A stretch of DNA of 32,000 nucleotides from Candidatus Saccharimonadota bacterium. Lineage in GTDB: Bacteria; Patescibacteriota; Gracilibacteria; Absconditabacterales; Absconditicoccaceae. The stretch spans positions 900,001-932,000 of the forward strand of contig OZ246420.1 of NCBI GenBank assembly GCA_965231145.1, read 5' to 3'. This document shows positions 1-32,000 of this stretch, piece by piece. Below the pieces are notes generated by a model, which saw only the letters and a list, made by a program, of their open reading frames with translations, did no database searches and was not told the DNA's origin. The position numbers and the translations under genes are program-made. Positions within the stretch are counted from its first letter, which is position 1, and each line of letters starts with the position of its first letter.

Positions 1-282
1 GATCAAAGCCATCTCATGAAGCAACTCATGCGTCTGTGCAAATTGTATTATCTCTTTGTCGGCAGTTCATCCACACGCCTTATAAGCAAGATACACAAGA
101 TACGGTCTTACACGCTTGCCACCACTAAACGTAAAATCATCAATATATGCAACAATTTGTTGCATCCTTGGAGAGGAAGCTATTTTCTGCGATTGTTTTA
201 CTTTCGCAGCGATGTATTTTCTGAGTTCTTTATCAAATATTTGCTTAAATGCTTTGATGTCCATCAGTTTGGGCTTTTTCAA
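1..282 (-). CDS. trans-polyprenyl diphosphate synthase, N-terminal part (3' end runs off the left edge)
   Basis: Track ORF 67..282 (...GGKRVRPYLVYLAYKACG) continues through in-frame TGA at 67-69 into TADKEIIQFAQTHELLHEMALI. That is the helix preceding the first DDxxD motif of isoprenyl diphosphate synthases. Start is TTG 282 or ATG 264. Confidence 0.75.
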
Positions 283-331
283 GCGCTAAATGCGATACAG
301 TATACCGATCGACCTTGCGAATGCAAATCAG

Positions 332-359
332 AAAAACTCAGCTAATATGCTGAGTTTTT
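332..359 (-). terminator. rho-independent-type hairpin after the InsA-like gene
   Basis: AAAAACTCAGC-TAATAT-GCTGAGTTTTT is a perfect 11-bp dyad with flanking A/T runs. It overlaps the TAA stop at 358-360. Confidence 0.6.
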
Positions 360-657
360 AATGTGAACACTGAGTACAATTTCATTTATGTTTCTTCGCC
401 CATGCAATGATCGTAGAAGTCGAAAGAGAAAATTTTTCTGCGACGCTGCGAGCATCATTACCTGTATGACAGTACTCATCAACGACTTGCTGACGAAATC
501 ATTCGTCATAGGTTCCTCTTGCTCCGCCTACCGTAAAATGTTTGCGGCAATCGCCGCAACGAAATCTCTGTCCGCCCGTGGGAAGCTGTCCGTTTTTTTG
601 AATGCGACCGCTGTGACAGAATAAACAATCTATAAGACGTTTGAGATGTTTTTTCAT
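358..657 (-). CDS. IS1-type InsA-like zinc-ribbon + HTH protein (orphan, ~99 aa)
   Basis: MKKHLKRLIDCLFCHSGRIQKNGQLPTGGQRFRCGDCRKHFTV...YDE[TGA=G]FRQQVVDEYCHTGNDARSVAEKFSLSTSTIIAWAKKHK. The CxxC...QR(F/Y)xCxxCxK pattern matches IS1 InsA / Zn_Tnp_IS1 and is followed by an HTH-like segment. Two in-frame TGA; stop TAA 358-360. Confidence 0.6.
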
Positions 658-679
658 GATGATATCTAATACAAAGAAC

Positions 680-703
680 GCCCCGAGTGTACACACCCGA
701 GGC
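680..703 (-). terminator. hairpin downstream of the His-rich membrane protein gene
   Basis: Minus-strand RNA GCCUCGGGUG-UGUA-CACUCGGGGC forms a 10-bp stem. It needs two G:U pairs that only work on the minus strand, and is followed by a U-containing tract. Confidence 0.45.
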
Positions 704-710
704 AAAAAGT

Positions 711-1256
711 CTATCTTTTTTTCAAAGAAACCGTGAATTTATTTTTAAGTCCCAATCTACGGAGCACGGCATCTCTCCACCAAAATGAAATAGTCACGAA
801 AACAATAATAGCACCAAGCGCGACAAATTCTACTGTCTCACTCCCCGCTTCTTCGTGCTCATGAAGTTCAAAGCCAATAAGACGTGGAACGATATGCAAC
901 AAGACAATATGTGCGATAAGTATCAACGTAGAAATCGAAAAGAATTTTCCTACTGACTGCGCTGTGTTATCATTATGCTTTGACCATCTATGGATCCACC
1001 ACCAATTAATGATTGCAAGAAGAATAACACCTAACAAATGGATACCTTGTAATACTCCCTCATAACCAATCATATCTTGCCAGCTCATATGATTTACCGC
1101 CGCGATGATGATAAGTTCAATAGCAAGAACGAGAATATTATAGATTATCGTTGCGATGCAGATCGGATGCTCCTTGAGATGCTTCCGGGAAAGATCGTGA
1201 TGATGATTGTGTGCGTGCATAGAGAGTATTATTTTAAGATGAATAATAAAGAACAT
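711..1256 (-). CDS. hypothetical multi-pass membrane protein with His-rich N-terminus
   Basis: Uninterrupted 181-aa ORF with stop TAG 711-713. It has about 4 hydrophobic helices, an MHAHNHHHD N-terminus (alternative start 1220) and an ELHEHEE loop. No family recognised. Confidence 0.6.
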   Translation of the reverse strand: MFFIIHLKIILSMHAHNHHHDLSRKHLKEHPICIATIIYNILVLAIELIIIAAVNHMSWQDMIGYEGVLQGIHLLGVILLAIINWWWIHRWSKHNDNTAQSVGKFFSISTLILIAHIVLLHIVPRLIGFELHEHEEAGSETVEFVALGAIIVFVTISFWWRDAVLRRLGLKNKFTVSLKKR

Positions 1257-1302
1257 AGAGCTAGCCCCGGTAAACCAGGGCTAGTCAATAAAGCATTTTG
1301 AC

Positions 1303-1608
1303 TTACTGTAAATAAGCATGCAATCTTTTTTGGGCAGCTACGATATAGCTGTTTTCCGGCTGTCGGGCAGGGAAAGTTTTTGTACCTACTTTCATATATA
1401 CATTACTTCCTGCCACGAGAATACTGCCACCCATTTTACACCCATAGGTAGCAGCATCTATAGCTACCGTAGCATGATTAGCGGCCACATGCGTCCGCGC
1501 GAACGCACAATTATTACATGGATTCGAACCGCCCGGACTATCGCATGGATGAGAGAGACATGGAGCAACATTTACCATTGCAGAACCAGTAAGAGATTTT
1601 TGTTTCAT
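1303..1608 (-). CDS. hypothetical small Cys-rich protein (101 aa)
   Basis: Uninterrupted ORF with TAA stop. Contains CLSHPCDSPGGSNPCNNC plus a later GCK. A dyad CTAGCCC-N10-GGGCTAG (1261-1284) lies downstream. No family recognised. Confidence 0.45.
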   Translation of the reverse strand: MKQKSLTGSAMVNVAPCLSHPCDSPGGSNPCNNCAFARTHVAANHATVAIDAATYGCKMGGSILVAGSNVYMKVGTKTFPARQPENSYIVAAQKRLHAYLQ

Positions 1609-1782
1609 TAGGTTTTCTATTTATGTGAATCTGTATTGTACCACTCTTCTCCTCAAAATCAATACAATATTCCTCAAAACTACAACAACCATAATCTGGC
1701 CTTGAAACTTATTTCTTTTTCTCTTATAGTACGTACGTTCTTTTGTTTTACATAAAAAGCAAGAGATTATCGATATAAACTT

Positions 1783-2004
1783 TTCTCACTCCTGCCGGAG
1801 GGGCGTTACTTTTTAGCATATCCCTAAAAAGCAACCAAAAAGGTCTAGTCGGATATAGCACTACGAGCCTGTGAGTTATTCAAACATTGAATACGACGTC
1901 TTTCGCTGTCGCGCGCATCACAGCGACTCCAGCTCAATACTACCATTCTTATTATATTTCACGATCGCAAAGAGAAGACGTGGGGTATATCCGACGAATA
2001 AGAA
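1783..2004 (+). repeat. copy A of a ~220-nt dispersed element (candidate structured RNA / cis-leader); inverted partner at 25727-25945
   Basis: Reverse complement of 25727-25945 aligns with about 11 mismatches over ~185 nt outside a ~28-nt variable core. Hairpins are conserved (1809-1831, 1903-1926). Long-range pairing links 1848-1857 to 1986-1995. Confidence 0.8.
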
Positions 2005-2030
2005 TCTCTTTATTGATAATTTAAAATCAT

Positions 2031-3221
2031 ATGCATATAAGCCAACCCTTAGCAGCCCTCCTCCGCCCACAAAAACTCGATGAGCTAGTCGGACAAAAAC
2101 AGATCATCGAGCAAATGAGATCATATATTACTTCAGGGAAGATCCCATCAATGGTATTTCGATGACCTCCGGGCTCAGGAAAGACAACACTTGCAATAGT
2201 GCTCAGTCATGAACTCGAAGCAGACTTTGTGCATCTGTCTTGAGTCAGCAGCAAAAAAAGTGATCTCAGTGAGATCATCCATCAGGCACAGATGAACAAA
2301 TGATACAACAAAAGAACTATCGTTTTCTTAGACGAAATTCATCGTCGAAATAAAGCGCAGCAAGATGCGCTACTTCCTTATGTAGAAGACTGAACTATTA
2401 TATTAATAGGAGCAACGACAGAAAATCCTAGCTTTACTATTAACAATGCATTGCTCTCGCGCACAAAGGTAATAGTTTTCGATAAACATACCGAAGACGA
2501 TATCGTAAAATTCATCGAAAGTCACATAAGTGACATACAAAGACTCTATCCATGAATTGAGATTCCTATCGAAACCGTAGAGCTTATCTCAAGGCTCGCG
2601 AACGGTGATCTGAGAAATGCGTTAAATCTTACAGAATGATGACTCATGATCCAATGAACGTGAATACTTGATCCGCAAACTATTCTTATCGCCTATGGAA
2701 AACCAGTCTACTACGATCGCAATGGCGAAGAACATTATAATATCATTTCCGCTGTACACAAATCGCTTCGCGATAGCGACGCAGATGCAGCATGTTACCG
2801 AGTGCAAAGGATGCTGCAGTGATGAGAAGATCCACTCTACATCTGCCGTCGCCTCGTCCGCTTTGCGAGTGAAGATATCGGGCCCGCAGACAACAACGCC
2901 CTCCTTCTTGCCAACACCGTCTACGACGTCTGTGCAAAGCTTTGAATGCCTGAGTGCGACAATGCATTAATGCAATTAACACTCTATCTCGCGAAAGCAA
3001 AAAAGAATAACATCTGTTATGTTATCTCACAGGAAACGAAAAAAGATGTCATGCAGTTCGGCAATCTCCCTGTGCCTTTGCACATCCGTAATGCGCCATC
3101 AAAATTAATGAAAAACTTAGGCTACGGAAAATGATACAAGTATGCTCATGATTATGAAGATGCTAAAGTCGATCAGGAACATTTTCCTGATGAACTAAGA
3201 GGCAGAAAATATGCGGAATAA
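2031..3221 (+). CDS. rarA: recombination factor / replication-associated AAA+ ATPase RarA (MgsA)
   Basis: [20 protein letters not shown]..., Walker A [TGA]PPGSGKTT (TGA 2163-2165), [24 protein letters not shown][TGA][14 protein letters not shown] (TGA 2391-2393), and C-terminal ...[17 protein letters not shown][TGA]YKYAHDY. Thirteen in-frame TGA; stop TAA 3219-3221. Confidence 0.93.
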
Positions 3222-3341
3222 TTGGAAATTCTCAGTGCTAAATTCTCAATATAACAATGACGCCTTAAAATATAGCGGCATCGCCGCCTTTCTTTATAAT
3301 AAAAAACAACTATTCTTTATTTCATTCGTAATTCGTAATTG

Positions 3342-4403
3342 TTAATTTGTAATTATATTAAACACCCTTGCCCAGTGCTTCTTCCACACTTCTCCAAATG
3401 ACTCTTCTAAAAACCTCCCTCTTCCTCACTGCCCGACGACTTCGCCGCTTGAGTTTACGAGAAATGCAAATGAGCCATCGAGTCATTCTCCTTTCTTCTC
3501 TCGTCAAAGTATTCCTCACTGTTTCACCGCACCAATAAGGATATTTCCACTTCCTGCGCGGCTATAACTCGTTCGTCACTGTGCCCATTTTTCTACTTCC
3601 TGTACGTTCGGCTTATCTTTGAATGTTTTACGAATGAGACTATTATTTCAAATATAACGCCACGCTAAATTAGCAGCATCTGTATCAAATAGCGAATAGT
3701 AAGATTCGTAATATCCGACTCCCGCCTGTACAACCCCACGCCAAAGAAATGCCTGCAATGGCTCGGGAGAGGTCATAATACGGCTATAGGAAATTCATTG
3801 TTGCTGCAAAGAGTCTTCCATCTTTTGAGTAGCTACATGCTTTGCAAAAAATGTGAACAACGGATAGATAACGATCCATACAGCTCCTATAAGATATCAA
3901 ATTTTCCTTAGGGGCTTCTTTTTGAGGAAAATATATATAAACCAAAGTGCGATTAGCGGAAGCGTATAGAAAAAATCTATGACGAAAATATTGTCAAAAG
4001 AGTACGTAAGTGACGAAAATGGCAACAGATATCTTCCCCCGTATGCGGTCATGGCATCTACTAAAAGATGACCTAAGAGAATACTCAGGTATGAACCGAG
4101 AGCCCAACGCCATCGTGGACGATGATAACGATCTGTCTTTGCGCAGACAAAACCCACAAGCAATGCCACAACGATATTGAAAAATACCGAATGACTGAGA
4201 CCTCTATGAAACAGAAATTCACTCATATAGTCTTTATGCGGAATATATCTCCCAATAAAAATATCAAGATCGGGAATGTTGGTAATAAGCCCTCATAAGA
4301 TAAGTGCTTTGTTACGCTGCCATCGAGATGCCTGCACAGGCGTTTCTCCAACTACCTTTTCCAGGATCCATCCTCCAATAACTCACTGTGTAATATTATC
4401 CAT
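3342..4403 (-). CDS. YdjM/DUF457-family membrane-bound metal-dependent hydrolase (long form, 353 aa)
   Basis: MDNITQ[G]VIGGWILEK...LI TNIPDLDIF...FHRGLSHSVFF are the family N-terminal motifs. Track ORF 3897..4226 is only the middle part. Reading through about 10 TGA extends the gene to TAA 3342-3344, with no TAA/TAG in between (checked codon by codon). Confidence 0.8.
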
Positions 4404-4512
4404 AACTCACAAACTTAAAACTAAAATCTTAAAACTAACTTTCAGTTTTTATGTAATAGACACCTAATTACAACGGACATTATTTTTACTATAAAAAAAT
4501 AATCCTTTCGGA

Positions 4513-5100
4513 TTATCTTTTACTAATGATAGGTTGTGGTATGACCTGTGCTGCATAGTGAAGCGTCACATAATATCTCTTGAGAGTTGGATCGACAGAG
4601 ACACCGAGTCCCATGGTTTGGAAGTATGGATGCACAAGTGCTTTATAGTGCATACCCATGTATGGTTTTTCTTTCATAAAAAAAGTCCATGTAGTTTTGA
4701 GCGCAGCGATAAGATCATCAGTACAGTCATCTTTTTTACATGAGAAATATCCGTATCCAAGACTCTCACTAAATGTTGCACGATTGATATTTTTAAATCT
4801 TACTCCATGACCTGCAAACCATTTTTCAATGCCACCATAATTATAGTAACCATCGTTGGCTGAACGCTTATGGTCGATAGTTTGATTGACGAGCGCATTC
4901 TGACTCCACATTTGTGCGGTCTCAGAAAGTCTCGTATCTATCGTATACTCAGGAAGTTCGAGAGATGTTCTTAGTTCATTATTTCGATCGAGCCATACTT
5001 GCTCTACTTTTCACATATCTATATCTCATGCGGCTGCAAATACTGGCGCGCACATAACTACTACGGCAATAACATACTTTTTCCGCAATCACGTGGACAT
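4513..5100 (-). CDS. secreted CAP/SCP (YkwD-like) domain protein
   Basis: Signal-like N-terminus MST[G]LRKKYVIAVVVMCAPVFAAA, then ...WLDRNNELRTSLELPEYTIDTRLSETAQMWSQNAL...HYKALVHPYF... typical of CAP domains. Three TGA lie upstream of the track ORF. A hairpin AATAATCC-TTTC-GGATTATC sits at the stop. Confidence 0.75.
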
Positions 5101-5194
5101 GTCGTTGAGGAGAAAAATAAATATAAGTACGAATGTGATTTTTTACGTCTATTCCAATTTATATTTTTCTCCTGCATTCGCAACACAAAATGCA

Positions 5195-6250
5195 TTACAT
5201 ATATTTTTTCTTACAAGGTACACACACATATATTCATGGGCTCTGTTCTATAAGCATTCATTTCATCTCTAATATACTCATATGTACCAATAATTCTTCA
5301 GATGTGTAGCCGGTTTTCTCTCCGAGCAACATCATAGACGCCTCATCATACTCTTTCAGAACAGCAACTATTTTTTTCTCTTCATCATTCAAATCCTCAC
5401 GGATACTGATACAAGATACTGATACCGTTTTTCCTGTATCTGTATCAGTCATCTGTATCTGAGATTTACGGGGATAATGTTTCTCAAGAAATGAGCGAAG
5501 ATCAGCAAGAGGTGCAATACGTCCATTTACAATATATGTATTCGTTCCTCTACTACTCTCGAGAAAGATACTATTCATAGGAGCGACGACAGGCTTTTGC
5601 AAATCATATCATATATCTGCGGTAATTAGTGATCATGACTTTTCTTTTGCTTCTGGCAAAAAAATCGTATCCGAAAGAGATGCGATGATACGATTGCGCT
5701 GAGGAAATGATCGGTTTGTTGGACGGAAAGAATGTTTGTATTCTGACACTATCAATCATCCTCCCTGTACTATTTTTTCCATCAATGTTCTTTTTTCCCC
5801 ACGAAGAAACACTTTGAATCCTCATCAAAGTACTGCAATGGTAGAGATACCATACTTTAGGGAAAGTTCATGACACAACGTATCTACTCCAGGCGCCATA
5901 CCAGAGACCGTCACGATATCAAAATATTGTAGTTGCTCGAAGAGCGCTTCAAGGACTTGCTCCGCATAGGGACTCATGAGCCTAGGGCCGACAATAGCTA
6001 AAGTCGGCTTTTCAAGGACTGACAAGCTGCCTTGGTAGTAGAGCACATACGGCGCCTGCGGCGCCGTTTGTAACCTCCAGTGATAGTCAGGATCACCTTG
6101 GATAGTGGCATCTATGCTATTTTCAGCCATTCGTTGCTGGATAACATCAACGTCGACCGAAGGCAGCTCGGGAGAAGATCTTAGCTGCGCCTGGGTGATA
6201 TCATCGACAATTGAATAATAATATGCATGATAGGCTGTTTTTTTGTCCAT
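5195..6250 (-). CDS. dprA: DNA-processing protein DprA (Smf)
   Basis: Three track ORFs (5825..6250, 5604..5828, 5258..5602) fuse in one frame: ...VSGMAPGVDTLCHELSLKYGISTIAVL[TGA][TGA]GF...VQGG[TGA]LIVSEY...FPQRNRIIASLSDTIFLPEAKEKS[TGA]SLITADI... The tandem TGA is at 5822-5827. The first real stop is TAA 5195-5197. Confidence 0.92.
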
Positions 6251-6396
6251 TGAGAGTGTTTTAGGTATAATAAGAAGGGAAATTAATGGTTTGTACCGTT
6301 TTTACCAGAAAATAAGGGAAACAAAGGTCTATACTCGCAAATTATGACAATTTGAGAAAATATTAAATATATATTTTTCAAAAAGTCATCTCTTAT

Positions 6397-6424
6397 TTGA
6401 CAGATTTAGCTTTTAATATATAAT
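6397..6424 (+). promoter_or_regulatory. sigma70-like promoter abutting the M23 peptidase start
   Basis: TTGACA (6397-6402), 16-nt spacer, TATAAT (6419-6424). The ATG at 6429 is only 4 nt downstream of the -10 box. Confidence 0.5.
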
Positions 6425-6428
6425 ATAG

Positions 6429-7790
6429 ATGCATAAGAATTTAGCAGATTTGCATCAGCACATGAAACAGCACTTGAAAACAAACGCTCATCTACGGAAG
6501 AAAACCGCAATCATCGCTTTTCTTCTCCTACAAGCTACATCTTTTCTAATCAACGGAAATGGATTTTCATGGTCATATCCTCTCAAGGAAGTTTCTAAAG
6601 ACTCTGCATGCAGAAAAAAAGTGTGGAGCGATCTAAGCGAGGATTGTAAGCAGCCACTTCCTATTATCAAAGGAGCGAAATATGAAAACTATAAGGATAA
6701 TCCCGCATATACTTCTATCTACACTACCATGTGGGGAGCTCCCTACGATAATGGTTGGGCTATAGGTCAAGGAGCTCACGAAGGAGTAGATATTGTTTCT
6801 TCAGAAGGAACTCCTGTGTATTCTGTAGAAGATGGAACTGTCATAAGAGCAAGAGCCCAGGCAGGTTATGGGAATGTCGTCATGATAAAGCATATTCTTC
6901 CTGATAACACACCAGTGTTTTCTGTCTATGGACACTTGCATACTATTACCATCCCAGAAGGAGCAAAAGTTAAAGAGGGAGAGATGATCGGAACAGTAGG
7001 AAATGTAGGATTCTCTTTCGGAAATCACCTCCTGTGGAATATTCATATCTCACCAACAAATACATATGCGTTCTGGGGATGTCCAGAATATGGAAATGGA
7101 ACAACATTTAACGTCATAGCAAATATTGTAAATAACGGTCTTTGCAGAAGTTATCTTCTTGAAAGAACCGCAGATCCTATCGCATGGATCGAGTCACAAT
7201 GAGGGACAATTAGTCTCAATAGTACTACTCCATCACCGATCTCTACAGTTGCGACGACCAATAGAAAAAGAATGCCACTCGTAGCACTTGCACCAACTTT
7301 TGATAAACCTGTAGTAAATAATGTGACTTCAACAACCATCCAGAAATCTCTCGCAACGCGTATAGTCACAACCAATGAAATTCCTAAAAATAGTATAGCG
7401 CTCGCAACTCCTACCACAACGAAAACGACAACAGAAAAAGGAGCAACAGTAGAACTTGCAAATACAAGCACACTCGGAGAATCATTTCTTGAAAAATATA
7501 CGATCTCTCTTCTCCCATCATTCTCAAACAATCTCCAGGTATGACAGACAACCAGCATGGTTATCCAGGTTACAGACAAAAGTGGCAAGCCATTTGTTGG
7601 AAAACTTCCGAAAGATATAACACTTATACCATCTGAGAACATCATCTCACTTTCTCCTCAGGTAATCAGACTTACCAATAGTGATGGTAAAGCTATCGTT
7701 CTCATAAGTGCTGATCAAGCAGGGACAACATCACTTATAGCTTCATACAACATGAAGACTCTCTCTAAAATGAATATTACTGTTAAATAA
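6429..7790 (+). CDS. M23 (LytM-type) peptidoglycan metallo-endopeptidase with Thr-rich linker and C-terminal Ig-like domain
   Basis: HEGVDIVSSEGTPVYSVEDGTVIRA...GYGNVVMIKH...VYGHL...GNVGFSFGNHLLWNIHI. ORFs 6429..7202, 7272..7544 and 7557..7790 share one frame and are joined by TGA at 7200 and 7542. Stop TAA 7788-7790. An alternative start is ATG 6462 (MKQHLK... signal-like). Confidence 0.85.
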
Positions 7791-7830
7791 ATCATACAGG
7801 CTACAACCTATAGTAATATTATTTCATAAA

Positions 7831-7861
7831 AAAAATCGCTTTTAACTAAAGCGATTTTTTA
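7831..7861. terminator. bidirectional terminator between convergent genes
   Basis: AAATCGCTTT-TAACT-AAAGCGATTT, flanked by an A-run and a T-run. Confidence 0.7.
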
Positions 7862-7923
7862 TACATAGAACATTAGTCAATAATTCTTCGTTATATGTAA
7901 TTATGGTTTTTGAATTTAGTTTA

Positions 7924-9594
7924 TTAGCGTCTACGAGCAACAATATTGAGCTTATAGAGACCAAATAACAGTCCTGAAATAAGAAGCATGAAAAGGATAT
8001 TTTGCATAGGTCCTACTTTCACTTTTTGCGTTGAGTCGAGCTGCAATGCGCTTCCATCGCTACAGATGGCAACAACCGCATAGTACGCATAGGTATCTCT
8101 TGGAGCATTTACATCATATGGATACGCAAACTTGCTATCTGCAGTTTCACCTACCTTTTGCATCCCTGCAATACCACCATTTGGATCAACGGGCGTATCT
8201 GAACGATAGATGATATATCTGTCTGCTCCATCAACCTTATCCCATGTAAGATAGTATTGATCTGCGATTTTTCTCTGAAGCACTCTAATTCCCTCTACTC
8301 TACAGACTGGAGCTGAACCTTTTGTTGCCTCGATCATAACGATATCTGAAGGTTCACCAATCTGTTTCCCAAGAAGATCTGACGGCGTGATCTGAAGATA
8401 ATATGGCTGAGAGAAATCCATACCAGTAAGTATTGTAGATGCACCGCTTACCACGATACCTTGCGCCGCAGATACATCACCTTTTTCACGAGCATATTGG
8501 ATAGAGAAATATGGGATTTCTCCTTCAAGGTAATTACCAAGATACGTCCATGAAAGATGAAGATTTGTCTTATCTATATTGTCTATGAAATATTTGATCT
8601 CCTGTACTGATTTTGCATCGACGACATTTACCCGACCAATATTATCATATGGCTTATCAACTCCGTTGGCGTTGACGACTGCGTCTACAGTGAACATACC
8701 TGCTTTATCCATAAGATATTCTTTTCTCCATGTCGTTGCATCAGCGCTTTCAAGAACTATCTTTTGTGCTTTTGCATCGTCAGAGATGAGACTAAGATTT
8801 ACTGACTTCGCATCGTTCGTATGGAAGATAAATGTTACCTTCTGTCCTTGCTTTACGGTATTTCCTGGAAGAATCTCAAATCCGCTTACAACAAGCGCTT
8901 CTGCAGGCTTATACGTAAAGTTTATTTCATCAGACTTTGCTGCCTCGCTTCCTTGTGCATCAGTAATTTTTGCTTGCAGCGTATTTGATCCTGGTTTAAT
9001 ATCATTGATATATACATTGAAGTCTCCGTTAGTTGATGTCAGCTCATCCTTTACTTTGATACCATTGATATAGAGTTGCAAAGGAGAATTTTTGAGCGAA
9101 CTATTTCCGACGACATTGATAGTTTTATTGGTTTCGATACTGTCTGGCGTCGGAGAGGAAATAGAGATTATACCGAGTGCGCCTGTATCATCATCACCTT
9201 TGATCACGAGTGCTGATTCACCCTTGATCGACTCATTGATAATTTCACTTACTTTCACGCTATATGTTCCTGCTTTTTTCACGACAAGTCCTTTTGAAAA
9301 TGTTTTTACTCCTTGATCACTTGGAAGGAACGTATATATACCATCGGAAGGTAAACTATAATCTTGTGAGTCTACAGAGACACTTGCAGATGTAAGGTCA
9401 ATGAAAATGTCACCAGCATATTCCTTTACGACATTGCCATTTGCATCAAGCGCCTTCACGGTGAGATCCAGAGCCTGATTGATAACAGCCGTCGTTGGTG
9501 AGAGCTGCACCGAGAAGGTAGTTGCATCAGCTGCAAATGCAGATCAGAATATAAACGATAAAGCTGGGAGTAAAAAAGCTAAAGCCTTTTTCAT
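7924..9594 (-). CDS. secreted cell-surface protein (556 aa) with tandem Ig/FN3-like beta domains and a C-terminal TM anchor
   Basis: Signal peptide MKKALAFLLPALSFIF[G]SAFAADA lies upstream of track ORF 7924..9510. The beta-rich repeats look Ig-like. The C-terminus is ...GPMQNILFMLLISGLLFGLYKLNIVARRR (hydrophobic helix plus basic tail). Stop TAA. Confidence 0.7.
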
Positions 9595-9644
9595 GAAAGA
9601 GAAGAGAAAGAGAAAAATAAAATCATAACGACTAAATATGTCTT

Positions 9645-10133
9645 TTACTGTTTTCTTATAGCAAGTCCATCCATACTTCATCCGCTAAAAAGCATAGAAG
9701 CGTCAGATATAGTTATATCTTCTGCACTTCCTGAGAACGGAAGCGCTAAAAGCATAGATTTTGCGTCAACACCTGTAGTAATAAAGAGTGTGATCTGAAG
9801 AAAACCTCCCTTACCTGATGATGATGTGAAATCATAAGGTGTTTGTATCTGTTTTGCCTCAGGGATAACTACTTCAGGATCGTAGACGATAGTAAATGTC
9901 AGCGACTGTGCATCCTGAAACACTTTTTCGCTCTGCACACTCAACAAACCGCTTCCTACAACATAACTAATATCGCCCGCATAGATCGATGAGGTATCAC
10001 CTTTACCTTGCAATACGTCCGCCGTTAATAGACCTGACTTATTGACTCCTACGGATAGTCCCACAACAATTACAGCAGCAATAGCGATAGCAACCACATG
10101 TTCATGGAGACTTCTTTTTTTTCAATTTACCAT
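9645..10133 (-). CDS. hypothetical N-terminally anchored protein, possibly cohesin-like beta domain
   Basis: MVN[G]KKRSLHEHVVAIAIAAVIVVGLSVGV... followed by ...SLTFTIVYDPEVVIP...GFLQITLF... The gene extends past track ORF 9678..10097 at both ends via TGA. Stop TAA 9645-9647. Confidence 0.55.
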
Positions 10134-10233
10134 CCTTTTGTGAGGATTTTCAAGATAAACAAGGGAAAAGTACGGTTTCCTTAGCCGTATGCAATAGTTA
10201 TGGTAGTTATTTTATTGTTATTATTCATTTTTA

Positions 10234-11316
10234 TTACCTAAGATATTTACTTATGTTGTCATTGTGTCATTGTATATTTTCTGCGTAGCGGATGACGCCA
10301 TTTGCGTCATGGATGTAAAAGAAGTAATTTGTTTTATTAAATTCGAGTACTGCACGGATCGTATCTACAGAAGAATTTGCAATAGGCGTCGGAGGAAGAC
10401 CTCTGTGTACTCTAGTATTGTAGACGTTATCAGTATCTTCTATATTTTGATTGATAAACGATGGTGTGCAATTTTCATAGGGCTTGTGTAGGCCATAACA
10501 GAGCGTAATATCTGCGCCTAAAAGAGTTCCCTGCTGCAAACGATTGAAAAATATTCATGCGACGGTTGGTTTGTTTTGCGTATTTCTTTCTTCTTTCTCG
10601 ATCACAGATGCAAGACGAAGGATATTCCACAAATCCATCGTATAACTCATGGCAATTCCTTTTGCCTGAAGAAGAGAAGGAAATGAGGTGATCGCTGTTG
10701 CATAAGGCTGATATATCTTTTTATCAAACGCTTGAAGTTGTAGCTTCACAAGCTGCGTTAGTGGCTCCTTGCTTGGATCAATGAAGTACGTATCAGGATA
10801 GAGCCATCATTCAAGTGATGGAAATCCATGTGTTTTATATGCTTCCGCAAGATAGCGATATGTAGCTCAGAGATTATTTATCAGATCTTTTGATGAAACG
10901 TATGCTACGTATTCACCTGGCTGTATAAATCATTTGCTCGCAAGCGATGCATCTATGTCATAAATAGATCGTCACTCTAAGACAGTGAAGCGGACATATT
11001 GGGATGTGGGTCATACTTGTATCACATCAAGAAAAGTTTTCGGTGTATACGAACCGCTAAACTGATATGTTCCAAGTTGAATATTTGCAAGATCAACTTC
11101 ATGGGTCTTTATGTACGTCTTTACTTTAAACCTTTCGAGACTATTAAGTTGAGCAAGAAATACATTGAGCGTATCTCACTTTTTGACAATGACTGATTTC
11201 TGGAGCTTAAAGCGCTGGCTCGACACAATGCTTATCCATATTACTGCGACAATAATGATAAGTACTATCCAACGACCAAGACGAGTTTTTTTTCTTCCAA
11301 ATGAATGATGCGACAT
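10234..11316 (-). CDS. mltG: endolytic murein transglycosylase MltG (YceG-like)
   Basis: N-terminal TM segment (RWIVLIIIVAVIWISIV), then ...FTVLE[G]RSIYDIDASLASK..., ASVIEKEE..., YNTRVHRGLPPTPIANSSVDTIRAVLEFNKTNYFFYIHDANGVIRYAE. Track ORFs 10267..10539 and 10555..10749 share one frame. Stop TAA 10234-10236. Confidence 0.85.
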
Positions 11317-11490
11317 AGCAGCAGAATAAACAGTAAAATACTACATCTTCAATGTATGATTTTGGCATGAAAAAACAAACCTATTGTCATTTAATGATTG
11401 CAAACTTTGTCGGTATTCATAATACTATTCTCAATTATTGTTTTGTATGAATGATCTACATCTTGGTTTTAGTTTTTAATTGATTATTGC

Positions 11491-12015
11491 ATGAAACAAC
11501 TCCGCGGACCACTCATTCTTATCTTCGTTGTGCTGGTAGCACTTATGATATGGAAACAACTACCTATGAATCAGAACACTCAAACTCCTTCAGAAATAGA
11601 TGCGCTTCTCCAGCAGGGATCAGGAAATACAACAACCCCTTCAAATATTGTTATCACAACAGGAGATAGTGGCATGCAATATACTGGCGGTGGTGAGTAC
11701 GCTCTCTACACACCAGAGAAATTTACTGAGGCACTTACTGCAAATAAGCGCATCATCCTTGCTTTTGAAAGGACAGGCGACCCAACATCTGATGCGCTGC
11801 ATGACGATATCGTTGCGCGCGCAGCGCGCATTCCTGAAAACACTATCATCTTCTTTGTAGACTTTGACAACCAGGCGACTCTTGATACCAGATATTCTGT
11901 TGAATGACCCAATACGATCATCTATTTGAGCAATAATGCTACAGAAATAAGAAGAACTGGTAATGGTGTTGTAACGCTTGAGCAAATTGTGAAGAATGTT
12001 GATTGATTATATTAA
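11491..12015 (+). CDS. membrane-anchored thioredoxin-fold protein
   Basis: N-terminal TM segment (LILIFVVLVALMIW). The C-terminus ...IIFFVDFDNQATLDTRYSVE[TGA]PNTIIYLSNNATEIRRTGNGVVTLEQIVKNV resembles the Trx-like v.G.PT.i pattern. Stop TAA 12013-12015. Confidence 0.55.
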
Positions 12016-12042
12016 AAAAGAAAGCGAATGCTTTCTTTTTTT
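12016..12042. terminator. bidirectional terminator shared by convergent genes
   Basis: AGAAAGC-GAAT-GCTTTCT, with an A-run upstream and a T-run downstream. Confidence 0.7.
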
Positions 12043-12985
12043 AATCACCTGCTCAGCCACCTCATGACATACCTCCTCCTCCGCTAAATGAACTTCCACC
12101 TCAACCAAAACTACCTCCACTACTCCATCCGCCTCAAAATCATGTTCAACGACTGACCACTATATTTCCAGCTATCACATTATAGAAAATAACTCATATC
12201 CACGATGCAAGCCACGGTCCTATCAGATACGCTCTCCATGGCAATAATATAAGAAACAACTGAAATACAAAGACCATGATAAGTGGCAATGATTTGTATA
12301 GCGTTTTATTTTTATTTTTTCAGATTATTACTCACTTAATTTTCTCCGCCGCCTTTCTTTTTTTCTGCATGATTCCCATCCATATATCATATCCGATAAC
12401 CACAATAAATCAGATAAGATTGATAATAATCAACTCTGGAGAGATGACATCCTCTGAAAAAGCAAGGGATTGTGCTTCATCAGAAGCTATTGCTTCTTCT
12501 ACTCTTTGATAAAACACTCTTACGGCTCATGCATAGTCTCATGCATTTACCAATGGGCGAATATCCTGCTCAATAATTTTACTTGCCAACACGTCGGGCA
12601 TCTGCCCTTCCAGTCCATATCAGACCATAATACGAATCTTCTTTTCATCTGTTGCGATCACCAGTAGCAATCAATCATTATTTTTCTTACTTCCAATACC
12701 ATTGTCATTGAATGCCTTCAGAGAAATATCAAAAAGTTCTTTCCCCTGACGATCCGGAATCAAAATAGCCACAAACTGGCGTCATGAGTTCTGATCATAC
12801 TGATATGCATGATCGTTGAACTGCTGCAGTGTCGTAGCGTCCAACACACCGGCAAAATCTGTTACATATTGATTAAGCTTCGGCAGATTCATCACATCAA
12901 GATTTTGCGTTTGGGCAAAAGTGACACTTCATAGACAGAGTGTCATCAATGCAATCATGTTTCCTACGATCTTTTTTATATTCAT
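12041..12985 (-). CDS. TPM-domain (YgcG-like) membrane protein with Gly-rich C-terminal tail
   Basis: Not in the ORF track (split by ~18 TGA). YVTDFAGVLDATTLQQFN...[G]RQFVAILIPD...NNDG[=TGA]LLLVIATDEKKIRIMV[G]YGLEGQMPDVLASKII..., two TM helices, and tail SR[G]T[G]F[G]GGWSSGGSFG[G]GGSSFSGGGGMS[G]GG[G]AGD. This is the usual partner of lemA. Confidence 0.85.
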
Positions 12986-13073
12986 TACCGGCAGCTAGAT
13001 TTTAGCAGTTAGCAATTGGCATATATTATCTTGCTAGTTGCCAGCTGCTAGTTGCTATATGCTAAATAAAAAT

Positions 13074-13673
13074 TTAGTTAAGAAGTCCTTCTACATCCGG
13101 AACTTGTTTGATATCTTTATCTTCAGGAGGTGTAATACGAGCCTTCTCTTCGAACCCAAATAAACCTGAGAAAAGCTTACCCCATGGGAACGTTCTTACC
13201 TTCAAGTTATAGTCTATCACCATATTATTGTAATTCATGATCTCTGTACGGATACGATTTTCTGATCCTTCAAGTGTCACGTAAAGATTATTAAACTGCG
13301 TATCAGCTTTCAGCTGTGGGTAGGCTTCTACTGTTACTTTGAGTCCGCCGAGCGTAGAGGCAAGAAGCGACGAAAAGTCAGATGACTTATAATCTCCATT
13401 TTGGATCATCGCATTGAGCTGATCAAGATTTGCGCTCTGTGAACGAAGCGCCACAATGCCTGTAAGTACAGACCCCTCATACTCTGTATATTTCTTTACT
13501 ACAGCAGTAACCTGAGGAACAAGATCAACGCGTCTTTCATACACATTATCTACCTGCGCTTGCTGGGTCTTGATACTTTCATCAAGTCCGATCATACCAT
13601 TGTAGAAACTCACTCCTTTTGCTACAACAATAACCACTATTGCGACAATAACCCATAACCACCATTTTTTCAT
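13074..13673 (-). CDS. lemA: LemA family protein
   Basis: MKKWWLWVIVAIVVIVVA...YNGMIGLDESIKTQQAQVDNVYERRVDLVPQVTAVVKKYTEYE...ALRSQ... is a typical LemA. Uninterrupted 199-aa ORF. Confidence 0.9.
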   Translation of the reverse strand: MKKWWLWVIVAIVVIVVAKGVSFYNGMIGLDESIKTQQAQVDNVYERRVDLVPQVTAVVKKYTEYEGSVLTGIVALRSQSANLDQLNAMIQNGDYKSSDFSSLLASTLGGLKVTVEAYPQLKADTQFNNLYVTLEGSENRIRTEIMNYNNMVIDYNLKVRTFPWGKLFSGLFGFEEKARITPPEDKDIKQVPDVEGLLN

Positions 13674-13788
13674 CTTTATTTCTTATTAAGGTACTAAAAA
13701 GCAAATAGATTGTAGCAGATGGCAAGTAGCATCCAATTGCTAGGTGCAATCTGGCAGTTGCCACATGCGAATAATATGATTAATTAGT

Positions 13789-14607
13789 TTAGTTTTTATG
13801 ATTCACAATCTGTGGTTTATCTTTGACATTTCTTGTTTCCCATTTGATCTTGATGAGCTGCCAGTTTTGGATCATGTACTGTACGATCGTAAAGAGCGTC
13901 GTCGTCAATAAGTAGACACCTACTCCGCTTGGTGTACTATAGATAAATGATCCCATCATAAATGCCATAAAGATATTCATGAAGCCCATCATCTTTGTCA
14001 TGTCAGGCATAGGTTGTCCTGTAGGACTCATCTTTGGCGCAGCTTTTGGCTGGTTAAGAGCCATAAGTTTTGACTGTATGTATACGAGGATCGCACCAAC
14101 TATCGTCAATGGCCAGTTGTTACCAACGAGAAGATCAATACCTAAGAACCAGTGCTGAATTGCATCGATAGAAAGATACTGAGATGCAAATGGCGCGATG
14201 AATGAGTAGATATCATTTGGATCAATAACCGCTCCTTTGGCACCGGCGAATGCACGGATGACGTACAAAAGTCCAAAAAACACTGGGATCTGTACAAGAA
14301 GCGACAAACAACCCTTGAGAGGTCCAATACCGTCAGATTTCATGACCTTCATCGTTTCCTGTGAAAGTCTTGCCTGATCATCAGCATATTTTTCCTGGAT
14401 CTCTTTGAGTTTTTCCTGCATGTTACCCATACCCTTCTGCATTTGTGCCTGATTTGAGCTTACCTTCCAGAGAAGCGCTCTGATAACAAGCGTCACCGCA
14501 ATGATCGCAAGACCAAGATTTCCCGCAAAAAGCGAAAGAAATATAACAAGGAGATTGAATATCGGACGATATATAAGTTCTACGGCAATAAGCTTAAATG
14601 GATTCAT
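13789..14607 (-). CDS. yidC: membrane protein insertase YidC (short, Oxa1-like form)
   Basis: ...GLAIIAVTLVIRALLWKVSSNQAQMQKGM...MQEKLKEIQEKYADDQARLSQETMKVMKSDGIGPLKGCLSLLVQIPVFFGLLYVIR... Uninterrupted 272-aa ORF. Confidence 0.9.
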   Translation of the reverse strand: MNPFKLIAVELIYRPIFNLLVIFLSLFAGNLGLAIIAVTLVIRALLWKVSSNQAQMQKGMGNMQEKLKEIQEKYADDQARLSQETMKVMKSDGIGPLKGCLSLLVQIPVFFGLLYVIRAFAGAKGAVIDPNDIYSFIAPFASQYLSIDAIQHWFLGIDLLVGNNWPLTIVGAILVYIQSKLMALNQPKAAPKMSPTGQPMPDMTKMMGFMNIFMAFMMGSFIYSTPSGVGVYLLTTTLFTIVQYMIQNWQLIKIKWETRNVKDKPQIVNHKN

Positions 14608-14767
14608 CGAGTGTCGTATCTATAAGAACTAAATCTTCTTATATATAGGGATATACGAGAAGAATACAAGAAGGTATATTACCAACAGTAATTACGACTA
14701 AAAAAAATTATTCTCATTTAAAAAAAACTCTCCGTTTCCAGAGGGCTTTTCTTGTTTTAATAAATAA

Positions 14768-15394
14768 CTATTTTTGTTCTTTGCGCTGCATATACTCGAC
14801 AATCACTTCGCCGAGCGTTTCAACCAAGACATCAAATTTTTCATCACGCACGTTGGTTGGAGTTTCATCGACTTCTTCTGGTTTCTCATCTGGATACATA
14901 CTCTGTTCTTTCCATGCGGCGATGATCGCCGCCTGTTTCTTTGGTTGTGAGACGTGCTGAAATGGAAATGTGATATCGTGCTCTATGCGAACAAGGATAT
15001 CTCCAATATTTCGCGCTGCATCTACGAGACCATTTTGTTCGTAGGTAATCATCTCTACATTTGGTCGGTAGATGGTTTCTGTTTTGTATTGCAAGAAACC
15101 ATTTCGAGTGAGTAATGTGATACCAGTCCTCGTCACAAGTATCGCATCAAAATAATCATTGAGGATGCGCATGACGAAAAATGCATAGGTCATGAGTCCG
15201 ATCACACCGAAGATCATCGTGATCATCTCAGTATTGATGTACACACGTACGATACGATATACGAGAAATGTGATAGCCAAAAGCGCAAGATACTTGATAG
15301 ATGTTTTTATGTATATCAAAATGTCGTGGCCGATGATATGCTCTACCTGGTCATGATTTACATACTGTCTGATGATAAAGTTTTTAAGGTTCAT
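14768..15394 (-). CDS. hypothetical membrane protein, bacterial PH (YdbT-like) domain suspected
   Basis: Two TM helices followed by a soluble beta-rich domain and an acidic tail. Uninterrupted ORF with TAG stop. Confidence 0.5.
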   Translation of the reverse strand: MNLKNFIIRQYVNHDQVEHIIGHDILIYIKTSIKYLALLAITFLVYRIVRVYINTEMITMIFGVIGLMTYAFFVMRILNDYFDAILVTRTGITLLTRNGFLQYKTETIYRPNVEMITYEQNGLVDAARNIGDILVRIEHDITFPFQHVSQPKKQAAIIAAWKEQSMYPDEKPEEVDETPTNVRDEKFDVLVETLGEVIVEYMQRKEQK

Positions 15395-15434
15395 AGAGGG
15401 AACAATAAAACTAAACCTTCTTTATGCAATATAT

Positions 15435-15460
15435 AAAACGTAAAACCTTTTGGTCTTACG
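15435..15460 (-). terminator. terminator after rpmE
   Basis: Minus-strand CGUAAGACC-AAAA-GGUUUUACG (with G:U pairs) followed by UUUU. Confidence 0.45.
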
Positions 15461-15477
15461 TTTCACACAAATATATA

Positions 15478-15714
15478 TTACTTCTTTGTTGCTTTCACTG
15501 CGTCGATCTTCTTCATCTTCTCAGCAAACTTCTCCATACGACCCTTAGAAACCTGTTTTACGACAAGTCACTTATTGTACGCTGGATGACAAGCTGGACA
15601 ACTATCTTGTTTCAAAGGTCCTTTTACTGTTGTAGCGATAGTAAACTCGTTTCCACAGATACAAGTTACCTGAACCGCAGTATCGTACTGAGGATGAATT
15701 CCTTTTTTTGGCAT
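15478..15714 (-). CDS. rpmE: 50S ribosomal protein L31
   Basis: Not in the ORF track. MPKKGIHPQYDTAVQVTCICGNEFTIATTVKGPLKQDSCPACHPAYNK[TGA]LVVKQVSKGRMEKFAEKMKK... shows the L31 signature (GIHP.Y, C.CG, CHP.Y). Confidence 0.88.
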
Positions 15715-15791
15715 GGTCAATGATGATTAAGTAGTTAAATGGGCGCGACGCAAGTACGTCACTCTATAATTAGGCATTGCTAATTAACAAA

Positions 15792-16304
15792 TTAGTTTTT
15801 TTTGTGTCATCTTTTGAATGTATGACCTTCAACTTCGTGATCATAGATTTCAGTCCCAGCGAACCAGAGTGAAAGCTCTTTTTCAGCTTCTTCAGGATTT
15901 GCTGATGCATGTATGATGTTTACCATCCACGCATTATTCGAATCGCTGTAACCATAACTTATGTGCGAATAATCTCCTCTAATCGTTCCTGGAAGCGCTG
16001 ATTTTGGTTCGGTAGCTCCTGTCATCTTTCTGACAAGCGCGATAGCTTCGATACCTTCCCATACCATAGCGATAACTGGACCAGACATCATAAAGTCACG
16101 ATTTACATTGAAGATTTCCTTGTTATAACGTGTAATCATCGTACCGATTTCTTCATAGTGCTTGTAGTAGAAATCTTCATTTGGCCAAAGCATTTTCATA
16201 CCTACCAAGTGGAGCCCTACTCTTTCAAAACGGCTGATAACTTCACCAACGATACCTCTTTTAATAGCATCCGGCTTCAAGACAACAAGGGTTTTCTGCA
16301 GCAT
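15792..16304 (-). CDS. ndk: nucleoside-diphosphate kinase
   Basis: TLVVLKPDAIKRGIVGEVISRFERVGLHLVGMKM...GPVIAMVWEG...ALVRKMTGATEP..ALPGTIRGDY...NIIHASA. The track stop at 15807 is TGA; the real stop is TAA 15792-15794. Confidence 0.9.
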
Positions 16305-16415
16305 GCGATACGCCTAGATAAGATCTAAAATCTTAGGCTTCGATAGTACGGATTTGCTTCTCAATTACAAGCTGAAATCCTTTTCTGCAAGTAAAACCTC
16401 TCCCTCTAGGATCGA

Positions 16416-16443
16416 TTGACTTATCGCCAGAATTTGATACAAT
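16416..16443 (+). promoter_or_regulatory. sigma70-like promoter for the 16469 gene
   Basis: TTGACT, 16-nt spacer, TACAAT, located 25 nt upstream of the ATG. Confidence 0.45.
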
Positions 16444-16468
16444 TCAAGCTTAACAAAACAGAAATACT

Positions 16469-17101
16469 ATGCAAAATATATTAACAGATCTATTCCAAAG
16501 CATCCCTCACAATGAAGTAAGGAGAATAGCCATCAAGCCCTTTGGAGAAGGATGGGATGATGAGCTTACTACCCTGCTTTTACGTTGGCGCTGGATCAAA
16601 TATAAAAGCAAACTGTTCTCACTATTGCACGCCGTAAATCACAAGCATTGGCCGGAGTTTTACATTCGAAAAGCCGAGCCATCGCAAGAGGTTATAACTG
16701 CTATGCAATTACTCGAAGGAATAAATCATAATGTAGTAGTATTCAGCTATTTTCCTAAGACTGAGGAGATTATGATCACTACGACATGTGTGGCAAAACC
16801 TGACGGCAGGAAGAAACCAGATCCACGGTTCATCCATCAAGGAAGTGTATATCCTATGACTGTCGAACACGGGTTTTCCCTCCTTCTTCCTGAAAAACAC
16901 ACCGACTTCAGGCTCAATCCTGAACGGGTAAAAACACCAACGGACCTTACGATGTATGATTGCAGTGAATGCGTCGCAGCACAGCGCAAACACACCATCA
17001 TTCGCATCGGAGCACCAGGCGGCAAACACACCGATTCACATTACCATCAATGTACCGGCTGCGAAGCTATCGCTGGTCCATGGCAAGATGGCGGCTATTA
17101 A
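16469..17101 (+). CDS. hypothetical protein with C-terminal CxxC...CxxC zinc-ribbon-like motif
   Basis: Uninterrupted 210-aa ORF. ...YDCSECVAAQRKHTIIRIGAPGGKHTDSHYHQCTGCEAI... No family recognised. Confidence 0.55.
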   Translation: MQNILTDLFQSIPHNEVRRIAIKPFGEGWDDELTTLLLRWRWIKYKSKLFSLLHAVNHKHWPEFYIRKAEPSQEVITAMQLLEGINHNVVVFSYFPKTEEIMITTTCVAKPDGRKKPDPRFIHQGSVYPMTVEHGFSLLLPEKHTDFRLNPERVKTPTDLTMYDCSECVAAQRKHTIIRIGAPGGKHTDSHYHQCTGCEAIAGPWQDGGY

Positions 17102-17132
17102 AAATTATTGATAAAAATAAAACCACCAAACA

Positions 17133-17528
17133 ATGCAAAGAATTTTATTAACTACGACTTTTATCTTCCATGCTGGTAAAGCACACATGGATAACTCAAA
17201 AAGCATCAGGGACGCATGCAATCAAAGCTCTTCTGAAGCACAAACATTTTTACAACCTATTATCAGCATCAGCAATCCATATGGCGAGACTCCTGAAGTA
17301 AAATTCGTTTTCCCTTATGAAAAAGGCCACAATAAGAATAAGATCGTCATTTCAAATTACACTATTGTTGACCATGACCCGCTTAAGATAACTTTTGAAG
17401 TAAGCGACGGGGTAAATACTGGGAAATATCAGGTTGTTGAGGGGCAAGAAAATGGTGAATGGACCGGATTCTTTATACAAAACAATCGCCCGGTATATTC
17501 TCTATCTGGTACAATGTATGTAGAATAA
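17133..17528 (+). CDS. hypothetical small beta-rich protein
   Basis: Uninterrupted 131-aa ORF (alternative start 17187), followed immediately by a strong terminator. No family recognised. Confidence 0.5.
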   Translation: MQRILLTTTFIFHAGKAHMDNSKSIRDACNQSSSEAQTFLQPIISISNPYGETPEVKFVFPYEKGHNKNKIVISNYTIVDHDPLKITFEVSDGVNTGKYQVVEGQENGEWTGFFIQNNRPVYSLSGTMYVE

Positions 17529-17538
17529 ATCTAAAGTG

Positions 17539-17563
17539 AGTCCCCGTTTGCGGGGACTTTTTT
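17539..17563 (+). terminator. rho-independent terminator
   Basis: AGTCCCCG-TTTG-CGGGGACT followed by TTTTT. Confidence 0.8.
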
Positions 17564-18776
17564 ATTTTTTAGGCTTATATGTTTTTATCAATTTCTGAAC
17601 CTCTTCTACACTCTCTCATAGAACTCTGAGGCGATTGTCTGTGACATACCATTTTCCTTCGGTACACACATCGAAGTATCATCTCTTTTCTGCAGATGCT
17701 TTAAGATGATGAATTTTTTTACCTGCGAGCTGATCAGCAAAACCAGGCAACATATATTTCCCGTTTTTAATAATATAGAGCTGTTTTTTATATTCAAAAA
17801 ATAATATATCGCCATCGGCTCGGCCGACACTCAATGTTCCAAAGGCATTTACCAGTACGAACTCTTTTGTCTGTGGATCATCAATAACAGGAAAATCAGG
17901 ATTGAGAAAGTTATAATCTTTATCTAACAGAGCAATGATGCTTGCTGTTTTTTCAGCGCCCTTTCTTGCGCGAAGATAAGTACGCAACATATAAATAGGT
18001 CTTTGTTTATCGTTTGTTTCAAATCTTTCAAAATCATGAAAATATTCAAATGGAGTGTGCGACAACACATTTACTCCTCACTGCACAATTCTTTTCAATC
18101 TCATTTTCTTGAACTCGTCATCTATGCCAATATCTTCCGCGACCTGATTCATATCAAAGTGATAGAGCTCCTCTACATTGAGTCTTCATGCTAACTTATT
18201 ACGATCAATAAATCATACACTATGATTATCGGCGATAACAGTCTTCTTATCAATATAGTGTCTGATCTTTTTCCAATCAGGAACATCAGTTGTTGTCAGA
18301 ATCTCCGTCACCGGATCTGAGAGTATTTCTATATCATTGTGTATATCAAAGTTTAATGTTACCATAAGCATCATGACGGTCTGACACAAAAGTCTGTCAT
18401 GAGGAGAGATTTGCGGACTATTTATCATCATGGCAGGCAGCGCTGCATAGAATTGGCCTACACCATGCTCTTGCGTCAATTGCTGTAGTCACATATCAAG
18501 CGACTGTTGCACCACGAGTCATCTGTTATTTTGCTTGTCTTCAACCACCCTATCTCCTCTTGTTTCACTATTACTACGTTGCGGTGTTACTACCTTTGCA
18601 TGGTTGGCCAAAAGTATCTTCATGAGTTCTTTCACATGAAGAGCAATCTTTTTATTATTCGCTCACTTATAGTACTCTCTTATGGAAAGTTGATCTACTG
18701 CCTCACCTACGAGCACAGAGAATGGCTTCTTTTCAGAGGCTTTTCTTATCTCATTAGACATGACTTGTTTATACAT
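17562..18776 (-). CDS. hypothetical protein, 404 aa, reconstructed across in-frame TGA codons
   Basis: Track ORFs 17679..18068 and 18213..18479 are in the same frame. Codon-by-codon reading from an upstream in-frame TAG (18852-18854) to TAA 17562-17564 finds only TGA interruptions (8 of them). The first ATG is at 18776. No family recognised. The central segment GQFYAALPAMMINSPQISPHDRLLCQTVMML looks winged-helix-like. Confidence 0.6.
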
Positions 18777-18886
18777 ATTCAATGATTTTAGTCAACATTC
18801 TTTGAGAACAACTTTTATAGGCTTTTTTGATAAAAAAATAGTTCCGGAGAACTATCTTTAAAAATATGATTATGAAATATGTAGTG

Positions 18887-19486
18887 TTATTCAAGCGGCG
18901 CATCAATGTTGTCCATAGGCGGTGTGTAGGCGCGTCTGAAAGTAGGAAGTTTGATATTTGAGATAAGTAAGATCGTTGTAAGTGTATGAACAAAGAACCA
19001 GACTGCAGTCATTTGTACGAATCCAAACACGATGGAATTGGTCGTGAAAGATTGCGCCAGCATTGTCATCTTCGTCATATCGAAAGAGTCGAGACCGATG
19101 ATAGAAAGTTCCAATGAGAAGATGATACTCGCGACAGTCAGTGGAACAAAAAGAAGCGTTAAGAGAAATCTTTTCACCCCCGATGCATGCATAGAAACAC
19201 GTACATTTGATTTGAGGAAGATGAGGAGGAGCAACAGCAAATAGACAATAAGTATGACTGTCGTTTTGTTATCGACCAAAAATGAGAGACTTGCTCACGT
19301 TCACGGATACATGGTATCAATCCACGTCACAAACCAATCAATAGTTGTTCGAAGAGATAAACATAGACCCGTTAATATATAATTTCCTATGACGACTTTT
19401 ACCATCCTCTCAAGACCGATGGCTAAAGAGAAAACACATAAGATACCAACTGCTCCAAAGATAAAATATTCAAGATTGTACATCAT
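18887..19486 (-). CDS. multi-pass membrane protein (possibly CvpA-like)
   Basis: ORFs 19301..19486 and 18887..19279 are in one frame, joined by ...TMYP[G]T[G]ASLSFLVDNK... About 4-5 hydrophobic helices. Stop TAA. Confidence 0.55.
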
Positions 19487-19569
19487 CGCATCACAGAGAA
19501 CTAAAAGTTGCTTTCGTGCTATAAATAGTTACAAAGACAATAATTTTATCGTACTTGTACTGAAATTTC

Positions 19570-20382
19570 ATGGTCATGTCAAACAAAAAGTGATTTACCC
19601 TGCTTGAACTCGTCATCGCGATAGGGATTATCGGTGCATGATTGATCGCTGTTTTCGTTGTCCTCAATAGTTGATTTTCTACGATGGCACAAGCAAGAGG
19701 TCAGATCATCGCTATCAATCTTGCAAGAGAAGGGGCAGAAACTGTATTTAATCTCAGAGATACCAATCTTCGCAAACGATCAGGCAAAAAAGACCTCTGT
19801 TGGCTCAATGCAAAAAGTCTCTTTGTAACAAATCAGGAGGCGTGTGAAGATGAAAAACGAATTGGTTACTATGAAGGATGAACGGGATTTTCTTACATAC
19901 CTATGATGGCACAATACGGACAAAGTATGGTACCGATCATGAATACCTTATTTCCTGGAGAACTTGATATCTTTGATGGGCTTAACCTTGCAGACAGATC
20001 GTTTGAAGTTGCACTTTCTGCCAGCGGAGAGTTCCTGCCAGCACCCTTATTTAGTGGAAGTATCTATGATAGCGCATGTCTGAGTATCGATACAGATGGC
20101 AATAATTCCATAGGGGTAGACTGTGAATGAATCACCTATTCGCCTGCAGGAAGATTTTATAGAACGATAAATCGTGTTGGACTATTCGACAAAAGCGCTA
20201 CCGTGACTGGAGGAAATAATATGCAATGTGAAAATGGAGCTGCAACTGATACCGTATGATCAGGACCATGTGGATGACCAGAAGCAAAAGAATTTCGTTT
20301 CTGTTCTGAGGTACAGTATATCGTCGACAATGCAAAAAGAAGGGTAACAATTTGTTCTGTTATGAGCAACTTCAAAGAGTAA
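19570..20382 (+). CDS. type IV pilin / pseudopilin-like protein (270 aa)
   Basis: MVMSNKK[TGA=G]FTLLELVIAIGIIGA[G]LIAVFVVLNS is a class III signal peptide with the G|FTLLE cleavage/methylation motif. ORFs 19684..19881 and 19903..20130 are in the same frame. The C-terminal part contains several Cys. Stop TAA 20380-20382. Confidence 0.85.
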
Positions 20383-20475
20383 CATATAAATTCAGAGAGT
20401 AGAAATCAAAGAACAAAATGAAATAGATTATTGGGCATGAATGTCTGGCCTTCAACCAGACCACAAACAGCAAAT

Positions 20476-20512
20476 ATGGCAATAGAAATCTACTTCTATC
20501 TGCCATTTTTTT
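20476..20512 (+). terminator. rho-independent terminator ~95 nt after the pilin stop
   Basis: ATGGCAATAGAA-ATCTAC-TTCTAT(C)TGCCAT followed by TTTTTTT. Confidence 0.7.
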
Positions 20513-20650
20513 ATGCATTTTTTGTAAAAGAACGGAAGGATCATTACTCTTATCGTAAAGCATCTTATTTAGTTAAAAGTTTTAAAGTTCGTAAAGTTAA
20601 AACCTCATTGTTTCTACTTTATGAACCTTCTACTTTATAAACTGTACTAT

Positions 20651-22294
20651 ATGGAAAGCGTAAGTATCTGGAATCTTATATGATGACTTGGAGTCTTCCT
20701 CTTTGGAATGATAGTTTTTGAACAAACTATCGAAGATATGGGGAAAGCAAAACTCAAAAGAATTCTTGGTAAAAATACTAATACTCGCCTAAAGAGTATC
20801 ATTACTGGAATCATACAAACATGTATTTTTCAAAGTAGCACCATCGTCACGATGATGACTTTATGATTTGTAGGTGCTGGAGTGATCGGGCTTGGAAATG
20901 CGCTCGGTGTTGTAATTGGGGCAAATGTTTGAACAACTCTCACGCCATGGATCATTTCACTTCTTGGATTTAAATTGAATATAGAAGCGCTTGCGCTTCC
21001 AATCATCGGTATCGGAGCGCTTAGCGTGATGATTTTCTCTGCCTATCCAAAAGTCGTGAGCATCGGTAAATTTTTAGTATGATTTGGATTTTTGTTTTTA
21101 GGTCTTTGATATATGAAAGAAAGCGTAGAGCTACTCGCCCACTCTGTATCACTTGCTGAGTACACACATCTACCTATCTGGTGATTTGTATTGATTGGAC
21201 TGGTGATGACGACGATAATGCAAACGAGTACCGGAGCAACAATTATTACGCTGACGGCGCTCAATGCGGGGATTATCTCTGTGGATATGGCGCTTGGCGT
21301 CGTCATTGGTGCGAATATGGGATCGGCAATCTCCACCACTATCGTTGGATTCCTTTCTAGTACAAAGACTCAGGTAGTCAAAAAGCAAGTGGCGTTTAGT
21401 CATTTCCTTTTCAATATCACAACAACTATTATCGTGACACTCTGCTATGTTCCGCTGAGAAATCTGATGTTCCTTATCCTCGGAGACAACCCTGATCCAA
21501 CCATAATATTGGCTCTTTTCCATACCACGTTCAATGTAATCTTAGCGCTATTATGGGCTCCATGGCTGAAAAAAATGATCCCACTCCTCCATCGTCTTTT
21601 CCCTCGCCCCACAAGCACACTTCATCTCGCGGTAGAACGCGTCAGCACAACACTTCCCGAGGAAATTCTTCCTGCACTGCAGTGCGATACTCAACTTCTT
21701 GTAGAAAAAGTGATTGCCTACAACCGTGCTTCACTCATGCTCGATCATAGTGAGTACAGACATCGCATAGAAAAATATAGTGAGCTTAAACAGATAGAAG
21801 AGAAACTTCTTGAAAGCGTAGTGATCTATACAACGTATCAATATACTCCTGAGCAAGCGACGTCACTCCATCTTCTTCATGATGCGATCATCGACAACAT
21901 CAGTAGTAGTAAATACATCAAAGACGTATCGCATCATCTCGACAACCTGAAGGACAATAGTCTCGAGGAGGTTATGTCAGAAAGCTATAGTTTTTTCCAA
22001 AGGCTCGTAAGACAGACAACAGATATGATCCACACATGGGAGCATATCTCTCCTCCGCTCACAGCAGAAGAACTACAAGATAACGTCTCTAGTCTAAGCG
22101 CATCACTCCATAGCGATAACGATACATTCATCGGTTCTCTCTCCTCTACCGTAACGCATCAGCACAATGACGAGCTGAACATTGCAGAGATCATCAAGTC
22201 GCATCACTATATTATCCTTTCATGTGAGGCACTTCTCCAAAGTTATCTGAAGCTCTATCGCAGCCAGAGAAGCAACGACAAAAACGTGAGTTAA
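20651..22294 (+). CDS. Na/Pi cotransporter family protein with PhoU-like C-terminal domain
   Basis: ...GVFLFGMIVFEQTIEDMG..., twin motifs GANV[TGA=G]TTLTPW and GANMGSAISTT, and a helical C-terminal half. The N-terminal 180 codons are missing from track ORF 21191..22294 because of 7 TGA. Confidence 0.85.
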
Positions 22295-22307
22295 TCTCAC
22301 GTTTTTT
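22283..22307 (+). terminator. rho-independent terminator overlapping the stop codon
   Basis: AACGTGAG-TTAAT-CTCACGTT followed by TTTT. Confidence 0.7.
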
Positions 22308-22370
22308 GCTATAAAAAAACACCGCACAGATTCTGCGCGATGTTGTAGTGCCATACCACATTGTGGACCA

Positions 22371-22490
22371 TTACGGATTATCCCCTTCTCTTGTTCGTAT
22401 GTGGCCTTTGCAACCAATGCCCGTTGTGTGGCCATTGCCACCAATTGCATAACGATACTTGCCGTCTGCGTCTGCTGTTTTGATTTTCAT
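22371..22490 (-). CDS. candidate 39-aa Gly/His-rich small ORF
   Basis: MKIKTADADGKYRYAIGGNGHTTGIGCKGHIRTREGDNP, stop TAA. About 30 nt downstream is a minus-strand hairpin CGCGCAG-AAU-CUGUGCG plus a U7 run (22313-22339). Confidence 0.3.
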   Translation of the reverse strand: MKIKTADADGKYRYAIGGNGHTTGIGCKGHIRTREGDNP

Positions 22491-22574
22491 AAACAGTTGG
22501 TTTTATGTGTAGCTTGTTGTACCCTTCTAGTACACAAAAACAAGTTTTTTTATAAAAAAATGATGAAAAATAAT

Positions 22575-22602
22575 TTGATTTCGAGAAAAGCAATACTACA
22601 AT
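22575..22602 (+). promoter_or_regulatory. sigma70-like promoter for the 22625 gene
   Basis: TTGATT, 16-nt spacer, TACAAT, located 22 nt upstream of the ATG. Confidence 0.4.
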
Positions 22603-22624
22603 AGGAAGCACTAAAAACACATGT

Positions 22625-22936
22625 ATGAAAAAAATAGTATGTATCGGTATAGCAATAGTAGCCATATGGAGTCTGTCTTACCACGATGAAAAGTGTGTAA
22701 AATGGGTGCTACAAACAGATGGCTCATGGAAGACAACTGGCTTTGTCTTTGATAAACAAAAGTTCCCTGATGGTCGCTTGGTAACTATTGGCCCATGGGA
22801 AAATAGCATCAAGATAGAATATCCCAATGGTGATTGGGATGAATATGTCATTTCACAGGGAAAGAAACAACTTATCACTACTTATCGCCTACAAACAGGT
22901 ATAAAAAAAATCCCCCGTTGGCGAGAGGATGAGTAA
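22625..22936 (+). CDS. hypothetical small secreted/anchored protein
   Basis: Uninterrupted 103-aa ORF with hydrophobic N-terminus MKKIVCIGIAIVAIWSL. A terminator follows. Confidence 0.5.
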   Translation: MKKIVCIGIAIVAIWSLSYHDEKCVKWVLQTDGSWKTTGFVFDKQKFPDGRLVTIGPWENSIKIEYPNGDWDEYVISQGKKQLITTYRLQTGIKKIPRWREDE

Positions 22937-22959
22937 AAATGTATATCATTGGAATTTAC

Positions 22960-22992
22960 AACTATCTGCAATTATGTGCGGATAGTTTTTTT
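22960..22992 (+). terminator. terminator of the 22625 gene, abutting the mutL stop
   Basis: AACTATC-N14-GATAGTT followed by TTTTT. Confidence 0.5.
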
Positions 22993-24742
22993 ATCTGTCA
23001 AAAAGTCCGTCGACATCTCCTCTGTTCATCTTGATGAAAAATGGTCTTCCGTGTTGGCAGACGAACATGCCGTCGATATGCGAAAATCCATCTTGTACAA
23101 GACGCTGCATTTCTGGAAGTGACAGTTTTTCTCCTGCTTTAATAGATGCTTTACATGCCTTCATAGCATAAAGCTCATCGAGGATAATGTCAAATGAAAT
23201 GGGATCTTTATGTAATGTAATGTTGAGCAATGTTTCAAGATCGATCTGATAGTCGACAAATACTTTTGGCACTGCATGCACGATAAGCTTATTTTCTCCG
23301 AACAGAGAAAGATCGAATCCAAGGCTTTGGAGCTGCTCTATCTTTTCATCGAGCAACATGGTCTTGGGAAATTCTATGGTCACTGGTTGTAGCAAAGTTT
23401 CTGGCGTGAGTCCTTCCTCATGTGCTTTCTTTTTCATTTTCTCAAATGCAATACGCTCTGCGAGTGCGTGTTGATCGATCATATATAAGCCATCATCTGC
23501 TTGTAAAACGATGTACATATTTCGTAGCTGACCAACTACCGTGTAGTGTGTATCAGCAGTCGAAATATTGAATGCACTATCAGATTCTCCAGATGATGAT
23601 GCAACGCTCACATGTTCCTCAAAGGTGAATGGAAGCGGATCTATGCGTTGCCCCTGAGCAGCGCGAAAGGGATTGTGAAAGAAATTATTATCAATATGTG
23701 AAACTGGAGTCGATGCAATTTTATCGAGTGTGTCACGAGGAATATCAATAATCTTTTCATCACCGAGAGATTTTTTTACCGCAAAATGCACTGCCTGATA
23801 GATACTTCCGGGATCCGCAAAACGAACCTCGAGCTTTCTTGGATGTACGTTTACATCAACAAGTTCAGGGTCTATGTCTACAAAAAGAAGGGCCAAGGGA
23901 TAAGTGCCATGGGCTATTTGTCTTTCGTATGCTGTGAGTAATGCCTTCTTCAGTACTCTGTCCTGCACCGGACGAGCATTGACGAAAATACGGATGTTTT
24001 CCGGAGAGCCAAACGTCAGCGATGAATCAGAAAGCACGCCATACATACGGATCGATTTGTCATCGAAATCGAGAATACGCACATTACTTTCCCGGTCTTT
24101 CTTGAAAATATCTCCAAAACGAGTGAGCAAATCGTCTGCAGCAGCGAGATCGAAAATAATTTTTCCGTCTTTTTTTAAGACCCAACGCTTATCCCAGTGA
24201 ATAAGCGCAAAATTGAGGAACAAGTCATAACAATAGAAGTACTCTGTCTGTGACGACTTGAGAAATTTTTGTCTTACCGGCGTGTTGAAAAAAAGATCTT
24301 CAACAATGACTGTTGTTCAGTGCCCACCTGCAAAGCTCATAGGTCTTACATGGATTTCGCTTCCAATCTTCGTCAGCGTCTGACCAACAGTACTATCAAT
24401 ACGCTTTGTTTGGATCGTCATCTTACTTACTTCGCTGATCGACGCCATAGCCTCACCGCGGAAACCATAGGAGCTGATAGAATACAAATCATCTTCTGAG
24501 GCGATCTTACTCGTCGCATATCTTTCCAAAACCAAGTCGATATCTTCCGTATCTATACCCTCTCCATCGTCTTCTATCTTAATCATTTTCTTTCATCCAT
24601 CATGCAGATCGACGATGATCTCATTGGCACCCGCATCAAGCGAGTTTTCCACGAGCTCCTTCATGACCGACGCCGGGCGCTCGACAATTTCTCACGCTTT
24701 CAATTTGTTGATGAGAAATTCTGGTAGTCTTTGAATTGGCAT
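22991..24742 (-). CDS. mutL: DNA mismatch repair protein MutL
   Basis: [16 protein letters not shown][TGA=G][22 protein letters not shown]... (TGA 24692-24694), ...[12 protein letters not shown]..., [TGA=G][20 protein letters not shown] (TGA 24317-24319), and a C-terminal dimerisation domain ...[11 protein letters not shown]. All pieces are in one frame. Stop TAA 22991-22993. Confidence 0.93.
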
Positions 24743-24841
24743 AGGTACTAATTCTAGGTGCTAAATTTGGGAACGATGACAAAATCGCAATATAAGGGGA
24801 ATATAGTTATTTCCCCCTCAAATAAAATCAAAAAACAACAA

Positions 24842-25690
24842 TTACGATAAAGAGAGTATCCGTGAGCTTATCATCATCATGATCCACGCCGCTAAGATCA
24901 TACCCGGGAAAAATGGAATCATGCGTTTACCTCATTCATGTGTGATAGGTATGACGACGAGTAGTAACAATGACGCTATGCATGCTACGATAACGTAATA
25001 TCGAAAATACTGTACTGTCATCATCCAAGAACCCATATCCATGAGACCACTACTTTGTACTACTTTCCAAAGCACAGCGCCAACAATAGGCGCGAGCATA
25101 ACATCTCACTGACCGATGCCTTCGGCATCCTGCTTCCATCTGAAGCGAACATAGAGTTTAGCGAGCAGATAAATGAAAACAAAACCTATAGTGAAGATGA
25201 CTACTCGCTGAGCAGCAGTAAGAAAACTAGTTCCATCATTACCATAGATCAACAGACCTGCTGCTCAGAGCAGCGCCATCCATCGAGCTACAGGATGAAG
25301 ATACATCGTTCGGATGTCATAGATCATCAGCAAATAGAGCGACCGATGCACAAAGAGCGACAAGATAAGCAAAGTAATATCTCCTCCACCATAGAGCGTT
25401 CGCCAATATGTTATTCCCAGAAACACCAACGCTGAACCAAGTTCAAGAAGCGGATACCAGTGTGAGACTGTCGCTTTACAATAGCGACACTTCCCTCTTG
25501 TCGAAAGCCACGAAAGCAATGGAAAAAGATCATATCGCGTCAGCGTATGCTTGCAATGCGGACACTGAGAACGTCAGACCAACACTGAACGAACTTTTTT
25601 TCGTGTTACTTCGGTTCCTAGTCTATGCAAAATAACTGATCAAAATGATCAGAAGAGCAAGCCTATGATAAATACAGCGATATATAACAT
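24842..25690 (-). CDS. pilD: prepilin peptidase (A24 family)
   Basis: MLYIAVFIIGLLF[G]SF[G]SVILHRL...CPHCKHTLTRYDLFPLLSWLSTRGKCRYCKATVSHWYPLLELG...LLMIYDIRTMYL...GIGQ[G]DVMLAPIVG... The track shows only an 84-aa piece. Stop TAA 24842-24844. Confidence 0.88.
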
Positions 25691-25726
25691 AATTGTATTT
25701 TCAGAAATGCTAAACATATGTTATAT

Positions 25727-25945
25727 TTCTTATTCGTCGGATATACCCCACGTCTCCTCTTTGCGGTCGTGAAGTTCTAGCAAGAGTGTTAGTATTGAGC
25801 TGGAGTCGCTGTGATGTGCGCGACAGCGAAATACTTCGTAGTCAATATATGAATAACTCACAGGCTCGTAGTGCTATATCCGACTAGACCTTTTTGGTTA
25901 CTTTTTGGGGATATGCCAAAAAGTGACGCCCCTCCGGCAGGAGAA
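25727..25945 (-). repeat. copy B of the ~220-nt dispersed element (inverted relative to copy A)
   Basis: See copy A. In element orientation it lies 36 nt upstream of the pilD ATG and directly downstream of the 62-aa ORF stop (25947). Confidence 0.8.
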
Positions 25946-25946
25946 A

Positions 25947-26135
25947 TTATTTTATAGCTCCCGTTATGGTAGAGCCGCTTTGAGTTCCAAAATTTTCCTG
26001 AAATACCTTGATAAATCCTTCTGCTATACGCTTCTTTTCAGTCTTTTCACCATAAATCATGCCACCGAGAAATGAGCCGAAAGCTACCAAAATACAGATA
26101 ATAATCCAAGAGATATGCGTCGATTTATGCTTCAT
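25947..26135 (-). CDS. hypothetical small single-pass membrane protein (62 aa)
   Basis: Uninterrupted ORF with TM helix ISWIIICILVAFGSFLGGMIY. TAA stop. Confidence 0.45.
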   Translation of the reverse strand: MKHKSTHISWIIICILVAFGSFLGGMIYGEKTEKKRIAEGFIKVFQENFGTQSGSTITGAIK

Positions 26136-26187
26136 AATGACAAATGATAATAAGGATAAATAATATTGATTTTACTATAATATTCGG

Positions 26188-26267
26188 TAAGATAAATATC
26201 CCTCTTGCATTTGAGAGGAAATGGTGAATAGAGCGGCCCGGGGTAGGATATCCTCCCCGGTTTTTTT
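26188..26267 (+). ncRNA. candidate small RNA 1 (orphan -10 box + hairpin + strong terminator)
   Basis: TATAAT at 26176-26181. Hairpin CCTCT-N8-AGAGG (26201-26218). Terminator CCGGGG.AGGA..TCCT.CCCCGG followed by T7 (26238-26267). No ORF on this strand upstream. Confidence 0.35.
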
Positions 26268-26283
26268 GTAACAAAATTGATTA

Positions 26284-26391
26284 TTGACTTTACGATCTAT
26301 AGCTTTATAGTCATTTTGCTCGTAGGAAAAGGCGTTGTATACCAACGCTCTTCGCTACCGGAAGGGTGTCTTCACACTCCTTCCGTTTTTT
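26284..26391 (+). ncRNA. candidate small RNA 2 with its own promoter and terminator
   Basis: TTGACT (26284-26289), 16-nt spacer, TATAGT (26306-26311). Hairpin GCGTTG-TATAC-CAACGC (26332-26348). Terminator CGGAAGG-GTGT-CTTC-ACAC-T-CCTTCCG followed by T6 (26359-26391). Confidence 0.4.
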
Positions 26392-26484
26392 GTATTAGTG
26401 TTATATAATAATTTCTAACTATTCATAGGTTGATTACAAATCAAACCTTCTTTTCGGGAGGCAAATCACTATACATAATTCACC

Positions 26485-28146
26485 ATGAATTATAACGTGC
26501 TGTATGAAAGTAGTGACGAATCGGTCATCGAAAGGCTGATGAAAATCAGAAAGATCGAAGACAATCTTGAGGATTTTATGAATCCCACTTTTGCGCGTTA
26601 TCGAGGAGATCAGGAAAAGCTCCATGACTTTGAAAAAGGCATGACAAGGATACTTTCAGCCATAGAGAACAATGAAAAAATCATGGTGTTTGGAGACTAC
26701 GATGTCGACGGAATATCTGCGAGCTATGTCGTCTATGTTTTTTTTCAAAAATTTTTGTGATACAAAAATATTTCTATCCAGCTCCCCTCTCGCCTGGAAG
26801 ATGGCTATGGGATGAAAACATATCATCTCGATCAGATGAAAGAAAAGTGAGTCGATTTGATCATCACTGTAGACAATGGGATTACTGCTGTTGCTGAGGC
26901 TGCCTATGCAAAAGAGATCGGGATCGATATGGTGATTACCGATCATCATCAGCCACTCGCAACCATTCCCGAAGCTGTTGCAGTTATCAATCCACAGATC
27001 TCTCCTAACTATGATTTCAAAGAAATATGCGGAGCTACTGTTGCTTTTAAATTGATTGCAGGGCTCTCAACGAGACTTATCAAAGATGCAAAAAAGAGAC
27101 AAGAAATTTTCAATTTCTTTATGCCTATTGTCGGTATAGCAACAGTTGCAGACTGTATGCCTTTGGTCAATGAAAATCGTCTCCTCGTAAAAACAGCTCT
27201 TGACCTCATGAATAAGAGAAAGTGAATCCCTGAGGCGATTAGTAATTTCTTAGACTATCTTAATATTAAATGACCTATCGATACATTTCATATTGGTTTC
27301 CAGATCGCCCCAAGGCTCAATGCATGAGGCAGGATGATGACGCCATATGACAGTTTGTATGTGTTGCTTCATACTGGCGATAAGCAGCTTCGTTTTCTTG
27401 AAAATCTTGACTCACTCAATACAGAGCGTAGAAAGATACAAGAGAACGCCTATAAGTATGCAGTAGCAAACATGGACAACGAACAAATGATCATCTTTAC
27501 CGCAAGCGATGAGTTTCATGAGGGCGTCATCGGTATCGTGGCAGGAAAACTCACTGAAAAATTTCGCAAACCATCGATTGTCTTATCGATAGACAAAACA
27601 AAATGACATGCGGTCGCCTCACTTCGCGGACCAGAATATTTTTCAGTTATCGATATGCTCTACGACGCAGCTCCTCTGCTTGAACGCTATGGAGGTCACA
27701 AGCAAGCATGAGGACTCACAGTGAAAATAGAAAATCTCGAAGAGTTACAAAAAAGACTGTATGAGTATACAGCGCGTGTTATCCAGGAACATATGCTGCA
27801 AAAGACTATTAGTATCGATACACAGCTTCATCATCATGAGATGACGAGAGAAACAGTAGAAGCTATCAGCTGTCTCGCACCTTTTGGCCAAGGCAATCAA
27901 GAACCGATATTTCTCATAGAGGAAATGACTATTACTCATGCTGAAAAAGTAGGAAAAACAGGAGCGTGACATCTTAAACTTCATGTAAAAAACAAGGAAA
28001 ATCTTTCGATGCATGCACTTTTCCGATGAGATGGAGAAAAGCTTAAGGATATCGAAAAATGAAGCGGGACGAGCCTTATTTGAACACTGAAGAAGGATGA
28101 TTTCAATGGTGGAGTGTTTATAGAGGGGAAACTGCTATTATCGTAA
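26485..28146 (+). CDS. recJ: single-stranded-DNA-specific exonuclease RecJ
   Basis: DHH-family motifs VFGDYDVDGISA, ITVDNGI, VITDHHQP, GIATVADCMPLV, plus the DHHA1 region ...HEGVIGIVAGKL...YGGHKQA[G]GLT. Four track ORFs are in one frame, joined by ~12 TGA. Stop TAA 28144-28146. Confidence 0.92.
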
Positions 28147-28218
28147 ATGCTTCTAGACGCTAGTCTCTAGTCTTTAGAAGATAAATACTTAGTTTTAAAA
28201 CATAAACTAAAATAAAAA

Positions 28219-28593
28219 ATGACTAATTTTGAAAAATTGGGAGTATGGCACAAATCCATAGACCTCTCTGCCAGTATGCATGAACTATGTGATACACAGC
28301 CTTCACTCAAAAGAAATTATGGACTAAAAGATCAAATTCAAAGAGCAAGCGTATCTATTCCTAGCAATATTGCTGAATGATCATGAAGACAGACGGATAA
28401 AGAATTTATAAGATTTCTCTATATCGCAAGAGGAAGTTGTTGTGAATTATTTACACAGATTACTATTCTTTTACGCATTAAATATATTGATATTTTCACA
28501 CATTCTTCGATCACTCATCAAATAACAGAAATACAGAAAATGATTAATGGGCTCATATCAGCTCTATCCAAACAACTAGCGACTAAAAACTAG
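28219..28593 (+). CDS. four-helix-bundle protein (23S rRNA intervening-sequence protein / Avd family)
   Basis: Absent from the ORF track. MTNFEKLGVWHKSIDLSASMHELC...LKDQIQRASVSIPSNIAE[TGA]S[TGA]RQTDKEFIRFLYIARGSCCELFTQI... shows the family signature (W....l....y, IpsNIAEG, F..iA.GS..El). Stop TAG 28591-28593. Confidence 0.85.
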
Positions 28594-28638
28594 CAGCTAG
28601 CGACTTTTTTGATATTATCCATTCTCGATAAATTTGGC

Positions 28639-28666
28639 TTGACATCCCTTTTTAGGGGGATAGAAT
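28639..28666 (+). promoter_or_regulatory. sigma70-like promoter of the MAK operon
   Basis: TTGACA, 16-nt spacer, TAGAAT, located 25 nt upstream of ATG 28692. Confidence 0.5.
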
Positions 28667-28691
28667 AGAACCCTAACCAAAAGACTAAAAA

Positions 28692-29162
28692 ATGGCTAAA
28701 AGCACAAACACTCTCGCCGTACTAAAAGCTATAACAATAGTAATGGCTCCATCATTAACATCATCTAAAACACCTACTCGCCGCAGCAAAGCGAGAAATG
28801 CAAAAGAAGCTGATACGCCTAAAAAACGAACAGGCAAAATCACGCTGCTACCCATTAAACAACAGCTACAGAAAAAGAAAAAAGCAAAACAACACCAAGC
28901 AGGCTCCGCCAGGAAGAAAAACAATTCTGGGTCACCTGCACTTAAGTGGCCTCCTAGTGATCCTGCAGCTTTGCAGGCAGCAAAAGAAGCGCTTAAAAAC
29001 ATGAGAATAAAAACGCGTTCCAACCCTGCAAAAAAAGACCCTCGGAGACAAAAAAATCCCAAGGAGAAAGTATTTGTAGTGGAAGCTTATTCCCCCACAA
29101 CTCCTGCCAATCGTCGCCCTAAAGAGCGACTTGTGAAAAGAATTCCGAACTCCAAATGTTAA
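28692..29162 (+). CDS. hypothetical highly basic low-complexity protein (156 aa)
   Basis: Longest frame in an A-rich stretch. K/R/P/T/A-rich with no recognisable domain. Starts MAKS. The coding status is less certain than its length suggests because A-rich DNA keeps several frames open (see ORFs 28798..29004 and 28685..29062). Confidence 0.4.
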   Translation: MAKSTNTLAVLKAITIVMAPSLTSSKTPTRRSKARNAKEADTPKKRTGKITLLPIKQQLQKKKKAKQHQAGSARKKNNSGSPALKWPPSDPAALQAAKEALKNMRIKTRSNPAKKDPRRQKNPKEKVFVVEAYSPTTPANRRPKERLVKRIPNSKC

Positions 29163-29180
29163 CCGTAAAAAGAATACGCT

Positions 29181-29369
29181 ATGGCAAAGAAACAACCACG
29201 ACCACAGCAAAAGGATGGACAAAACCAGCATCCTACAAATAACAATGTTACTACCAGTTACCCATACCCCATACCTCCGAATGCGGCCCGCATTATAGGC
29301 TCTTCTACAGCGTATGGTCTGGGGGCATCACTGGGGGGCTCTGAAAAGCCAGTCCAATCAAAACATTAA
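29181..29369 (+). CDS. hypothetical small protein (62 aa)
   Basis: Starts MAKKQPRPQQK and has a Gly/Ser-rich C-terminus. Tightly spaced between its neighbours on the same strand. Confidence 0.35.
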   Translation: MAKKQPRPQQKDGQNQHPTNNNVTTSYPYPIPPNAARIIGSSTAYGLGASLGGSEKPVQSKH

Positions 29370-29413
29370 GCTAATTCACCACATTTCCACCAAATCAACT
29401 CAAACAAACTCAA

Positions 29414-30088
29414 ATGGCAAAAAAGGCTAACCCCCAGACAAAGTCCCCAAAGACAGGAGCTACAGCAAAGATGAACGCTCCAAAAACTACAAAAGCCGTA
29501 TCTATAAAACCGGCGAAAAACGTTAAAGCTACTCCTTCAGTAGCAAAAAAGATGTCGCAGCCGTCCAAAGCGGTTGAGGTAAAAGCTACTAAAAAAGTAA
29601 AAAAGAAAACGTCGAATAGGCATATTATTTTGACTGTAAAAGTGCTTCCTGCTGATACATTACAAGTCCCAATACTTGATAATGAACCCGTAACGATAGA
29701 GACAACAAAGTTTATTCGCTACAGCGATGAAGAACTCAAAGAGTTCAAACAGCATATTCTTAACTTATTAAGTGACGCCAGGAAATTACTCACAGAACTC
29801 AATGGTTATGTAAAAGATGATGACATGCGAGATCAGCGAGAAGATAATACAAGACTCGCAAGCAGGCAAGTCCAATACATAGCCCACCTCGAAAAAGCTC
29901 TCATAAGAATTGAGAATAAAACATACGGTGTTTGCTCTCAAACGGGACAGCTTATTCCTAAGGCTCGTCTGATGGCAGTCCCTCATGCGACTCTCTCTAT
30001 AGAGGCTAAAAACAAGCAGCCAGAAAAGAGACGAACATACTATTCACACCCCTCGAACAACAATGTAAAAACACTTGTGTCCATTTAA
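29414..30088 (+). CDS. DksA/TraR-family protein with Lys/Ala/Pro-rich histone-H1-like N-terminal tail and degenerate zinc finger
   Basis: The C-terminus AHLEKALIRIENKTYGVCSQTGQLIPKARLMAVPHATLSIEAK lines up with E. coli DksA [43 protein letters not shown]. The four Zn cysteines are C, T, S, A here. The N-terminal ~70 aa are AKK/PKT repeats. Confidence 0.75.
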   Translation: MAKKANPQTKSPKTGATAKMNAPKTTKAVSIKPAKNVKATPSVAKKMSQPSKAVEVKATKKVKKKTSNRHIILTVKVLPADTLQVPILDNEPVTIETTKFIRYSDEELKEFKQHILNLLSDARKLLTELNGYVKDDDMRDQREDNTRLASRQVQYIAHLEKALIRIENKTYGVCSQTGQLIPKARLMAVPHATLSIEAKNKQPEKRRTYYSHPSNNNVKTLVSI

Positions 30089-30109
30089 TTCTCTTGCATA
30101 ACACACTTA

Positions 30110-30138
30110 AAAGCCTCCGTATCTGCGGAGGCTTTTTT
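30110..30138 (+). terminator. rho-independent terminator of the MAK operon
   Basis: AGCCTCCG-TATCTG-CGGAGGCT followed by TTTTT. Confidence 0.8.
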
Positions 30139-30267
30139 CTTATGGAGATAATGAATAAGTCTAAAAAATCATGAAATAAGATTTTTTAAGACGCATGAAT
30201 ATTTCTTCAAGGAAATACTGGGTCAGAATAGCAGATGTCATAAAGAAATACACTTATCAGTATTTCC

Positions 30268-32000
30268 TTACGATCAAATATTTCAGATGCTGTCTTTCAG
30301 TGATTCACGAAGTTCATCGAGACCATCGAGTCATGGATATTTGTCGAGAAGCCATAAGGCTGCTGATTGTACTTTCTCGAGGAATTCCATGTTACCAATC
30401 ACTGAAAGCGGGATGTCTGTTTCACCACTCTGGCGAACTCACAAAATCTCTCACGTCCCGCGTAACTGCATATCCATCTCTGCAAGCTTAAATCCATCGT
30501 GCGTTTTTTCCAAAGCACGAAGTCTCTTGTATGCATCTCACGACTTATACTTCGTCTCGAGGAAACAATACGACTGCAGATCACTTCTTCCCACACGTCC
30601 ACGAAGCTGATGTAACTGTGCAAGTCCAAATCTTTCTGAATTTTTAATAATCATCACGGTTGCTTCCGGTACATCGATACCTACTTCGACGACGGTTGTC
30701 GAGACGAGGAAAACAAGTTTTCCTTCTTTAAATTGTTTCATGACAAGATTTTTTTCTGCAGGCTTCATCTTTCCGTGAAGGATACCGATCTTTCACTTGA
30801 GCTCAGGATAGAGATCGACGACATTGTGAAACTCCTGTGTCGCAGACGCAAGCTCCATTTTCTCACTCTCTTCAATGAGCGGTGCAATGAGAAAGATTCT
30901 TTGTCACTGAGAAATTCTGGTAAGAATCCACTGTTTCAATTTTTTAAATTCTGACTCAGAAATAATTTTCGTATAGATCGGTTTACGACCCTTAGGCATC
31001 TCATCAATGACCGACACATCGAACTCACCGAAAAATGCGAGCGCCATGGAACGTGGAATTGGCGTCGCAGTCATTTGTAAAATATGTGGTGAGCCAAACT
31101 GTTTAAAGAAACCACGCTGACGCACACCAAATTTATGCTGCTCGTCGATGACAGAAAAAAGTAGCTTATGAAAGCCAATGCCCTCCTGCAGCAGCGCATG
31201 TGTTCCGACAACGATGTCGATAAGTCCCTGCTGAAGCTTTTGTTTGAGTTCGTCCTTTTGTGCTTTGCTGACTGAGCCAGTGATAAGTTCTACACGAACT
31301 CAAAGAGGGAGTAAGAGCGCAGCAAGTGAGCGATAGTGTTGCTGCGCGAGCACTTCGAGCGGCGCGAGAAATGCTGACTGACCGCCCATTTCCTTCATCA
31401 CATAATACGCGGCTATCGCCGCGACAATAGTCTTTCCGCTTCCCACATCTCCCTGGAGCAAACGAAGCATTGGACGGTCTTTATGAATATCATCGATGAC
31501 TTGTTTCAGTGCTTTCTTCTGCGCATTCGTCAGTGTAAACGGCAACTTTTCAATAATATCTGACACCGTCTGCCACTGCGCATCAGAGACACCAAATTGT
31601 TTTTCTCACTGATATGCAGCCTTATTGAGCAACGATGAAAGCTGTATTTGCAAAAGCTTATCGAAGAACAAACGATGCTGCGCTTTTTCTTGAAGTTCTC
31701 TTGAATCAGGATAATGCAGATTTCTTATCATCGTTGGAATATCTATGAGCTCATACATCTCCAGCAATTCTTTCGGTAAATGTTCGTGAAAAAACTCAGG
31801 GATGTGTCATATATTTTCCCACATCTTCTTCGCAAACCATACGGGCGAAATCCCGCTTAGTTCTGGGTATATTGGGTATAATCTTCCGACGTTAAATAAT
31901 TTGTCGCTAGTCTCCTCTAGCTGCTGATTGCTAGTCAATGATTCCTCCGAATTTGATTCTAAATTCTGATCTTTGATTTCTGAATTATCAATTGATTCCG
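30268..32000 (-). CDS. recG: ATP-dependent DNA helicase RecG (5' end beyond the right edge)
   Basis: ...[13 protein letters not shown]..., [13 protein letters not shown], Walker [60 protein letters not shown], ...LRGTGEILGVRQSGE. Track ORFs 31300.., 30904.. and 30538.. are in one frame. The real stop is TAA 30268-30270. The frame stays open to position 32000. Confidence 0.9.

Follow-up and report, generated by a model that had tools for sequence, protein, structure and literature searches.

A patescibacterial locus with three probable codon reassignments: UGA to Gly, and CGA and CGG to Trp

Introduction

The locus studied here, a stretch of 32,000 nt that we call the window, raises the question of which genetic code its genes are written in. 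A first-pass annotation had assigned the whole window to NCBI table 25, in which TGA encodes Gly. This holds for TGA, but CGA and CGG act as Trp codons, and table 25 changes TGA alone. From sequence comparison, we estimate a probability of about 0.87 that three codons of the window have non-standard meanings, with UGA read as Gly and both CGA and CGG as Trp. In the proposed code, stops would be restricted to UAA and UAG, and Arg would be encoded by CGU, CGC, AGA, and AGG only. The meaning of UGA and CGA was shown by residue conservation in standard-code homologues. For UGA, CGA, and, at fewer sites, CGG, it was also read from the pattern of synonymous exchange with relatives.

Results

TGA as a sense codon

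Genes were re-called as non-overlapping ORFs (≥80 aa), selected greedily. When TGA was read as sense, the ORFs covered 0.91 of the window instead of 0.71 under table 11, and their mean length rose from 153 to 276 aa. As controls, TAG or TAA was set to sense; coverage reached only 0.78, with mean lengths of 153 aa (TAG) and 166 aa (TAA). Nine standard-code Patescibacteria/Firmicutes control loci gained nothing from TGA as sense, while five recoded RarA relatives showed a gain similar to that of the window. Genes end in TAA (26) or TAG (3).

All eight TGA codons cited in the first-pass annotation (TCA on the minus strand) are in frame and have exactly the peptide contexts it quoted. Its gene identities were correct, and full-length Pfam matches extend through the TGA codons in RarA, DprA, MutL, RecJ, RecG, PilD, MltG/YceG, and the Na/Pi transporter, as well as in YdjM, CAP, M23, TPM, and the 23S-IVP four-helix protein. 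The longest start-to-stop pieces of rpmE, the TPM gene, and the four-helix gene under table 11 are 48, 37, and 53 aa, respectively, and all three would therefore escape a track limited to ORFs of 60 aa or longer; their absence from the track had been noted. The false stops described in dprA, ndk, mltG, and the M23 peptidase gene are likewise real, in that table 11 would end these genes there (the M23 gene at aa 257).

A standard code combined with pseudogenes, sequencing or assembly errors, selenocysteine, or programmed read-through would account for the mere presence of in-frame TGA and for no more. There are 126 such codons, spread over 23 of the 32 genes and concentrated on Gly columns. Assemblies obtained independently from other samples either conserve them or have GGN in their place. 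The Pfam matches span the full model length, and an Rfam scan found no SECIS or other Rfam element. The chance of this reading is negligible; the spread of TGA, the Gly columns, the GGN exchange, and the full-length Pfam matches refute it.

TGA encodes Gly

RarA (Pfam MgsA_C/AAA; PDB 3pvs, E=8e-89) was compared column by column with 75 standard-code RarA proteins. Among its 13 TGA columns, four are G in 75/75, two have a G majority, and one is A 70 / G 5; W never occurs. In alignments with solved structures, TGA falls on conserved Gly in RecG, DprA, and MltG.

Codon pairs were counted at 13,031 well-aligned positions between the window and ten relative loci. The partners of window TGA were GGN (111), TGA (62), and never TGG, and at 59 of 94 TGA sites, at least one relative has GGN. 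A Codetta-style log-odds analysis of seven gene families, which recovered the standard meaning of 57/61 codons, gave G +30.9 for TGA over 48 columns, the next best residue scoring −45.4.

Code 4, the Mycoplasma/Spiroplasma type, would read UGA as Trp. TGA is clearly a sense codon, as this code requires, and table 4 was used for the translations of relatives in the public protein collection. Against it, standard-code homologues have Trp at no TGA column and invariant Gly at many of them, and TGA is paired with TGG in 0/203 cases. The conserved Trp columns of RarA are encoded by CGA and contain none of its 13 TGA codons. Code 4 has next to no probability; the column and codon-pair tables refute it, as the first-pass annotation had argued.

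CGA and CGG act as Trp codons

The window has 34 CGA and 10 CGG codons (38 and 11 per 10,000 codons) at a GC content of 0.40. CGA is paired in relatives with CGA (39), TGG (20), and CGG (6), and with CGT, CGC, AGA, or AGG in no case; CGG is paired with TGG (4), CGG (3), and CGA (2). The reverse view agrees, window TGG being paired with TGG (72), CGA (22), and CGG (7). The four remaining Arg codons formed 514 pairs, with CGA or CGG as partner once. By site, a relative has TGG at 16 of 25 CGA sites and another Arg codon at none. The log-odds for CGA were W +20.1 vs. R −16.5 (12 columns).

CGG behaves as a Trp codon on fewer data than CGA, with five window sites that have partners and three informative profile columns. 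By the profile method alone, these three columns leave CGG undecided.

Under plain table 25, only UGA is reassigned, and CGA and CGG stay Arg, so that the lineage would have Arg where others have Trp. In favour of this reading, UGA = Gly is fully supported, one CGA in pilD aligns with basic or polar residues, and informative columns for CGG are few. However, CGA and CGG exchange with the other Arg codons in 0/80 pairs and with TGG in 24, which disfavours table 25, whereas true Arg codons interchange (CGT with CGC in 47/169 pairs). Standard-code homologues also have Trp or an aromatic residue at the CGA columns (RarA W 74/75 and W 71/75; YdjM, PilD, RecJ), and the CGA log-odds have the opposite sign for Arg. 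We consider plain table 25 improbable.

Individual genes

The features are listed in Table 1, and handles of the type L086 denote relative loci.

RarA: All three CGA codons lie on Trp columns. Of the CGT, CGC, AGA, and AGG codons, 9/17 lie on R 75/75 columns and 0/17 on a Trp column. In the Walker A motif, two reassigned codons adjoin, with CGA directly 5' of the TGA cited in the first-pass annotation. All five recoded relatives have CGA at the first of these columns and GGN or TGA at the second.

YdjM and DprA: In 113 distant YdjM homologues, three TGA columns are G in 103, 94, and 95, and the CGA columns are F/W/Y; three of the four ydjM CGA sites are TGG in L086. In dprA, the tandem TGA pair (5822-5827) corresponds to GGG-TGA in L086 and the CGA at 5711 to TGG; two TGA columns are G in PDB 3uqz.

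MltG, TPM, and the short genes: Three mltG TGA columns are G in PDB 2r1f and 4iiw. Against six standard-code MltG homologues, three TGA columns are G 6/6 and the CGA column is F 6/6. Seven TGA codons at 12053-12148 form the repeats reported for the Gly-rich C-terminal tail of the TPM protein, and five aligned TGA sites of this gene are GGN (4/5) or TGA (1/5) in L086. The rpmE orthologue in L081 is called Ribosomal_L31, and the rpmE TGA is paired with GGA and GGT. The ndk TGA is paired with GGT and GGA. At the TGA of the truncated polyprenyl synthase gene, standard-code homologues have G (5/5) and L086 has GGT.

Pilin-like protein and Na/Pi cotransporter: The TGA at 19591-19593 supplies the -1 Gly of G|FTLLE and is TGA in 3/3 syntenic relatives; other TGA sites of the gene exchange with GGN, and both CGA sites with TGG. 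The Na/Pi cotransporter sites are GGN or TGA at 7/7 in L084.

MutL, RecJ, IVP, and RecG: The three mutL TGA columns are each G 3/3 in standard-code MutL, and the CGG at 24092 corresponds to TGG, TGG, CGA, and CGG in relatives. The recJ CGA at 28024 is W in PDB 8y30 and TGG, TGG, and CGG in relatives. The NIAE-G site of the IVP protein is TGA in L002. In RecG, three TGA columns are G in 3/3 structures and two are G in 11/11 standard-code homologues.

PilD: Three TGA columns are G in 93, 59, and 96 of the 96 distant homologues. The CGA/CGG columns are aromatic, hydrophobic, small (A/G/S), or gapped, except aa127, and R and W flip among relatives. At aa127, distant homologues have D 34, K 29, and R 19. 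This codon would fit ambiguous or transitional decoding, in which CGA and/or CGG are mostly Trp but function as Arg at some sites, and the paper that described the code for this clade cautions that ambiguous translation is not excludable without experiments. Only 1/25 CGA sites fits, however, and one change to W at a column that is variable and polar suffices to explain it. We regard ambiguous decoding as very improbable.

Table 1 Features of the window, with residues as read under the proposed code
Feature	Position	Strand	Basis and details
Polyprenyl synthase, 5' part, truncated by window start	1..264	-	Translation; 1 TGA (67-69)
rarA (MgsA/RarA AAA+ ATPase)	2031..3221	+	396 aa; 13 in-frame TGA, 3 CGA
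CGA-TGA, read as Trp-Gly of RarA Walker A (W-G-PPGSGKT)	2160..2165	+	Columns W 74/75, G 75/75
CGA in rarA	2346..2348	+	Column W 54 / F 21
TGA, read as Gly of E-D-G-T, rarA	2391..2393	+	Column G 75/75
CGA in rarA	2799..2801	+	Column W 71 / Y 4; relatives CGG, TGG, CGG, CGA, CGG
ydjM-family membrane hydrolase	3342..4403	-	Pfam YdjM; 10 TGA, 4 CGA
dprA	5195..6250	-	Pfam DNA_processg_A; 7 TGA, CGA at 5711-5713, 6131-6133
M23 peptidase	6429..7790	+	Pfam Peptidase_M23; 2 TGA (7200, 7542), 1 CGG (6495)
mltG (YceG)	10234..11316	-	Pfam YceG; 8 TGA, 1 CGA (10969)
TPM-domain protein	12041..12985	-	Pfam TPM_phosphatase, translation; 16 TGA
rpmE (ribosomal protein L31)	15481..15714	-	Translation; 1 TGA (15568)
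ndk	15795..16304	-	Translation; 1 TGA (15807), four codons ahead of true stop
Type IV pilin-like protein	19570..20382	+	Translation; 7 TGA, 2 CGA
Na/Pi cotransporter	20621..22294	+	Pfam Na_Pi_cotrans; 7 TGA, 20930 as Gly of GANVGTT
mutL	22991..24742	-	Pfam MutL domains; TGA 24692, 24593, 24317; CGA 23522; CGG 24092
pilD (A24 prepilin peptidase)	24842..25690	-	Pfam A24_N_bact; 6 TGA, 7 CGA, 2 CGG
CGA, pilD aa127, sole CGA at odds with Trp	25310..25312	-	Relatives CGA, CAG, AAA, AAG
recJ	26485..28146	+	Pfam DHH/DHHA1/RecJ_OB; 11 TGA, 2 CGA (26602, 28024)
23S-rRNA-IVP-family four-helix-bundle protein	28219..28593	+	Pfam 23S_rRNA_IVP, 114 bits; TGA 28378, 28384
recG, N-terminus past window end	30268..31998	-	PDB 1gm5, E=5e-121; 11 TGA

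Discussion

Source organism and decoding

The window very probably comes from the chromosome of an uncultured Patescibacteria/CPR bacterium of Absconditabacteria type with three-codon recoding. The organism belongs to GTDB class JAEDAM01 and most likely to order Absconditabacterales. RarA homologues with in-frame TGA came only from one Absconditabacteria MAG and four MAGs auto-labelled 'Peribacteria', which bears out the earlier placement in the Absconditabacteria/Gracilibacteria group. Synteny with contig JAUIDC010000001.1 of GCA_030429145.1 extends over ~44 kb.

The 32,000-nt window has no tRNA or release-factor genes, and the eleven related loci scanned have none of the relevant tRNAs. Following published work on the clade, a tRNA-Gly bearing the UCA anticodon would decode UGA, RF2 having been lost. 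CGA and CGG would be read by tRNA(UCG) and tRNA(CCG) with Trp identity elements, and CGU and CGC by tRNA-Arg(GCG).

Comparison with known codes

The table 25 code (Candidate Division SR1 and Gracilibacteria) was reportedly established by Campbell and by Rinke in 2013. The window shares with it UGA = Gly, the stops TAA/TAG, and the clade; unlike in table 25, CGA and CGG would not be Arg. Table 4, used by Mycoplasmatales/Entomoplasmatales and insect endosymbionts, likewise has UGA as a sense codon in a small, reduced genome, but there UGA is Trp, whereas the window would have UGA as Gly and Trp expanded via CGA and CGG. Anaerococcus and RFN20 Bacilli (Codetta 2021) have likewise transferred a CGN-box codon, CGG, from Arg to Trp, a step that lies a single anticodon mutation from CCA. 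These bacteria reassign CGG only, without tRNA(UCG), while in the window reassignment affects chiefly CGA and extends to UGA.

The closest match is the code that Codetta predicted for Absconditabacteria, in which UGA becomes Gly and both CGA and CGG become Trp (Shulgina and Eddy 2021, eLife, PMC8629427), a triple reassignment restated for Absconditabacterales (PMC13092985). All three reassignments, the limitation of Arg to CGU/CGC/AGR, and the excess of CGA over CGG are alike, and the nearest RarA relatives include an Absconditabacteria MAG with the same pattern of CGA/CGG at Trp. The GC content of the window is higher than the 0.26-0.38 reported for the reassigned clades, and its CGA and CGG use is at the high end, that of CGA at or above the reported limit (below 37 per 10,000; PMC8629427).

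The triple recoding is a known phenomenon of which the window is a new group member, and the CGA/CGG = Trp code is known but seldom applied. A table 25 translation of this DNA would still be wrong at CGA and CGG: these codons make up 44 of the 142 Trp positions in the window (31%), and table 25 renders all of them as Arg. Among the 44 mistranslated codons in the 32 genes is that for the Walker A Trp of RarA.

TGA as a sense codon and gene content

In a first-pass annotation made from the sequence alone, it had been claimed that the whole window is written in genetic code 25 (TGA = Gly) and that its ORF track is fragmented. From the 32 kb (GC 39.8%), we collected greedy non-overlapping ORFs, stop to stop and 80 aa or longer, and compared several stop-codon sets. 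Table 11 stops gave a coverage of 0.71 and a mean ORF of 153 aa. When TGA was read as sense, coverage rose to 0.91 and the mean ORF to 276 aa. The control sets gave 0.78 and 153 aa (TAG as sense) and 0.78 and 166 aa (TAA as sense), and nine standard-code control loci (Dojkabacteria, Saccharibacteria, Moraniibacteriota, a Companilactobacillus, and others) showed no gain with TGA as sense. The five closest RarA loci gained as the window did. Three of the greedy ORFs were rejected as antisense artefacts (see the table of features).

In-frame TGA occurs 126 times over 23 of the 32 window genes (8,950 codons) and makes up 20% of the Gly codons (126/625). Genes end in TAA (26) or TAG (3). Every TGA codon that had been cited at a known motif is in frame and in the quoted context (x = TGA): FR-x-PPGSGKT and ED-x-T in RarA, AVL-xx-G in DprA, KK-x-FTLLE in the pilin, GANV-x-TT in the Na/Pi cotransporter, KA-x-EIVERP and GH-x-TTV in MutL, and NIAE-x in the four-helix-bundle protein of the 23S-rRNA-IVP family (IVP).

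With TGA masked as X, the window proteins gave model-length Pfam matches to RarA, YdjM, CAP, DprA, M23, YceG/MltG, TPM, LemA, YidC, Na/Pi cotransporter, MutL, A24 prepilin peptidase, RecJ, IVP, DksA-type zinc finger, and RecG. Further genes on the minus strand are rpmE, ndk, and a polyprenyl synthase gene, of which the window has the 5' end. Table 11 leaves start-to-stop pieces of at most 48 aa for rpmE, 37 aa for TPM, and 53 aa for IVP, and it ends dprA, ndk, mltG, and the M23 gene at false stops. These results bear out the remarks that the ORF track had missed the first three genes and had ended the other four too early.

The TGA share of Gly codons is uneven across genes (chi-square p = 6e-6). 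It is high in rarA (50%), mltG (40%), and TPM (39%) and low in the gene of a 556-aa surface protein (2%), the M23 gene (6%), and yidC, lemA, and several hypothetical genes (0%). Differences in expression level or in translational accuracy may lie behind this.

Features of the window with their positions
Feature	Position	Strand	Remark
Greedy ORF	1-345	+	Antisense artefact; true gene, polyprenyl synthase 5' end
InsA-like gene	358-657	-	2 TGA
216-nt repeat, copy	1789-2004	+	
rarA	2031-3221	+	
CGA in rarA	2160-2162		Directly 5' of the Walker A TGA
ydjM	3342-4403	-	
556-aa protein gene	7924-9594	-	
162-aa protein gene	9645-10133	-	
mltG	10234-11316	-	
TPM gene	12041-12985	-	
Greedy ORF	15415-16328	+	Antisense artefact; true genes, rpmE/ndk
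Pilin cleavage-site -1 Gly	19591-19593	+	TGA
pilD	24842-25690	-	
pilD aa127	25310-25312	-	CGA
216-nt repeat, copy	25727-25943	-	Inverted relative to the other copy
recJ	26485-28146	+	
IVP gene	28219-28593	+	
Between IVP and DksA-like genes	28600-29420		
Lys-rich ORF	28689-29159	+	
Greedy ORF	28866-29426	-	Antisense artefact; true gene, DksA-like region

Related loci and further features of the window

Two related loci, L081 and L086, lie on contig JAUIDC010000001.1 (936 kb) of GCA_030429145.1 and together share about 44 kb of synteny with the window; L082, L084, and L085 are Logan contigs. The nearest public match is a PilD with 95% identity, found on Logan contigs of 1-2 kb (one protein), and the syntenic genomes are at about 60-88%. 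Exact look-ups gave no hit, either for the TGA-free YidC protein or for a 45-mer searched in metagenome and viral contigs.

The small InsA-like protein combines a Zn-ribbon and an HTH (IS1 InsA N-terminal domain). In L086, its orthologue occupies the same place, beside the gene for polyprenyl synthase; the gene thus looks conserved and resident, unlike an active insertion sequence. The 556-aa protein is secreted or anchored, with a weak match to filamin/Ig-like repeats. Both it and its 162-aa neighbour are conserved in L086 and in two further related loci, L001 and L002 (35-59% identity), and they may form a clade-specific surface structure. Between the IVP and DksA-like genes, the plus strand has a Lys-rich ORF, and the relatives have small uncharacterised ORFs at this position.

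The two copies of the 216-nt repeat are 91-96% identical, and each ends about 25 nt 5' of an ATG, that of rarA or that of pilD. Contig L082, which is 95% related, has part of the repeat 5' of its pilD as well; more distant relatives lack it. A structured RNA was considered; folding z-scores of -1.9 and -1.5 against shuffles were unconvincing, and the repeat region matched nothing in Rfam at E <= 1. It may act as a leader or promoter module, or be a small repeat element.

TGA encodes glycine

For RarA, one genome per GTDB species was scanned, which yielded 80 loci. In-frame TGA was present in rarA of the best five of these; the other 75 had none. The five recoded loci (58-62% identity) come from Candidatus Absconditabacteria STD2_163, the only one so named, and from four MAGs with the automatic label Peribacteria. 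At the 13 columns where the window has TGA, the 75 standard-code proteins have G in 75/75 (four columns), G in 50/75 (one), G in 38 and A in 33 (one), or A in 70 and G in 5 (one); the remaining six are variable. Trp is found in 0 of these 975 cells.

Other families gave the same picture. The TGA columns of YdjM have G in 103, 94, and 95 of 113 distant proteins, and those of the prepilin peptidase have G in 93, 59, and 96 of 96. In standard-code MutL, MltG, and RecG, taken from the flanks of the RarA loci, TGA again falls on Gly columns, and likewise in solved structures of RarA, RecG, DprA, RecJ, and MltG.

We also compared 13,031 well-aligned codon pairs between the window and its relatives. 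Opposite window TGA, the relatives have GGN in 111 pairs, TGA in 62, and TGG in none (0/203 TGA pairs); the relatives' TGA meets GGN in the window 78 times. At 59 of 94 window TGA sites, at least one relative has GGN. In a Codetta-style log-odds calculation, a small run over seven families with standard-code homologues, TGA scored +30.9 for G, and the runner-up scored -45.4 (48 columns). Code 4, in which UGA is Trp, is excluded, as Trp is absent from the TGA columns and TGA never pairs with TGG; the glycine reading of the first pass thus stands. Selenocysteine, read-through, and pseudogenes were rejected because of the number of TGA codons and their Gly specificity.

The -1 Gly of the pilin cleavage site is TGA in all four genomes compared (window, L081, L084, and L085). 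At this functionally essential Gly, use of the reassigned codon is stable.

CGA and, probably, CGG as tryptophan codons

Several conserved Trp columns of RarA are not TGG in the window. The columns of the three rarA CGA codons hold W 74/75, W 54/F 21, and W 71/Y 4 in standard-code RarA, and the five recoded relatives have CGA, CGG, or TGG there. Of the gene's CGT, CGC, AGA, and AGG codons (17), nine coincide with R 75/75 columns, and no Trp column has any of them. As one CGA adjoins the Walker A TGA, CGA-TGA encodes a conserved Trp-Gly. One CGA of RecJ aligns to W in structure 8y30, and the MltG CGA column is F in 6/6. In distant homologues of YdjM and PilD, the CGA/CGG columns, where ungapped, hold aromatic, hydrophobic, or small residues (A/G/S). 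Database proteins of YdjM and PilD from close relatives alternate between R and W at these columns and also at window TGG columns. CGA/CGG sites of the DksA-like protein that lie in weakly conserved stretches carry no information.

Codons of the relatives opposite Trp and Arg codons of the window
Window codon	Codons in relatives	Remark
CGA	CGA 39, TGG 20, CGG 6	CGT/CGC/AGA/AGG 0
CGG	TGG 4, CGG 3, CGA 2	Only 5 sites with partners; other Arg codons 0
TGG	TGG 72, CGA 22, CGG 7	
CGT/CGC/AGA/AGG (514 pairs)	Mostly one another and Lys codons	CGA/CGG once

Counted by site, TGG stands in a relative at 16 of 25 window CGA sites and another Arg codon at 0 of 25. In the reverse direction, the relatives' CGG meets TGG 7 times, CGA 6 times, CGG 3 times, and no Arg codons. 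The log-odds run recovered the standard meaning for 57 of 61 codons; the exceptions were two trivial I/L/V confusions, TGA, and CGA. CGA scored +20.1 for W, +0.8 for F, and -16.5 for R (12 columns). CGG had just three informative columns and received no call, so that its meaning is taken from codon exchange alone. We regard the codon-pair table as decisive for the Trp meaning of CGA; for CGG, the least certain of the three codons, it points the same way on few sites. Together, CGA and CGG would supply 44 of the 142 Trp codons (31%).

The sole exception site is the CGA at aa127 of pilD, where the relatives have CAG, AAA, or AAG and distant prepilin peptidases have D, K, or R. Either Trp has genuinely replaced another residue at this polar, variable position, or the codon hints that Arg reading persists or is ambiguous.

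Comparison with known codes and proposed decoding

UGA = Gly (NCBI table 25) is known only from Absconditabacteria (SR1) and from Gracilibacteria/BD1-5, GTDB class JAEDAM01 (PMC8629427). The window shares with table 25 both the in-frame use of UGA and its Gly meaning. However, the other 63 codons of that table are standard, whereas in the window CGA is Trp and CGG groups with TGG and CGA. Table 4 (UGA = Trp) is not shared. The claim that the whole window is in code 25 therefore held for the meaning of TGA and probably for the clade, and fell short in that the code was incomplete.

Codetta predicted CGA/CGG to Trp in Absconditabacteria, with CGG to Trp variable in Gracilibacteria (Shulgina and Eddy 2021; PMC8629427), and a 2026 tRNA survey restated the change for Absconditabacterales (PMC13092985). 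CGA = Trp in that code is also found in the window, with one exception site. Judged by its sequence, the code of the window matches the Absconditabacterales type rather than plain table 25, which would narrow the earlier taxonomic inference. Such a code has been described before, and the window adds a case to a known group. Its departures from the published description are matters of degree only, with a GC of 0.40 and relatively high use of CGA (38) and CGG (11) per 10,000 codons.

At this GC and with CGA/CGG at about one third of Trp codons, the organism might have gone unusually far in the Arg-to-Trp change, or be at an atypical stage, maybe with a few CGA sites such as aa127 of pilD still read in part as Arg; we consider this improbable. 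If true, the simple account of "codon capture" at low GC could be challenged with a natural example, and ambiguous decoding would have a bacterial candidate.

For the Absconditabacterales-type code, the clade literature suggests how decoding would work. UGA would be read by a tRNA-Gly(UCA), with RF2 lost; the table 25 code is characterised by this anticodon with G1:C72, C2:G71, G3:C70, and U73 and by the absence of prfB (RF2). CPR bacteria lack tRNA-Arg(ACG), so that CGU and CGC would be read by tRNA-Arg(GCG), and both this tRNA and that lack are features of the Absconditabacterales code. CGA and CGG would be read by tRNA(UCG) and tRNA(CCG), both with Trp identity in Absconditabacteria, so that the two codons would have been captured together. 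ARAGORN found no tRNA genes in the window and only two tRNA-Leu in eleven related loci, with no UCA, UCG, CCG, or GCG tRNA. Pfam gave no release-factor gene in the 32 kb, and Rfam gave no match over the window at gathering score.

Consequences for the clade

Four proteins of relatives in a public collection, P0121 (L082), P0124 (L084), P0127 (L081), and P0005 (L086), match exactly a translation with table 4, not 25 or 11. Database proteins therefore have W at Gly columns and R at Trp columns, and searches and clustering for the clade inherit these errors. Each available table fails in its own way. Table 11 shatters two thirds of the window genes, table 4, which is used publicly for close relatives, writes Trp at about 20% of Gly positions, and table 25 leaves 31% of Trp positions as Arg, among them invariant Trp of RarA and RecJ. 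We know of no NCBI table that combines UGA = Gly with CGA/CGG = Trp. Hence, without a custom table, the proteins, HMM scores, structure predictions, and phylogenies of the clade will be systematically wrong. The consequence is practical rather than conceptual. The window gives independent codon-exchange support for a reassignment that had hitherto rested on one computational screen, and its proteins include peptides that would make clean targets for confirmation by proteomics.

Follow-up and report, generated by a model that had tools for sequence, protein, structure and literature searches.

A candidate family of short, hairpin-rich interspersed repeats in mRNA leaders of an Absconditabacteria-type genome

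Introduction

BOX elements of Streptococcus pneumoniae and ERIC/IRU elements of enterobacteria are short non-coding intergenic repeats that form stable stem-loops. They are co-transcribed and are present or absent at orthologous sites, and their spread is poorly understood. Correia elements, which are MITEs of Neisseria, and classical MITEs possess terminal inverted repeats (TIRs) and a defined TA target duplication. Here we describe an element of similar size that occurs twice in the window, the whole 32,000-nucleotide stretch analysed. On balance, we favour the interpretation that it represents a new species-specific family of short non-coding, non-autonomous, hairpin-rich interspersed repeats that are co-transcribed with their neighbours. 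It would be non-autonomous because it encodes nothing.

BOX and ERIC/IRU, together with Correia, are functionally the closest kind, but the element is a member of none of them. Like BOX and ERIC, it is short, intergenic and stem-rich, lies in transcribed spacers beside genes and is absent from the orthologous sites of relatives. However, BOX is assembled from modules (boxA-boxB-boxC) and ERIC consists of a single long, imperfect palindrome, whereas the element has a 5' hairpin region and a 128-nt domain closed by a 10-bp helix. No sequence relationship between the element and BOX or ERIC was found, and its host, which is of the Absconditabacteria type with a genome of ~1.1 Mb, is unlike the hosts of BOX and ERIC. 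With Correia elements and classical MITEs the element shares the size class, the lack of an ORF, insertion in a 5' UTR or between cistrons, co-transcription and possible effects on mRNA processing. Unlike them, it has no TIRs, and a target duplication is present at one copy at most. A literature search on repeats in Absconditabacteria returned nothing relevant.

The repeat pair and its ends

The initial annotation described an inverted repeat of ~220 nt, and this repeat is real: the two copies are 216 and 217 nt long, differ at 19 positions (91% identity) and have sharp ends. A repeat search revealed a single strong inverted repeat in the window, with arms at 1789-1950/25782-25943 (93%) and 1958-2004/25727-25773 (96%). 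We call the copies A and B (Table 1); they are inverted to each other and lie 23.7 kb apart. In blastn, they showed 91% identity over 217 nt (E=6e-85), and no third sequence resembling them was found within the window. A MAFFT alignment of the trimmed copies contained 19 differences in 217 columns, which were 18 substitutions and one 1-nt indel. Eight of these fall within a variable segment and 11 outside 1941-1968, so that the earlier count of about 11 mismatches outside a variable core was correct. This clustering (8 differences in a 25-column window) is beyond chance in a permutation scan (p=0.014). A 50-nt block, 1833-1882 (copy B 25850-25899), is identical in both copies. The GC content of the element is 45-47%, well above that of the adjoining AT-rich spacers, at ~9% divergence between the copies; a GC excess after such divergence hints at some constraint.

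Table 1. Coordinates of the repeat, its stems, neighbouring genes and assembly breakpoints in the window
Feature	Position	Strand	Remarks
Copy A	1789-2004	+	216 nt, rarA 5' UTR; covariance model (CM) 271 bits
Copy B	25727-25943	-	217 nt, between 62-codon ORF and pilD; CM 277 bits
5'-terminal stem-loop CTCC-TGCC-GGAG(GGG), then CGTTACTTTTT	1789-1803	+	Stem identical in both copies; copy B 25946-25929
Hairpin 1	1805-1835	+	Perfect 8-bp core 1809-1816/1824-1831, 7-nt loop; copy B 25927-25897
Long-range helix, 5' arm GTCGGATATA	1848-1857	+	Within identical block 1833-1882; copy B 25884-25875
Long-range helix, 3' arm TATATCCGAC	1986-1995	+	Closes 128-nt domain; copy B 25745-25736
Hairpin TCGCTGT-(10 nt)-ACAGCGA	1903-1926	+	7 bp, 1903-1909/1920-1926; copy B 25829-25806
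Variable segment	1943-1965	+	8 of 19 differences, incl. 1-nt indel; copy B 25789-25766
Promoter-like site TTGAAA-17-TATAGT	1702-1730	+	rarA; kept, with surroundings, in two sister species (three species in total)
rarA (replication-associated recombination protein A)	2031-3221	+	TGA read as Gly; downstream of copy A
pilD-like prepilin peptidase	24842-25717	-	Downstream of copy B
62-codon membrane-protein ORF	25947-26135	-	Stop codon 25947-25949; conserved in L009 (60 aa) and L010 (81 aa)
Contigs L001, L002 (Logan)	End at 1817		
Contig of L007 (Logan)	1919-25756		
Contig L011 (Logan)	Starts at 25914		
Contig L018 (Logan)	Starts at 1913		

Copy A loses its similarity to copy B sharply at 1788/1789 on one side and at 2004 on the other; for copy B, the edges are equally sharp at 25943 and 25727. 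The sequences flanking the two copies are unrelated. The left boundary of copy A is also set by the Logan contig end at 1817, and both boundaries of copy B are set by the contig ends at 25914 and 25756. By the breakpoint logic explained below, the ends of the element are fixed at 1788/1789, 25943 and 25727.

A coding element was rejected. There is no conserved ORF in the element, as in each reading frame the changes between the copies are all non-synonymous unless copy B interrupts the frame. Its concatenated six-frame translation was compared with 5.8 billion proteins; no predicted protein matched, nor did any spurious gene call over other copies. The earlier statement that the element belongs to no known RNA family was confirmed by Rfam and ARAGORN. 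Scanning the whole window against Rfam 15 at gathering thresholds gave no match, including to tRNA, tmRNA, RNase P, SRP, 6S, ribozymes and the IS605-orfB/HEARO omega-RNAs. At E<=10, both copies gave only eukaryotic snoRNA, miRNA and lncRNA noise far below threshold, and ARAGORN found neither a tRNA nor a tmRNA. Scans of viral contigs with different parts of the element, and blastn against phages and plasmids, gave no match either.

When genome and metagenome contigs were scanned with a 19/20-mer from the 50-nt invariant block, only chance matches of 20 nt appeared. The 20-mer GTCGGATATAGCACTACGAG occurs exactly in a Candidatus Cybelea MAG (L004:3294-3313) and in soil metagenome contigs (L005:3433-3452 and L006:14453-14472). 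These matches were taken as chance and not as homologues, since similarity stops at the 20-mer and no tRNA lies there. A tRNA-derived origin of the element was rejected, because ARAGORN and Rfam were negative and these three 20-mer sites are not tRNA genes.

Further copies deduced from assembly breakpoints

Logan k=31 assemblies of three runs represent the same organism and are 100% identical to the window. Analysis of the window at k=31 revealed that 31-mers common to A and B occur only inside 1833-1882/25850-25899, and with two copies alone contigs are expected to break at ~1862, 1853, 25879 and 25870. What is observed is different: contigs break exactly 30-31 nt inside the terminus at three of the four ends (Table 1). 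Breaks at this distance mean that the terminal 31-mer recurs elsewhere with another flank. An empty-site polymorphism was considered as the cause of the breaks and rejected, because in that case contigs would stop right at the element boundary. The left-terminal 31-mer of the A type is not that of the B type, so each needs an extra copy of its own. From this we infer that the genome holds at least four copies of the element, of which two have been read and the others are deduced from the breakpoints. Furthermore, the first 31-mer of L018 carries the B-type base at 1915 (A) together with the A-type base at 1943 (C). This points to a third variant of the element, although a strain SNP is possible.

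Empty orthologous sites in relatives

We fetched the syntenic loci of relatives via their MutL and RarA homologues. These relatives are the closest on record and share 74-90% protein identity. The pilD spacer lacks the element in L009, where it is AT-rich and 80 nt long (89% MutL identity), and in L010, where it is 43 nt long (74%). The rarA leader lacks the element in L017, where it is AT-rich and ~75 nt long (88% RarA identity), and in L015 and L016 (90% RarA identity), which have a different insert of ~112 nt instead. When the relatives' DNA was searched by nhmmer and with R1, a covariance model derived from copies A and B, no copy of the element was found (~142 kb in total in the model search, window included); over the fetched loci, only copies A and B and contig-end fragments matched. 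The comparison shows that copies A and B each entered, as a discrete insertion, a transcribed spacer that had been short and AT-rich.

The gene order over both junctions is kept in relatives, polyprenyl synthase-rarA-ydjM-CAP-dprA at one and mutL-pilD-small ORF-recJ-dksA-recG at the other. Since synteny is conserved across both junctions, copies A and B were inserted independently and do not bound a single larger unit. Thus, it can be said that the element is dispersed, as the initial annotation proposed, all the more as the breakpoints imply at least two further copies.

Sister species have unrelated small structured inserts in the same two spacers as copies A and B, and this suggests that both spacers tolerate or attract such elements. 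The ~112-nt insert in the rarA 5' UTR (L015:5380-5491, also L016:3101-3216), in the same spacer as copy A, is bounded by a 9-nt terminal inverted repeat, TGTGTAATA...TATTACACA, and looks like a classical MITE. In another sister species (L014:1-110, 89% MutL identity), four consecutive GC-rich hairpins unrelated to the element lie just upstream of pilD. They are possibly another repeat, at which that assembly breaks.

Genomic setting and transcription

Copy A is flanked by a divergent 101-codon gene (1303-1608, -) and rarA. It begins ~59 nt downstream of the conserved -10 box of rarA and ends 26 nt before the rarA ATG (2031). Because the promoter-like site upstream is conserved in sister species, copy A should lie within the rarA transcript. 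Copy B begins 3 nt past the stop codon of the 62-codon ORF. It ends 10 nt before the first pilD ATG and 36 nt before the ATG that aligns with the start in relatives; judged from the alignment, the pilD start homologous to theirs is probably the ATG at 25690. The next gene after pilD, downstream of copy B, is mutL. Both copies are therefore in the sense orientation to the downstream gene, 26-37 nt before its start codon and in transcribed spacers. As both are sense-oriented inside mRNA leaders, the element would be carried in the rarA and pilD(-mutL) messages.

It had been proposed that the element behaves like a cis-acting leader. The position just described agrees with this proposal, but a conserved cis-regulatory leader is contradicted by the empty sites in sister species. 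GC skew is negative in nearly all 2-kb windows, and the cumulative curve falls across the whole 32 kb. Since the skew has a single sign across the window, the copies would be opposite with respect to replication and alike with respect to transcription, a weak distinction at n=2.

Stems, folding and a possible functional RNA

The three helices named in the initial annotation, which are the core of hairpin 1, the 10-bp long-range helix and hairpin 1903-1926, are all present and intact in both copies. MFE and centroid folding both predict the 10-bp helix, for copy A as well as for copy B, and a 10-bp stem arises in 2% of shuffles. In hairpin 1903-1926, the sole difference between the copies (1915) is in the loop. 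Hairpin 1 extends to 12 bp with one A.C position (sense) or G.U position (antisense) per copy. These positions stem from two one-sided changes at the base of hairpin 1, read as A.C in sense and as G.U in antisense, and at n=2 they are uninformative. In its core, A1815:T1825 of copy A is replaced by G25917:C25907 in copy B. This double change, reported earlier as compensatory, is real, but the pair in copy B is 25917/25907 and not 25897/25907. In consensus scans, the 5' stem-loop with its U-tract is weakly terminator-like, and neither a sigma-70-like promoter nor a strong terminator was found inside the element. Copy A contains six perfect Watson-Crick stems of >=7 bp, compared with ~1.0 expected from shuffles. 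Three of the six (1877-1883/1887-1893, 1896-1902/1975-1981 and 1946-1953/1997-2004) are broken in copy B.

It had also been claimed that substitutions avoid the stems. This does not hold: with the structure fixed from one copy, five pairs are broken and 6.3 are expected (P=0.33), and the list of stems on which the claim was based was selective, half of the perfect stems of copy A being broken in copy B. The same procedure with two sequences gives P=0.18 for one or more compensatory pairs by chance alone, and RNAalifold reports a "compensatory" pair in 38% of trials with randomly mutated copies. The RNAalifold consensus places three differences in paired columns and 16 in unpaired columns (Fisher p=0.0015). 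However, when copies were mutated at random, paired columns received a mean of 4.6 of the 18 substitutions, and in 30% of trials the number was 3 or lower. Because random mutants likewise show few substitutions in the columns that RNAalifold pairs, this enrichment is circular. The single double change could be due to chance or to templated mutation within a palindrome. Two copies give no demonstration of selection on RNA structure, and the claim of structure-preserving evolution is, as far as these sequences tell, overstated.

Fold z-scores are -2.0 and -2.4 for the sense RNA, -2.4 and -2.6 for the antisense RNA, and -3.3 for ssDNA. As all of these fold about equally well in comparison with shuffles, folding does not identify the strand, nor RNA as opposed to DNA.

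These features bear on the strongest alternative, namely that the element is a functional structured RNA module, either a cis-acting leader or an RNA processed from the mRNA, that was newly recruited before genes for DNA transactions (rarA; pilD-mutL) and whose fold is under selection. Such a module would be expected to show the sense placement close to the start codon inside transcripts and the three preserved helices, one of them kept through an A:U to G:C double change, and these two features also count against our preferred reading. The 10-bp closing helix in the folds of both copies, the clustering of differences in one predicted loop segment and the high GC content relative to the surrounding spacers also agree with it. 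Riboswitches, leader RNAs and the ncRNAs of Rfam resemble the element in their 5' UTR position, multi-helix fold and GC enrichment in an AT-rich spacer. Unlike them, the element has no Rfam match even at E<=10 and is not conserved before orthologues, both orthologous sites being empty in relatives at 74-90% protein identity, and rarA and pilD share no obvious ligand or pathway. A functional fold is also not what one expects when the fair substitution test is not significant, when half of the perfect stems are lost in the second copy and when antisense RNA and ssDNA fold as well or better. Moreover, hairpin 1 can accommodate its one-sided changes in the antisense strand but not in the sense strand, and neither a promoter nor a strong terminator belongs to the element itself. 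We regard a functional module as possible but doubtful, with nothing to contradict it beyond the missing conservation and the missing statistical support.

Mobile-element anatomy

An interspersed repeat, which is the reading that we prefer, has to be compared with known mobile elements. Like a MITE, the element is short (216/217 nt), non-coding, multi-copy and dispersed, with two copies read and at least two more deduced. However, it fits a classical MITE poorly, because it has no TIRs and a duplication at most at copy A. The left end, CTCCTGCCGG..., and the reverse complement of the right end, TTCTTATTCG..., share nothing. The sole long inverted repeat (10 bp) is internal, at element positions 60-69 and 198-207. 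A 4-nt duplication of TCTC is possible at copy A (TCTC|A...AAGAA|TCTC); the flanks of copy B, AATTT|...|ATATA, show no duplication. At both places, the empty sites of relatives are strongly diverged. No transposase-like gene or parent IS was seen in the window and the adjoining ~12 kb (~44 kb of this genome), and in 174 kb of fetched loci no IS ends resembling the ends of the element were found.

Elements of the IS200/IS605 type also move without TIRs, and the element could be a miniature derivative of this type (PATE), its ssDNA being moved by a Y1 transposase through recognition of subterminal hairpins. PATEs are non-coding, have hairpin-bearing ends and produce no target duplication. Consistent with this, the element has no clear target duplication, a perfect hairpin starts 21 nt from its left end, and the best fold z-score is that of ssDNA. 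Unlike PATEs, it has no target motif common to the left flanks (TCTCA at copy A vs AATTT at copy B) and no hairpin near the right end corresponding to that on the left. In addition, the copies are in opposite orientations relative to replication if the one-signed GC skew of the window is followed, which with two copies is weak evidence, and no TnpA or TnpB gene is found in the window or the adjoining ~12 kb, as judged by the Pfam families of the products. An origin as a PATE is therefore unlikely.

It is quite unlikely, too, that the element belongs to a new class of structured RNA confined to Absconditabacteria, serving either as a transposable leader for common control of rarA and pilD-mutL or as a self-guided mini element with a target loop of ~25 nt. 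If the element were a mini mobile element supplying its own guide RNA, in the manner of bridge RNAs or seekRNAs, segment 1943-1965 would be the programmable loop that specifies the insertion site. The absence of TIRs, the significant clustering of differences in a ~25-nt segment between conserved helices and a third variant that appears to diverge at 1949, inside this segment, would be in line with such a guide. However, identity or complementarity of the variable segments to their own flanks does not exceed that in shuffled controls, no recombinase gene is adjacent and no IS110-type DEDD gene flanks either copy, and the term "hypervariable" refers to eight differences between two sequences. 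We consider a guide-RNA element very unlikely. The inverted orientation of copies 23.7 kb apart might suggest the termini of one 24-kb unit (a composite transposon, an island or an invertible segment) or an assembly artefact, but a composite transposon or invertible segment is ruled out by synteny across both junctions, whose gene order is the same in relatives without the element, and three independent Logan assemblies give the flanks and both ends at 100% identity, so that this is the least credible reading.

A possible course of spread and its consequences

If the element is a member of a family of interspersed repeats, it would depend for its spread on recombination, or on a transposase or recombinase whose gene lies elsewhere and which acts in trans. 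The numerous stems may be recognition or folding features of a DNA or RNA intermediate. Once in an mRNA, the 5' stem-loop with its U-tract and the 128-nt domain closed by the 10-bp helix could fold, and the folded element might modulate read-through, processing or stability, by analogy with ERIC, BOX and Correia repeats.

The recent arrival of a hairpin-rich repeat without TIRs or ORF in mRNA leaders suggests that such genomes still gain selfish or regulatory DNA. The element also marks a site of systematic assembly breaks for this organism. Should it turn out to be a functional RNA, it would join a very short list of non-coding RNAs described from code-25 bacteria; for now, it is a curiosity of modest weight at the level of one species.

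Other features of the window

Among named homologues, the best matches to MutL and RarA come from SR1/Absconditabacteria. The ORFs of the window make sense only when TGA is read as Gly, for example in the Walker A motif of RarA. In-frame TGA, as at 2160-2165, is abundant (13 in rarA and 16 in ORF 12041-12985), its reading as Gly is that of genetic code 25, and ORF calling by table 11 breaks up most genes of the window.

A divergent promoter region (1650-1735) separates the 101-codon gene from rarA. It contains a direct repeat, CCTCAAAAT...CCTCAAAA, in addition to TTGAAA-17-TATAGT, and is conserved in three species. From its sequence, it is a candidate operator plus promoter. The 101-codon ORF is Cys-rich and belongs to no Pfam family; since it is conserved in L015, it is probably a real small protein. 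Similar hairpins flanked by A/T (AAAAAATAATCCTTTCGGATTATCTTT type) occur at 4484-4520 and 18823-18859, between convergent or adjacent genes, and look like bidirectional intrinsic terminators. The gene at 28219-28593 (+) encodes a protein of the four-helix-bundle "23S rRNA intervening-sequence protein" family (PF05635 on the Logan gene call, L012).

Follow-up and report, generated by a model that had tools for sequence, protein, structure and literature searches.

Two inverted copies of a sequence of roughly 217 nt stand in the 32-kb stretch of DNA analyzed here (the window), one ahead of rarA and the other ahead of pilD, and the locus raises the question of what kind of unit would come to occupy both positions. 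The explanation favored by this analysis, to which we assign a probability of about 55%, is a small, non-autonomous and probably non-coding dispersed repeat of a single Absconditabacteria/SR1-type species, in which TGA is read as sense. The element looks like a new, candidate sequence family among the familiar small intergenic repeats and not like a new system.

In this genome TGA codes for an amino acid instead of terminating translation, and readings of the window's open reading frames (ORFs) under the standard code are therefore misleading. Reading through TGA triples the total length of the long ORFs in the window, from 3,505 to 11,700 aa, and restores full-length RarA, MutL, PilD, RecJ, RecG and others; rarA alone contains 13 in-frame TGAs. 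The named homologues of RarA belong to Absconditabacteria, candidate division SR1 or Gracilibacteria, and UGA encodes glycine (code 25) in the SR1/Gracilibacteria lineages.

Copies A and B (Table 1) are the sole long repeat pair of the window, and low-stringency searches across its 32 kb recovered no third copy or fragment. In a gapped alignment the 216 and 217 nt are 91.2% identical, with 18 substitutions and a single indel of 1 nt, while ungapped comparison resolves the pair into an arm of 162 nt (1789-1950/25782-25943, 93% identity) and an arm of 47 nt (1958-2004/25727-25773, 96% identity). The longest perfect tract common to the copies measures 50 bp, and two others measure 29 and 27 bp. 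Similarity begins at CTCCTGCC and ends after CGAATAAGAA; it is abrupt at both termini, with unrelated sequence on the flanks. An earlier interpretation of this DNA, the sequence-only reading, had extended copy B to 25945, which the alignment corrects to 25943 for that end. The distances given in the same reading, 26 nt from the end of copy A to the rarA ATG (2031) and 36 nt from the end of copy B to the pilD ATG (25690), are both confirmed, the former from the sequence itself and the latter with the additional observation that PilD homologues use that ATG. What had been called a variable core corresponds to the hypervariable patch of Table 1, for which our own binomial estimate of the clustering is ~2e-4 per span of that width, or ~0.01 allowing for the number of positions such a span can take. 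Copy A in sample ERR4405441, represented by the same-species contig L010, has the B-type base (A, not G) at element position 127 (L010:1-30 compared to window 1913-1942), which is either a polymorphism or the product of gene conversion between copies.

Table 1. Coordinates in the window of the repeat copies, their predicted structures and the neighboring genes
Feature	Position	Strand	Remarks
Copy A, 216 nt	1789..2004	+	rarA 5' leader; from repeat alignment
Copy B, 217 nt	25727..25943	-	between 62-aa gene and pilD; from repeat alignment
Hypervariable patch	25774..25789	-	7 of 19 differences, including the indel, in 16 columns
H1, terminal 5' hairpin CUCCU-GCCGG-AGGGG	25929..25943 (copy A 1789-1803)	-	predicted in both copies
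H2, 12-bp stem with 7-nt loop	25897..25927 (copy A 1805-1835)	-	predicted; 4 of 18 substitutions in stem
P3 5' strand, GUCGGAUAUA	25875..25884 (copy A 1848-1857)	-	long-range stem (predicted)
P3 3' strand, UAUAUCCGAC	25736..25745 (copy A 1986-1995)	-	perfect 10-nt complement of the 5' strand
GTG ORF in copy B, 43 codons, peptide MSYSYIDYEVFRCRAHHSDSSSILTLLLELHDRKEETWGISDE	25730..25861	-	doubtful gene; weak coding signal
rarA promoter, sigma-70-type, TTGAAA-17-TATAGT	1702..1730	+	upstream of copy A; block kept in L002, L003 and L004
rarA	2031..3221	+	26 nt downstream of copy A; by homology
pilD (prepilin peptidase)	24842..25690	-	36 nt downstream of copy B
62-aa membrane-protein gene	25947..26135	-	stop codon 3 nt upstream of copy B; orthologue immediately upstream of pilD in L009 and L011
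Cys-rich ORF, 101 aa	1303-1608	-	no Pfam match; coding periodicity
23S rRNA-intervening-sequence protein (IVP/Avd-like), 124 aa	28219-28593	+	PF05635, E = 2.5e-35; between recJ and the next gene

Contigs of related genomes (RarA 84-90% identity; PilD 62-83% identity) were fetched for comparison with the two sites. Upstream of rarA, all of the relatives have a conserved block that ends in TTGCAA/TTGAAA-17-TATAGT, and in contigs L002 and L003 only ~25-60 nt lie between this promoter block and the rarA ATG, with no element. At the other site, the relatives have a gene of 60-66 aa followed by pilD, with a spacer of 80 nt (L009) or 3 nt (L011) and no element, while in the window copy B fills the gap between the stop codon of the 62-aa gene (25947) and pilD. 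Because the orthologous sites are empty at both loci and the gene order is the same in the relatives, both copies can be identified, from sequence comparison, as insertions gained after the split from the nearest sampled relatives. Copy A lies between the rarA promoter and ATG, copy B splits the operon of the small gene and pilD, and both copies are sense-oriented relative to the gene that follows. The spacers that hold them would necessarily be transcribed for rarA and pilD to be expressed, presumably by read-through. The proposal in the sequence-only reading of a mobile non-coding unit placed as a 5' leader is thus supported by the empty sites, by the position relative to promoter and operon, and by the breaks in assembly graphs detailed below.

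The rarA leader spacer seems to accumulate insertions. An unrelated stretch of ~100 nt occurs between the rarA promoter and ATG in L004 (5375-5515), the closest relative (RarA 90%), and in L005 (3098-3238). Kinship of the element with the insert in L004, and with the sequence upstream of pilD in L008, was considered and rejected, as neither similarity was better than that of shuffled sequences.

Both copies are predicted to fold into the same set of features, consisting of H1, H2, a domain closed by the long-range stem P3, and a variable linker. The P3-closed domain spans ~130 nt and includes a bulged helix and hairpins H4 and H5. Stems H2 and H6 hold six of the 18 substitutions, and four of these six make two pair-preserving double changes (A-U to G-C and U-A to C-G); these compensatory changes support the hairpins as modeled. 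The substitutions in H2 comprise one A-U to G-C double change and two transitions, which cost the sense strand one A/C mismatch but leave the antisense strand paired through G-U. Compared to shuffled sequences, the fold of copy B has z-scores of -3.45 (sense RNA), -2.64 (antisense RNA) and -3.44 (DNA), and its stability exceeds that of 98% of randomly mutated copy A sequences. Values for copy A reach only -1.5 to -1.9, and its stability does not exceed that of copy B after random mutation (p = 0.44), an asymmetry that counts against the favored explanation. With strong fold statistics for B and weak ones for A, we infer that copy B is probably near the family consensus and that copy A is decaying. 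Hairpin H1 was scored as terminator-like; a role as terminator was rejected, because the U-run is separated from the stem by 6 nt and belongs to H2.

Under the favored explanation of a dispersed repeat, the transcripts of rarA and pilD would include the element as a folded leader (H1, H2 and the stem-closed multi-branch domain), and its effect, if any, would be on mRNA stability, processing or translation, as with other co-transcribed intergenic repeats. The leader position may equally well reflect the sites at which a compact genome tolerates insertions as a regulatory role. A stronger version of the latter, in which the element is a functional portable RNA (a cis leader, or an sRNA from either strand) that couples rarA and pilD, both with links to DNA uptake and recombination, to a common signal, is unlikely. 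The similar distances to the two start codons and the sense orientation of both copies would be expected of such an RNA, as would stems kept by compensatory changes, and the window contains many genes of DNA uptake and recombination (RarA, DprA, a pilin-like protein, MutL, PilD, RecJ and RecG). However, the nearest relatives express rarA and pilD without the element, which argues against a conserved regulator, and with n = 2 the co-orientation of the copies would arise by chance in about 1 of 4 cases. The preservation of pairing by both H2 transitions on the antisense strand only, which would suit an antisense transcript, likewise has a chance of about 1 in 4. Additionally, no promoter is common to or predicted inside the element, and it has no match in Rfam.

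Evidence from independent assemblies bears on whether the two copies belong to a mobile family at all. Logan contigs of the same species from three other samples (ERR4405439, ERR4405441 and ERR7850080) recovered three of the four junctions at 99.8-100% identity to the window, namely the right junction of A (L010), the right junction of B (L006 and L007) and the left junction of B (L012). As the junctions are reproduced in independent contigs of the same species, an assembly artefact is excluded. Logan contigs come from de Bruijn graphs with k = 31, and no 31-mer occurs in them twice (PMC12424806); they therefore stop k-1 = 30 nt inside a repeat. The copies in the window have 30-mers in common solely at element positions 45-94. 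Contig L012 stops exactly at element position 30 and has the B-specific bases C19 and G27, while L007 opens precisely with the final 30 nt of copy B, its first base being B-specific; in L010, from the same sample as L007, copy A keeps the A-specific base at the point where L007 begins. Breaks at both termini with B-specific bases go beyond what the A/B pair alone produces and are good, though indirect, evidence that at least one further copy with B-type termini lies in other flanks, and so for at least three copies. The break points could in principle reflect strain variants instead of a third copy; a strain without the insertion would break the contig at the element boundary and not 30 nt inside it. 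The break points also confirm the exact ends of the unit.

The copies directly seen number two, within 32 kb, and the other genomes and collections searched contained none, which is what would be expected if the pair were the product of a single event, whether segmental duplication or gene conversion from one spacer to the other, or of misassembly, with no mobile family behind it. This account is quite unlikely. It requires two independent gains, as the relatives have the element at neither site, and it is at odds with the exact ends at both sites, with the junctions reproduced in independent assemblies, and with breaks k-1 nt inside both termini at B-specific bases that A and B alone could not produce.

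The searches for further relatives define the current limits of the family. Exact 19-22-mers of four conserved blocks had no match in GTDB, JGI metagenomes or IMG/VR, and these negative results are bounded by the fact that the collections do not contain the window's own genome. No match to the element was found by blastn among phage and plasmid records, and ~110 kb of contigs from relatives and from the same species contained no further copy (blastn word size 7 and nhmmer --max). Six-frame translations of the element, which would reveal copies annotated elsewhere as spurious ORFs, had no counterpart among 5.8 billion proteins. The sampled regions of the related genomes also have no comparable repeats of their own. 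With no copy found in relatives or public collections, the repeat family is only a candidate family. Nothing in the window matched Rfam at the gathering threshold, and around the copies matches were at chance level (E > 0.9). The Pfam search identified no transposase, recombinase or reverse transcriptase domain in any protein of the window, and no report of such repeats in TGA-recoded CPR bacteria was found in a literature search.

The alternative that the element exists for the sake of a peptide depends on the GTG-initiated ORF within it, for which the sequence-only reading had given lengths of 70 aa (copy A) and 43 aa (copy B). Both frames exist under the standard code (1871..2083 in copy A), but the end of the 70-aa frame is wrong because TGA is a sense codon; the copy A frame instead continues to 2353, a total of 160 codons that run out of frame into and through rarA. 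The same reading had counted five changes in the first 24 codons, three of them at third positions, and a recount gives six, with five at third positions. Its claim of a 1-nt indel that shifts the frame was accurate, and the indel, a deletion in codon 29 of copy A, recurs in the independent contig L010. In the frame of copy B, 12 codons are changed, of which five are synonymous and seven conservative (E/D, D/E, L/F twice, K/E, T/P and N/Y), for a BLOSUM sum of +2, and part of the variable core consists of synonymous leucine codons. The synonymous count alone corresponds to p = 0.22 with randomized substitution positions, and a joint test with the BLOSUM sum gives p ~0.02, the best of the six frames and not significant after correction. 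The copy B frame may thus carry a weak signal of conservative substitution.

It is improbable that the element is a miniature cassette for the 43-aa peptide, intact in B and frameshifted in A, in which the upstream hairpins and long-range stem would give the peptide's mRNA a structure like that of small-toxin transcripts. Beyond the conservative codon changes, such a cassette would account for the position of the substitutions inside the ORF, of which only 1 of 14 is at a second codon position (adjoining the indel), and for the geometry of P3, in which sequence immediately upstream of the GTG pairs with the last codons of the ORF. The statistical signal is, however, lost on correction for six frames, the GTG start has no recognizable ribosome-binding site, and an independent assembly bears out the deletion in copy A. 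At this base composition, ~14% of frames would by chance remain open for 43 codons (our own estimate), and no homologue of the ORF was found among 5.8 billion proteins (six-frame query) or 1.84 billion representatives (exhaustive HMMER). An intact, conserved reading frame with homologues, by which a small-protein gene would be recognized, was not found. The peptide is also not hydrophobic, unlike type I toxins.

The dispersed-repeat explanation can be compared to several known classes of element. The ends of the element, CTCCTGCCGG... and ...CGAATAAGAA, are not complementary and form no terminal inverted repeat, and the one inverted pair of 10 nt lies inside the element (positions 60-69 and 198-207). 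No target-site duplication was found, as the flanks of A (TTCTCA on the left, TCTCTT on the right) and of B (AATTT and ATATAA) include no direct repeat. A classical MITE derived from a DDE transposon was rejected on both counts.

The nearest comparisons are the small intergenic repeats BOX and RUP of Streptococcus pneumoniae, ERIC/IRU of enterobacteria, Correia/CREE of Neisseria and bcr1 of Bacillus cereus. Like these, the element falls within 100-250 nt, is probably without coding capacity of its own, occurs in short spacers beside genes in whose transcripts it is presumably carried, is predicted to form stable hairpins and a long-range stem, and appears to be lineage-restricted and moved in trans. 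Unlike them, it resides in a TGA-recoded CPR bacterium and has been seen in two copies with at least one more indicated, where the known families number tens to hundreds, and it has no sequence similarity to any of them. Correia, RUP, ERIC and bcr1 have terminal inverted repeats and target duplications, both of which are absent here.

The anatomy is in some respects closer to that of PATEs, the derivatives of IS200/IS605, which also have asymmetric ends, no inverted terminal repeats and no target duplication. Predicted hairpins occur near the left end of the element (H1 and H2), and a candidate hairpin, CACG...CGTG, with which an alternative pairing competes, lies 22 nt from the right end. Strand-specific insertion of the PATE kind would explain the fixed orientation of the element. 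Insertion of IS200/IS605 elements takes place 3' of a fixed sequence of four or five nucleotides. Copies A and B have different nucleotides next to their left ends (CTCA and ATTT, or TCTCA and AATTT), unlike PATEs, and an IS200/IS605-derived PATE with a fixed target was rejected on this basis; the right flanks are TCTC (A) and ATAT (B). H1 also begins at the first base and not ~20 nt inside as in PATEs, the window encodes no TnpA or TnpB, and Rfam returned no omega-RNA or HEARO-type match for it.

The ends of IS110 (bridge RNA) and OMEGA (TnpB/IscB) systems offer a further likeness, in that the element is a structured non-coding unit of ~200 nt with one hypervariable patch, no inverted repeats and no target duplication, but unlike these systems it has no recombinase or nuclease gene adjoining it. 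A guide or bridge RNA was rejected, as complementarity between the element and its flanks did not exceed that of cross-controls and the patch has no target in the window. The copies are also not a template/variable pair of a diversity-generating retroelement (DGR), as their substitutions are of all types and not adenine-specific and the window has no reverse transcriptase domain, and a group I or II intron was rejected for terminal nucleotides that do not fit and the lack of a match in Rfam. The element would be functionally comparable to the BOX, ERIC, Correia and bcr1 types or to PATEs while a member of none.

As for how the repeat would move, mobilization in trans by an enzyme encoded elsewhere may be proposed. 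Strand-specific insertion, through a single-strand HUH/Y1-type transposase or an RNA-mediated route, would be a better fit than DDE cut-and-paste, given the asymmetric, hairpin-rich anatomy without terminal inverted repeats or target-site duplication. A bolder form of the proposal, in which the element is a previously undescribed, strand-specifically inserting unit of TGA-recoded CPR bacteria that acts as a portable leader or as carrier of the 43 codons and rewires rarA and pilD within one species, is doubtful. It should be noted that a 681-aa gene at a contig end in L009 (20309-20852) has a weak match to RVT_1 (reverse transcriptase), and retroelements thus occur in this clade; no link between this gene and the element was found.

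The weakest of the alternatives is a switch based on the proposal of the sequence-only reading that recombination between the copies would flip the intervening 23.7 kb. This is mechanistically possible for inverted copies of 217 bp at 91% identity with perfect tracts of 50, 29 and 27 bp, but highly improbable and supported by no data. Element-free relatives have genes in the same order and orientation across both sites, the junctions in all independent contigs match those of the window, the proteins of the window include no invertase or recombinase, and the segment contains ordinary housekeeping genes. Contig SRR32417865_252 lacks both elements and has rarA and pilD convergent as in the window, with collinear gene order, so the arrangement in the window is ancestral and no inversion has become fixed. 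Homeologous exchange would also be disfavored by 9% divergence and the presence of a MutL gene.

Several features of the surrounding sequence were observed in the course of this analysis. The DNA-uptake and recombination genes rarA, dprA (5195-6250), mutL, pilD, recJ and recG occur within 30 kb (2031-31938), and a gene for a pilin-like N_methyl protein (19555-20382) is in the same cluster. The spacer between recJ and the next gene is only 145 nt (L009) or 30 nt (L011) in the relatives, which identifies the region of the PF05635 gene (Table 1) as a lineage-specific insertion of ~0.5 kb. CTAG-rich motifs flank this gene, and there is no reverse transcriptase or target gene nearby. Upstream of the rarA promoter, the mismatches of the 101-aa Cys-rich ORF against L004 (20/48/20) peak at third codon positions, and this periodicity indicates a real coding sequence. 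The segment of ~440 nt that includes the ORF (1207-1649) is common to L004 and L005 and absent in L002 and L003, and a strong hairpin (1284-1261, minus strand) follows the ORF.

Absconditabacteria/SR1 are ultra-small, recoded and episymbiotic, with compact genomes, and to our knowledge selfish non-autonomous elements have been little documented among them. If the favored explanation is right, the element would be the first described small dispersed repeat family in the group. Nothing about it is surprising in kind, and its value is mainly for annotation and as a strain marker; it breaks short-read assemblies of this species. It also marks a very recent change in the genome, being absent from relatives whose RarA is 84-90% identical. 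For the organism, the insertions would have added ~217 nt of predicted folded RNA before two genes of DNA uptake and recombination, a set on which such organisms presumably depend.
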